Assembly: GCA_003971905.1 (NCBI GenBank)
Contig: RSEE01000009.1
Location: forward strand, 310,001 to 374,000
Reading direction: 5' to 3'
Source: Moniliella sp. 'wahieum'
Lineage: Eukaryota
Length of the DNA: 64,000 nucleotides
Shown here: positions 1 to 64,000 of the stretch, piece by piece
Position numbering within the stretch: position 1 is the first letter of the stretch
Layout: the number at the start of each line of letters is the position of its first letter
Notes under the pieces: model-generated
Database searches by the model: none
What the model was told of the DNA's origin: nothing
The model's input: the letters and a program-made list of their open reading frames with translations, nothing else
Position numbers and translations under genes: made by a program

Positions 1-159
1 AGCCAACCAGCTACGCCTACTGAGGAACATCAAGCAGCGAGTCGCCACCAGGGGCTATACAGCTGAGCAAGGAAAACAGGGGAGAAAAACAGAACTCCCA
101 GGCATGAGGAGGAACTGAAGGGACATTGGCCAAAGCACGAGCCACCCGGTGGCTCAACA
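1..159. mobile_element. LTR family B copy, truncated by the window start
   Basis: Near-identical to 46294-46456 (agccaaccag..cgcctactgaggaacatc..gagtcgccaccaggggct..gaggaggaactgaagggacattggccaaagcacgagccacc) and ends with the same terminus CTCAACA at 159. Confidence 0.85.
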
Positions 160-1145
160 GAGCGCATTCCGGCGCTCTGTGGCGGTGGCTGGCTCCCCCA
201 GGCGCGGAGGTGGAGCACTTCCGGCCTCACTAGCCCCGAGGCTCCGCAGGCGCCAAAGACTGGTGGCGCACGCATAGCCACGTAAGCGCGCGTAAGCCCC
301 AGAGACTAATAGTCTTCTCTCCTGTAGCTCTCAGACCTCATCCTGTTTCCCATCACCAACGCCAATCTCGCGCCCGCAAGAGATCGCCTACGCTACTGTC
401 CTATTATACACTTCAGCATCCATTGCGGTCTCCATAGGCGGGTGGATCAGGGCGTCGCTCCAGCTCCACACGCGTCACTCCAACAAGCAAGCGCCGCAGC
501 CCGATCCACACCTTCCACGCCTATATGGCAGGCCAGCGGTGCCGGCCAAGCCTTCTCGCCTTGCGATAGATCAAGCTTCAAGCTTCAGTCGATCACCAGG
601 GGAACGGTTGAAAAGGACTGGATATCTCAACTGGTGTTGGTGTGGTACCGTTTCAGGCCACCCCCCCCGTCCACGTCCATCTTTGGAGAGGCAACAACGA
701 TGTAGTCCAGATTGCTCCGTTGTTCTCCTGATCTAACCTACGGGGCAGGGGCCGGTGACCTGTTGCTAAGCAATGCCAACCCAGCTGGCACGGTCGATGT
801 ACCCTCTGGGACTGCGCTCTGGTGAACCCCTGCAAAAGTCCCCCGAAGAATCGGTGGAACAACATGATTCATGCCCAGCACAGTTCGCCACACCAAAAGA
901 ACCAGGCCCTAGCTCCAGCCGTAGGGAGAGGGATCCAGCAGGACCGTCCATTCCAATGAGGTCATACGAACTCTTCTGCGTTCTGTGCAAGGAGGATGCT
1001 GATGCAAGAAGAGGCAGGTGTGTGCGGGGCATGGGAGGAGAGAGAAAAGATGAGCCGGAGGCAAAGAAGGAGCAGTTGGGAAAAAGGGAGAGCTAGGGAG
1101 TCCAAGACACGTGTTGAGCGAAACTGCCGGCATGCTGCATGGACG

Positions 1146-1815
1146 TTAAAAGTTGATCAGGTCGTTGGTGATCACATACCACGTTCCTGCCGCTGCCGCT
1201 GCCGCGGCAAGGGCGAGAAGGAGGGCAACCAACGGCAGGGACACCTGAGGCATGCGCGAGGTAGATGCCTTGGCTTGTGCGCGCAGCTGGGCATTCTCTG
1301 CTTGCAGCTGCGGGATGGATGGGGACGTCGGGAGCTCCTCCGCTTCTTCCTCGGGCACCACTGCCGAGGTAGGAGGCAAGTAGGCCACGCGCAACTTTTG
1401 CTCGCTAATCTCGGCCTTGTTCACCGACGCCCAAAATTCCGTAGAAGGGAGACTGGTAGCGGTGGGACTGGCAGGCGCGCTCTGTACCAGAAACTTGTCC
1501 CGGCACTTGGCACTGAGCAGCGGTTCCTCCGCCATGGCCTGCAGCATAATCAGTACCTCGGCCGAACCCCCGGCAGGGACAAGCCAGTATTGGGCTTAAC
1601 ACAGTACTGCTTGGGCGCGGTCGTCTTGATTTTGAAAGCGACGGGGTGAGAGTGTGGGTTGGTGATGGTCAACGGTTGAGTGCCCAGGCGGGTCAAGGGG
1701 CGCGGGAAGCCCAGTTGAGAGGGCGGATCGAGTCTGGGAGGTAAGGCGAGTGAGAGGGGCAGGGATGGGAGGGTGCAGGGAGACAAAGGGGAGAAAGGAC
1801 GTACTTGACAGCCAT
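1146..1815 (-). CDS. SCS2: VAMP-associated protein (MSP domain, C-terminal TM anchor), Scs2/VAP family
   Basis: ATG at 1815 (MAVK), then a GTACGT intron, then LDPPSQLGFPRPLT..ITNPHSHPVAFKIKTTAPKQYCVKPNTG..KCRDKFLVQS (MSP signature), a coiled coil and a hydrophobic C-terminus. One frameshift near 1560-1580. Confidence 0.9.
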
Positions 1816-2732
1816 AACGACGATCGAAGGTGGCTGGTGGCAGAGGTGGAGAAGACGGTGGTGGGGCAAGCTTCAAGCGCCTGGCGTTCAACAAAGCTTG
1901 ACAAATTGGCGTGGCGTCCTGTCGCCTTTTGCTGAGAAGGGGTTGAAACCGCTTGGACCGACCAGCCAGCCCCTCTGGCGCTCAGGCGCTCAGGCCGCCG
2001 GGTATCCCTCACTGCCCTACTGCCTGGCAGGCGCACACGACCTAGTCTACATCACAGTGTTCCTCACCAAGGGGCTGTGCCCAGATGTGATCATGTTGGG
2101 CTCGGTTTCAATCGTTCACCTGCTGCTGTTTGGTAGATCGACTGGACGCGCGGGCGAGCCTTCTGGTGCTCCCCCAGGTCCCTTCCCTTTGGGATGGCCC
2201 CGAGGTTGAGGGTCTATGTCGCATTCGGGCCGAGGATTGGTAGCCCCCTGGAAGACACCTGTCCCTGGACCAAGAAAGAGATAGGCACCCTCCAACTGGC
2301 TCAGGTGAGAGCGCTCAGCCAGCCTTCAGTGGCGCATGCGGGGCCGCAGAGTTGAAGCTACTAACCCCCGGGAACGTTTTAGCGATTACTGCCTGACGCT
2401 TCTACACTTTTGCGGTATTTATGTTTTTCCCACTTGGCACCATCTCTCCCTTGCGTCAACCAGCGCGTGAGGGTGCGCTCAGATAGATAGCTGCTGTGGT
2501 GCATCATTGTGTGCAAGGGTTGGGAGAAGCGTAAGGGGGAAGCCCGGTGGCCCCCGAGGGCAGCTATCAATCCTCCAGCCAATGATCATCCATAGCAACA
2601 AACATTGGAAGGAAGGGAGGGGGGAAGGGGCTATCAGTACATGGGGGGGGGGGGGGTAGGAAGGGGTACACTACCCTCCACAGAACAGAGGGGGGAGCAG
2701 GAAGCACGCCGCACTCCGAATCCAATCCCATT

Positions 2733-3516
<784 letters not shown>

Positions 3517-6317
3517 GGTGAACAGTCGTTGCCGGAGGTGGTGGTGGGTGGCGCAAAGGTGGGTCGGTTGTGTGGCAGGAAGCGCGGCCGAGGGGGGCAG
3601 GGGACGAGGGCACCAGGGCTGTGAGCCTGCCGAGCGCCTCGCTCGCTGGCCCCTCGCCGTGCCTTGGGGGGGGGAAACACTGCGCCCTGGCAGACGCACG
3701 GCTGCGCGCCCGGTAGGGTTAGGCGCGCGTGGACGACGTGCCACTCCCGGCCACTCCCCCCGCGGCCCAGGAGCGGGGGAGAGGCACAGCGCCAGCCGAG
3801 ACGGGGCACTGAGGCAATGCCAGGCGCGCGAGATGCATCGCAGAGGGCCGCTCCACCGCCTGAACATTTCATCTTGCACGCGTGGCAGTGACCTATCTTG
3901 CCGCTTGCCTCAGAAGCTCTCGCTAAAAATCTCCATCTCACCCATCTCACCCCCTTTCATCCTGCCCCACCACCCGTTGTGTCTTCGATCCACACGTGTT
4001 CAGCCCGACGAAAGAAAAAAACCGACAGCGGCCGATACATTCGTCCGGTCAACAAAACGGGTATGCCCTTGGGGCGGGAAGAGTGTCGCCTCACCCCCTC
4101 GCCCCACCGCTGTTCCATCCTCCAGACCACAACGTGCTTGGCTTGACGGTCAATCGGGCCAAAGAGATCAGCGTTCATCCGCTCAGCGTAACAGCAATCT
4201 ACAGCGGTGGTTACGCCTCCTCCACAATGGTCCCCAGATCCATCCTCCTGTGGGTTCCATGTGAACTTAGGGCCACCCAAAGGAGCCCTTTAAGGCACGT
4301 CCCTACAGGGGTGTGGTATCAATCATGGTCCACCTCACAGGACGATGTTCCCTGAGGTCCGATGATGCCAAGAGGCTTCACGTGCTGGTAGGGTCAACGC
4401 GGCTGTAGGGCGTGGTTCGCTTGGGTGGTGAGAACCACAACGGGAAGAAAAGGGAGGACAACCCCTATCTTTGGGGATACGAACTGGGAAAGAGTTGGTA
4501 CCAGAAACACATGATAATTTAGGCCCGAAATGGAAGAAGATGCCAAAATACCAAAGCAGAAACCGAGGCACAGGACACGGTAGCGCCACAGAGGATGGAA
4601 AGTGCACGAGTGGAGGGGTTCAGAGAGCAAATGGAGCGGAAAGTGCAGTAGCAAGCCCTGCACTTCACCCGTTAGCCATGCTGCGCATATGTACTAGAGT
4701 CTGCGGGACGGGTAAGTAATAGCGTATGCGCTATACAGCATGCGCGTTACCCTCATTGTGGCCGCGGGTGACCTCGGGGGGGAAACGAGTGTTGCCATGC
4801 CTTCCCGGATGGAATATAGTACACGCATCACATATGTAGGCAAAGCTGATGTGGCCCTTCTCTCGTGCTGGGTCGACTGGTGACAGGAAGACCAATATGT
4901 GGGTGCAGGCGGAGAGGGGAAGGAGAAAAAAATGTTGATATTACATGCGGGGGTGTCGGCTGTCTGATCGTGCTTTCGAGGAGGTGCGGGGGTGGGAGTG
5001 GCCAGGGGCAGCGGCGAGCTCTAGGCAGGTTTACGTGTTTCCTACCAAGTTCCGCATCCATAGCACTGGATCGTGTTTCGACGGGCAGCCAGGTGTGCGA
5101 TAGTTGAACGTTGGGACGTTGATGAGAGACGTGATGTTTTCAAAAGGAAGATATAGGGATCAGTGACTAGTATTATACCCCGGGTGGTACTGGGGACCCA
5201 GCGTGTGGGTTGCACCGAACTGGGATTGCACCGAACCGGAGAAGTTTGTGGGACTGCTGACAACTGGCATGTGCATGAGCACGCGCGCCTCTCTTGGAGC
5301 TTGAAGCTTCAAATTTCAAGCTTCAAGTCTTAAGTGGGGGAGGCGGTTCCCATGGAATTCCGTGGGGACTGGGGTTGAACGTGACGCGTGAACGTTGCAC
5401 ATTGAGACGTTGAGACGTTGTGGGCTGGTGGGGATGTGTGCCTGTGCTGCTGTGTCGATGGGCGCGATGTCGAGGAGCGCGCGCTGAGCTCAGCGCTGAG
5501 GCTGAGCGGCTGAGCGCTGGCTGAGCTCTGGGCGGCTGAGCAGCGGCGCGGGCGCTGGACACTCAGGCTGAGCTCACTAGGCCAAGCCAGCCGCCAGCAA
5601 ATCCTGTGCGTCACATCCGCGTGCGGTGTGCTGCATGTGCTGACGCCTGCTGCCGTGAGCGCGTGAGCCGCACTGGCCCTTCGCCACGTGGGAGTTCGCT
5701 CGGGTCCGCCCGGAACAGGCGGGTGCGCCGCTGCCCCTGTGCGGAGACGGGACCGGCTGGGGCGGGAGACGGGGGCCGGGCAGGCGCGGGGGTGTGTCCA
5801 CGCGGCATGGGGAGGGAGGATTCGATGGGGTAGATGACATGGGTGGCACGGCGGGCTCAGGCTCAGACTGCTCAGGCTGAACTGAGCTCAGCACGGACGC
5901 TGGGCAGCGGCTCACGTCCAGCAGAATGACAAGGCGCTGAGCGCTGCTCCGCGTTGGGTTACACCTTACGAGGCGGGGTGAGGCCGGTGAGGCCGAGGGG
6001 CCAGTGACCGGCGGGGCCTGAGATCAGGCGTGTGAGGCGCATTTCTCCCAGGCGGCAGCCGGCGGCTGTGTGTCTGGTGGGATTGGAAATGGGAGATGGG
6101 ACGCGGGTGGGAGCGCGGGCGCCTCGGCGGCGCAACTGTGTCGAGGGTTGAACTCAAGGTTGAACAACGTCGAGGTTAACACGGGCCCAGGCAGCAGGCG
6201 GCAGCCGAGAGGGCTCGAGCCGCCTGCTGCCTCTCTGATCCGCTGCCTCGTCCGCACAGACCCACGCGCCAGTACATTATCCATCCCCACGGCTGCACCC
6301 GATATCAGCTGTCACAG

Positions 6318-7708
6318 ATGCCCCCTTCTCCCTCCTCCTCCGCCGCCATGCTCCCCTCTCCTGCCCACGCCCAGCCCCCGCTCTACCCCATGCCCCCGGC
6401 CACCCCAGCCGCATCCTCCGCCCCTCGGCCCAGCTGGCTGCGCCGCCCTCTGCCCCTGCTGCCGAACCCAAGGCGCGCAACAACCCGGCCGCAAGCGGGT
6501 GGAAGATGTGCCGGCCAGCAAACGCGCCGCACAAAATCGGGCCTCCCAACGCGCCTATCGCGAACGCCAGCAAGCCCATCTACATCAGCTCGAAACCCAG
6601 GTAAAGACATACGAGACCCAATTTGCCCTCCTCAAGGCACACGTCGACTCGCTGCTCGCCGAGAACGGACGGTTGAAACAGGCCAATGTCGCCCTGCGCA
6701 CCCTTTACAACCACCCGGCCTCCCCTCCCTCGAGCTCCTCGGCCTCCTCGGACCAGCCCGCTGCCCTCCCGCCTGCGCCCGCCTCCCCACACGACGCGTC
6801 CCAAAACCATACCGACAAGCCACCCCCTACTACCCCACCCGCCCGCACCCACCACGACCAATCCTCCCACCCATTCCGATCTCGATGTGCCTCTCGTTCC
6901 TAGCGAGATGCCGCTTTCGGCCCTCGAGGGTCTGTCTCTGCCGCTCACTGCCTTTCCTTCACCCACCTCCCTCGCGCCGTTCTCTTGGACCAAACGGGAC
7001 GCTTCCTCATCGCCCTCGCGCACCCAACGCGAATCTTCTGCGTGTAGTTCCGACGGCCCTGACACTCACCCCCTCCGCCCGGACGCTATGGCAATGCACG
7101 TCCGCTCTCCTCGCTCTCCCTTGCTCCATCCTTGTACGTTCTCCCTGGCCCCCCTCCGTCGCATTGGGCGAGAACAGGATGCCATTCGCCGGGTCCCTGG
7201 CATGGAACTGGAAAAACCAGAGGACAGCCCCCTCCCCCAAGGGGGAGGGGAGGACAAGGGGACGTGCGGCGTATGTGGTGCATCGTCGGTTTGGAGTGTA
7301 TGTACCTGTGCTGGCGAAGACTTGTTCGACTTTGATTCCGTCTCGGAAGAGGAAAGTGGAAGTGGGGAGGGGAGACCGGTGCTCTTGCCTCGCTCGGGCT
7401 CGGGTACGGCGTTGCCCCCTGCCAAGCAGGAGCAGGAGCGGAACAGGGGCAGGAGCGGAAGCAGAAGAGGGAGCGGGAGCAAGAATGGGAGCAGGATCCT
7501 GAATCACTTCGTTCCTTGCCTCCTACAGACTTCCCCGATCCTCCCGAGGAACTCCCGTGTCTTCCCAATCCTCCTATCCCTCTCTTTACCCCGCCGCAAA
7601 CGAATGCGCTTCCCACAAACATCTTCGCTCCGAAGCCGATCCGTGCGATACGGAAACGACGAACGGACCTGCATCCAATCCCCGTCCTTGATCCAGTCGG
7701 CGGCTTAA
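6318..7708 (+). CDS. AP-1-like (Yap/HapX-type) bZIP transcription factor with a distal Cys-rich motif
   Basis: PGRKRVEDVPASKRAAQNRASQRAYRERQQAHLHQLETQV..L..ENGRLKQ (Yap-type basic region plus zipper, about 6480-6700). After a frameshift, CGVCGASSVWSVCTC at about 7265-7310. Confidence 0.85.
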
Positions 7709-9289
7709 CCGGGAGACTGGTCCTCCTTATGGTCTGACCTTTTCTCTGGACCCCTTGGTGTCTCCTGCCCTTGACCTTCAAGACGTCATCCCTCGTCTTT
7801 CCTCGACCCTCGAGCCGTTGCTTTTCACATTAATCCTTTCTTTCCCTCTTCGGTTTCCTCGTCCATTCTTTCTTGCGTTTTTCCCCTTCTTGCCCCCTTT
7901 CGCCTTTCGTCTTGTATGATCGAACTCTATCATTTCCCCGCCTCGCTTTACCCCCCCCCTCTCCTCCTCCCGCCGCGTCTCTTCCCAAAAGAAAAACGGT
8001 GCGCCTCGATCTCATCTGTACTGCCACATGACCAAAATGACCGATATCTTCCTATTGCCACCAATGCTCTTGCGTACGCCTCCCCAACGACCGCTTTCGA
8101 CTCTTGACTTCACGGGGTTTCGGCTGGGTAGCGAGGGGAAACAACTGGCCCAATAAAATAGAAGGAATCTGTAGCCCAATGAGAACCGAGAGGGGGGGAG
8201 CTCTCCTCGTACAGACCTTCCTTCATTCTGTGACAACTTGCGTCCGACTCCCCCATTCCTCCCCCAATCCAAGTACGCAGCACCCCACTACTCGGCTCAC
8301 CGGCAACCTGAATGGAACTATGTTTTGGTATAGACCAAAACGGGCAGGCTCCTCTCGGTACCACCTTCCCCCGGGCTTTATGTTCTCAGTGGGGGGTCTT
8401 TTATTTTCGCCAGACCTCCCATCACACACATTTCCTTCCACCTTCAAGCTTCAGGTCGCAGGTTGGTCCATTCTACTATGGGTCGAGGTTACCTAAACGG
8501 ATTCGAGAGGCTGTCAAGAATGGTTAATGCGGCTTTTGAAAAGCTTGAAGCTTGAAGCTTGACGGGGCAATTGAGCCAGATTGGGCCCCGCCCAAGTTTC
8601 GCAAAGCGATGGATTCAGTAGGTCCTATATAGGTAGGTAGGTACTCGCTGCTCGTTGGATTCAGGGTGTACACAGTCGTGTATTGTGCACCGAGCAGCAG
8701 ACCCATCACCGGGTGGGGCCAGAGGCCACCTTGTCGGATCGACAGGGCAGGCGCAGGCGCAGTGTGGGCAGGACGATGCGGTGAGCGTGGTGCGTGCCAG
8801 GTCAGGTGACCTGTTGCGCATGACATGGATGGAGGATGGATGATCATCGATCACTGTTATCATGCGCTGCAAGGGGGATGCAAGGGCTGCATGCAAGTGC
8901 CCTCTCCTTGTACCGTTCCGACGCGCCGGATATATGCCGACTGCTGCAATGATAGGCGACGATAGGCGACGGCAATGCTAGCCAGGGTGGCACTGCGTTA
9001 GAATCGTCCTGCTGCATCATCATCATGCATCCGCGTCGTCATGCATCCGCGCATCCAGCTCACCTGCCGCCTGGGCAACACGGGCCTGTTCGTGCTGCTT
9101 CGGTCACCGGTCGCCATATATATGTCACCTCTGTCACACTCTCGCCATTCTGAGCTCTTTGATCCTACCGCCGGCCCTCCTCTCCCTCCCGCCCCTTTAG
9201 ACCAAGGCACCCCCCGAGCCCTTCCTCTTCTGGCACCACCACCCCTTGCTCTCCCTTCGCTCCTTCCCCCGCACACACACACACCAACC

Positions 9290-10158
9290 ATGTCCAAGTT
9301 CTTCAAGAAACTGTTTGGCAAGAAGGACAAGAGCACTTCCGGCTCCGCGGCTCCCCCCAGGCCTCGTCCACCACGACCAGCACGCCTGCTACCGCCTCCG
9401 CTCCGGCGAGCAAGTCTGCTGCATCCCCTGCTGCGGCCGGTGCTGGTACTGCCACGTCTGCTTCTGCGGCCAAGACTGAGTCCAAACCGGCCAAGATTGC
9501 CATTATTGGCCACTCGGTACGTGTCGTGAACAGCCCCTCAAAGATAGAAGGTGAACTGACGTGATTCAATGGTCAATGGACAGCTATGGGGCCACATTGA
9601 CGAGCTGGTCAAGGCAGCCGCGGAGGGCGTCAAGTCGACGGGTGCGACGGTTGAGATCTTTAGCTTTGGCGAGACGCTGCCCTCGGACGTGCTTGCCAAG
9701 ATGCACGCGCACAGCCAACAGCCCTACCGTGCCATCACGCCCGACGCGCTGAGGAGTTTGACGGGTACCTTTTGGCGGCCGGCACTCGCTTTGGCGTCTT
9801 CCTTCCCAGGTCGACACGTTCTTTGACCAGACTGGCGGGCTGTGGGCCACGGGCGCCTTGCTGGGCAAATTTGCTGGCTGATTACTTGCACTGCTGGCCA
9901 ACACGGCGGGCAGGAGACGACGTTTGTCACGACGATACCTTGGCTCGTGCACCACGGCATCAACTACGTCCCGACCGGGTACCAGTTTGAAGAACTGTCC
10001 AACACTGACGTTGTCCAGGCGGCACGCCGTGGGGGGCTTCGACGCTGTCCAAGTCCGATGGGTCGCGCCAGGTCAATGCGGACGAGAAGCTGGTGGCGGA
10101 GAAGCAGGGTGCCTACTTTGCCAACATTGTTGGTACGTTCAAGAAAGGATCGGCTTAA
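9290..10158 (+). CDS. PST2: Flavodoxin-like NAD(P)H:quinone oxidoreductase (WrbA/Pst2/Ycp4 family)
   Basis: KIAII..(intron)..GHIDELVKAAAEGV..ETLPSDVLAKMHA..GTRFG..QHGGQETT..WLVHHGINYVPTGY..EKQGAYFANIVGTFKKGSA*, joined across several indels. Confidence 0.9.
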
Positions 10159-11567
10159 CCATCCACTTGTCGCTGGGCATCTGCATTCCCACCCTTCCAC
10201 CCCCCGGTCTTTGTCACCTAGCATCCGTCGTACCCCCTTCAACAGCAAGGCAATCAGGCACGATGCGGGCGTGCTTGTCCGCCGAATCTCGGGCAAGCCC
10301 CCCCGCCTCCCGTTGCCCAAGCCTCGTCTGTCTACTAGATAACCCGTGCAACGGAAGTCACGACTATCTTTCTTACTATCTTTCTGTATGTGCCTCTGCG
10401 CTGTCTGTGTAGGCAGCTTGTGTGGGCATCCATTTCGAGACGCGTATTATGAATACTATCCACTCAGACTTTACTTGCATTCTACTGTAGTGGTGGTGTG
10501 TATTGTACGTCTCCATTACGGTCATCTAGTTAGATCGTTACCGTCACATCAAGGCGACAAATGGCTGAATCGTGTCAAGTAGTCCAACACGAGGACCGGC
10601 GAAAGGAAGGAGAAGCGGTGTACATCATCGTGAATATACCGGATCCTATCGCGCTTTATTCCAGACTCACCTCGGGGCTCAGTCTTGTAACACATTAGTC
10701 GCTTTCTCTTCTTATCGGTGCCCCCTCTCCCCCCATCCTCGCCGCATCTTCTCAATACGAGATCCGTCAAAACCGGGTGGAATTACGTCGCGCCTCCGGG
10801 TGGACTGATCTCAGAAATAACTTATCATGGGTGAAAGCCACTACCTTTTACAGACAATAATACCCCCCATATAAACAGGCAATCAAAAGGGGGCCTTAGG
10901 TGAAGGAAGCAACAAAATAGATCAGTAGCTTGAGCTTACTTGTTTCTCTGGCGCATATTCTGTTAATTATAGGAAGAAATGGAGACATTTCTGGTACTCT
11001 CAGCCAGCGCAAAGGGTCAACAATCCAAACGATTCCGCCGCATTACACGGGCGCGTGGAGAGGTGAGAAGGCTAGTTAAGGATTCGTGAAAACAGGGGTG
11101 AATAGCATTTGGCGCCGGATGGAAAAAGGAGTGTTTCACACGAGGCAGCAGCACAAGAAAAGATGCCAGCAACTCTCTGTTTTGTGACCCCCCCACTCAT
11201 CTTTGCGCAAATTCTCCAAATCATTAGACATTTGAACGGAAAAGCATGCGCATAGTATAGTAGGAGGCCGTCATGCATGCCATCCCGACAATGGCCGAGA
11301 AAAAAAATGAAGGCAAAGCGATTGCTGTGCGTTTCCTTTTGGTGGCGAGTAGGAAAACACGACGCGTGGTGTATCCTGTGGCTCGTGGCACGCGGGGCGC
11401 GCAGCGGCGGCTCCAAATTAAATTGCTTTCAGGACCGATATCACGCATCACCAATCACTGTTCGCCTGCCGTTCACAGCCGCTTTCGGGCGTTGCGCGCA
11501 GCACGTTGGCCCTTGCCACACCACCGCCATTACTACCTTCTGCTCCTTGTTCTTCCTCCTCCAGCCC

Positions 11568-14152
11568 ATGCGCCGCAGCTTTATCTCCGCCGGTCTTGAA
11601 GGGAGATGACGCGGGCGCGCCGCTCTCGTCTGGCCACTCAGGACTCGCCAACGGCGGTGGGTTCGAAGCGTCGTTCGAAGTCAAGCCCTTCCGCCCCCCC
11701 TCGCTCGCCCGTGCCAGTCTACCGGGCAAACGCAAGCGCAAGCGCGTCGATTCGCAATATGGGAGATGGGAAGACGACGGAGAAGCTGAGATGGATGAGG
11801 CAGATGGAAAAGGCACCAAGACTCTGAAGAAGAACATCCCAAGAACGCCGATTGCAGTGGCTACAAGGGTGTCGACGCCACCGGCCGTTCGACAACGCCG
11901 ACACACGCAAGTGGCCCGTTGTACCAGCCCAATCTGATGCGCTCCGCCGTTCCTTTCACATGCCCGTGATGAAGAACAGAAGTGAGGTGAGGTGATTGAG
12001 AACCGATTGTCGCATGCTGCACTTGGCACGCGGCGCGCGATTGAGATCCCGCCTCGACCTTTGCACGACCCATGGGCGCCCATGCCATTGTTCTGTTTGA
12101 CCCTACGACCGATGACCGTGAGTCGATTGAAGCCAAGCGGAGGCTCGAGGCAGATGCGCGAGCCCAAGCGGCCGGCGAAGAAAGTAAGGAAAATATGCCC
12201 CCAGCCCCAGTTCCAATCAAACGAGGACCCCACAAGAGTCTGGCCGACATCCTAGGAATCAAGAGGGAATCCACAAAGGAGGTGGTCAAAGTGCCTGTTG
12301 TCATTGATCCTAGGTTGGGCAAAGTTTGCGGCCCCATCAAGTGGAAGGGGTACGATTCCTTTACCGTTGCTGCACCGGCTTGATGGTGGAGAATGCGTAT
12401 GGGTGCATTATGGCCGATGAGATGGGGCTGGGAAAAACGTTGCAGTGCATTGCTCTGCTTTGGACGTTGTTGCGTCAAAGCCCGATTCCCAACAAGCCTA
12501 CGATCGACAAGGTGATCATCGCTTGTCCTGCCTCGCTCGTTCGCAACTGGGCCAACGAGCTGGTTAAGTGGTTGGGCGAGGCGGCCCCCGGCGTGTTTGC
12601 CTGGACGGTAAATTGAAACAGGACGAACTGGTGGCGAGTGTACGACGTTGGTGCCAGGCCAAGGGCCGCCAAGTCACCACCCCTGTTTGATTGCGTCGTA
12701 CGAGACGCTTCGTAACCTGACCGACACGATTGGGAAACAGAGGTGGGACTGCTCTGTGCGATGAGGGCCACCGCCTCAAGAATTCAGAATCGCTCACCGT
12801 AACCACGTTGGACCGACTCAATGTCAAGCGGCGTGTCATTCTCTCTGGAACCCCGATTCAGAACGACCTAAGCGAGTACTTTAGCTTGCTCAACTTTGCC
12901 AACCCAGACCTTCTCGGTTCTCGCGTCGAGTTTCGCAAAGAATTTTGAGCTGGCCATCCTCAAGGGTCGCGACGCTGGTGCAAGCGACAAGGAGAAAGAG
13001 GAAGGTGATAAAAAGTTGGCGGAGCTTTCGACGCTCGTCTCGCGCTTTATTATTCGTCGTACCAATGACTTGTTAAGCAAGTATCTCCCCGTCAAGTACG
13101 AGCACGTCGTTTTCTGCCGCATGTCGCCCTTCCAGTTGGCGCTCTATCGCCACTTTATCACCAGCCCCGAGATCAAGACCTTGCTGCGTGGACAAGGCTC
13201 TCAACCGCTGAAGGCAATTCAGATCCTGAAAAAGCTATGCAACCATCCTGCTTTGTTGGATCTACCCGCCGAGCTTGAAGGAAGTGAAAAGTGCTTTCCT
13301 GCCGATTACGATCCTCGTGACCGGCGCAAACCGGAGTACAGCGGCAAAATGTTGGTATTGGAGCGCTTTCTCACCTCCATCCGAAACAATACAAACGACA
13401 AGATTGTTCTCATCTCCAACTATACCCAAACGCTGGACGTGTTTGAGAGCATGTGCCGCGCGAAACGCTGGGTCATTTCCGTCTGGATGGCACCATGGCC
13501 GTTCCCAAGCGCCAAAAGCTGGTGGACAAATTCAATGACCCCGAAGGCAAAGAATTTATCTTTCTCTTGTCGTCCAAAGCGGGTGGTTGTGGAATCAACT
13601 TGATTGGGGCCAACCGGCTGGTTCTCTTTGACCCAGACTGGAACCCCGCCTCGGACCAGCAAGCACTCGCTCGGTCTGGCGTGATGATGACAAAAGAAGT
13701 CGTGTTTTGTCTATCGGTTTGTAGGCACAGGTTCGATTGAAGAGAAGATTTTGCAACGGTACGTGGTTGTGCTGGTGCGTACAACAGGACTGACATTGTG
13801 CTCTTTTCTTCTGTATTGGTGGGTTCGGTGGACGACAGCCAGTCGCACAAGCAAACCCTTTCGTCGTGTGTGGTGGACGACGCACAGGATGCAGAGCGCC
13901 ATTTCCGGGGGGAGAGCTGCGGGAGCTGTTTACGTTCAAGGAACACACTTCCTCTGACACTCACGACACGTACAAGTGCAAGCGCTGCCGTGACGGCCGG
14001 CAGCGCATCCGCGCCCCGGCGATGCTCTATGGCGACACGAGTACCTGGAACCACTTTGGGCCGGCCGAGTTCAAGCACCTGCACGACGACCTGCTCCGGG
14101 CAGAGATGCAGCACCCGGAGGTGTCGTTGTCTTCCAATACTGCAGCCACTGA
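11568..14152 (+). CDS. RAD54: SNF2-family DNA repair/recombination ATPase Rad54
   Basis: [137 protein letters not shown]. Intron at about 13759-13838. Confidence 0.96.
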
Positions 14153-14573
14153 GGGAGCAGCCGGACGAGCAGCCGCATGGGGTGGCCACGCAATGGGAGC
14201 GATGTGCAGTGCAAGGCGTTATAGATGCGTGGGACTTGCCTAGGTGTTCCATGTTATAGGCCTTGGGCGTCATAGGGTGAATGGCACGTGATCAGTGTGG
14301 GCATGCGACCTGCCACGGCGACCCCCTTCGCGCCCTTTCGCTTGAAAGTTTCGCCCCGGGACCCAGAAAAAAAAACGGCGGAATGGCGGAAGCGCACGAG
14401 GGGCAGCGCTGGAGTGTGGGCGACGCACACTGGCGCCGTGCGTGGTGCAAAAATCTTCGGCACCACGACCACGCTCGTCTTTCTCTGCTCGGCGTCCGCT
14501 CGCCTGCTCGCCTCCTTTTGCCTCAACCATCGACGCCGCATCCGCATCGCCTGCCTCCTGTGTGCTGCCCAGC

Positions 14574-16949
14574 ATGGCCCCCGCTGCCCTCAACGACCCG
14601 TCCTTGACGACGACATCGACATCAGCGACATCGACTACTCCAGCATTGAAGAGCGCTATGCCGTGGATGAGCACGCCGGCCTGGACGACGTGATCGTCAT
14701 CTCTGGCCTCCCCGTCGTCGGCCCCTCCAAGCAAGATCGTCTGTTTGGCGCATTGTGAAGCGCTTCAAGGCCTTCAAGCTCGACCTTGACCCCGCCAAGT
14801 TCGACATGCCCTTTGAGGAGGGTGGCGCAGAGCCCAAGTCCAAGGGGTACGTCTCCCCCCCCTCCGTGGCCCTCAACAGGGGCTGGTGCTAACGCAGTTT
14901 CCTTTGCAGTTGGGTCTTTGTTGAGACAGAGAACGAGCAGGCGGCCTCGGCCGCCATCCGTCTCATGGATGGCGTCATGTTCGACAAGCGCTACCAGATG
15001 CACGTCAACCGCTTCACTGACATTGAGAAGCTCGCCGCCCTGTCGGATGAGTACGTGGAGCCCAAGGTGGATGAGTTCCAGCCCCGGGAGCATGCCCGCT
15101 GGTGGCTCTCCGACCCACAGACTCGCGACCAGCTGGTCATGATGAAGGACGATGTTGTCACTCTCATGTGGCACAACCGCACTGGCAACCCACTGAAATC
15201 GAGCAGCGCAAGCGCTGGACGATCGTACCTCCAATGGAGTCCCAGGGCACCTACCTCGCCACGTTCCGCTTCAGGGTGTTGCTCTGTTCTCAGGTCCCAA
15301 CTTTAGCTTCAAGCGTTTCGCTCATCCCGGTGTGTCCCTTGTCGACTTCAGCCCAGACGAGAAGTACATGGTTACTTGGTCGCCGCAGCCGATCCACGTG
15401 CCCGAGGGCATGCTCCAGGGCCCGGAGTACTTTGCTCCTCGGGACGAGGGCAACCGTGTGGCGGTATGGGACGTATCGACTGGTCACTTGCTCTCGACGT
15501 TCCCTGTGGAGAAGGAGGACCTGCCGGCGAGTGCCAAGGCAAATGGAACAGTCCTGAACATGCCTTGGCCCTTCCTCAAGTGGAGCGGAGACAGCAAGTA
15601 CTGCGCGCGTATCCAACCTGGCAAGCGTATCACTGTGTACGAACTGCCCACCATGCAGCGCCTTGACAAGAAGAGCATCGACATTGAGGGTGTTGTCGAC
15701 TTGAGTGGTGCCCGCTCGGGGACAAAGACAAGGACCAGATTGACACCTGGAACGAGGCCCAGCGGGTACGCGAGGCCGAGGCCGAGTACAAGGCCCGTGG
15801 GGAGAAGTACCCTGATGAGAAGGCGTTGCAGCGCGCTAAGACGGCCAAGAAGCCTCGCGACAACATGCTGGTCTACTGGGTGCCTGAGGTGGACAACCAA
15901 CCTGCTCGTGTGGCCGTCATGTCGATTCCCGACCGCCAGATTGTGCGGACGAAGAACCTGTTCAATGTTTCGGACTGCAAGCTGCACTGGCACCCGCAGG
16001 GCGACTACCTGTGCGTCAAGGTCGACCGGCACACGAAGACCAAGAAGAGCATCTTTACCAACCTCGAGCTGTTCAAGACCCGCGAGAAGAACTTCCTGTG
16101 GACACGCTTGAGCTCAAGGAACCCGTCACGGCCTTTGCTTGGGAACCGATGGGCAGTCACTTTGCTGCCATTACCACCAACAACCCTGCCCAGGGTGCCG
16201 CGTCGACGGCAGCGGTCCGTTCGCAGATCACGCTCTTCTACCTTGACCAGAAGAAGGGTGACTTCAAGCTTCTCAAGGTCCTAGACAACACGACGGCCAA
16301 CACGCTGTTCTGGTCGCCCAAGGGCCGCCATTTGGTCGCGGCCACGATGGGCAACGCGTCCAAGTCGGACTTGCAGTGGTACGATGTCGACTTCGGTCTG
16401 GAGACGCGCCAAGGCCAACCGGCCAACGACCCTGCTGAGGAAGTTCGCAAGATTGGCGAGGGAGAGCACGTGGGCATGACCGATTTGGAGTGGGACCCGT
16501 CGGGTCGGTACGTGGTTACCTCGGGTTCGGTTTGGCGGCAGCCGGTGGAGCATGGGTACGCCATTTGGGACTGGAAAGGCAAGCAACTGCAGCAGCACCA
16601 CCTCGACCGGTTCAAGCAAATTCTCTGGCGGCCGCGTCCCGTTTGCAGCTCAGCAAGGAGGAGCAGAAGGAGGTCCGTCGCAACTTGCGCGACCTGGGCA
16701 AGCATTCGACGAGGAGGATGCGGCAGAGGAGTCGAACGCTGCGCTGCGCAACAAGGAATTGTACGAGCGCAAGCTGCGCGAGTGGCATGCGTGGCGCCAG
16801 GGCAACCTGTCCTACCTCAACGCGGAGCGCGAGAAGCGTGGCCTTGGTGCCTTTGTTCCGTCCAGGTTGTGCTCGAGCAGGAGCAGATGGAGGATCTGCA
16901 GGAGTGGATGGAGGAGGTCGTCTCCGAGACGGTCGAGCCGGTCGAGTAA
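14574..16949 (+). CDS. PRT1: Translation initiation factor eIF3 subunit b
   Basis: [23 protein letters not shown] (RRM), [89 protein letters not shown]. Intron at about 14847-14910. Confidence 0.96.
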
Positions 16950-17399
16950 GGAGGATACCGCACCAGTGCCTTGGCCCATGTTGCTACCGGTATCAAAACG
17001 CTTGCTGAATGCACGCCAGAGCTTACATCTGAGTCGGTTGAGTCTGTCAGTGAAAGTGTAGAGGATCGTATATAGGGAACTGTTTGGATCTATCCGTGGG
17101 AATCGCAGAGAGAGAAGAGAGGCGAAAGAAGGAAAATTGGATTTCGTCAATGCCTGGCACTTCACCGTGAAATTCGCAGGCTATAGCGCAAAAGTATGAG
17201 AAGCTTGGCGAAGGACACAATGACTTAAAAAAAGAAAGTGGATCGAAGCACGGGGGACAGACGGCAATGGTCAAGGCAGTAGTCACGTAAAAAGATAGGG
17301 AAATGATGATGTCTCGACGACGATTGGGCAAAGGGACCGGGGAGGCAGAGGGGGGAGACAAGAAAAGAAGCGAATGGCAGCAAAGAATCGTAAATGAGT

Positions 17400-20300
17400 T
17401 TACCACTGCGCACCAAACGCGCCCAAAAAGCTGCCCCAGCCTCACCGCCCACACCCCAACCGGCGGCGCCCGAGACGCTAGCAGACCCGTTAGCACCAAT
17501 GGCATCCTCGACGCTGGCTGCGTACTTCGCAGCCTCAAGGTCGCCCTTCAACCCGGCCTCAAGGTTCGCGCCCCAGTTGACAGCACCGGAAAGGCTTGCC
17601 GAGGCCTTGGAAGCAGCGGCAGCGGCAATGCTGACTGCCTGTTGCGCCGGTGGCAACGCCACCGTCGACGTCAGCGCCGACACTGGCAGCGGCAGAGAGC
17701 ACCAGCGGATGCCTTGGCAGCAATGGCAGCCTCGACGCTCGCCGCATACTTCTTGGCAGCCTCAAGGTCGCCCTTCAGGCCAGCCTTCAGTTCAGCGCCC
17801 CACTTGACTTCACCAGACAGTTCAGCGGAGGCCTTGGCAGCGGCGGCCGTGGCAATGCTGACAGCCTGTTGCGCAACAGTAGCAACGCCACCCTTGATGC
17901 CCGCACCAATGGCAGCCTCAATGCTCGCCGCGTACTTCTTGGCAGCCGACAGGTCGCCCTTCAACCCAGCTCCAGGTCCGCGCTCCACTTGACAGCACCG
18001 GAAAGATGAGCCGAGGCCTGGGCAGCAGCGACCGTAACAATGCTGACCGCCTGTTGCGCAGTCGCAGCAGCACCACCCTCGATGGCAGCGCCGACCAGCA
18101 GCCACCGAGACGCCAGCCGATGCCTTGGCAGCAATGGCAGCCTCAACACTCGCCGCGTACTTCTTGGCAGCAGACAGGTCGCCCTTCAGGCCAGCCTCCA
18201 GTTCAGCGGACCATTGGACAGCACCGGACAGATAGACCGAGGCTTGGCAGCGGCGGCAGCGGCAATGCTGACGGCCTGTTGCGCAGCGGTAGCAACGCCC
18301 CCTGGACCTGGGCGGCGGCCGAGACGCTAGCGGATACGTTGGCAGCGATGGCAGCCTCAATGCTCGCGGCATAGTTCTTGGCAGCCGAAAGGTCGCCCTT
18401 CAGGCCAGCCACCAGTTCAGCAGACCATTGAACGGCACCGGAAAGATGAGCCGAGGCCTGGGCAGCAGCGATCGTAACAATGCTGACGGCCTGTTGCGCA
18501 GTCGCCGCAACACCACCCTCGATGCCAGCACCAATGCTAGCGCCGACACCAGCAGCCACCGAGACGCCAGCCGATGCCTTGGCAGCAATGGCAGCCTCAA
18601 TGCTCGCCGCATACTTCTTGGCAGCTGACAGGTCGCCCTTCAGGCCAGCCTCCAGTTCAGCGGACCATTGGACAGCACCGGACAGATAGACCGAGGCTTT
18701 GGCAGCGGCGGCAGCGGTAATGCTGACGGCTTGTTGCGCAGCGGTAGCAACGGCACCCTCGACATGGGCGGCAGCCGAGACGCTAGCGGATACCTTGGTG
18801 GCAATGGCAGCCTCAATGCTCGCCGCATACTTCTTCGCGGCCGAAAGGTCGCCCTTAAACCCAGCCTCGAGATCGGCGCTCCACTGGATGGTACCGGAAA
18901 GGTGGGCCGAGCCTGGGCAGCAGCAGCAGCAGCAATGCTGACAGCCTGTTGCGCAGCCGTGGCAGCGCCAGCCTGGAAACTGGCAGCAGCCGAGACGGCA
19001 GCCGATCCCTTGGCAGCAATGGCAGCCTCAATGCTCGCCTCGTACTTCTTGGCAGCCGAAAGGTCGCCCTTCAACCCAGCCTCCAGGTCCGCGCCCCACT
19101 GGATGGCACCGGAAAGATAGGCCGAGGCCTTGGCAGCAGCACCGGCGGCAATGCTGACGGCCTGTTGCGCAGCCGTGGCAGCGCCACCCTCAATGCCAGC
19201 ACCGATGCCGGCACCAATGCCGGCGCCAACACTAGCCCCGCCCGAGAGACCAGCCGACGCCTTGGCGGCTTGCGAAGCAGCGACGCTAAGCGCTTGGTGG
19301 CCACCAGCCGAGATGCCACCCTTCCAGCTGGCAGCAACGCTCGCGGCGCCAGAGACAGCGGCGGAAGCCTGAGCCGCCTCGGAGACGGCAATGCTAGCGG
19401 CATGGTGTTGACCAATCGAGAACCCGGCGGAGGCCTTGGCAGCTTCCGAAACGGCAATGCTGGCAGCGTGGTGACCCGCAGCCGAGGCGCCGGCCTGCAC
19501 CCCGGCACCGATGCTAGCAGCCCTGTGAAGCGCCTCGGACGCACTGGCAGAGAAGGCAGCACCAAAGCTAGCCGCTTCTTGAGCCGCCTGCGACGCACCG
19601 GCAGCCAACGCACCCGAGGCGGCAGCGTGGAAACCAGCGGCAATGCTGGCCGCTTCCTGCTCCGCAGCAGAGACGGCAGCGGCGATTGAGGCCTTGTAAG
19701 CCCCGCCACGGCTGGCGCCGAACTGAGCAGCAGCCGAAATGGATGCCTGGGCCGCCGCTGCGGCGCTGGCAGCGTGCTGTTCAGCAATCGAGAGGCTAGC
19801 CAGGACCGCACCGTCGCAACCCTCGGAAGCACCGACAGAGAAGCCACCGTGGGCACCTTCAGAAAAGCCGGCCGACGCCTTGGCACCTCCAGCGGCCGAG
19901 ATAGCCGCCGACTTGCCAGCCGAGAAGCCCGCCGACTTACCAGCCGAGAAGCCCGCCGAGGCACCGGCCGACTTGCCAGCCGAAATGCCTACAGACTTGC
20001 TACCGCCCAAAGCCGACCGACTTGCTACCGCCAGCGCCAAACGACGCACCAACCGATTCCGCGGCCGATGCACCAGCGGATTCACCGAGAGAAACGCTGG
20101 CATGGCCACCTGGGGCCGCGTGAGAGGAAGCCGGCTTGACGTGCTCGATAGAGGACGACAGGTGGGGCGTGAGAAGAATGGTGCGGCTTGGACGGAGAGT
20201 GGGCCGAGTGCGATTTGTGGACCTTGTGCGACTCGGAGACGAAGATGACCCTTGTGCGACGGGTGAGAAACAGGCGACGAAGCAGGGTGGCGGTGGTGGG

Positions 20301-20898
20301 AATGAGAAGAGGTGTCAGGGAGGGAGGTAGACCAGCTACGGGAAAGGCCCCAAGTAGTGGTGGTGCCAGTGCTCGTGGCAGTGCTACTCGCAGCGCTCTT
20401 GGCCGTCGAGGCGCTAGCCGCCACACTCTTCGCGGCGCTCTTGGCCGCCGAAGCGCTTGCACCCTGAAGAACGGAGACGGAGAAACCAACGTTGCCGCCG
20501 GCGTTGCCACCGCCACCAAGGACAATTCCAAACTCGCCGAACGGGTTGGTCACGATGATCGACTCGGAGAACTTGGCAGCAACTTTCCAAGAATCGGAAG
20601 CGGACGCAGCAGCAGCAGCCGTCGCACCGTTCTTGCCGATAGCAAACACCCTCGCTGCGGCTGACGTCCCATTGCTCCGAGTCGGAAAGGTCGAATCCGC
20701 CACCGATCTGCAAACCAGGCAGGTCCAAGCTTTGGCCCACTTCAAGGTGATGGCAGCCGAGGCAGCAGCGGCAGCAGCCGCATGAAAGAAGGTCACGACG
20801 AACACCGTGGTGACGACGGAGACGGGAGGCGTTGGGGTCCGCAACCACGCCCGTGGCGGCGATGGCCAGGCGAGGGTAACGAAAGGAGTGAGGTGCAT
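17400..20898 (-). CDS. Large secreted Ala/Gly/Ser-rich tandem-repeat protein (about 1150 aa), function unknown
   Basis: 752-aa ORF plus downstream frames. Hydrophobic N-terminus then RR dibasic sites (across an indel), His/Ser linker, SAGK/SAGF repeats, and 8 repeats of about 190-240 bp (AQQAVSIA..KASA.LSGA.QW.A.LEAGLKGDLSAAKKYAASIEAAIAA). Probable stop after FGAQW at 17400. Confidence 0.85.
17480..19200 (-). repeat. Eight coding tandem repeats inside the secreted Ala-rich gene
   Basis: The anchor AGGTCGCCCTT (+ strand) recurs at about 17538, 17765, 17951, 18177, 18390, 18630, 18847 and 19061. Confidence 0.92.
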
Positions 20899-22306
20899 GA
20901 GAAGAGAGTGTGTGGAAAAGAACGTGTGTAGGGGAGGTAAGGTAGGAGGTAGCCCTCTGTGCAGATACGCGGGAGGGAAGGGGGTGGAGAGATGGGGGTG
21001 GGGGGAAAGAAGAGGGAGAGGCGAAGCGACGAGAAAATGAGGGGAGGATGGGATGCTAGTGCAATATTATAGAGAGGTAAGATGATCTGGGGTCGATCGG
21101 CGGCTCACGTTGAACGATCGTTTGGCTTTGGCCCGAATGTCTGCGCGCCGGCACCCAGCGCTAGGCAATTGCAGGTAGGGCGCTGCGGCTGAGCGCAGAG
21201 CTTTAGACTCATTCAGCTCTGGCCGACTGGTGAGGCCACCGTGATTTGGCACAGTCGATCGACGGGGCGATGAAGGGAAGCGTCTGTTGTGGTGCACCCA
21301 GCGCCATATGCCTCTGCTGCGATGTGCACGCCCTGAGCCTCAGGCCTGAGGCCTCAGGCCCAGGCCTCGCGCCCCCCGGCCCTCCGGAACGCCGTGACCA
21401 GGGTTGCCTGTCCCCCAAGACCAACGGCTGGAGCTCAGCCTGAGTGCCGAGCCGATGAGTACTTAGAAACAGTAACGTGCCGCGGAGCGTAGTAAGCGCA
21501 GTAAGCACGACGCGTAGTAAGCCTGTCGGCGCACCGCAAACTAGCCACACCGGCCCAAGTGGTAATACGTACAGCGTGCTGTAATATAATGTGCTGCACT
21601 TTCAATGTGGAGCCAGCTTCTCTGGAAAGGAAAGCGAGGCGACTAGAGAAGCTAGCGACGCTGACGGAGGCAAGGGAGCACCGGGTGAGTGTGTGGTGAC
21701 AGGAGCATCGGACGGGGCAAGGGGTAGAGCGTGAGTGTGCGCCCCAGTCCCCAGTTGCACACAGTTGCACCTGGATCTGCAGCCGTCACGCGTGCGGCGG
21801 GGGACAACCAGTGGGTGGAGGTTAGGGGTGGCCGCTGGCCCGTGCCGATACCTCGGGGGATCGGTGACCGGTGGCCGGTGAAGCTGGTGAAGCACGGTGC
21901 ATGGCGGTGACGCGGTGATGCGGACATATGAGACACGATGCATGGGATCTGCGTTATGAGATGGGTGATACCGGTGGTCATCGGGAGCGCAGGGCAGTGC
22001 ACACTCTGTGCTCAATCTGGCACTCGCACGCAGCCTCAGCCTCAGCCGCTGTGGCTCGCACAGTGTACCAGTGCCAGTATGCTCAGGCAGCCAGAACAGC
22101 AGCACGCGGCCGCAGTCTTCCCATCTCCGAGTCTGGCCGGGCCGGTCGGTTGTTCCTGTAGTGTGGCTTGCACCCACTCTTCCCACTTTCGCGTGGCTTG
22201 GCAAGCGTAACCTTTCCGCGCTAGTTCCTTGCGTTTGGCGTGGAAATGTACCGATCTATACGTAATGTGGCCAATATGTTAGGCCTGTTGGCCCCGGGCC
22301 CGCATG

Positions 22307-23689
22307 TGTTGACTGTGATCTCTGGCTCCCAGTCGGTAGACCAGGTTCGCCTCGGTTCCATCGGCTTCCACGCTGACGTCCCTGCGTGTCACTGTCCTGT
22401 GCCCTGCACTCTTCCTGTGGACTCACTGCCCTGTGCCTAGTCCAGCCTCCTATATAGATGCCTCTGTACCCAGACCCAACTCTGGCTCCAATCCATCACC
22501 TTCTCCTCATCCTTCTGCCCGTCCGGCTCCCTAGGCCACAGAGCTACAATCTGATCCCCCGGAAGGGGAGCGCTCTTCAAGCAAGCCCACCCCCAAGCCT
22601 ACAAGCCCAAGCTAAGCCGCCAAGCCCACAAGACACACCGTCCTCCCGCCCAACACACCACCGCCACAATCGGCACCTTACCGCCACAATCGGCATACTA
22701 CCGCCACAATCGGCATACTACCGCCACAATCGGCACACTCGTCCCCCACAGATGGGGCAATGATTTTTAGGGACAACACACGACGGAACAAACGTGTCGG
22801 GTATCGTCAACGAGACGAAATTCCTCCAACGACAAACGGCGCAGGCGAATCGCAGAAAGCGGGGGTGGCTGCTCATCAAGTGCCCCACCCACGGCTACAC
22901 GCCCCGGATTGCCAATTCATCCGGGGCACCTGGGGAAAGGATGGGGGGGGTGGTCACCCAACTTCTTCCACTCCTCTTTTTCAACAACAAAGAGAACCCA
23001 AACAGATCAAGACGGTTGACGCATAGCGCCCGTTCATTTCCCATGCCCAATGGACCCCACTGGCACCAGGCATGCGGAACCAAACAACTACCAAACGCAT
23101 CCAATTTGATGCCAAACGACTTGGACCCGCATTTACTCCAAGTTTCCAATTTTCTTTCACTACACTATAACTGGTGCTTTTTACTTTTGCCCACCAAATC
23201 GCTTCGGGGCGCAACCCCTACTACTTTTACTTCTAAGACTTCTACAAGCATCTGGCGGTCGCACAATACACCAACCACAAGCGCTCGGCTCGTTCAGGTG
23301 TCATCCTGGACAGCGGGGGTGTAGGCCAGTCGTGTGGCCATGCACAACTCAGGCCATTCGTCCCGGTTGCCACTCAAGTCCTCCCCTCTCTACATCCACT
23401 GGCAGGAGCTCATCCCACAACCGATGTCTCCGGGTTCCCTGGCCAGCGGGGGTGTTGACTGTGATCCTCTGGCTCCCAGTCGGTAGACCAGGTTCGCCTC
23501 GGTTCCATCGGCTTCCACGCTGACGTCCTGCGTGTCACTGTCCCTGTGCCCTGCACTCTCTCCTGTGTGACTCACTGTCCCTGTGCCTAGTCCAGCCTCC
23601 TATATAGATGCCTCTGTACCCAGACCCAACTCTGGCTCCAATCCATCACCTTTCCTCATCCTTCTGCCGTCCGGCTCCCTAGGCCAACA
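22307..23689 (+). mobile_element. Complete non-autonomous miniature LTR retrotransposon (TRIM-like, family A)
   Basis: Two near-identical LTRs of about 235 bp (22307-22540 and 23453-23689; TGTTG...CAACA). 5-bp TSD GCATG at 22302-22306 and 23690-23694. G-rich tract GCGGGGG just before the 3' LTR. The internal 910 bp has no intact pol. Confidence 0.93.
22661..22740. repeat. 20-bp tandem repeat, 4 copies, inside the LTR element
   Basis: Unit CCGCCACAATCGGCATACTA at 22661, 22681, 22701 and 22721, with a variable last 5 nt. Confidence 0.95.
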
Positions 23690-25683
23690 GCATGGGCCTC
23701 GAAGCTGCCCCAACCGTGTACGGTGCTGCATTTGGATTGTTGGCGCCCAACCCAAGCCTTCTCCCTGTGCCCAGCCTACGCCCACCGAACGTCCAAACCC
23801 CCGCTCAACAATCAGTTGATTCGATCAGTGGTCCCTCCAAAGGAGCAATTCAATATTCAGTACATTCAGTACTCGGCGAGCGATCATCGATCACTGGGTC
23901 ACCACTAGTCACTGGTCACCGGCCGGTCACCACCTTCAACCTCTCAAAGGGTTCAAGCTTTTCCAACCTAATTTACACACGTCGCTTGGTAACCACGGTC
24001 GCAACCATATGCTGCCCATCCACCCGTTCTTGGAAGATCATATGGTCGATCATCAATCATCAATCATCAATCATCGACATCAATCATTAATAATCGAAAT
24101 CATCAATCATCGTGTATTCTGATCGCTGATTCATCATGGATCTTCGGTTTTTCATCAATTTCATCGCCTTTCGCCCCCCCCTCCCACACCACAGTAATGA
24201 CCCTCTCCACTGCTTCGCCCTGAGTATGACCGCGGTGACTCTGTGACTGGTGCACTTCTGAGTCGTTGAACGTTTGTTGAACGTGTTGAACGTACGTTGA
24301 GCCTTCGGGAAGCCATGATTTAACAGGTTTTGGGGTGCACGAAACGTTCTAAATATTCATCATCATGCATCGCATGTCATCGTCATCACGCACGAGTAGG
24401 ATGTGCCGACAAGAGTCACAAAATGCCGTCTAGGTAAGGATGCTATACGGATGGTACTGGCCACCTCTTGTGCTGTTCCTGTGCCGGTGATCCATTTCGC
24501 GTGGTGGTGTGAAGCTTGTGAAGGGTTCGACTGTTGACCTCTGGTCATTTATGGCCAAGGTCACTTCCGAGTGACATCATGTGTGATGCGCGTGTGATGT
24601 TTTCTGACGTGGCGTTTCCGACTCCATGATGACTTGGATTCGCCACCGCCTTAGCAATTTGATCTCCATCGACCACCATTCCCATTTGCTGCTCTTTGAG
24701 CTCTTCCTGGGCGTTAATATACACGTTCAAGCTTCAAGAGGAACAAGGAACAGTGAGATGCCGACATTTGTCACAAAGGATTCTAGGCCCTGAAAAGCTT
24801 GAAGCAGCCTGAAGCACAGAGAGGCACAGATGAAGCTTGAGATGTAGTGTCCTGATCGAGATCGACCTGAGCTTGGTCCAGGCTTGAGGGGCTGACGCTG
24901 GGTGCCCCCAGGTGGTCGGTGGCCAAAGAGCCGATAGAGAAGCTGAAAGATCGGCAGACGGAACCGAGTGCATCCCGGTGGCACTCCGAGACCTATGCCG
25001 AAAGACAGATGAATTCGATAAATGTATTGATTCCGTTGTAGAGAACTTGATTACATCCTGTGGGCCAGACGCAGGAGAAACGGGCCGGTATAGCCAGGTG
25101 TGGGTATAAGCGCTAAGCGCTAAAACCCGAGAAGCCGAAACAGTTTGGTGCAACGATGCCGAAGAGCAAACCCTGTATGACTGGACGAGCTCGATACCCC
25201 GCAGGATCTTCAAGCTTCTATTAGCTTCAATAATCTTCTAGCCTCTCAAGCTCCAAGCTTCAAGCTTCAACCTTCAAATTTCAAACTTCATAGCTTCATC
25301 GATCATCCAGTGCCACGACGATTATGCTTTGAGATCGACAACGCTCGACAGCCTGAGCTTTCACCTTTTGCGCAGTGACATTGACAGTGACTAGTGTGAG
25401 GAGTACTAGTGGTAAGGGTCGGGCGATACACGTGAGAGCCAAGTGCCAAGCACCAAGGAAAGCAAAGGATACACTGTTGGTAGCCGGCAGAGAGAAGGAG
25501 ACAGGATCGGCGAAGTGACAATATTTGCCCGGTGATTAGCTGCGAGGGCCATGCCAGAGGCTCACTAACTTAAGCACCTGTGAGTCGCTGAGCGTTGAAC
25601 CTCAGCTCAGCGCGCTGATTAATGATTCTTGCTCGGATCATTCGGTCCCGCAAACCACCGGGCCATCCAATCTGTCATAGATC

Positions 25684-28600
25684 TCATAAGTTGGCGAGTT
25701 TCACTCCCATTTCCAATTTCTCTGAACCGCCCGTCTCTCATCTCTCAGATCTCAGATCTCATCATTCTTTTCCCTGTCCTTTTGGCCCGTGCTCTGTCCA
25801 TGTTAGGCTTAGTATCCACCTGCACGAACGACATATGACACAACCTATTTTTTGCCTAGTTCCTGCATAATGCAGTGGCAACTATTACAGAACCGTGCAA
25901 TGTGTGCGATCGGGTGTGTCACAGTCGGAGAAAAGCGAGGAGGGAGACCAGAGTGGGGACTCGGCCAAGGGATATATAACAATCGTTCCTCGTTCCTGGG
26001 AAGAAACAATAGCAGATGACATGTTGCGAAGCGGAAGAACTGGGAAGGGGTAGACGGTCGGGACGAAGAAATTGGAAATGGGAGCGAGGTCAGCCAAACT
26101 ATGACAAAAACGGGCCCGAAAGGAAATGACTCTTCTCAAACGCCAAAATTTATGCCTATATGTTGTAACCAACATCTTTGACAGAGCTAAGCCTGTGGGA
26201 CAAAGAAACGCTGCAACCAAACCGGCCTGCTCATCCGGCGTGTGTGGTTTGTTGGGGCCAAACCCGCCCTTTACGGAACGAGGCCGGAAATCGCCAGCAG
26301 ATCAGGACCCTCTGGTACCCACGCCGTCCGTTCCCATACCCGAGGTGCGCGTGTGGATACGAATGAACAGGGTATAGACATCTGAGATCTGAGGGGTGAA
26401 CCATCTCCATTGAGACTCAGTACTTCATTCTTTCCAGTGCCCAAACATCTTTTGCTCGCCGCCTTGGTGCCATAGTGTCCTCGCGTTGTTGTGAACATCA
26501 ACAGGAAGAAAGGTTCTTGGCTGCGGCCCTGATACTTATAGTTTTGGAGAACAGCCAACTAACGAAGTAACTGAAGGAAGGGGATTGCTTTGGATATGCT
26601 GATGATATTCAGTCAGGCAACATGTAATGTGGTGCCTTCTACCCCAGAGGAAAAGGAGAAGCAGTCATACTGTAAACAACACATGATGAGACACACGCAC
26701 ACAAAGGCATCAATGAAGAACTACAACAGGGTCATATGCCGCGATGGGCAGACCCGTCAAGCAACATGACGCACGGACGGTATATATCTGGCTTCAGATC
26801 TTGACGGAACCGAGTGGTTAAAGAGGCGCGCAGGGAAATCCTTCTAGTGTGGGTGTTGTGTCAGGTGTCGCATGTCACACCTAGACCGCAGCCTGAGGCC
26901 CGCCAGGAGTTTGGGGGGGATGCATCCCTACATTGAAGGCCGCAAGGGTCGACTCACGGTAGGTTCGTGCTTGGGTTTGCTGCTGAATCCGAGCAGGGCT
27001 AAGGACAAGGAAATGTTTCTCAACAGTGTATGGCCGAAGGGGCTGCGTATTGTGCGGCAAGGCTGCGTAGAGGCAGTAAGAACCGTGTCTGAAGTCTTTG
27101 TTCCCACTTGGCCATGGGAAAAGTGGCAGCGGAGGACAAGGTTGCCCAAACTTGGAAGTCTAGAGCGGGAACCGGGAACATTGAAGCTGTGACGCAGAAC
27201 AAGTAAGGACTGAAAACTCCACGGATTGAATACGGGAAAAGCCGAACACTTAGCTGCTGGATAAAAAGCTGCAGCTAAAAGAGATGGCAACATGAAGAGA
27301 GAGCCGGAGAGGGGGAGAGCAGAGGAGGCAACAAAGAGAAGAAATCCGGTTTGTACCATATGGATTGAAAAAGGTGGAGCCGCCAATGGATTGAAGTATG
27401 GAAGGTGAAGACAACAATGGAACGTGGAGGAGACCCATGAACCATTGCTTGTAGTAGGCAGGGATCAAAAAAGGGAAACAACAACTCACAGTATCACTAC
27501 CGACCCCTTTTTGATAGTGTACACACGTCATCAATATCCATCGTGGCCTTGATGTCGCTGATGTCAGAAACCTTATTTATTCTGACATCCAGGATGTCAG
27601 CGCCATCTCGGCTCTCCCTTGCTATCCTCGTGTCAAGGACGCGAGTGAGGTCAAATCTGTTATCGGCGATCACAACGACAGTGCCATCAGTCTTCCAGCT
27701 TCGATGTTCAAGCAAAAGACAATGGTCCCTGGATCTGCTTATGCAACCTCGATGGTGGCCGGTCAGAGGGGTCTTTGTGCGAAGCGATGGCCTTGTGTTC
27801 CGCCGCTGTTCCGCCTCCTTGGATGTGTTTGCCGCGTATTCGCTGCTTCGCGGAAGTTGACCAGCGATGGGCCAGACATTCATCAATCACACCACTACTT
27901 TTCTTTGCATCTCGTCCAACTGAGCGATCTGTGGGCGACCGCTATGCGCCTCACTGGGAAGCCACCGGGCCCCGGCCCGGTCTGCTGAGGCTTCGCCCCA
28001 GCCTGTTGGGCTGGGTCACCGTTGCCACCGTAGCCGCCGTTCCACTGGTCCACCGGTCCACCCTTCCACGCTGGAACCCTTCCACGCTGGAGAGACAAAA
28101 TAATATCACCAACGAGGAGACCACCGGGCCTACGGCCCGGTCAGCTCTTCGCCCCAGCTCGGTGCTTGGCCGCCACCTTAGCCACCGTTCCCCCTAGAGA
28201 TACGCGCTGGCTGGGTGGACTGGAACGTGGCACGCGTCAGCTGATGTAAAAGTGTACAGGGGCGTTTCTCATGTCCCATTTTTTCACCCGGCCTCACGTA
28301 GTACGAAGAGTACTAGAGTACTGGTGGAGCTAGTGACTAGCGGCTAGTGAAGCTTGAAGCTTGAAGAGCTAGTGAAGCGAAGCTTGAAGAGATTATCGAT
28401 TGGTATGAGATCTGAGAATCGCAGTAGGCGATCAGTCGATGGCGCGCAGGCAGCGGGGTTGTACTGGTGCTCTCATGCGGCCCCGTGCGGCGCCAGCACA
28501 GGGGCTGTGTAGTGTAAGGTGCATCCCAAAGCATCTAAATACGATGGGCGTGAGAAAAATGGTCTCGTCGGCCTGAGCAAACGAGCAACTCATGTAACGC

Positions 28601-29850
28601 CGCAGGCGCAGACCGCGTACCGGAAGGCGGTACCTGAGAGCACCGCGACGCCTTTAAAGCTCTGTCAATGATAGGGATGCAGTATAGAGAAAACTAGAAC
28701 TCCACTCCTCCTCTCAGTGGCATGGTTCGGTGTAATCGTAATCTAATGTCCTTGACCCAAGTTGCAGCACGGTGTTGAGCAACCGGGTGCCTCCTTTGTT
28801 TTGTCCAACGTCTCCAATCGCCGGCGCCCCAGTATAGGGTAAAGGCGTAGTGCAAAAGCGTGGAACCTTCCTGGTCATTCCTTCTAATACTCCTTCCTGG
28901 AAGGCACAGGAGTATTCTCTAGTCTCTGTATTTTCTTGACTCTTGTTACGAGGCGCTCCGGTGTCTCCCGACGCAGAGCCCCGCATGTCATAGGCATCTC
29001 TTACTAGCACGTCAGCCTCTACATAGGCTAGCAAGAGAGAGCTTATTATCCATGCAGCTGGCATCCTTCGCAACCCGCTCAATATGATATGAGCGCATGG
29101 GTAGGATGCTTTGTTCCCATTGCGCCCACAGTCTTGGCAGAACCCTTTGTCTGCTGCGGCCCACCGGACCCCGCATCTGACAGAACAGACTGCGCTTTAT
29201 GCCTTAATATTGTAGCTCTCTCTTGCTAGGCTATGTAGAGACTGACCCCTTTGGAAGAGATTCCTACGAAATGCGGGGCTCTGCGTCAGGACATAGCGGA
29301 GCGCCCCGTAACATCTCTGTAGCTCATCCGCTCATGTGTAAAATGCAATACACCGTCAACTGCTTGCTCTCTGGTCTTTCACATCATTATTCAGCCCACC
29401 GCGGACACGGTTCCATGCGCTAGTATGTCCGTCGAAGCGGAGGGTGCACTACACAGTGCAAGTACTCGCGCTATCTGTGACAGTTGCAGCACGGTTCGAT
29501 GTGGCGTATACCAGGCCAAGCGCCAAGCGCCAAGTGGCGCCACTGTAGGGAAAAGGCGCAGCCTAAGCGCGGATGCTTCCTTATCAATCCTTCCAATATT
29601 CCTTCCTGGAGGGCAGGAGTATATTCTCTAGCCTCTGTAGCTCTCATGTGCAAATGTTTAGTAGCACTATGTCACAGTCGGGGCTAAGGTGAGGGAGACC
29701 AGGATCGGACTAGGCCAAGGGGTAGCAATCGTTCGTGGGGAAGAAGCAAGAACAGAGGACATGGTGCGAAGTGGAAGGAACAGGGAAGGAGCGAGACGCT
29801 CGAGACGAAGAAATTGGAAATGGGAGCGAGATCAGCCAAACTATGACACA
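25684..29850. repeat. Patchwork of locally duplicated and inverted, degenerate gene-like fragments
   Basis: 25980-26107 resembles 29725-29850 (direct), with an inverted partial copy at about 25684-25740. 28944-29042 is inverted against 29215-29313. About 28845-28930 resembles about 29555-29640 (direct). Confidence 0.8.
26870..28265 (-). pseudogene. Degenerate copy of a gene-plus-upstream unit also present at about 47214-48270
   Basis: Shared blocks: ggtcgactcacRgtaggttcg.gcttggg (GTGAGT donor on the - strand), ggcaaggctgcgt, cttcgccccagc..gccaccttagccaccgttcccc, tggaacgtggcacg..cagctgatgtaaaa.gtg.acaggg. Confidence 0.6.
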
Positions 29851-32730
29851 CTAGTGGCAGTGATTAAAGGCGAGGCCAACTCTTATTCATTCCACCGCCT
29901 GAACGCTTTCGGACCCCGCCAGTCCCGATATGGCCCCCATCAGACCCGATGTGGATATTTTGATGACAACCAGTGGCCTGGCGAGGCAACCAGACTGCAT
30001 CCAGGACCAGCCGGACGACATCCGCGCACACCTCGGCCATTATACGTTTGTTCACCTCCAAGCCGACTTCCAAGCCTCGGCCAGCCGCCTGTTGGAGAGC
30101 ATGACGTGCTCGACACCCCATGTGGAGGGCCATGATCCGACTCCAAGATCAGGTCGCAGACGTCCGCGAAGCCGTAAGTGGGGTAAACGAAATGCAACAT
30201 GAACTCCATGAAGCGCAAAACGGAAAGTTCTTCATGGGATCATGACGCGGACGGCCACATGTCGCAGGCCACTGCGAGCCAGGATGAAGGCGCAGAAAAG
30301 CGGACTCAAGATGCTGTTGGCCAAGTCCGCCCTATGTCTGTATGCCTCCATTTTTCATCTTCAGATGATTAAGGCTGACTACAGCATCTTTTTCCGTTTA
30401 AAGGCATTTTGGTTTTGCAGCGCAAGTACATTAAACATAGTCATGCGTTCCATGAAGGCTCCTTGGGAAGCGTCTCATCTAGGTGCCTTTGTGCGGTATG
30501 TACTATCTATCTTGAATCGCTCGAGACCACTCTGACAAAAGGAAGAAAGGAAAAGGTTGGGTTGAGCAGGAATGGGCCAAAAGTCACGTTGCCAGACCAA
30601 GGCCTCCTGGCACCGTTATCGATGCTGCAACTGATGATAAAGGGTGCCTAGGCAAAGAAGTACGGGCAAGAATAACGCTAGCCATAGCGGTCATCCGCTA
30701 CGAGATCGTAACTAATGTGCGTATCTTCATTTGGTTCCTTTCCTCTTCACGGTACGTTCTGAACGCTTCTACCCGAACCCACTTGCAGGTGGAGACGCAC
30801 CACTGGGTAAGTAAGGCCCGCGGGCCCACGTTGGGTGTCGTCAGTGTCGCCTCATTTCACAAGAAGGTTGTCAAACACAACCTGGGAGACTATGACCGCA
30901 ACCTCAACGGCGTGGAGGGCAGGATCCTTCCGATGCGCATTCCCATCCTCCTTCATCTCTGTCTCGATTTGCTGAATATACAACCAGGTGGAGAAGCTGT
31001 CTAACGGACTGTAAAACCAGTGGGGCATTTTACTGGATGCCATCCCTGAGACTCCGGTGCAACTGTACCCGCTGATCCTCGTCGCAGCGCCTGTGATACT
31101 AACCCTTCGAACACATGTGGTGACTCGGCACGATATGCAATACCAATCTATCCAAATACCAGATCTCCTTTTTTGTGGTTTATTATAGGATTAGCCAACA
31201 TTATTATTGGATAGTCCCCCAAAGAAACGTGTATGCAACAGGAGCAGTCATAGTCCTCGATGTTGACAGTGTCATCGGCGGATGCAATGATGCCATGGAA
31301 AGCTGCGGAGACATTGATGTCGGGGTACCCGGGGACGTCAATGCCATCGTTGGAGATTTATTACCCCTATGGTATCACCCACGTCAATGACACCCCCGAC
31401 GTCTAAGGCACTCACGACGTCTAAGGCATCTTTGGTAGTGCTGTCCATCGCCGATATATTTGACGTTAATCCTATCATTCATAGGGCGTAACCCGTTGGT
31501 GTTTTCCCCTTCCCTGATGTCTTTGATACCCTGAGCGAGTCTCGTATCCATGGTGCCAATGACATCCATTTCGTATCTGACATCATGGATATCACTACCG
31601 TCCCCGGCATCGAAAACAGCTGTGTTATTTACTTGATATCTATGAAACACTCATTGTCGTCCCCAATCTATGACCGTCATGATCGTCATGACGGTCATGG
31701 ATGTCAGAAAGGGGTCGGTAGTGCATTATAGAGGGTACTAGTAAAAACAGAGAAGGATGGACATGCAAAAACTTGGGAGTACAGTCACCACACAAGGGAG
31801 ACTGTGTTCCCGAGAGGGGGAAACCAGGAAACAATACAAGCGGACTCACAGCGCTCCGTTCCTAATGACTCCAGGACGACACATGCCTGTATTAAGAATA
31901 GCAGAAAGAATAGCGTACTATATCCGCACCTTTGATTGGAGAGTGTAAGCGACGACGCGAAAGCCATAGATTCGTAAGGGTGACAAGAATAAAGGGGATG
32001 TCCAGCTACGATTAGGGTGTTGATCAGGTTTGATCGGAAGGAACAAATTGGTTGATAACATAAGAGGACCGGCATACACCAGCAAAAACCCCAACGGTGT
32101 AATACCACCGGTGGAATGCATGCCGTATCAGAGCACGGATCACCTCGATCACCAGGGGGCTCACTGCGCTCATCACTGTTGCAGTGCCAACACTAGCGCG
32201 ACTCTCATATAGGCAAACACGGAGCAAGGGTGCCGCGCAAGGTCTAGTGGGCTCAAGCTTCAAGCTTCAAGCTTCAGATGAAGCTTCAGACTTCTGGTCT
32301 AAGGGATCGGAAGAGACACCACTGCATACATTGCCCTTGTGTGGCATGTGACCCGCAGGTTGCGCAGGAAGAAGCGCAAGAGTCAGGTCGACCTCGCGGC
32401 GCACACCTCGGCCCAACGTGGCCAGAGAAGAATAAAAAAGAGTACAGAGCAGATAGATGGGAATATGCATGGTGCACCAAAACGAGATGACGAGGGAATC
32501 GCGGGGGAATCACAGGGTAGCCAGGCTACGCAGGAGAAGGGAAGCGAGTATCCCAACTACCCAACCACTCAAAGAAAAGGGCCAGTTCCTATACTGGCTG
32601 GTTGGTTCCTACCTCCCTCACCCCTGAGATCCGAGAGAGGGAAACGAAACCTGAGCGGAGCGAAACGAGGATGGACGCTCGATGCGCTTCACACACGCAT
32701 CCTCAGTTTGCTTAGTTGCTCAACCCCTCC

Positions 32731-35624
<2,894 letters not shown>

Positions 35625-36607
35625 TCAGCGGTGCATGCCAGTCACGCGTCGCATGAGCCACCGCGGTGCACGCACCAAACGCCCGGGCAGCGTGCCAGCG
35701 GCCGTGCGTGCGCTGGTAGGGTGTCTGTCGGCCGAAAGCGGCCAATGCGACGCAGACGGCCGTCCGCTGGCGCAGGGCTGCGTGCAACCCAGCCTGGGCA
35801 CTGGCGCCTGCCTGCGCGGCGTGCAACCCGTGTGCATTAGCAATCCAGAAGGCTGCCCCCCGGCCGACGAGGCCCAAGGTGGAACATGCAAACGTGAAAG
35901 CCCGCGCCTCAGCGGGCACTGGCCTGCAGTGGCTTGCCAAGCCTTGCTGGTGCATCCCCGCCAGCATCCGTCTGGCCAAGTCCGTACAGTCCGCACGCAG
36001 ACCCAGTGCGACGTCCGGACATGCTGGACTAGTCCCTCCTGTCCTCCCCTGTCCCACGACCAACCACGAGGGCCGTCAGACCTCATGGAAACATTCAACA
36101 CTCAACCCCGGCCTCCTGCTTCCTCCTGCCCGCCCCCCTACCCTCCACCCCCTGTATAGGGTAGGGTGTAGAGTAGATCCACCCAGTAGCCCGCCTCCTG
36201 TCGACCTCCTGTAACAAGCCGAGCTGTGTGGGTCCAAGTGCATCCAGCAGTATCTGACATCTTACTCCAAGTGCTGCTTTTGTTCCGTCTGTGACGGGGG
36301 CGGACGAGCGTGCGTGCCACTGGCAGATTGACAGGCTCGACCCATACTATAGTAGGTGGACATGCACCCGAGCACTCGAACTTGTCACTGCATTGCACAA
36401 CCGTTGGCCCATTCTTCTCCGAAGATGCATCCATCCTTCTTGCTGATATTCTCTTTCGTTTCTATTTCCATCTGACAGTCGAAGACGTAACTCCTCTCCT
36501 ATGCTCCCGCTCGACCCAATCATGGTATCTGCGCAAACTCCTCGCCTGCCTCCTGCGCCGTCAAAAACGATAATCGATCATTGTTATTGATCTGTATGCA
36601 CGTGGCC

Positions 36608-37976
36608 TCAAGCCCACACACCAGCCACCCCCTTGGCCTCGGCAGCTTTGTTCAGCTCGGCCTTAGCAGCGGCACCAGCCTTCTCCACGTCAGCGCGCAG
36701 CGTAGCAACTTCAGTCGGGTCGAGCGCCTCAACCAGCGCGTCGAGACCGTTGAGCTGTGCCTCAATCACAGCGGCCGAAGCGGCGTACCAGCGGGCTGGA
36801 AGTAGTTGTTCGCGGTCAGCACCGCCGAAATGGCCTTCTTCTCCTTCTTGATCTTCTTCTTGGCCGCCTCACGCTGCTTCTTGGCCGCCTCCCGCTCGGC
36901 CTTGCCAGCAGCGTCGGCCTGCGCGGCCTGCTCCTTGCCTTCTTCTCCTCTTCCGCCTTGGCCTTCTTAGCGGCCAGCGCCTGCTGCGGCGTCAGACGCG
37001 CACCGGCCGCACCACGACCAGCCTGCTGCTGCTGCTGGGGCGCGCGAACTTTGCGGCGTGCCTCACGTGCCGCCTTCTCCTCAGCTTTGAACTTCTTAAT
37101 CCGCGGGTCGGTAGCCAACGCCTTGTCGACCAACGAGCGAAGGCGGGCATTGTCCTCCTTTTTGCGCTTGGCACGTTCAGCACGGTTCTTCTTCTCCATG
37201 TAGCGCTTCTCATCACGCGAGTCGGAACCCTCGTTGACGTCCTTGTCCAAGTACTCAAACGAGCGCCACGAGTCAAAGTTGTACCAGAACGAGTAGAAGG
37301 CATCCACATCTTCCTTGCTCGATTCCTCCGTGCCGATCGAGGCACGGGGCCGTTGGACGGCTCGGAAAAGCGCGCTTCCAGCTCAAATACAGGTGCCCAG
37401 ATCTCAAAGAACTTTTCGGCCGGCTCCTTGCCCGTGGGTTCCTTGATGTGGTCAAACGCAGGGTCGACCGAATCGAACTGCCGACGCTTCTCGGGGGTAG
37501 AGAGGATCTCATGCGCCTTGGCAATGCACTTGAAGAAGGCATCGTCCGACGCCAGACCACCCGCACCGGCTTTCTTGTCAGGGTGGTGCTTCAGGACCTT
37601 TTTGCGATGCGCAATCTTGATCTGATCGGGAGTGGCCTTGTAGCGGAACTTGGACAGACCAAGCACAGCGTAGTGGTCCTGGTGCTTCCACTCCTTGGGG
37701 TCGGACGACAAGATCCTCCGACTCGGACTCTTCGCCCACACCCAAGTCGTCCTCCTCCTCATCGCCCTCGAGCTCCGCCGCCACACGCGCCGATTCTTCC
37801 TCGTCGTCCTCGGCAAAGGAACGAGCGTTGAGGTTGCGACGGACGTGGCCAAGGTACGAAGGGCCGGCAGGGAAGAGGACGACAGGCTCCACCTTGGAGA
37901 TGGAGCTGGTCGAGCCCGGCTTGAAATCCGCCGGGGCAGCGCCCAGCTCAAACGGCAGCGTCAGGATCGTCGCCAT
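36608..37976 (-). CDS. ZUO1: Zuotin (ribosome-associated J-domain co-chaperone)
   Basis: [104 protein letters not shown]. Confidence 0.96.
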
Positions 37977-38235
37977 GGTGGGGGGAAGGGAAAGAGCAAG
38001 CCGCCGCCAACTACGCTGAAGATTCGGGTGGCCCAAAGTGGCCACGTTTCTTTTCTTTTTTTTTTCCTTCTTCCGCGGGCGCAAACCGATTAGGTCAGCA
38101 TGCCGCGGTGGGTGCGTTTTTGCAATGTTGCGAGACCAACGCTTTTTTTTGGGTTGGGCGTTCTCGTAACTGCAGGGCATGGCCCCTCCCGTCTCCACCC
38201 CCACCAGAACTGCCGTGTGTGCAATGAGCGCCGCC

Positions 38236-39456
38236 ATGGACAGGAGGCGTAACAACGGGCCCGAGACGTCTATGCCCCCTTGGTGCTGAGTCCATCCGAC
38301 TGGTCTCGCATCGCATCGGCTCCCAGCGCCGACGTATCCAAGCCCCCACCCACCGCGGCCTTGCCCCGCCCGACGGCCGGCAGGCCGATGCTCTGCGTCC
38401 AATGTGTATGTCGCCTCCCCCTCCCCCTCCTGTTTTGGTATTGGCAGGGCCCCTTCTCACCACTCATTATGTTCATTGATTATTCAATGTGGTCTCATTG
38501 GACAAGGTAGCGGGAGCGCGTACCTCGAAGCTGGGCAACTCAAGTTGGCCTGCGCTGTGTACGGCCCGCGACAAGTTCGCGGAAAACAGTACTTGGGCCA
38601 TGGCGAGCTCAATGTCGACGTGCGCTATGCTCCATTCGCTTCGATGCGGAGGAAACGGCCAGGAAAGGTAAGTTTTGTCCCCCCCCCCCTCCCCCTTCAC
38701 CTGGGTGGAACGTGCACCTATGATCTGGTAGATTGTTTTTTTTCTTTTGTCCTAACCGAACGCCCCTCCCCTTGTCTTCCTTCTGTCCCTCTGTAGGACG
38801 CTGAATCTTCCACCTTGTCCGAGCTGGTCCACGCTGCGCTGTACCCGCGTTGCGACTGGACTTGCTGCCCAAAGCGAGCATCGATGTTTTCATCACTGTG
38901 CTCGAGGCCGATGGACCGGAGGAAACGACGGTCGCCGCCTCGGTTACGGCCGCGAGCACTGCGCTGGCCCAAGCTGGCATCGAGATGTATGGCTTGGTGG
39001 CCGGGGTCACGGGGCTCTTGGTTGAGGCTCCACGACGGGCCCCAGTCGGATCCGGACCGGGGGGCGCTGGATGGCACGCATGAGCAGCGGCTTCGACCCG
39101 CTCCTGGTGGTGGATCCTACGTTGCAAGAGGCTACGTCTGCCTTTGTTCGGGGTACGGTGCAGTGAATGCCATGCCGGCTTTGGGCAGTGTCACGTCCCT
39201 TCGTCATCTCATCAGCCAAGGAACTGAATACGAAGTGATTGATGCGGTGTGTACTCCTCTTCCCCTTTTTTGCTTGCTTTCTTGCTTTCGAGGGTTCTGT
39301 TCGCGAGCATGGCAGACGATGGGAGGCTGACCGGTTCCTTTTTTGTCTTGTTTTATTGTGGTGTTTGCTTTGTAGGCGGTGGAAACGTTGATGGCCAAAG
39401 CGACCGAGGTGCATTATGTCATGGCCAATGCCTTGGCCAAGCACTTTGACCAATAA
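38236..39456 (+). CDS. MTR3: Exosome RNase PH-like subunit (Mtr3-like)
   Basis: MDRRRNNGPE..GLIGQGSGSAYLEAGQLKLACAVYGPR..LNVDVRYAPFA, LDLLPKASIDVFITVLEADG..VTAASTALAQAGIEMYGLV. Introns at about 38668-38796 and 39247-39375. Confidence 0.88.
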
Positions 39457-39854
39457 GAATGCAATCGTGCCAATTGACTCGGCGGGTAGAGAAAGGCGAA
39501 GGGGAAGCGGGGGGGCCAGGCCAGGCCAGGGAGATGAAGATGAAGGGCAGGAAGGGAAAGGTGATCGGTCGCTCCAGAGAGATCGAGCCAGAGAAAGGAT
39601 GGATGTATGAGCTTACGAGAGCGAACCGATCGCGTTGCGTCCAAGGAGGCCTGAGTTTGACTTGTGAGGTCGTTCACGTCGGCCTGCCTCTGGTATCACC
39701 ATTTCATCACGCCCCGATGCCGCTATTCCGCTTGAATATCATTCCGCTTGTGCTCCTTCACGCGTCACTGCGTCACACGTCCATCCTGGTCGGGGCAGTT
39801 CGCACTTTGAGCACGAAAGCGTCGTCTCGGGGCCCACCACACCGTGTGGCAACC

Positions 39855-40504
39855 ATGCCGCCCGCTGCGGTTGACGACTCGACGCGTACGACGTGCCTCT
39901 TGGTGGCTCGCTCCGGATCAAGGGCGGCGCATCCAAGTCCAAATCCAAGTCCAAGTCCAAGGCCACGTCCACGTCCAAGTCGCATAAGAAGCGATCCCAC
40001 CGTGCGGCGGGGGAAGACGAGCGCAAGTCCAAGGACGGATCCCGCTCCCACCAGTCCCACCGGTCTTCCCATTCTTCCCACCGTTCCTCCGATCCTGCTG
40101 CTGGAACAGGTACCGAGCATGAACCAGCTCTGCGCGATAGCCCCACTGGTTCTTCCCACCTCCCCCCCTCCCCGAGCGAGAAGCAAGAGGAACGGGAGGA
40201 ACGGCAAGACCGGCGCCGGTACCGCACCAAGTCCGAGGCCAAGTTTGAAGAAGCTCGATTGCGTCGGTTGGGACAGCGGGTGGCCAAGGAAGCTACGTTT
40301 TCCCACAAAGATCGGGTGGAAGCATTCAACAATCACCTTGCTTCGCTACGGAGCACTTTGATATGCCCAAGGTACGTTGCTGTCGATGTTTGGTGCCTAG
40401 GTCCTGTGGTCCTTTGGTCCTCTGGTTCTCTGATCCCTGGGTCCTTTGATTCGTTATTTGGGTGGCTGACTATGAGACGTTTCTGCCAGATCGGACCGGG
40501 CTAA
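39855..40504 (+). CDS. FAM32A: FAM32A/DUF1754 family small basic spliceosome-associated protein
   Basis: GGSLRIKG..KSEAKFEEARLRRL..SHKDRVEAFNNHLASL(T)EHFDMPK, intron (about 40372-40489), IGPG*. The C-terminal motif is typical of the family. Confidence 0.88.
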
Positions 40505-41034
40505 GGTGGATGGGGGTGGGCCCTGCACGGAGTTCGGGGGGATGCCACGTACGTTGCGTTGGGTGCGAGAGCGTGAATGCCACTCGCATTTTCGACAGTA
40601 TTCTATTGGAAGTTACCGATAACACTCACGTGCCAGAGGGTTCAACCTAGAGGGATGAAGTGGGGGAGAGAAAGGTTGGAAGAAGAGACGACAAAGACGA
40701 TCGAGCTGCCAGAAACGATCGTTCCTACCACCCACCTACAGTCAAGGGGTTAAACGTTAAGGGTTAAGGCCTAAGGGGTTCGATCTGAAACTTCTCAGAT
40801 TGGGAGCATCAATCACAGAATGGAGAGAGGTAAGTGGGCGAAGCCGTGACTGTGGACGTGAGCGCCTAGATCGAGTTGGCGCAAAACGTGTATGAACAGA
40901 ACACCAATTGGGGGCGCGCGCAGGGGGGAGGGGGGGGGGACGTCGCGGGAGGGGGCAAAGGAGGAAGACAAAAACGAAAGTGAGGTGGCATTGGACAAAA
41001 GGGGAGGGACGGGGTCGGGGCGACGATAACAGAG

Positions 41035-44000
41035 TTATGGGTATGCGATGTCTCCCAGTATCGAGAGAGGGAGATCAGTCTGAGGCCCAAGCGGACTCGG
41101 GCCAGGCGAGAAGGGACAACCGAAACGGCAGAGACAGAAGAGACAGCACAAACAAAAAAATGAGACGGCAAAGACACAGTAGAGATAGAAAACAGGAACA
41201 AGACACGATGGAGAGCCACACCCAAGGTTTACTACTGCATCGTCGACACCGCCACGCTCGCCAAGGGAGCAGACTTCTTCCTGCCCGCAACGAGTGGGAG
41301 GGGGGGTCGCGTTGTCGCCTTGCCCTGGGAGGGAGGAAGAAGAAGAGCGAGGGACGGTGGATCCCCCGACTACGGGGTTGGGCGCGGCATACGTCTCCAA
41401 CGAGCCGGGCGCAGCCCAGCGTCGTTCCACGTACTTGTGAATCCAAAATAGATCCGCTTCCCGTTTCGGGCAAGATGGCCGCGAGGGAGACACGACCCAG
41501 TGGATAGAGTGGACGTTGCAGTGGGCGTAGCCGTAGCCAGTCCCTCTGTCTCGGGATGGTGCGCAAAGGCGATGATCCACCCCGATCGAAACCAGGGGAA
41601 GGGCAGGAGATGTCGTTCTCGTCCGTCCACGCACGGACGGAAACGCGGGCGGGGCGGGAAGAGAAGGGACCTCATTTCCATTCCCATCTTCGCGCGTGAT
41701 CTCAGTGGGTATTCCTTCACGCGCTCCCGCGCCACGCGGCGGCGCAAAGCCACTACCGTACACAGGCAGAATGTGCCCCCGTGACGATCGCGTAAGGTCC
41801 GTTTCACTTCCTGATCCAGAAGCGGTGTACCGCGGTGGGGCATCACAACCTCTCTCCTCTACCATCCCACGGTCAAGGGGAGGGGCAGACATGTCCTGGT
41901 CACGCTGATCGAGGCAGCACGGAGGGAGATGCTGATGATGTGGCGGTAGCATGGTTGTGGTGCAGAGAGGGCTTGGTTGCAACGCGAAGATTTGTGGGTT
42001 AGAGTGGGTTCCGATGTGGGTGCTGTCTCCCCCCTGCGGAGGAATAGGGCCGAGGCGGGGTCGAATCTGTTCCTGCTCCCATGGTGGATTGGGACCTTGC
42101 CACACTCGCACTGCGGGGGGGTAAAGAGGAGATGGGGATGTTCATAGCTTGGGCCACAACATGGGTCGCATGGGGTGACGGTGCATGACGGACAAAGTCG
42201 CCGGAAGCGAGTGTTCCCAATAGGCGTTGGCTCGTGCATTACCCCAGGCTCGCGCGGCGGCAGTTTGGGGCTCGTTCCAGGTATCAAAGTCGATGCTCTT
42301 GACCTTGCTTACGTGCACGCCCAAAGCACGGTGGACAGAAGTGCACTGGATGCACAAAATATACAGCAAGGTTGCTCAAATAAAGACCAAGATGCCCATC
42401 GCGGATCTACCAACGTATGCAAGAGTTAGCAATGGTGCGTCACGCACAAACATAGTGGCCAACGAGTCAGAAACGACGTACTGGGTGCATGGCAGTCCGC
42501 ACACATGCGGTTCTCGGGTAACTGGGCCAAGCCCTCACCTCGGCCACATAATTGACGGGGGGTGGTGTAGAGCTGGGGACGGCTGCGGTGGAAGAGAACG
42601 GTAAGGAAGGTGGGGCCGCAGCGGGATTCGTCAAGGCAGAAGGATTCTTGTGCTTAGGGTCGGCTCCTGCGGGCAGGGCATCACCAAAAGAGGTAGTGGA
42701 CACGTAAGAACCTGGAGCGATAGTGTCGGATGGCGCCGAGATTACATTTCCCGTCGATCCGGCCGTTGCGGTGGTGGTAGGAGGGAGGTCGGAGCTAGAC
42801 ATCGTATTCATGATGCTGGCGGAGCTCAGAGCGGGAGAGGAGGGGTCGCTGGTGGTTATGGACGAGCCAGGGTAGAATGACTTGCCCGCCGGGGTAGGCG
42901 ATCTGGCTAGATCGATAGCCGAAGCATTTCCTTCTCGCAAACTAGCGCTTCTTGACGCCTGGGTAGTGGCGTCCACGTCCACTTGCGCGGCGGAGGAGCC
43001 GGTACGACCCTCGTCCGGTATGGCCGATGTGTGAGAGGGCATGTGAAGCAGCGCATCGGCGATGCCTTCTCGGATAGCATGCACCCACTCTGCCAGGTCT
43101 GCCGGGTCGCGCGCGGTAACAAAGCGACGGTCGTTGAGAGAGACCAACTCAAACACATTGTCCCGGCCACGATGGCTGTTCCCACTGCTTGCCCCACGCA
43201 GGAAGGGGAAAAACTTGTGGCTGTGGTATTCTTGTCCCCGTTGATGCACACATACCGCTTGTAGGAGATGCAGCGGCAGTCCGGCCGAAAACGGGGCTTC
43301 GGCGTTGGAAGTGTCGTGGTGGGCAGATGGGAAGAAACAGAATCCAAACCAACAGGGTTGGAAGTTGAATCAGAATTTGAGGGAAGGGGACCCAGGCCGG
43401 CTGTACCTGGACCACCAACGCCTCGGCCCATCAAGTTGGTCGTCAAACTGTGTTGAGAACCTGCCGCGCCAGCAGGTACCCCAGGGATCCGGATCGTGGT
43501 CATAATCAGGGGAGCTCATGAACCATTACCGCTGCTTCCGCGCCAGGGCTATACGCTTTCCCACCATTCGACTTGGATCCCTGGGCACTGGGTTCGGGCA
43601 CCGCGCTTTTCCTTTCCTCGGCCGATGGGGAACGGTCGAGGCCTGTGTAGATCAACACTGATTCTGCGCCCACTTCCATCCAGCAGGGCCGCCAGGTGGA
43701 AGCCTTGAACAGCTCGCTGGGGTAATCCTTGTTGCTGCGAAGAGTCATCCGTCCATTTCCTACTGGCATTTTCATCTTGCGCGAGACGAGCATCACACCA
43801 CGCTTCGCCCCCAGTATGGGGATGGGTAGGGCGGAACCATGTGGGTAGCGTCCTTGGCCGACGACCTGGGCAGTCGGAACGACGTGCGGGGGTGGGGGAT
43901 CAGGTAAAGTAGGTGGGCCCGGTCGGAGGGTTGTCGACGAAGTATGCGAGAAGCGGGTCGGGGAGGAGGGCGCGTGAGAGCAGGGCAGGGAGCGCGAGGT

Positions 44001-44627
44001 TGGAGGGGACTCGACGGTGGTTGTGGCAGTGGCAACGGGGGCTGGAGAGCGATGCCGGAGCCAAGGGCGGAAGCGCCAACGGGCCATCACGGCTGGCAGC
44101 CCGAAAGACGAAGGCTGACGAGGGAAGCGGAGCGCAGGGAGGCTGCGGTGCCGTACTCGGAATCGGCATGGGACGCATAGGAAGACCGTCGGAACGGACG
44201 CGGCCTGGGGAACAAGAGGCGGGGAGGGTCGCGGTGTGTCGGAGGAGCGGCGGAGACCAAAGCGCCCCAAGGGGGCATGGGGCCCGGAGCGGGGCAGGCC
44301 AAGGTGGGGGGAGCTTGCGGGTGCGTTTGGGTGGGGGGGGGTAGGCGGGAGTGGAGGAAGGGGGAAGGGATCGGCCAGGACCTCGGTGGCTTCGGGGGGT
44401 GAGTAAGGGCGGGGGGGAGAGAGGGGGCCGAGGCCGAGGCCGAGGGGGTGTGCATGGACAGAAGGGGGGGGGGGGGGGAGTCGGCGGAGAGGGTGGTGGA
44501 GCCGGGGGAGGGAGAGCTGGAGTCGATGGTGGGAGGGAGGGAGGAGGAGGGCTGCGTACCTAGGCAGCTGCCGGCCGCGTGCAGGCATCAGGCATGAGGC
44601 GGGAGAGGTGACCGGTGACATGAGCAC
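41035..44627 (-). CDS. PH-domain plus ArfGAP-domain protein (ends approximate)
   Basis: PH: RDNVFELVSLNDRRFVTARDPADLAEWVHAIREGI. ArfGAP: LCIQCTSVHRALGVHVSKVKSIDFDTW..AWGNARANAYWE, and later WIHKYVERRW. Many indels. Confidence 0.82.
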
Positions 44628-45758
44628 CGAGTAGCATTAATGATGGGCGTCGCAAGCAGCCCCCGCGCCCAGCCAGCGCCACCGCGCCAGTGCCGAGGCC
44701 CGCCCCGATGGGATGCATGGCGTGGGATGGCGTGGGCTGGCACGGGACAGCACTGGCCCACCCCCGGCCGGGCACTGCAGGGCACGCGGATGCCACTCGA
44801 CGGCCCGCAGCACGCATGCTCCAGCATGCTCCTGCCGCGGCGTCCTCGACGGCATCCACATGCTTGGGCGCTGCCCCCGTGCTACGCCCTCGCGCCACCG
44901 CCCCCTGGGCGTGGCCCAGTGCGTCGGCGTGGCTGCCCCGAGCGCCCAGTGCCTATCGCTGCGTTCCCTTGCGATTCCGGGTGGCGCATGAACAGTGCCC
45001 CCTGCGCCCCGTGCGCCCCGCGACCCACATGCATTGGTCTGTGATGATCGATCATCGATGGGCACCGATCAGGTCGGTCATCGATCACGTGCAGAAGACA
45101 TTCCAGCGTCAAGCTCCCAAGAGGAAGAAAATGGGAAAAGTGAAAAGTACCTCTCATCCACTCTCCTCCTCCACCGCCCCGGGTCTGTACCACAGTCCCC
45201 GTGTGACTTGTAACTAGCCACTTCAGATCTTCAGAGCAGACCGACGAAGATGGGTCCACATCCCATCCTTGCTGTGATACCGCCCGGCTCACGCAAACAG
45301 CACTCCGGCATCAAGACGGGCCCAGAATGATAAGCGTAGCAGAGACTAGAAAACATATATAGGTGTGATAGCACTCTGCACAGTAAGTGCAAGTACGCAC
45401 ACGGCACTAAGTCGCTGGGACTGGGAGGCCCGGAAGAATGAAGAACTTGGTAGAGATGAAAGCGGTGGATGTGGGGAGAAGGAGGTCTCCTTTTTAGTAT
45501 CACAATTAGACGACATCACCTTTTTTGTAGAGAAAAACGAGCCAATTGTCAATTCATTCAAAAATATATAGTAGGTGCGATATATGGTGGAGAAGAGACA
45601 AAGGCAAAGAAGAGACGGAATCGATCTGACGGAGGAGAGGAAAAGCTCAGAGGAACTCTGTACAGTAGCTCACTAAAGAAACAATAAATGGCAACACTCA
45701 GCGGGGAAACTTTGGTAATATAGTATGGCCCAGAAATGGAGGGAAAATGAGGACTTCT

Positions 45759-46004
45759 TGTTAGTCTATAGGGGCCGGACGGGCAGAAAGATGAGGAAAG
45801 GTGATGTACTAGAACCAGAGTTGGGTCTGGGTACAGAGGCAGCTATATAGGAGGCCGGACTAGGCACAGGGTCAGTGGTTCAAACAGGATAGTAGAATGC
45901 TGGGCACAGGGACAGTGACATGCTGGGACACCTGCAGCGTGGAAGCCAATGGAACCGAAGCGAACTTGGTTTACCGACTGGGAGTCGGAGGATCACAGTC
46001 AACA
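45759..46004 (-). mobile_element. Solo LTR, family A (diverged relative of the 22307-23689 LTRs)
   Basis: Reverse complement of the family A LTR, TGTTAG...TCAACA, flanked by a perfect 5-bp TSD CTTCT (45754-45758 and 46005-46009). Confidence 0.92.
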
Positions 46005-46223
46005 CTTCTCAAACGAATCGATTCGTGCGTGGGGGATTTGAACACCAACGAGCGTCTGCCGTGGATCCTTTTCATATCCGCCATTTTCGTCTGCTACTCC
46101 TGTTTTCCGAGGAAAAGTCCTCCCATTGTACTGTCTCTTCTCTCCATACTGCAGTGCGACCATCAGGTATCCTCTCTGTATATCATGAAGACACACCATG
46201 TAATGGCCCGTGCATATCACAAG

Positions 46224-46456
46224 TGATGAGACCTGGAGTCCAGATGGTCCTCGAGGGTGATGCAATCGCACTAGTGGTGGTGGTGGTGGTCTAAGCCAAC
46301 CAGCAACGCCTACTGAGGAACATCAGGCAGCGAGTCGCCACCAGGGGCTAAGCTGCGGAACAAGGAAAAACAGGAGAGAGAAAAAACAACGGAACTCCTA
46401 GGCCTGAGGAGGAACTGAAGGGACATTGGCCAAAGCACGAGCCACCTGGCTCAACA
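46224..46456. mobile_element. Solo LTR, family B
   Basis: TGATGAG...CTCAACA termini, 233 bp, perfect 5-bp TSD ACAAG (46219-46223 and 46457-46461). A second copy lies at 1-159. Confidence 0.9.
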
Positions 46457-47213
46457 ACAAGTTCCCTCCACTTTCCTTATGGGGGGGCGGCCCTAAAGGC
46501 TAGTCATCAACACTACTTTTTTAACTTATTATTTGTGGCCTCTTATTTCTCTCTACCTGTGCGCTATATACTATCCATTTCTTCTCCGTCGGTTCCTTTG
46601 CGCCCGCATCCATGATCTGCTGGCGAATCCCTGGTTCTCTAAACGGTTTTTTGGCGCCAACAAAAAGCAACACACGCCCGGGATGAGTAGGTCAGTTTAT
46701 CTTTGTCCCAACTTTAGTAAACACTGTCAATGACATGGTTACCCAATATAGAGAGTATGCCTCTTTTTTCGTACAATATATTCTCTTAGACCACATTAGT
46801 ACTATCGCGCAGTGTAAAAGCGGTTTAGCAGGGTTCCTCAGCTCTCAGCCTGTAAGAAGGCCTCGCTGAGGTCTGATAGTCAGAGGAGGTCTCTACTGTG
46901 ACTTGGACGGATGCCTGAGCGCCTGATGTAAGGGTCCAAGATCGAGGCTATAGTCTGAGAAATTCTAAGGAGGGTGGGATGGTCTAGGGAAAAGGTCAGC
47001 GGGATATGGGTATGAGTGGGATATTTGATGGTCGAGATGGTCAAGAACTGCAATGGTTTTGACAACTATCCTATAGGGACGTGCTGACCCTGAATCACCA
47101 GCTCTTTCCTGCCTTCACCGCGCTGATCGCACCAGTCTTCGCACCAATCTTCTGGATGATTCAGTCGCAGAAGCTTCGTCCGATCCGTTCAGCCCTCCTG
47201 AGGGCAGTATAGC

Positions 47214-48270
47214 CATGTCACGGGGCGGAGCCCGCCAGGGGACTCTCCCGGGGTTTGGGGGTACGATACCTTAGGAACGGTAGGTCGACTCACAGTAGGT
47301 TCGGGCTTGGGCTAGTTGGTGGATCTGAGCGGAGCTAGGGATGAGGAGAGGCCTTTTGATGGGACGGCTGCACGTGTGGCAAGGCTGCGTCTGCACCGGC
47401 TTGAGTGTGCCGTATAGTAACGTGTTTGAAGCCTCCGGGACTTAGGGACGGGAGGAGGCAGTGGCGGTCAAACACTGCCTCAACTGAGAGCGGATAGAGA
47501 CTGGAAATCGACGCGGCTATTAGTCTGATGGTGTTGGAGGACGAGGTCGGCAGAGGGAGCGGGAGCTACGAGGGGATGAGGCCGCCTGTACTGGATCAGG
47601 TGGCTGGAAAACGGACAGGATCGGACATGATAGGCGGGAGGGGGCGAGGGTGGAGATGAGAGATGACGAGAATGGAAGGTCGAGGAAAGAATTCCGATCA
47701 ACCAGGGTACAGGCAAGATCAAAAGGGAAACGGATACAAGAGAGGGTGTAGAAAAGAAGACACGTCAAAAGAGGGGTTGTGGTCGCCGCAGGCGCGACCG
47801 AGAAAGGAAAAGGAGAAACGGGGACAGATGCGACAGTCGTCGCAAAGACGCTGGGAGCTCCCCGTGGCCTTATTTAAGCCAGCCGACTTGGACTTAGGTG
47901 GGGGGCGACTATTGTCGCGCGGATGCATATGGCCCTTCGGGCCACCGTACCTAATTTAACCACAACCATCATCACACTTGGTTGGCCTGCGGAGCACGCT
48001 CTATATTGGGCACAAGGAGGACACCGTGCCTACGGCACGGTCGGCTGGGGCTTCGCCCCAGCTGTGCTGCGTCGCCACCTTAGCCACCGTTCCCCCTTCG
48101 CCACCGTAGCCACCGTTCCCCCTTCGCCACCGTAGCCACCGTTCCACCGTCGCCAACACCGACATAGAGAAATAATATCACCGATGCGTGCTGCTGGCTG
48201 TGGGTGGGGGATGGTGTGGGGGTGGCGTGGAACGTGGCACGGGCAGCTGATGTAAAAAGTGCACAGGGCG
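47214..48270 (-). pseudogene. Small intron-containing gene or pseudogene with upstream region, paralogous to 26870-28265
   Basis: TATA-like GCTTAAATAAG at about 47869-47879 (-), ATG at about 47628 (MSDPVRF), GTGAGT donor at about 47293, and shared blocks with the 27-28 kb copy. Confidence 0.55.
48074..48148. repeat. 26-bp tandem repeat, about 3 copies
   Basis: GCCACCGTAGCCACCGTTCCCCCTTC at 48074, 48100 and 48126 (partial). Single related units occur at about 28024 and 28172. Confidence 0.9.
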
Positions 48271-50349
48271 AATGGAGGAATATATAACTTGGGATTAGGG
48301 ATGTGCGAAGCCGGCGGGCCTTCGCTTGAATAGAACCATCTGGTGTCCACCGTAGAGCGCAAAGCCGGGCTGACGTGCATGACACCACAAGTATTCGCGA
48401 AAAGGCGCTTTTGCCAAAAAAAACCACCCACACCCGTGCACACACAAATACAAAAAATGACATCAACAAACTCGGAAATGTGATCGGTGAAGGTAGTGAA
48501 GTCTTTTACCAAATAACAGCTAGCTAGTCTGCAGCTGCAAACAAAACCGACAAAAAGGATGGGAGTTCTAAGGGCAGGACACCAGGACCCGCGGTCACGC
48601 GATCACGGGGAGCGCGCGCTTCCAGGCCAGGTCACCGGTCTCACTAGTCAGCTAGTCAGGCCTGAGGCGCTGAGGCCTGTTGGCCGCCTGAGGTGACCTC
48701 AGGCTATTATTAGTCACTAGTCACCAGTCACTAGTCACTCACCTCAGGCTGACCTCAGGCCGGCAGGATTCTCCCTAGGCCTTCTCAGATCTGTAATCGG
48801 GGCCTCAGGCCTCAGGGGCTATGACTGTCGCATGATCCACAGGCAAAGGTGTCCCAGGTCACCGGTTCCCCTCAGCGCTTCCGCGTCACCCCCTCCGGCC
48901 TGAGCCTCAGGGCCTACTGGTAAGGGCATCAGATCGACTTTAGACCTGCCATGTGACACCAAACAAAACATGCCCGCCACCACAACCACCACACCAGACC
49001 GCACCTCCGCTTCCCCTACCATTATGCATACAATGCATGATGAACTACTAGTTACTAGTTACTAAAAAATATTGTCCTTGGTCGCGGCACCTAGCTTAAG
49101 GAGCTTGAGGGGCGGGCCGTAGTACTCAGTTACGACTTAGGACTAACGAAACCCCCTTGAGCGAGTGGCCTGGTTTTGCTTATTGTGGGAAAGGAATAAG
49201 GGGGGGGGGGACATGTGACATGTGAAGAGGCCCAAAGAGCTATTGCTGTGGGCTTGTAAGCGCTGAGCCCAGCGATCGGGAAACGGGTTGGTTGGTCAAA
49301 AGGATGGTCGATGGGGGGGGTCTGGGGGTTCTTGCGCGGCTGAAAAGAACCGAGCGAAAGGGGGGGCGATCGATATGTAAGCAGTGTGGACCCTACTTGC
49401 CCTAACCTACCCAGTAAACATTGGTAACGTGTAAACAGAGGCACAGAGCTAGCGCAGGCCAGCGCTTTGCTGGTGGGGTTGCCCAGTCACGCGCACGGTC
49501 ACGCGATCGTCAAGGGTCGCCTGTCGCCGGTCTCGATCATTGCATGCGCCACGCGTCACACGTCAGGCTTCAGCGCGCCAGGCCTCAGGTCGCTCTCGGG
49601 GGGACTGGAGGAGGGCGGTGTAGTCTGGCGCTAATTTCAAAGTGTGTGGCGCACCCACCCGCGCCCTGGCGGGGTTTCAGGCAGGGGTAGATCTGCGGCG
49701 GTGACCGGTGACATGTGACAGTGACAGTGACTAGTGACATGTGACATGTCAGCATGTCGGGGAGTAGAGGCACTCAGGCGCTCAGGCCAGCGCCTCGGGC
49801 CAGGGGGCGTGGGAGGGTGTGAACGTCGGCCGAGGGCGCGTGCCGTCAGTGTGGGGCATGGGGTGCGTTGGACGCTGGGTGGCCTGCAGGCGGCACGCCG
49901 CATGGCGCTTGTGCCGACTGGCGCAGCAGCCCTGGCGCCAGCCCCCGCCCACTGTGCTCTGCGGCCTGCCGGGGGGGGGGCTGAGGTCTGAGACTCAGAT
50001 CTGAGTCTGAGGCAGCACCTTGCATCATGCATTCTGCATCATGCGTCGGCTGCCTCCCCCGTCCAACGTCCAACGTACTATAGCGTCCAGGCTGCTGCCC
50101 CGGCTGCCCCCCTGCCCAGGCACGGGAGTGCCCTGGCGCTTTGTGTTCTGCGGCTCGGCTTTGTCAGGCCCAGCGGTGATGTCTGTGGCATATGCATGGC
50201 ATGCTGCGATCAGCGCAGCAACGCTCTGTCGCTCAGCTCGCACGTCTTGATCTTCACTGGTCACCTCGACTGCTCAACGCCAACCCACACACCGTGCAAG
50301 AGGCCGTGCACGGTCTGCCCCACGCAGTGGGCCTGGCCCAAAGCCGCAT

Positions 50350-53300
50350 TTGATTCCCCTCCTTCTGCCCGTCCACCTCCTCCCACAGCATCCCCTCCGT
50401 ACGCCTCAATCGCGCCCTGTCGCTCGCCTGAGTGCGCCCCCCTCCCCTCCCCCGGCCCGCGTGCGGGAGACCTCGTCGATTGCCATGGGGTCCCATCCGA
50501 CATCGGGCCATCGGATGCTCAACCAGTACCTCCTTCTCTCCGAACTGGGACGGGGCGTCCATGGCCGCGTCCGCATGGCCCGCGACACCACCACCGGCAC
50601 AACCGCTGCCATCAAGATTGTCAACCGTTCCTCCCCCCGTCTTGGCAGCGACCACGTCCTACGTCGTCTCCCCGTCAGCCGTACGCCCGGGGCTCCACCT
50701 CCGCTGCCTGCTCTGCCCACCCCGCCCCTGCTCCTCGCGCGACGGACGATAAAGTCCTTCGCGAACTAGCTATCCTTCGCAAGTGTTCCAGCCAATTCAT
50801 TGTCCGTCTTCTCGAAGTGATGGACGATCCCCAGAGCAAGAAAATCTTCATGGTACGTGTCCCCCTTCCTGGGGTGGGTTTCAATTGAAGAAGTACTGAC
50901 CTTCTTTGTTGCAACGTAACATCTTCCCTCTCGTTCAACAATACCTTGAAAAGTGATGGAATACTTATCGGGCGGCGAAGTGTGCTGGCGTGAGACAACT
51001 GGTCACCCGCTTTTGCCAGTGGAAACGGTGCGGCAGATCGGGAGGGATGTTGTGTGGGCTGCAGTACCTGCATTACAATGGTATCATCCACGGGACCTCA
51101 CCGGACCTCAAGCCAATCTACTCTGGACCGACGCCCGTCGTACTCACGTCAAGATCTCTGACTTTGGTGTGAGTCACTTTAGTGCGCCCCTGTTCAGCGC
51201 GGCCGTGGGCAGTCACTAGAGTACGACGAGATGGCCGAGCCTCTTTTGGTGAGCAATCCAGTGTCAACACACACACATCTCGATGCGGCCGACCAGCAAG
51301 AATTGTCGCGCACCGCGGGCACGCCTGCATTTTTGGCGCCGGAACTGTGCTTGACTGGTGCGTGTCCGTTGAGCACGCAACAGTGCCATGCTTTGGGTGC
51401 CCTTGCTCCTCCCGAGTCCGAACCCAGGCCAAGCTGTCGGGAACAGCCGCCTCGAATCAGCGAGGCGATCGATATTTGGGCCTTGGGCGTGACGTTGTAC
51501 TGCTTGCTCTTTGCTACCCTCCCCTTTGACTCGGCCAGTGAGTTGGGCTGTTTTCAGTGATTCCATGGTACGATTATGCCATTCCTTCCACCATGGGAGC
51601 TGATCAGGTCCTTGTGGGGCCCCGCGCACGCAGATGGGATGCGAGCCGGGTCCAATCGGCCGTTGAAGAACAAGAACGCGTGTCCTCCATCAGCATCAGC
51701 CGCTACGCGCAACTACAGGACCGACCCTGGGGCTTCCCTCCGTCGCCAACGATGATGCAAGTGTTGGAGAATGAGGAGGAGGATGTGGACCAGGGGAGAT
51801 TGGGTCAAGATGCGCGTGCGCTTTGGACCCTGCTTGATGGGTTGCTGAGAAAAGGATCCGGACGCTCGCATGCCACTTGACCAGATCAAATCCCATCCTT
51901 GGATTACTCTGGTATGGCCAATCCTACCGTTTGGCTGACGCCACCGACCCGGGGCTCGATCCGTATGTACCCATTTACACCTCCGACGCGCCGCCCCCCA
52001 CCAGGCGATCAAGGCGGCCCACCCTTCTCTGCGGATTGGGAAAAAGAGCGTGTCGACAAGCAAGCTGCGCGCGTTGAGCTTCAATGGTCAAACCCACCGT
52101 CCTACCCTATCTTTGGGCTTGAACTCCAGCCCGGCTTGGAAGAACATGGACATTCCAACCGGCTCACGCTCCCGGGCGGAATCACAAGGGTCCATTCAGT
52201 TGGGCGCGTTGGTCAAGAGCCAACTGGTCCGGATGCGGTCGTACAGTAAAGGACGTTCTGCTACGTCCGCATCAGTGGGACCAGCAGAGTCGACCCAGGT
52301 GCTAGACGCACTGCCACTACGCTCACGGTTAGATGAGCCGAATACCATCTCTATGGGTACAGCAGCCTCCGGAAATAACGCCACTTCTTCACGACCATTC
52401 GAGTCGCTTCCTTCGCGTGGGAAAGCGGGACGACCGGCTCTCCAGTCCCTTTTCCCCGACCCCATTCGTACTTCTAGCCCGTCCCCACTGCCTTTGTCTT
52501 CCCAACGCGATGACTGCCGCCTCTCTCTCACCTGATGGTAACTGCACCACTCTTCCACCGCATTCCTCCACACAACCCTCCACACAACCTTCGCCCCAGT
52601 TGGAAACCGCCCCCATCGGCTCCGACCCAAGTTCCGCCTCGTATCTCTCGGATGAAAGTGCGATCACCACCACCCCCTGTTCCATCACCAGTTCATCCCA
52701 TTCCGACAGCAAGAACGATCCCAAGCGGTCCCTTGCCTCTTTGATTCCTGCACGTCTCCGACAGTTGACTCGACCCAACTCCAACTCGTCTCTTCGGCTT
52801 GCTGGGCGCGTACGTCGAACGTCGGTCGACACGCCCGCTCAGTCGTCGCCCAAATCTTCCTTCCACGGCCATATTGGAGATCCGACCACGACCCAGGATC
52901 CCCCTCTGGTGGAAAAGGGTGGTCGGAGGCTCAAATTGCACATTATGCGCCATGTCCACTCGGCCCGCTCGTTGCGACCTTTCCCCGAGAAGACGCAGGA
53001 TGCCCAAGAGCTGCTGCCTACTGCAACCCCCTCCCACACCACGCCTCGTTCACTTAAGACCTCATGCGCTACGCCCGTGCCAGATCAGGGAGAACTTGAC
53101 ACCGTTCCACTGGAGTCCTCTGCTTCTCCTCGTCCTGACCCCTGCTCTGCTCCGCCGTCCCCAGCACTGACATCACCATCACCCGTGGGGAACCTGCTTC
53201 CGGCTCACCTCCCCTGCTCGACATCACCACGACCCAACCCGCACTCTCACCTACCCGTACATCCACCCCCCCGGCTACGATCCCATTCCCACCTCGATCC

Positions 53301-53921
53301 TACATATCGCCTACTCGGGGCGGTGGTACGCCCCCAGCTTCGCCCCCGCCTCTGGACAGTGGTGCGTTTGACGATGCAGAGGAATACGGCCAACGTAGGT
53401 CGGAGGACCGAGAGAGTCAGTTTGCCGATGCGGACGAAGACCCCGAGTATAACAACTACGGAACTATGTGGCCGGGGTTCAGTTTCCGTGCGCATCCGGC
53501 TTCTTTGTTCCGCCGTCGCGCTCGGGTTTTGTCGCCCGAAGGGTCGGCAGCTTCTCTTCCGTCGGCGTCGGCCTGCGCGTCGCTGTCGGGGTCTGGGCTC
53601 GGGCTAAGCTCAACGTTGGGATCTACGTTATTGGGATTAGGATCGGCTCCGGGATCGGCCTCGGGTTCGGTCTCGGGTGGCAGCCTGCGGTCGACTCCGC
53701 TGTTGGGCTCGGGTGTATCCCAGTCGACTTGCCTCACCGCCACCACTACCACGGGCTCCTACTCCCGCTCGCCATGCCATACCCTTGCTTCGGGGATGGG
53801 GCCAGGATGGGATCATCACGCGCTCGGGACCGAGCTGTCGCCTTCGACGGGCCCTGTGTCCTCGGTCCCGGGTGTGCGCACGTCTCCCTCCCTCCTCCCC
53901 CCCGTACGCCGTCGGGGTTGA
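50350..53921 (+). CDS. CAMKK-family Ser/Thr kinase (Sak1/Tos3/Ssp1-like) with a long low-complexity tail; start approximate
   Basis: VRETSS..GHRMLNQYLLLSELGRGVHGRVRMARD, RELAILRKC..IVRLLEVMDDPQSKKIFM, intron, MEYLSGGEV.W, LQYLHYNGIIH, VKISDFGVSHFS, ELSRTAGTPAFLAPELC, IDIWALGVTLYCLLF. Confidence 0.9.
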
Positions 53922-55225
53922 AGCGCCGGGGATAGCGCTCAACATTTTGTTCTCACACCTAACATCGTTTGCCGTGCACCGTTCGCCGTCCAGCGGAAAG
54001 GTCGCCATTCGCCTCTGCTCTGTGTATCTTAAGGGTATCCATGTCCCCATGAGCAGTGCACCCCACCCCTCCTTCACAGTATAACATGCACTTGTCTCGT
54101 TCGTGTGCTTGCTCAGTTCATCATATCTTTTTTTAATTGGCTTGGCTTTTGGGCTTTCTCCATGCTTTTGGGCTTTCTCCATCCTCATCTTCTGCATCCT
54201 CATCCCGATTATGTTCTTCTCCCGTTTCATCCATCCACTCGCCCCCCTTGTCTCATCCCTGCCTTCGTTTTCATTCACCCTCACCTTCCTTGTCTTTTCT
54301 GTTTCATCCCTGGTTTCCTTGATCGGCCTTCCTCTTCTTCCTCCTTCCAGGAAGCTACTACTCATACGCGCGCTTGCCTTTACTATGGCACACAAGATCC
54401 CCTCTTGACTGGGATCTCCATATGGTTCCTTTTCCAATGATATCCTCATCCCTAGCTACCCCCTGTTATGCATTATGCACCGCCCTTCTTCCCCTTCAGT
54501 ACCCCTTAGAATCCCTGGTTATACGCTGAAAGCTCCGCTGGCTGAAACACGGATTGAGTTGGCCTGGGACACACAAGCTTTCTCTCCGATTCTACTGTAG
54601 TAGTTCGTAACCATTCTTTGGGGCGGTGCGTCGACATAGCGCACATCAGCGTTCAACATTGGAGACATCCCGAATGGGTTGAACAAACCTACAGACTCCT
54701 CTCCTTGACCTCAGCGCTCATTCCCACTACACACAGCCGCCTCAGCTGTATGCAGTGCATCCCATACGTCATTGCCCATACAAAGTAACGATACTTGGTT
54801 GAAGCCTACTGGGCGCATGGTACCCGCGTCCGCTGAGCTGTTGGATGTCAGCTGCTGACACTCAGACCGACCTCTGTCTGTCCGCGATCACGCCCCCCCC
54901 TCTCGAAATACGAGGTGGCAGCCATGCAAAACCCGCCAGTCCATCTTTCTTCTCAATGACATACAGTCCTCAGAAGCCATCTCCTGTGCCCTTTTGGCAT
55001 CCACTGGCGACGCTGCGACCGAGCATGCTGGGCTATGGAGAACCAAGGTAGGCCTACTTAAGACACGCGCGGCACAGGTACTAACCCCACGATCGTACCC
55101 CGCGGAAGAGTAAAGGCAACACATAAATAGCCGGATTATTCACGGCAGAAGTCGCGAGGATGGCCGAAGGAGATGGGACAGGCAGGGGAGAAGGCAGAAG
55201 GCAGAACAGGATGAGGGAAACAAGG

Positions 55226-56800
55226 CTAAATGTTGTTAGGTTTGCAGGTAAACGGGTGGTGTTTGGAACCAGTGTTGTAGTCGTCGACGATCTGCTGCAC
55301 CGAGGTATAGATGCCAGGGCCAAGGATGTAGAGGCCACAAGGGATCAGCATCGCATTGAACACCGTGCAAGCCCGACGGAACCAGCCTTGCCCGACCCAC
55401 AGTTGGCCCCGGTGGAGTTGGAGGTAAGCGAGACCCCAGAAAATAAATCCCATGCTGGAGTCGCACAGCGCTGAAGTGAGAGAGACTGTGGCAAATTAAA
55501 GCGAAAAGGGTCAGTGCTCAGTTCCGAAAGGAAGAGGGGAGGGGAGGTGAAAAACAGAGGTGAAAGAGAGACGCACCGATATCTCCAAAGGAAGGAATGG
55601 CGTTGCCCAGAACCCAAGCGACGACCCAAAGCACCACAAGGATGCTTACCCACACAGCGTACGCACGGTGCGACTTGTGGTCCATTGGCCTACCGCCCAT
55701 GATAGCCGCAAACAGCGCACGGGCCGTGGCCGAGGCGTAGATACAACCAATTACGACCGTTGGTACCATCGCAAAGGAGAAGGCAATCTTCTTTAGGGTT
55801 TCGTTCTTGATGATCGCAACGGCAGGCGCTTGGGCGTACTGGCCCGAGAAGGCATATATAAACGCTCCCACGCCCGAGAAGACAACCAATTCGAAAATGG
55901 TAAGGGCCACAACGGCAATAGGGAAGTCCCGTCGCGGATTCTCCATTTCAGCCAGAAAGGAAGGGTAGACAATCTGCCCCACAAAGAGGAAGATGATGCT
56001 GAGCATAGCATTGTTGCCATTAACAAATGATGTGCCCCGGGGGCGATGGCTGTCAAATGTACGGGAGCATCCCCGGCAGCGAGCGTGGCAGGATGTTGGT
56101 GCTGCCGCCCGACAAAAATGAGGGTGAGGAGAACGCAGATGCACATGCAAACTGCGATGAGGTGTTAGTACAGTCTACAAGAGACTGTGCAGGGTCCGGA
56201 GAAGAACATACTGGAGGAACAGATACCCATCGCCCCAATGTGTTCGAATCGTCGGGGCAAGCTGCCCAGGAAGGAGACAAGGGCGATGAAGGAGGCGAGG
56301 GCGACGGTGCACCACGCATTGCCCGGGTGGTAGGCAAACGTGTTGAGAATTTCAGCACCAGTGAGGGTGTGAAAGCCCATGATGAAAACGTTGTTGACAA
56401 TGAGCAGAAACATGCCCAAATACCATCCAAACCGACTCGGATTGCCGTTCCAGGAGAAGAGGTGAGCACCAATGTCGGGTACGCCACGCTGGGATGGATG
56501 AGCGAGGCAGTAGCGCCAGAGGGTAAGGGAAGTGATCAGATTGAGTGCACCGACCAGTACATTAGCCAGCACGCCACCCACAAAGCCCAATTGTGCATAG
56601 CTCCACGGTTCAGCAAGGATGGCAAGAGGTATATTCTCGCCAAACAGAAGACCGATGGTGGCGAAGAGGCCCAAGCCCTTGGCACCGGTGCTGAGCGAGG
56701 CGGCCGAGGAGGAGGCGGGATCAGTAATATCTTTCTCGACGACTTCAACGTCGATGTCGCCGTCGTCCTTGAGCGTGCGGGTCTTCTGGACGGCGTCCAT
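55226..56800 (-). CDS. Amino acid/auxin permease (AAAP) family transporter, Neurospora mtr-like
   Basis: LLFGENIPLAILAEPWSYAQLGFVGG, NNVFIMGFHTLTGAEILNT, FLFVGQIVYPSFLAEMENPRRDF, GPGIYTSVQQIVDDY..HPFTC. Multiple TM segments; intron at about 55487-55576. Confidence 0.9.
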
Positions 56801-58415
56801 GCTGGTGGGGGGACTGACGGTGATGGAGGGGTGATGGAGAAGGTAGGGGTAGCGGAAGGTGCTCCGCTCCGGCCCTCTCCACAGGCGAGTGTGAGATGAT
56901 ACGAAGGCGATAATCGTAATCAATCTTCAATGTTCAATGTCCAACGTTCAATCTCCGTTGGATCGGTGCCTGGCTGATAGTGCGCCGATACATGAGGCCG
57001 CGGGTTATGCACTGTCCCGGTGCCGCATGAAAATTTTGTCACGCGGTGCAAACGCCGTTCGGCAAATCCGGACATCCATTTCCGCCGTCTGCCCCGCGGC
57101 GCACGAGGACGCACTCGGCACAATGAGGCCCTGAGGCCGGACGCTGAGGCGCTGAGGAACCTGAAGCCCTGGGGCCTCCTGGGGCCTGGAGCCCTGATCG
57201 ACCTGATGCATGATCGATGCAGTAGAGGACGTGCGTCTTGGCAAGCCCGCTTAAAGTATACCAAGGTACACAGTACGTACGAGTACTCAAACACGCCTGG
57301 CAAGCGCACGCCAGCGCCAAGCCTTATCAATTATCGCCAGCCACAGCAAGCCTGGGCTTGGAGAGAGTGCTGCACAGACTTCAGGTTGTTCGGTGAGTCG
57401 GTGAGCCGGTGACGCCGCTTAATTCGCATACGTAATAGGCTCCACACTCGCGCGCTGTGCGCACTCCCTCTCGACTCCCAGGATCTCTCTCCATCTCAGA
57501 TGTCGCAGGCCTGAGGGAACGAGGGGCCGGAGGGTCATGCTCAAGAGACATTCGCCTTACTAGTTACTCCATCGTCCTAGCCATGATTCGTGACTATAGG
57601 ATCTTCTCTTCCGATATGACCGATGACCGTCGGTGACCGTAACCATCAATGTCCGCGGCGGAGCGACCAGACGCCCTCCAGACTGGACCCACCAGGTCTT
57701 CGCTCCGTGTCATGACCGTTCTCGTGCCTGTTTCTCTGATTTGTCCCTTTCCTTAGTTCTTACGCGTTACGCCTTAAGGGGGTGGGGCAGGGGGGCTTGG
57801 GCCTTATCGGTCACCAATGATGTCTTCCTGGCGTAGTCACTCTGTCTGGCCTTGTTCCACACCATCATAACATTCAACCTCTGTTTTGCCGTAAGATAGT
57901 CCCTGAGATGCATATATTAGTAGCCGATACCTAAATTGCCTCTTTTAGCGTCGACACCTCAGCAACGTTTTCAGGTACCAAGCTCCAAGCTTCACCTGCC
58001 ATAATAAACGCTCCAGCGTCCAACCTCCACAACCTCCACAAGCCCCAAGCTTCAGCCTGCTTCATGTTTAACCACACTGAGAGAGCCACAAGGTGAAAAA
58101 ACACTTTTGAGAGAAGACCAGCGGCTCGCAGAGACGCAAATGCGATTTATTGTGTAGGCGAGAGCTGAGCCCCTCAGAGCTGAGGCTCAGCCCTCTCAGT
58201 GGCGCTCAGCCTGAGCGCTCAAGCGCTCAAGCCGGCAGGAAGCACATGTAATCGATAATGAAAACGTGCACAACACATGTATGTATATTCTGCGGCGATA
58301 TGTGTCTCATATTCTCAATGGAGGATGGATGGTGCGGTGGTCCAGATGTGCACACGAAGAGAGGGGATGCTATCGTAACAGTAGAGACGATATATAACGC
58401 TGAAGGTCAGTACGG

Positions 58416-61300
58416 TCACCTTTGACCTGCCACATCTGTTGGGACATACATCACTTGTCTCTCCGCCTTTTCCCTCTCAAGGAGGAAAACCAGCTGCTCG
58501 ACGCCCGCCCCTTCCGCTTGAAAAGAAATGGCTGTGGTCTGCGAAATTAAGGTGGCCAAGTGGGTCATATTATATTGCTGTACACTGAAAGGATCCTCAT
58601 CCTCATTCATAACGCTGCATTATTTCCGACCATCCTCCAGTAAATAAGACCGATAGTATGGTGTGACATGTCGTCTCCCCTTCCCCTTTTCCCCTTTGCC
58701 TTCTTCACCATCTTTCCCCTCCTCTTCCTCCTCGCATTGCCTCCTTTCGGGGAAAAGATATCACTGCTGTATTTCGTCTCACTTTCCCCTCCGTTCATAA
58801 ACTTCTACTATAAATGCGGCAACATCGACACCTCTTTCGATGCTTCCTTCTTCTTCTTCACGTTGACGATTAACGGCATGTAATACAACCGAACTGTAAT
58901 CCGTATAACACTTTTAGCTCCTTCGCTTCTTGTGCGTCCGTGAGGGAGGGCTAGTGGCCACTCTGTGTATCAAACTCTGGCCAGTGAGCTTTGGCTCCAC
59001 GTTGCCTGACAATTTACCTTGGGGTGGGGTCTCGGGCGGAAGCTGGGCACAATGCGCAGCGGCGATGGAAGGTTGCGGCGGATTGAGTGGGGGCTTGGCC
59101 ACGGGCAATGAGGCAATCGTACGTGCACTGCCCTTGATTGATACCACTGTGGGGGTTAGAGTTCCATTCACCAAGTGCACGCTTTCCTCTTCGACGTGGG
59201 GTCGCTTCGTGCCCCCGGCTATGCCACGGATGCTCAGCGGCCTTACCGCAGCTGTCGCGAAGGGGGGAGATGGTCGTCTGGGTAGATCAAGTGAAAGCCC
59301 ATTGAGAAGCTGGGCACTTGGGATCGAGAGGGGCGCCGAGATGCCAATCCAGACGGGTGGTAAGTCGAGTGCGGTCCGCTGGTAGGCAGGGAGGAGCAAC
59401 TGGCAACTGATCTCTTCAATGGTTCGAAGCAAGATTGAGAGGTAAACCTTCTCGCTGGCCCCTCTTTTGGCCACCTCCTGTGTAACTTGCGATCCGCGCG
59501 CAGCAGCTTCAACCCAGCGTTGCAAGACTTCTTGTGCCGCAGGGCTGTCCGTCACCGACCCCATGGGTGCCGAATGTTGGGAGCGCTAGTCACCGGCAAG
59601 GGATATGATAGTCAGGGTGTGTATCAAAGCAAAGAGAGAAAAACATAACATACCAAAGGTAAAGCCATGGAAAGACCCCAAAATGCGGCCTCCGCGCACT
59701 CGAGCGCAAGTACATGCTCAGCGCTCCACTCCCCAGACGGGATGGGGGTGCTGATCAAACCTTCAAACAACGGCTGGACAAGGTGCGTATCATAAGCTCC
59801 GCCGGTCATGTGTCGTAGAGCAACCTGTCGGCGTGCCAGCGCCGCGAGCGCTGCCAGTCTGGTCAAGCATACCTTCACCCCGGGCGACACGAGCTGCAGG
59901 GTTGAAACCCCATCGTCCCCGAGGCAACCAATGCGGAAACTCTCATAGATAACTTGCACTTTGGCCGCCCTCTTGCCCCCCTGCGGGTGGGAACGTGACA
60001 GGAGCAAAGGCTCGTCCTGGCGGAGGTACTGGAGCACTCGTATGATGGCCCTTTTGGTCCGTTGTGCGAGCCCAACCGAACGGTCGATGGTCACCACATG
60101 ATCAGTATTAGTGCGGTCCTCATTCTTACTAAGACGAGGAAGTGTGTCCTTCCACACTTCCAATATTGCCTCTGTCTCACCTGGATTTGGTCCGACGCGC
60201 GCATTGGGCGGCAGAGAGCGCAAATAAAGCATCATCATCACCAGTTTTTCTGCTCCCCGTAAAAGGAGGGAGTCGAGCAGCGATTGCCTAGCCGCTTGGA
60301 CGCGATACGAACTGGGTTCTTCGCTCCAGAGGTGAGTCAGGCCGCTTTCCCCATCATGACCGAAGAGTAACCGAGAGACAATATCCAAGTCCCATTTCTG
60401 ATCGGGAAGCGTGACCACGTACGGCTCCACCATACTCTCCTCTTTCTCCTCTTGAGATGGAAGGATGAGATTCTCTGCGAGACGAAGGGCGAGAGTTGCC
60501 TGAAGTTCTTGGTTAGAAGCCAGTAGGTTAGGAAAGCTGTCCTTTTCTGTGGCGGGCATGCCATCTGACGCTTCCTTCCCGGGAGACGGCATCACTGCCA
60601 CTGCGAAAAAGTAAAGAAGGGATTTGCGTATGTTGGGGGATGAAAGCGATTCGGGCGCCAGCAGCATTTCCAGTGTCTTCTCAGGTTCAAGGCTGAGCAA
60701 GGTGCGCAAGCCCGCCTTGATCAACCGTTCTTCTTCCTTATGCTGTATCACCAATAGCTGGATCAGTACATCCACGTTGCGTCGCACCACAAGCGGATCG
60801 GCAAAGGCAAGCTCCACCAAGCTGCGGTAACCAATGAAGCGAACGGAGCGCGAGGAGCTCTCGCAATAGTCGTACAGTATATTGAGTGCACCGTTGCGGA
60901 TCTCGGGTGTGACGCGGTCTCTTGCTTGGTCAAAGTGGACCGCCAAAGATGCGAGCCCAAGCAGCCGACAAAGCTGGAACGCAACCATCCTCCGCCCGTT
61001 AATCGAGTCCATCTCGGCATTTTTCTCTGACTCGGGGTTAGGATAGACAGGGCTGGAAGAGTGGGCGCCTACGGTGTCGATAAAGTGGCGAAGGGCATGG
61101 GTGTGATATGGACGCCAATAGAAGGCTTGGCCGTTGATATTTCCGCTGGGCGTGTATGTAGGAGCGGCGGATGTGAAAAGCAAATTGGCCAGGAGGGGGA
61201 ACGGCGGAAGGCGGGAAGGGAGGGAGTGGAACGGTGCCACGAGGGCCCAGAGCCAGTCGGGCGTGTCCAGTGGGCGAGGAGGGTGTGTGGCGGGAGGCAT
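58416..61300 (-). CDS. API5 (apoptosis inhibitor 5)-like helical-repeat protein; 3' end uncertain
   Basis: 584-aa ORF with ALNILYDYCESSSRSVRFIGYRSL..VRRNVDVLIQLL..EEERLIKAGLRTLLSLEPEKTL, resembling the API5 N-terminal motif (recalled similarity). Continues through introns into ORFs 58914-59564 and 58416-58610. Confidence 0.65.
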
Positions 61301-61780
61301 AGTGCCACGGTGTCCATTGCGACCTGCACCACCATGGTCGCCGCCACGCTTTTGGCGGGTACGGGGTGCCGCAGACAACTTTTTGCGCCCGCTGTCGGTG
61401 GAGAGCCCATGGGGGAGGAAAGTGAGGTGGCGGGAGGAAAGGAAGGACCTCTACTCGATCGCGATTGCCGCGAACTCAGCTGTCCACGCAGCTGGCTAGC
61501 TTGTCACAGTGACAAGTCAAGCTAGTACAGGCTAACAACACACATGTTACACATGAGAGGCTCACATCCTGAGATCTCAGACCGGTTAGGTCTCAGTGGC
61601 AAATTACGGCCAGACGGGCCAGAAATAGAGCGCACGGCTATTTCAATGTTCAACGTTCAACATTCAATATTCAGGCCGGCTAATGCCTGCCATTGCAGCT
61701 GCCATCTCTCCACACTTCTTCCATCCATCCACAACCGCCGTACCCCTCCCTCCCCGCCACCGAGCGCCTTGCCGGCAAGC

Positions 61781-62243
61781 ATGGTCAGCAAGGAGGCCAA
61801 CGCGGCGGCGTACGAGTACGACCCACGTATGTATGCGTTTCCTTAATTTGTGCTTCCGTCTCTAACATCTGGGATCTCTGGCGGCGGCGAATGGCAGGAC
61901 CCTCAATCCGCTCATCTTCCACCTCAGCGCCCGCCCCAGCACCGAGGCCTCTACCCAAGCTCGACTTGCGCTCCATTCCTCTCCCGCCGGGACCTGCACC
62001 CCCTTCGGCTAGGATTGAAGGCTGGACCGAAAAGGACGAGCCACCATCCTATTGGAGTGGCAACGAGTCCTCTTCTGCGGCTACGACCGCCCCAGCCCCC
62101 GCTCCCACCCCCGCCTCTGCAACCACCCCGCTCCTGCCAGCAAGGGCGGTGTGATTGCCTCGGCGGCACCAGTGCTACGGGACCTGCAGAAGGAGGCGGC
62201 TGTTTTTACGCCTGCCAGTGTACGCCGGAAGGCACGGGAATAG
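61781..62243 (+). CDS. Small Pro-rich protein ending in a WBP11/Saf1-like C-terminal motif
   Basis: MVSKEANAAAYEYDP, a GTATGT..CTAAC..CAG intron, LRSIPLPPGPAP, then (across an indel) VIASAAPVLRDLQKEAAVFTPASVRRKARE*. Confidence 0.65.
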
Positions 62244-62815
62244 CTTGAGTCATGCATTGTAACGCCATCAGCGACTATGCCGTCCCAAAGAGCAGCAGGA
62301 AATGGACCGAGCGAACTGTGGGTAGTTGAGCGCTCGCAACCAGGTTGGTACAGTTTGGCCAGTCCACGCTCCCCCGCCAGAAATGGCTGATGGATGGGGG
62401 AGTCACTCTACGCGGCAAGCAGAAGCTCGTCACTTGGGCGGAGTAGTATTTTGACCCCCTCGGTACAGCGATTCGCGTCGGAGTTTTGAGATGGTTGGCC
62501 TCGATGCCCGATGGGCCTCTTGTGCAATATGAAATGGTCCATGTGACACGAGAAATTGAAATTGAGCGGAAGGGACATGATGCATGATGCATGATGCATG
62601 AGATCTGGGACAGTTCTCACTTGAGTGTGATATTCCGTGTCGTGATGCTTGTGACATGTGACATGTGTCATGTGACGCCGCATGTCACATGTGACACACC
62701 CTGGAGACTGAACGTTCAAATTGAACGTGGGTGGCTTGGGCTGGGGCTACGCTGAGCAACATCAGCCTCGGTCGCAGGCTCGGCCGCGTTCAGCAAGACC
62801 CGCATCCTCCCCGCC

Positions 62816-63511
62816 ATGCTGCCTTTCCGCCTCGCACGCCCGGCGCTGGCGCTGGAGGCGCGTGTAGCGCTGGTGCGCGCGCTGCATGCGACACTCCGCG
62901 TCGGGACTCCCCCCGACTACTACCAGCTGCTGGCGCCCCACCTCGCCAACGCCTCGCTCGGCGCCAAATGGGCGGTGGACGCCGGGGCGCTCAAGGCAGC
63001 CTGGCGCCGCGCCCAGGCGCTCACCCACCCCGATCGCATGGTCAACGCCACCCCCGCCGAACAGCAGGCTGCAGCAGAGCGCTCAGCCGTTGTCAACCGA
63101 GCGTACGAAACACTACGGGACCCCCTGCCCCGCGCTACCTACCTTGTACGCACCCCTCTCCCCTCCCCCCACCCCCCGCATCACGCATTGCCTAACTCCT
63201 TTGCTCTCTTTTAGCTCGAGACCTACACTCCTGCCAACATTGACGAAGAGGCGCGTCTGACCGATCCGGTGCTGTTGGCGCATGTGTTCGAGTTGCAAGA
63301 GCAGTTGGAGGAGGCGGAGGACAAGGAAGCGTTCCAGGATGTCTTGGCAACCGCCCAACCGCCCCTGGCCGAGGCGGAACAGGCCATTGCCGACCAACTG
63401 GCCGCCGAGGCCCCCGATTGGGAGGTGATCAAGAGCCAAATCGCTAGCCTCAAGTACTTTGGCAACATTATCCAGCAAGCCCGCCAGGGCTTGAGTCAAT
63501 TCGACGAATAA
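62816..63511 (+). CDS. JAC1: Mitochondrial Fe-S cluster co-chaperone HscB/Jac1
   Basis: Arg/Leu/Ala presequence, DYYQLL..LKAAWRRAQALTHPD..SAVVNRAYETLRDPLPRATYL, intron (about 63146-63213), DPVLLAHVFELQEQLEEA..LKYFGNI. Confidence 0.93.
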
Positions 63512-64000
63512 GGTCTCTCCTCCCCGCCCGCAACCAACGACTGAACGTTCTGTGTCTGTCTCTTTTCCTCTTTCCACTATAATGTGTCGTATATCCCTTC
63601 GGCTCTCTACACCACTATTGCATACTCGGCAACTAGTTACGGCCCCAGCTTGACTGGGGCCCGAACAAGGATGACATCCTAGCTCCCTCGGTAAACGGAG
63701 TCCAATTCAAATGAGACGCAAGTGCCACAGACTGCAGGGAGGGAAAAGGGGTGAGTTGTTGTTGCAGGAGGTAGAGCCTCCATCTGATTGCCTTGCCAGT
63801 TGCCTTGCCTCATGGGATATAGCAAGTCATGCTGCCCTCGACGAGCAGTATTATTGAGCCCTCTCGTCCGCGCGACATCCTTGTTCACGCTAGGCCATGA
63901 TCGTCGAAGCAAAGCTTGAACCACCACTGCATGATCGAGCCAGATCGAGGCGTTCAAAGGCGCCTCTGATGCCAAGTGGCGAGAAGCATACGGTCAGATA

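Follow-up and report, generated by a model that had tools for sequence, protein, structure and literature searches.

Seven-nucleotide palindromic units at T-N-A sites of a basidiomycete-like fungus are probably accumulated transposon excision footprints

Introduction

Transposon footprints are usually seen singly, site by site, in experiments, and they were absent from the candidate mechanisms that a preliminary description of the present DNA had put forward for its palindromic intergenic arrays. According to the excerpt of PMC5873905 consulted, Ac/Ds (hAT) elements in Candida albicans, yeast and plants leave short palindromic insertions or deletions at the empty donor site, attributed to flanking hairpins and end joining and falling into a few dominant types in C. 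albicans; the putative scars reported here are alike in this respect. Ac footprints, however, centre on the complement of the element-adjacent base, whereas the palindrome here has its centre where a 7-bp duplication ends flush, and the known Ac/Ds cases are single experimental sites, whereas here there are tens of thousands of fixed scars. Flanking hairpins are described for hAT, Transib, RAG and MULE in the excerpt of PMC5499845, and Artemis opens hairpins chiefly at +2 in that of PMC2175297; a hairpin opened 2 nt from its tip, as by RAG/Transib together with Artemis, yields the palindromic 3' overhang of 4 nt needed to account for the scars. On the other hand, the clade including Transib makes 2–5 bp duplications, against 7 bp here, and the element ends here read CTCACTG.

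This CMCT clade comprises EnSpm/CACTA, Mirage, Chapaev, Transib, Plavaka and ESTA as well as Lanisha (PMC12730594, in excerpt). Like its members, and like CNEST and CNIRT6 of Cryptococcus (PMC12810828, in excerpt), the CTCACTG family described below has CACTG-bearing terminal inverted repeats (TIRs), subterminal repeats as in EnSpm/CACTA and what may be a DUF4218/Tnp2-like remnant. As far as these excerpts go, the clade has duplications of 2–5 bp (2 bp for CNEST and 3 bp for CNIRT6) and mostly CA..TG ends, and the CTCACTG family departs from both features, its duplication being 7 bp and centred on T-N-A and its ends having CT..AG outermost with CA..TG two bases inside. The hAT7 elements of rust fungi share with our case a 7-bp duplication, a basidiomycete host and a superfamily that hairpins its flanks, but the CTCACTG family has no hAT similarity, which sets it apart from the hAT7 families of PMC12730594. 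Neither such genome-wide scars nor a 7-bp EnSpm lineage was found described in the literature covered, outside which lie most subscription journals and Repbase Reports.

Results

The 7-nt unit is genuine, genome-wide and non-coding

In the 64-kb window, that is, the whole stretch analysed, T[GC]A-N4-T[GC]A occurs 124 times, against 44–87 times at spacings 0–3 and 5–12, and N4 is palindromic in 59 of the 124 matches. Local shuffling that kept 2-, 3-, 4- or 5-mers left means of 3.8, 3.9, 4.6 and 10.1 such units, with a maximum of 21 over 120 shuffles, so that the enrichment of spacing 4 with a palindromic N4, which the preliminary description had proposed to look for, is clear. At least one unit was present in 39 of 40 scattered 10-kb stretches of the genome, a sample in which all 16 possible 4-bp palindromes are represented, and AAGCTT-S-AAGCTT-S-AAGCTT has 1055 matches genome-wide while the reversed pattern has none. 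The pattern is thus genuine and genome-wide in this basidiomycete-like fungus. All 12 arrays quoted earlier were found in place, with the reservation that the one at 48714–48737, part of a group of CTAG/GGCC/GCGC arrays (48641–48737), includes a non-palindromic CCAG unit. The arrays of the window include an AGCT array (8542–8562), a TGCA array (62578–62605), a long degenerate TCA array with AGCT, AATT and TCGA (25256–25305) and an irregular CTGAG/CTCAG cluster (5480–5520) containing one inverted TCA-GCGC-TGA unit (5490–5499).

Mixed orientation, which had been taken as part of the rule, turned out to be a minority feature: the two spacers differ in 13 of 59 units in the window and in 42 of 349 over 464 kb (88% direct). 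The absence of arrays from coding regions was borne out, with 0 units in hand-drawn gene spans (26.3 kb) and 73 outside them; by coding-likeness, the most coding-like fifth holds 10 units and the least coding-like fifth 173. The simplest account is that an insertion of 7 nt shifts the reading frame.

Units follow an exact flank-templated rule at T-N-A

The spacer had been given as TGA or TCA. Rule-fitting units occur at 19.8 per 1000 TGA/TCA sites, but TAA/TTA sites also carry them (12.2 per 1000), whereas none of the other 30 trinucleotide classes exceeds 2.2, and the fixed word is therefore T-N-A. The bases flanking it template the palindrome according to one exact rule, ab-TNA-cd becoming ab-TNA-(rc(ab)ab or cd rc(cd))-TNA-cd, where rc denotes the reverse complement. 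In 562 kb, junctions at asymmetric sites that carry one whole palindromic overhang, rc(ab)ab or cd rc(cd), number 140 and 146 for the two sides, against 4 at scaled other centres; those carrying a whole overhang plus the two bases of the other flank number 14 and 14, against 1–2, and none carries both whole overhangs. Not covered by the exact rule are inverted T-N-A pairs (43 of 442) and unlike T-N-A pairs of other kinds (35 of 442). About 2% of TGA/TCA sites bear a stereotyped scar.

A minor 9-nt class doubles all seven bases, ab-TNA-cd complete, so that the target duplication is retained on both sides of the joint. In 27 of 55 cases its two free bases match the left flank (against 1/16 by chance and 40 of 172 at other centres); among 46 full T-N-A-centred 7-bp duplications with two bases between the copies, 32 have an inverted end copy there. 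Inserted bases that are inverted copies of the flank, as in P nucleotides, are thus found both in these 2-nt inserts and in the 7-nt differences between genome copies described below (23 of 54). Asymmetric sites show no excess of plain 7-bp duplications (41 versus 44), and no scar class retains the element-derived CT/AG.

Several simpler schemes were discarded. Plain duplication of symmetric 7-mers fails as the main route, as most isolated units fit one flank only. A Sleeping-Beauty-like model, with a 4-bp palindromic duplication around an element-derived TGA/TCA, does not agree with units that are direct and with a second palindrome that is usually half present. An extended target motif (A at −5) was gone once in-phase neighbours were taken out.

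The iterated template-switch copying suggested earlier deserves separate consideration. Fold-back synthesis at T-N-A that copied five bases forward and two back at one nascent end, with slippage extending the arrays, could write the dominant 7-nt class, which taken alone is five direct plus two inverted bases, and pure arrays can indeed lengthen by slippage. But the class with both flanks doubled points to two ends, polymerase error offers no reason for strict T-N-A specificity, and the matching duplications of the elements described below would be left as a coincidence; moreover, at least 121 metagenome loci with ordinary heptamer repeats lack the rule in their flanks (17 in 19,320 T-N-A sites). 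We consider template switching very unlikely. Of the mechanism proposed in the preliminary description, the single generating process and the link to hairpins are supported, while the minor class fits a two-ended break better than iterated copying.

Two genome copies differ by rule-fitting units

The assembly contains a second copy of the window, the C38 copy, 3% diverged, and we compared indels over 140 kb of aligned copy pairs. Indel lengths peak at 7 nt, with 41 indels against 33 of 5 nt, 31 of 6 nt and 13 of 8 nt in the first set of pairs. Once six pairs had been added, the exact rule at T-N-A was followed by 23 of 54 7-nt indels (20 of 39 clean ones), and 2 fit at another centre only; the corresponding nulls are 225/5000 (4.5%) and 3/5000. 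The palindrome is templated from the left in 9 of the 23, from the right in 11 and from both sides in 3. The other 31 of the 54 fail the rule, several of them seeming, by eye and uncounted, to be one substitution off. Among clean indels, 3 of the 15 with 9 nt and 1 of the 14 with 8 nt fit the 9-nt class. In these two-copy comparisons gain and loss of a unit look the same.

Individual sites illustrate these differences. The C38 copy lacks the single left-templated scar TCA-AGCT-TCA at 8444–8453 and the 9-nt class scar at 21491–21508, in which AG-TAA-GC is doubled in full with two inverted bases between. Conversely, an unscarred TGA site at 1942–1950 has a left-templated 7-nt unit in the C38 copy, and sites at 2359 (TAA), 24118, 26397, 36469 and 40574 are likewise unscarred in the window and scarred in that copy. 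In the mixed CCGG/CATG/CTAG array (49702–49751) the left-templated CTAG unit makes a 7-nt difference between the copies, and beside the TCGA units at 45045–45087 the C38 copy carries an additional right-templated TGCA unit, at 45042. The AGCT/AATT array (5298–5325) and the AGCT array at 32253–32288 each have one unit more than the C38 copy, the former difference being off the exact rule and the latter lying at a symmetric site. The TGA-CGCG-TGA-ACGT unit (5382–5395) and the GGCC array (21340–21360) are shorter in the C38 copy, the GATC array (25745–25761) has 9 nt extra there, and the CATG array at 62652–62722, a stretch that also holds ACGT/AATT units, is 21 nt longer in the window. The GCGC units (58200–58230) are the same in both copies.

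Since 20 of the 23 rule-fitting 7-nt indels lie at asymmetric sites and carry inverted bases, a slippage microsatellite is disfavoured as the origin of the unit, although at symmetric sites slippage may give the same product as the rule. New units follow the flank-templated rule exactly, in agreement with the earlier proposal that the arrays were generated by a single hairpin-linked mutational process and not by slippage at each of them independently.

Identical units were found in both copies in 73 of 154 cases, and substitutions inside units (31/1112) are close to those in flanks (338/9707). These figures bear on selected protein-binding sites in promoters, either TGA-N4-TCA or clustered half-sites, which would be compatible with units lying only in non-coding DNA and with several clusters that the sequence places upstream of genes. 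Under such selection, however, one would not expect N4 to be predicted by the flanks with all 16 palindromes in use, 88% of units to be direct with inverted TGA..TCA units at only 26 of 349 (464 kb), fewer than half of the units to be common to both copies with no clear drop in substitutions, or units to arise inside transposon copies; and the frameshift alone accounts for their exclusion from exons. The binding architecture thus has very little probability as the origin of the units, and some arrays could have been recruited secondarily as binding sites. A long-read basecalling or assembly artefact might also be suspected, as the assembly is noisy, with many small indel errors (1046 one-base gaps) and frames broken inside genes. 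Yet the units avoid exons although gene frames are broken, nearly half are identical in a copy 3% diverged, and some are common to many copies of one transposon, so that an artefact is just as hard to believe.

Scarred sites are hit again in phase

Around reconstructed target sites, another T-N-A lies 7 bp away in 128 of 285 cases, against a background of 15%, whereas spacings other than 7 and 14 are at background. Within repeat families, CTAG/AGCT/GATC units lie inside a 4.2-kb CACTA element (28330–28415), and their number differs among the copies of the element. Insertions of derived polarity comprise one of the 9-nt class, carried by 1 of 11 CACTA copies, one of 7 nt that fits the rule, in a LINE-like copy (L091), and two between the inverted arms of L087. 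The minority-allele 7-nt passes in CACTA copies all fall on symmetric sites (4/4), where slippage makes the same product, and the three majority-allele rows are one site. A solo LTR (window 1–160) has no arrays across 20 aligned copies. Slippage probably helps to lengthen pure arrays.

A TIR family duplicates 7 bp centred on T-N-A

A family with CTCACTG...CAGTGAG ends, TIRs of ~80 bp (93% complementary) and short repeats behind them has 19 candidate ends. All five two-ended copies found by DNA similarity (C34:500340, C23:154552, C35:43991 and C29:72158, and a 378-bp short copy at C20:546811) are flanked by exact 7-bp duplications centred on TGA/TCA (NN-T[GC]A-NN), and NN-TNA-NN also abuts 4 of 5 single ends found without using the T-N-A pattern, while T-N-A makes up 3.6% of positions. 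A sixth two-ended copy (C11), the seed, chosen by the T-N-A pattern, has unlike flanks, and an element end on C8 is off by 2 bases. The flank bases of extant ends are narrower than those of scars (TG in 10 of 28). Further elements of the family lie at C38:472882 and C149:779. No element of the family lies inside any aligned copy pair, and no locus was seen that pairs an element in one copy with a scar in the other.

The three full copies read have broken frames and share an inserted solo LTR; in the copies read, neither a Pfam match of the frames, nor the N-terminal catalytic part, nor an intact transposase was found. What is left inside is an EnSpm-like remnant that resembles DUF4218/Tnp2 C-terminal proteins, with an H-x3-H motif. 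Its best Atlas match, with recognition below threshold, is to a basidiomycete cluster named for DUF4218 (score 0.95), no longer homologue appeared at E≤0.001 among 1550 candidates, and a relative, P0121 (E 3.5e-4), aligns with a frame adjoining a below-cut-off PF02992 match in L072.

Other elements fared less well as agents. The window's CACTA family makes 2-bp duplications at 8 of 8 other loci with both ends, and the CACGGGCG element in L087 also duplicates 2 bp. The element frames gave no hAT match, and a genome search for the hAT dimerisation domain (PF05699) scored only two weak candidates, both below the cut-off and lying in ordinary genes. When 970 kb were scanned for exact TIR pairs that have 4–10 bp duplications, nothing but one internal repeat came up. 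The EnSpm-like gene L071 (PF02992, 51.7 bits) occupies matching positions in the two genome copies (L071/L086); neither L071 nor L072 has long TIRs, and protein searches with them gave only L071's partner on C62, plus each other. The CTCACTG family is the best candidate for the agent of the scars.

Discussion

We think it probable that a cut-and-paste transposon lineage left the units behind as footprints of its excision, which have piled up genome-wide in non-coding DNA. An element inserts at ab-TNA-cd and doubles those 7 bp, as seen for extant copies. On excision each flank would be sealed as a flush hairpin, as in Transib/RAG, and a host nuclease would open the hairpins 2 nt from the tip, as the scar anatomy suggests, so that the left end would carry the 4-nt palindromic 3' overhang cd+rc(cd) and the right end rc(ab)+ab. 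End joining would mostly retain one overhang and trim the other, giving TNA-palindrome-TNA and a gain of 7 nt, and partial trimming would give the +8 and +9 classes. Scarred sites are observed to be struck again in phase. The scar would render one T-N-A symmetric with compatible overhangs, so that a new hit there repeats the palindrome already present; where the asymmetric side is hit, a different palindrome would be added, and mixed arrays would result.

The numbers call for caution. Extrapolation from 250 scars in 400 kb gives ~43,000 genome-wide, against 19 candidate ends, implying that each element must have hopped very many times; this excess counts against the transposon model. It would be more readily understood if a host-retained EnSpm-like transposase or another nuclease made 7-nt staggered breaks at T-N-A with hairpinned ends and no element, and the strong in-phase re-hitting, together with an EnSpm-like gene that lacks a long TIR and keeps its place in both copies, would also suit such cutting. 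Against it, the genome does contain a family whose 7-bp target duplication matches, L071 has no tie to T-N-A targets, and another CACTA family here makes 2-bp duplications; in addition, doubling both flanks would require that both staggered ends be filled in before the hairpins form, a step that comes naturally with insertion and later excision. Element-free cutting is therefore unlikely. Returning to excision footprints, we suggest tentatively, as a possibility short of even odds, that the agent is an undescribed lineage of the EnSpm/Transib clade with 7-bp T-N-A-centred targets, which made tens of thousands of hops with little gain in copies and acted as a self-templating writer, returning to its own scars, building microsatellites and remodelling promoters, possibly driven by a host-retained transposase.

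Rule-form 7-nt differences are a leading multi-base indel class between the genome copies. We know of no biochemical test of flank hairpinning by EnSpm; if the link to the family holds, the scars would indicate indirectly that, as with Transib/RAG, flush hairpins are formed on the flanks by an EnSpm-like transposase, and would widen the clade's target-duplication range from 2–5 to 7 bp. Their statistics would also report on how a fungus opens hairpins and joins ends, the scars would record earlier insertions as a dense fossil map, and there would be a route from transposon excision to the birth of microsatellites.

A genome-wide seven-base signature

The arrays listed in the preliminary description, in which 4-bp palindromes alternate with TGA or TCA, were located in the window as claimed, and the pattern is a real, genome-wide mutational signature. 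Palindromic cores were found in 59 of 124 T[GC]A-N4-T[GC]A occurrences in the window versus means of 4-10 in shuffles that kept composition up to 5-mers, one three-unit pattern gave 1055 matches across the genome versus 0 for its reversed form, and all 16 palindromes were used among 349 units (TNA-palindrome-TNA) in a 464-kb sample. The reported absence from coding regions was also borne out: with gene spans drawn by hand, 0 units lay in genes of the window versus 73 outside, and when 400 kb was divided into fifths by a coding model trained on frames from the window, the most coding-like fifth held 10 units and the least coding-like 173. The claim of mixed orientation did not survive, as 307 of the 349 units were direct. 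The proposed centres TGA and TCA were indeed included, but not as a fixed word; the true centre is T-N-A, with TAA and TTA used too. Weak secondary centres, TGG/CCA and TCG/CGA, were seen in the 464-kb sample, mostly templated from the T side (TGG, 14 left and 7 right; TCG, 9 left and 2 right).

Every region tested exists as two copies in the 69.5-Mb, 223-contig assembly, which would suit a strain that is hybrid or heterozygous. The window (G000:C9:310001-374000) matches C38:258000-322000 (reverse) at 97% aligned identity, with 3% substitution divergence, and other tested loci are also paired, at 90-93%. Just 73 of 154 units were common to both copies, without clear conservation, which makes it unlikely that the units are protein-binding sites, the binding architecture suggested at first. 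Repeats of the same heptamers in metagenomes (at least 121 loci) showed no rule in their flanks, at 0.9 per 1000 T-N-A sites versus 12-20 here.

The window itself carries fungal genes with bZIP, SNF2, eIF2A-type WD, kinase, zuotin, RNase PH, API5 and DnaJ domains (8 of 16 frames scanned); relatives of the zuotin are 50-80% identical, and the top named matches are basidiomycetes. Small indel errors are frequent in the assembly, and many one-base indels break reading frames. The gene at 2729-3560, presumably an ARF-like small GTPase from its N-terminus, has nine further genomic matches (81-88%), eight of them in pairs and therefore about five paralogous loci per copy. A long alanine-rich repeat protein with internal repeats of 215-240 bp is encoded at 17200-21066 (minus strand), and its Pfam search gave no match. 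A non-autonomous 4.23-kb CACTA element (27495-31723, TIR CACTACCGACCCCTTT), interrupted by a ~180-bp repeat at about 29670-29850, is missing from the C38 copy; its own flanks show no exact match, and its family has about ten full copies elsewhere, with 2-bp duplications at 8 of 8 other loci having both ends. An abundant ~230-bp family is represented by solo LTRs (TGATGAG...CAACA) at 1-160 and about 46225-46455, the latter missing from the C38 copy.

Flank-templated insertions and joints

In isolated TCA-palindrome-TCA units (n = 153), the palindrome usually matches the two flanking bases on one side only. We aligned the window and the adjoining 60 kb with C38, together with six other copy pairs (140 kb in total; substitutions 3.0%), and the gap-length distribution peaked at 7. 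An exact rule at T-N-A was followed by 23 of 54 7-nt indels, the direction of which is not given by two-copy data: with ab and cd the flanking bases and rc the reverse complement, ab-TNA-cd becomes ab-TNA-rc(ab)ab-TNA-cd when left-templated (9 indels) or ab-TNA-cd rc(cd)-TNA-cd when right-templated (11), and either template was possible for 3. Of the rest, 2 fit at TGG alone; the other 29 did not fit. The rule was passed by 4.5% of random tandem duplications and by 0.06% of random insertions. Repeat families gave the direction in a few cases, namely a locus among LINE-like copies (L091) and a 9-nt insertion present in 1 of 11 CACTA copies; in a weak test on the CACTA copies, 4 of 13 minority-allele 7-nt rows passed, every one on a symmetric site. 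Old inverted arms at L087:690-990 and 7100-7613, 6.9 kb apart, surround an element that has CACGGGCG ends and a 2-bp duplication; the arms differ by two 7-nt insertions, both fitting the rule.

Joints in 562 kb were then scored by the retained share of each predicted overhang, in partly overlapping classes. One whole overhang was kept in 140 and 146 joints versus 4 expected, and a whole overhang together with two bases from the opposite flank in 14 and 14 versus 1-2 expected; none kept both overhangs, and plain duplication showed no excess among the scored joints. In a stricter 9-nt test, 27 of 55 cases had two free bases identical to the far flank, and three copy-to-copy differences, one at window 21491, were of this class. 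The 9-nt class with far-flank bases therefore indicates that both T-N-A flanks were duplicated, as a 7-bp staggered insertion would leave them. Survival of overhangs in the 562 kb depended on sequence (AG copied 44, lost 13; TA copied 1, lost 14). Sites were often hit again: another T-N-A lay 7 bp away in 128 of 285 reconstructed targets versus 15% in nearby background. The mixed-palindrome arrays noticed at first can be explained by left- and right-templated hits falling at one site. Inverted (43 of 442) and unlike (35 of 442) T-N-A pairs are not explained by the rule.

An element family with 7-bp duplications

A pattern search exposed a 4.85-kb element on contig C11 (among the first 100 of 318 matches), and its right end as query gave 20 matches from 19 candidates. 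Five two-ended copies found in this way carry exact 7-bp duplications: GTTGATG on C34 and C29, GATCATG on C23, CATCAAC on C35, and GATGATG around a 378-bp copy on C20. At the seed copy on C11 the two flanks do not match. Among single ends found without the T-N-A pattern, 4 of 5 adjoin NN-TNA-NN and the C8 end is two bases off; ends on C12, C15, C4 and C16, chosen by the pattern, were left out of this count. The matching C8 and C23 ends (L278:85-101 and L271:95-110) differ from each other by 2 bases located between target and end; these two bases are an inverted flank copy and also repeat the bases with which the element starts. Three full copies were read; they are 97-98% identical, share a solo LTR and have broken frames. 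The analysis turned up no autonomous copy, and in the aligned copy pairs no site had the element in one copy and a scar in the other. The C-terminal half of EnSpm-type transposases is resembled by the product of one frame, and a Pfam search of the frames gave no match. Extant ends favour TG beside the element more than the scars do.

Probable origin of the scars

The family works like the CMCT clade (EnSpm/CACTA, Transib and relatives) but differs from it in two membership features, the CA..TG termini and the duplication, target duplications in that clade being 2-5 bp (PMC12730594). The hAT7 elements of rusts, described in the same paper, are alike in their 7-bp duplications, but a hAT domain search of this genome found none. 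Flanking-DNA hairpins are formed by hAT, Transib, RAG and MULE systems (PMC5499845), Artemis opens hairpins for the most part 2 nt from the tip (PMC2175297), and P-nucleotide excision footprints are a known phenomenon (PMC5873905). Flanking hairpins opened 2 nt from the tip would give exactly the 4-nt palindromes seen, and an Artemis-like opening may, by analogy, operate in this fungus.

The main rival is that an element-free nuclease writes the scars, for example the EnSpm-like gene at C17/C62. This gene (PF02992 above cut-off; L071:3880-6940 and L086) sits at corresponding positions of the two genome copies, lacks long TIRs and is possibly domesticated; moreover, a scar density of 250 per 400 kb corresponds by extrapolation to ~43,000, far above the elements found. 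A second EnSpm-like gene (L072) is located 9.5 kb away from the family's copy on C34. In the literature searched we found no description of such scale, stereotypy, microsatellite growth or a 7-bp EnSpm-like family. From the sequence evidence we consider it probable that the signature consists of footprints left by excision of a TIR lineage whose 7-bp targets are centred on T-N-A; scarred sites would be hit again from the left or right template, and the footprints would extend themselves into microsatellites.

Follow-up and report, generated by a model that had tools for sequence, protein, structure and literature searches.

The repellents constitute a precedent in Ustilaginomycotina (PMC3133707). 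Rep1 of Ustilago maydis (um03924), a pre-pro-protein secreted by a smut and built of amphipathic tandem repeats, provides an amyloid-like surface-active coat, repellents forming surface-active amyloid fibrils on aerial hyphae; its 12 repeats of 34-55 aa are separated by Kex2 (PMC3133707, PMC4617103). Rsp3 of the same fungus is described as having a signal peptide, a processed N-terminus, unprocessed C-terminal repeats, length polymorphism, no GPI anchor, and Gln/Pro-rich and nine-Cys regions (PMC5923269). Alternating patterns of polar and apolar residues are reported to promote amyloid-like structure and to override residue propensity; they are under-represented in natural proteins, where long runs of this kind are reportedly avoided as drivers of amyloid (PMC2680634).

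The locus analyzed here lies within a window of 64,000 nucleotides from the genome of Moniliella sp. 'wahieum', an Ustilaginomycotina fungus. Its predicted product resembles Rep1 in being a pre-pro-protein with a predicted signal peptide and amphipathic tandem repeats, and a similar job is proposed for it below. In contrast to Rep1, its eight repeats of 62-80 aa would stay in one chain, as the Kex2 sites between repeats are absent and only KK is found, and a further ~300 aa alternating region ahead of the repeats sets it apart from Rep1 as described. The plan of Rsp3 recurs as well, including the length polymorphism, whereas the cysteine and Gln/Pro-rich regions of that protein contrast with a single Cys and with the Pro-free last 846 residues read.

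Gene model and comparison of two copies

The coding region runs on the minus strand from an ATG at 20898 to a stop at 17400-17402 and comprises ~1,180 codons (1,170-1,190; Table 1). A syntenic second copy (L002, G000:C38) was found in the same assembly, and no paralog was found in the genome. Between the copies, 43 codons differ synonymously and 20 non-synonymously; the resulting pN/pS of 0.17, in a comparison which took in one 22-codon segment read out of frame, indicates that the locus is under purifying selection. Past the first shared frame break the ratio was 0.18 (8 synonymous and 4 non-synonymous differences, 272 codons, p 0.004).

Frame breaks number 15 in the window copy and 15-19 in the second one; at least 3 are common to both, near 18301, 17963 and 17428. 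The neighbouring essential gene eIF3b, compared with an intact 98%-identical protein of another assembly, has 9 breaks in each copy, 4 of them shared, and the breaks in the gene under study behave like assembly errors, as those in eIF3b do; the eIF3b of a second relative is 87% identical. All 14 segments read were free of in-frame stops. The automatic frame path was off at residues 26-60 in the window copy and over part of the middle of the second copy. Considering these data, we regard the gene as almost certainly real.

The preliminary description had placed the gene downstream of a gene-poor, mobile element-containing region of ~11 kb. Such a region is indeed present 5' of the gene, but it is ~12 kb long, the first recognisable gene beyond it lying near 33.2 kb. 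Some 5.6 kb of it consists of two insertions of mobile elements which the second copy lacks, and none of fifteen upstream ORFs had a Pfam match.

Table 1. Position of the coding region, of predicted protein parts and of neighbouring elements in the window.
Feature	Position	Strand	Basis and remarks
Entire coding region	17400..20898	-	no intron required; 15 frame breaks called in window copy
Predicted signal peptide, 20 residues	20840..20898	-	one break near 20869 in window copy; unbroken in L002
Basic pro-peptide with two terminal RR Kex2-type sites (RLRR, GVRR)	20795..20839	-	motif; Kex2 rule PMC8528282
Non-repetitive N-domain, ~97 residues	20461..20752	-	strand-like segments; turn-like joints PG, KNG, NPFG
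Ser/Ala/Lys stretch, then Ser/Thr stretch	20350..20460	-	read from sequence
His/Ser/Pro-rich linker	20100..20340	-	one additional ~46-nt block in second copy
Start of alternating region, including four-residue SAGK/SAGF block	19834..20100	-	sequence and parity analysis
Non-repeated alternating middle, 211 residues	19201..19833	-	degenerate HH/QH/QE sub-repeats; 180-degree power 9.4, 0/1000 shuffles
Eight repeats, 62-80 residues	17470..19197	-	anchors 19070, 18855, 18639, 18399, 18185, 17960, 17774, 17547
Short C-terminal tail, Trp at end, alternation retained	17400..17470	-	break near 17428 in both copies
TATA-like box, then C/T-rich leader	21064..21071	-	~165 nt ahead of ATG; read from sequence, putative function
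1.39-kb TRIM-like element (context only)	22307..23690	.	long direct end repeats, TG...CA ends, 5-bp target duplication; absent from second copy
4.2-kb multi-copy element (context only)	27495..31725	.	CACTA...TAGTG inverted ends; absent from second copy

Leader, N-terminal part and C-terminus

The non-repetitive domain, the Ser/Thr stretch, the His-rich linker and the SAGK/SAGF block noted in the preliminary description were all located on the minus strand. The hydrophobic leader followed by RLRRHHGVRR with its RR Kex2-type sites was likewise recovered: a one-base break near 20869 parts the ATG frame from this motif in the window copy, and in the second copy both the signal peptide and the motif lie within one frame. 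Kex2 requires Arg at P1 (PMC8528282). The Kyte-Doolittle 11-residue means of the second copy's leader are 1.4-2.4 across the first 20 residues, and, given a putative signal peptide that reads in one frame in that copy, the protein is very probably secreted. The N-domain had no match in Pfam, PDB or Foldseek (Foldseek of the model, E 0.001); its AlphaFold model, of low confidence, forms a hairpin about NPFG.

The claimed near-absence of Cys and of a GPI-like tail was borne out, as only one Cys occurs in ~1,180 aa and the C-terminus is non-hydrophobic (mean hydropathy 0.1 for the last 15 residues; best 19-residue mean past residue 40, 1.5), according to a hydropathy heuristic applied to a tail within which the shared break near 17428 falls. 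By the same heuristic, the hydrophobic C-terminal signal of GPI-anchored fungal adhesins appears to be lacking. Hydrophobins are small proteins with an eight-cysteine pattern, and the single Cys led to rejection of this candidate.

Two-residue alternation and the repeats

From ~20100 to the stop, over ~870 residues, apolar and polar residues take turns with a period of 2. Large hydrophobes fell on one parity in 56 of 58 and 45 of 49 cases in the window copy, and in 44/46, 32/36, 24/27 and 34/35 cases in the second copy. In each of 6 stretches of the alternating region, the 180-degree power exceeded that of every one of 1000 shuffles, eIF3b and Rad54 being the valid controls, and the alternation was present both in the 211 non-repeated residues and in 6 of 6 single repeats tested. 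The parity score in frame was 4.2-6.5, as against maxima of 3.25 among 921 other stop-free windows and 2.82 among 1249 windows of 42 eIF3b proteins. DNA autocorrelation was not raised at lag 6 and slightly raised at lag 12. This strict alternation had been missed in the preliminary description.

In the repeat alignment, the face bearing Trp contains 90 large hydrophobes and 9 charged residues among 237, and the opposite face 10 and 56, respectively, among 238. The apolar face is ~40-46% Ala, with large residues rarely adjacent (0/2000 shuffles in two repeat stretches, 23/2000 in a third), and the polar face is 20-31% Ser. The last 846 residues read consist of 35% Ala, 13% Ser and 12% Gly and contain no Pro; the mean hydropathy of the repeat half is positive (0.33-0.37). 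Smut fimbriae are collagen-like in composition, and were dropped because a Gly-X-Y repeat and Pro are both absent here. As read from the residues, the period-2 pattern is an amphipathic beta-strand code, and we consider beta structure in the working state of the protein likely. In four stretches, neither hydrophobicity nor G/N/D nor charge rose above shuffle level at turn periods of 8 or 16; with no regular turn period found, no particular sheet topology is indicated.

The eight repeats of the preliminary description were confirmed, with 8 GLKGDL-type anchors in each copy. Their spacings, frame breaks allowed for, are 72, 72, 80, 72, 76, 62 and 76 residues, thus even in 7 of 7 cases; repeats 1-6 are of two types in alternation, and Trp and Tyr are conserved on the apolar face. 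The even spacings, among which only four distinct lengths occur, may partly reflect slippage in 6- or 12-nt units. A 3-nt gap near 17528 leaves repeat 8 of the window copy one codon shorter and, if real, would flip the parity in that repeat. The repeats hold KK, with KR and RR absent; a single KKR in the second copy falls in a mis-framed stretch. As to the Gly-Ala linkers said to join the repeats, GAGIGAGIGAGIEGG does exist, but once only, ahead of repeat 1, and the remaining joints are not separate spacers because they are shorter and retain the alternating pattern. The supposed linkers belong to the beta-strand code.

The earlier analogy with helical-bundle spidroins and coiled-coil silks was not upheld. 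Hymenopteran coiled-coil silks have a heptad (3.5/7) hydrophobic periodicity, whereas here the hydrophobic power at period 3.5 was reached by 211-405 of 500 shuffles and at period 7 by 62-460 of 500 (four stretches), i.e., both stayed at shuffle level, and that at period 2 was above every shuffle (n=500). In single repeats the 180-degree power was ~4- to 8-fold that at 100 degrees and, per repeat, 39-53 of 52-57 windows had a larger moment at 180 than at 100 degrees. Single-sequence AlphaFold modelling of 204 repeat residues, a check proposed at the outset, did predict two long helices, but with low confidence (pLDDT 62.8, pTM 0.32). In every repeat tested there was also a weak hydrophobic moment at 100 degrees (14-77 of 1000 free shuffles and 3-37 parity-preserving ones), which is not an alias of the face pattern, since it has no counterpart at 80 degrees. 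A helical soluble state is possible.

Searches for relatives

The 8-repeat profile found no homolog in 1.84 billion representatives. The 204-aa repeat piece had none among 8000 candidates scored, 358-2000 aa long, and the 75-aa N-domain had none up to an E of 10 in a set of 2556, both sets covering lengths away from that of the query. Of 349 and 596 pattern matches in metagenome contigs, none was confirmed, and the Atlas gave no usable match. Blanks of this kind are weak, as low-complexity queries crowd word searches and short-read assemblies break at repeats. In Pfam nothing scored above cut-off for the protein pieces, the beta-barrel domain PF22774 matching below threshold (E 0.0085, 16 bits vs 27). 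PDB sequence searches gave a best E no better than 0.12, with no spidroin among the matches, and four protein pieces matched no spidroin model up to E 1. In the genome, PF12042, looked for as a spidroin mark, had no match in a search without a positive-control signal, and hydrophobin PF01185 had none either, its absence not being established owing to the missing control signal and the noisy assembly. No description of such a fungal protein was found in the literature searched, most subscription journals being outside its scope. An Ala/Gly/Ser-rich repetitive secreted-type protein without detectable relatives, as initially suggested, is retained, and a fibre, adhesive or matrix role for it is plausible.

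Proposed assembly and alternative explanations

Taken together, the sequence data somewhat favour a single-chain, pro-peptide-processed protein assembling into two-faced beta-sheet fibres or films, and the balance tips slightly towards their being a surface fibre or film. The signal peptide would be removed and the short pro-peptide then cut by Kex2 at RR; the remainder would stay one chain, because the repeats hold KK and no KR or RR. The last ~870 residues would run as extended beta-strands, Ala/Val/Ile/Leu/Phe/Trp/Tyr making up one face and Ser/Gly/Ala/Glu/Lys/Asp/Gln the other, and large and small residues alternating on the apolar face could let two sheets interlock. On the cell wall, or where water borders on air or oil, such sheets may build amyloid-like fibres or an amphipathic film, conferring hydrophobicity or adhesion, as repellents do in U. 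maydis. The N-domain and His-rich linker might, speculatively, set solubility, anchoring or a trigger by pH or metal, and a helical state might precede assembly.

An Ala-rich rod or bundle of helices, whether as spidroin-like beads or as coiled-coil silk, with the alternation as a relic of short tandem units, would suit the Ala content, the AlphaFold helices and the non-aliased 100-degree moment, the more so as tubuliform and aciniform repeats are described as helical in solution and gaining beta-sheet in the fibre (PMC4481645). We nevertheless judge it unlikely: the heptad signal is absent, the 180-degree moment predominates in each repeat, a period of 2 scatters Trp, Tyr, Leu and Ile round a helix, and the model lacks tertiary confidence. 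A secreted emulsifier or lipid-binding belt, its amphipathic sheet coating oil droplets or waxes instead of building fibres at the cell surface, shares the face pattern and would accord with the conserved Trp and Tyr and the lack of a wall-anchoring GPI tail; an apolar face so rich in Ala is, however, weak for deep lipid insertion, and the big-small alternation suits sheet-on-sheet packing, so that this option too has a low probability.

Still less probable is a mostly unfolded, O-mannosylated surface shield held on the wall by the N-domain. Its overall plan would be that of Rsp3, whose length polymorphism (PMC5923269) is paralleled by copies of different length, and the Ser of the polar face would fit, but neither a Cys-rich nor a Gln/Pro-rich region is present, the repeat half has a positive mean hydropathy and no Pro, and a disordered shield needs no parity. 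Long alternating strands, a terminal aromatic residue matching the apolar face in phase and the sub-threshold PF22774 match could point to a membrane-inserting beta-barrel or long-hairpin pore former; with an Ala-dominated apolar face, no regular short turns, and no receptor-binding domain or structural match found, we hold this very improbable. Equally so is a decaying pseudogene or assembly artefact: the many breaks, some shared, and the lack of homologs would agree with it, whereas the pN/pS values, both overall and beyond the first shared break, the similar breaks of eIF3b and the stop-free segments speak against it.

The favoured two-faced beta-sheet assembly has a bolder form, which we advance only tentatively and consider rather doubtful: a fungal single-chain beta-sheet silk of self-interlocking amphipathic ribbons made from ~870 unbroken alternating residues, with a helical soluble state, triggered through the pro-peptide or His, and representing an independently evolved class without known relatives. 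A gene that, under purifying selection, retains such a run over ~870 residues would amount to a natural experiment on how a highly aggregation-prone chain is made and kept in check inside the secretory pathway. It would also be a third fungal surface-coating solution beside hydrophobins and Kex2-cut repellents, and a template of fungal origin for materials such as fibres, films or emulsifiers. According to the parity rule, assembly would be broken by a one-residue insertion and spared by a two-residue one.

Comparison with known systems

Designed alternating peptides include EAK16 and RADA16. Such peptides, following the rule given in PMC2680634, and the Gly-X pattern of Bombyx fibroin, as mentioned in PMC5099703, convert a period-2 binary pattern into two-faced beta-sheets, as proposed here; the peptides are short and fibroin forms Gly-versus-Ala crystals, whereas the new protein is a natural apolar-versus-polar chain of ~870 residues. 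The lacewing egg-stalk cross-beta silks MalXB1/2 and ChryC1-3 are likewise Ser/Gly/Ala-rich, secreted and of even-numbered periodicity, with self-assembling beta structure (PMC5485732). The composition of the last 846 residues read shows the same richness, but the 16-residue period of these silks contrasts with none at 8 or 16 and a face of large hydrophobes. Barnacle cement proteins AaCP19 and Aa43, with Gly/Ala/Ser-rich repeated domains of ~60-170 aa proposed to form adhesive nanofibres, are alike in composition; as described, however, their low-complexity blocks alternate with charged complex blocks, whereas here alternation is residue by residue, with no such blocks (PMC5099703). Ala/Ser-rich repeats and a possible helix-to-sheet switch are shared with the spidroins TuSp1 and AcSp1, which are reported to be of 250-500 kDa, with ~200-aa helical-bundle repeats making up at least 90% of the chain and conserved terminal domains (PMC4481645); the new protein, in contrast, has ~1,180 aa, with repeats of 62-80 aa in about half of it and neither spidroin terminal domains nor an RP1-2 repeat domain found. 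The closer analogies are, in our view, beta-sheet systems, namely repellents, fibroin-type and cross-beta silks and barnacle cement, and the best reading is of a protein which would work like the Ustilago repellents or beta-silks and is not a member of either.

Locus, second gene copy and reality of the gene

The window covers positions 310001-374000 of contig C9 (G000) in a 69.5-Mb assembly of 223 contigs. The candidate gene is neighboured there by an SNF2-family gene, which we take to be Rad54-like, and by an eIF3b gene placed tail to tail with it about 450 nt apart. The eIF3b product showed 98% and 87% identity to two eIF3b proteins used for comparison, P0001 and P0002, and a piece of it showed 57-64% identity to the proteins of Tilletiaria, Ceraceosorus, Violaceomyces, Malassezia and Testicularia; these values place the organism within the Ustilaginomycotina but outside all five genera. 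A second copy of the gene, 95% identical with gaps, is carried by contig C38 of the same assembly, with which 58 kb of the window are collinear at approximately 2-5% substitutions. Such collinearity suggests that the assembly is diploid or hybrid and includes both haplotypes, C38 being related to the window as a second haplotype or homeologue would be. Within eIF3b, the copies differ by only 5 substitutions (2 per kb vs 11-20 per kb in the neighbours).

The two copies of the candidate gene are separated by 42 gap runs, 39 of them of 1-2 nt, and share at least three frame breaks (near 18301, 17963 and 17428). Shared breaks are expected from systematic sequencing error, because the eIF3b control behaves likewise: against the intact 695-aa P0001 each copy has nine breaks, all deletions, four being common to both. 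In the second copy a single frame runs from the ATG through the hydrophobic leader to RLRRHHGVRR. Among 1033 codons compared between the copies, 43 differences are synonymous and 20 non-synonymous (pN/pS 0.17, p 7e-12), and in the 272 codons past the first shared break these numbered 8 and 4 (pN/pS 0.18, p 0.004). Judged from these sequences, the gene is real.

The 12 kb upstream contain a TRIM-like and a CACTA-ended element, both absent from the second copy. At least about 50 near-identical copies of the former (96-99% identity) were found, several in tandem with a common end repeat, and it looks recently active. Near-full copies of the latter occur on more than 10 contigs; its ORFs had no Pfam match. 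The preliminary description likened this gene-poor region to the surroundings of adhesin genes; the mobile elements are indeed present, but, as the region is partly a recent insertion, its length points only faintly to an adhesin-like locus.

Features of the window and parts of the predicted protein
Feature	Window position (strand)	Description
Collinear block	206-58091	matches G000:C38:270008-322283
eIF3b	14880-16949
Candidate gene	17400-20898 (-)	~1,180 codons
Signal peptide		20 aa
Pro-peptide		basic, two RR sites
N-domain		~97 aa, non-repetitive; then Ser/Thr stretch, then His-rich linker
SAGK/SAGF block		four-residue unit; then 211 non-repeated residues
Eight repeats		then short C-terminal tail, last residue Trp
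TRIM-like element	22307-23690	1.39 kb, long direct end repeats, TG...CA ends, 5-bp target duplication
CACTA-ended element	27495-31725	4.2 kb, CACTA...TAGTG inverted ends
Nested 180-bp repeat	~29669-29850	in CACTA-ended element
7-bp tandem arrays	21337-21368, 24049-24111, 25246-25298, 48711-48739, 49708-49749, 62576-62601	short, non-coding
6-nt tandem array	32909-33058	minus strand reads Ala-Pro/Ala-Ser; 3-prime of a presumably SRPK-like kinase gene

Composition and processing of the predicted protein

The sequence elements described previously were confirmed. From 20007 onward (846 residues) the protein consists of 35% Ala, 13% Ser and 12% Gly, with one Cys and no Pro. The eight repeat anchors of each copy are spaced by 215/216, 216/215, 240, 214, 225/227, 186 and 227/228 nt, which resolve to 72, 72, 80, 72, 76, 62 and 76 residues, provided that the breaks are deletions, like all those of eIF3b. 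KK is present in all eight repeats of the second copy and in 6/8 of the window copy, while KR and RR are absent from the repeats of both; as Kex2 requires Arg at P1, the repeats should stay uncut. No hydrophobic C-terminal tail was found.

Period-2 alternation and predicted structure

Alternation was measured in stretches that, within a single copy, read through in one frame. Large hydrophobes fell on one parity (odd or even position) in 56/58 (20007-18910) and 45/49 (18907-18305) cases in the window, and in 44/46, 32/36, 24/27 and 34/35 in the second copy. At 180 degrees (period 2) the spectrum peaked above all 1000 shuffles in 6/6 such stretches; no such peak was seen in the two N-domain stretches or in the eIF3b and Rad54 controls. 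The 100-residue parity score amounted to 4.2-6.5 in frame, the maximum being 3.25 among 921 other stop-free windows, mostly non-coding frames, and 2.82 among 1249 windows of 42 eIF3b proteins. On the apolar face large-large neighbour pairs were fewer than expected (7 vs 19.7, 5 vs 12.6 and 10 vs 16.9).

The alternation is independent of duplication, because it is kept in the 211 non-repeated residues and in each of six single repeats tested (the other two of the eight are broken in both copies). Nor is it merely a young microsatellite, as the DNA autocorrelates less at lag 6 (0.28-0.29) than at lag 3, and at lag 12 (0.37-0.39) only slightly more. In the 58-residue SAG block, likely derived from 12-nt units, it was not significant (76/1000 shuffles). 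The Gly-Ala joints, formerly regarded as spacers, would be strand, since the alternation continues through them.

A helical structure, as proposed initially, agrees with the AlphaFold model of one sequence, which consists of a pair of long helices at pTM 0.32 and pLDDT 62.8 (43-55 in the four remaining models), and with a 100-degree moment in all six repeats. The power of this moment (1.6-2.4, as opposed to 8.7-12.3 at 180 degrees) is reached by 14-77 of 1000 shuffles; the moment has no mirror at 80 degrees and, the repeats being paralogous, amounts to about one observation. Period 3.6 also scores, but this is a harmonic that the 72-residue unit produces. Further results speak against the β-reading: no turn-marking period of 8 or 16 was detected, QQ and KK, 38 residues apart, are the only regular interruptions, and repeat 8 is one codon shorter in the window copy. 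The N-domain model (pLDDT 52) has three strands around NPFG, and a structural search with it gave no match. The initial interpretation holds in part, as regards a repetitive secreted-type protein; β-structure is more likely than the helical one.

Proposed mechanism and comparison with known systems

We infer every structural and functional step of the mechanism. Patterns of alternating polar and apolar residues are stated to favour amyloid-like structure, to be rare in natural proteins and to override the propensities of single residues (PMC2680634). The working state would most likely be a two-faced β-sheet, which either stacks face to face to build fibres or spreads at an interface as a film, a job which U. 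maydis repellents do as Kex2-released peptides (PMC3133707, PMC4617103). The precursor may be held in solution by its richness in Ala and by the weak helical moment; a helix-to-sheet switch of this kind is known in spidroins (PMC4481645). That the protein is a single-chain fungal β-silk seems rather unlikely.

Sequence, profile, Pfam, metagenome and PDB searches, limited by low complexity and poor lineage sampling, yielded no homolog, nor was a paralog found in the genome. The candidate lacks a defining feature of each family tested: Kex2 sites between repeats (repellents), the 16-residue period (lacewing cross-β silk), the heptad (coiled-coil silks), spidroin domains, the cysteine pattern of hydrophobins and the GPI tail of anchored adhesins. 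In overall layout it resembles Rsp3 (PMC5923269). It would belong among fungal surface-active or fibre-forming β-sheet proteins, distinguished by the exceptional length of its binary pattern, and would work most like repellents, lacewing cross-β silk (PMC5485732) and barnacle Gly/Ser-rich cement proteins (PMC5099703).
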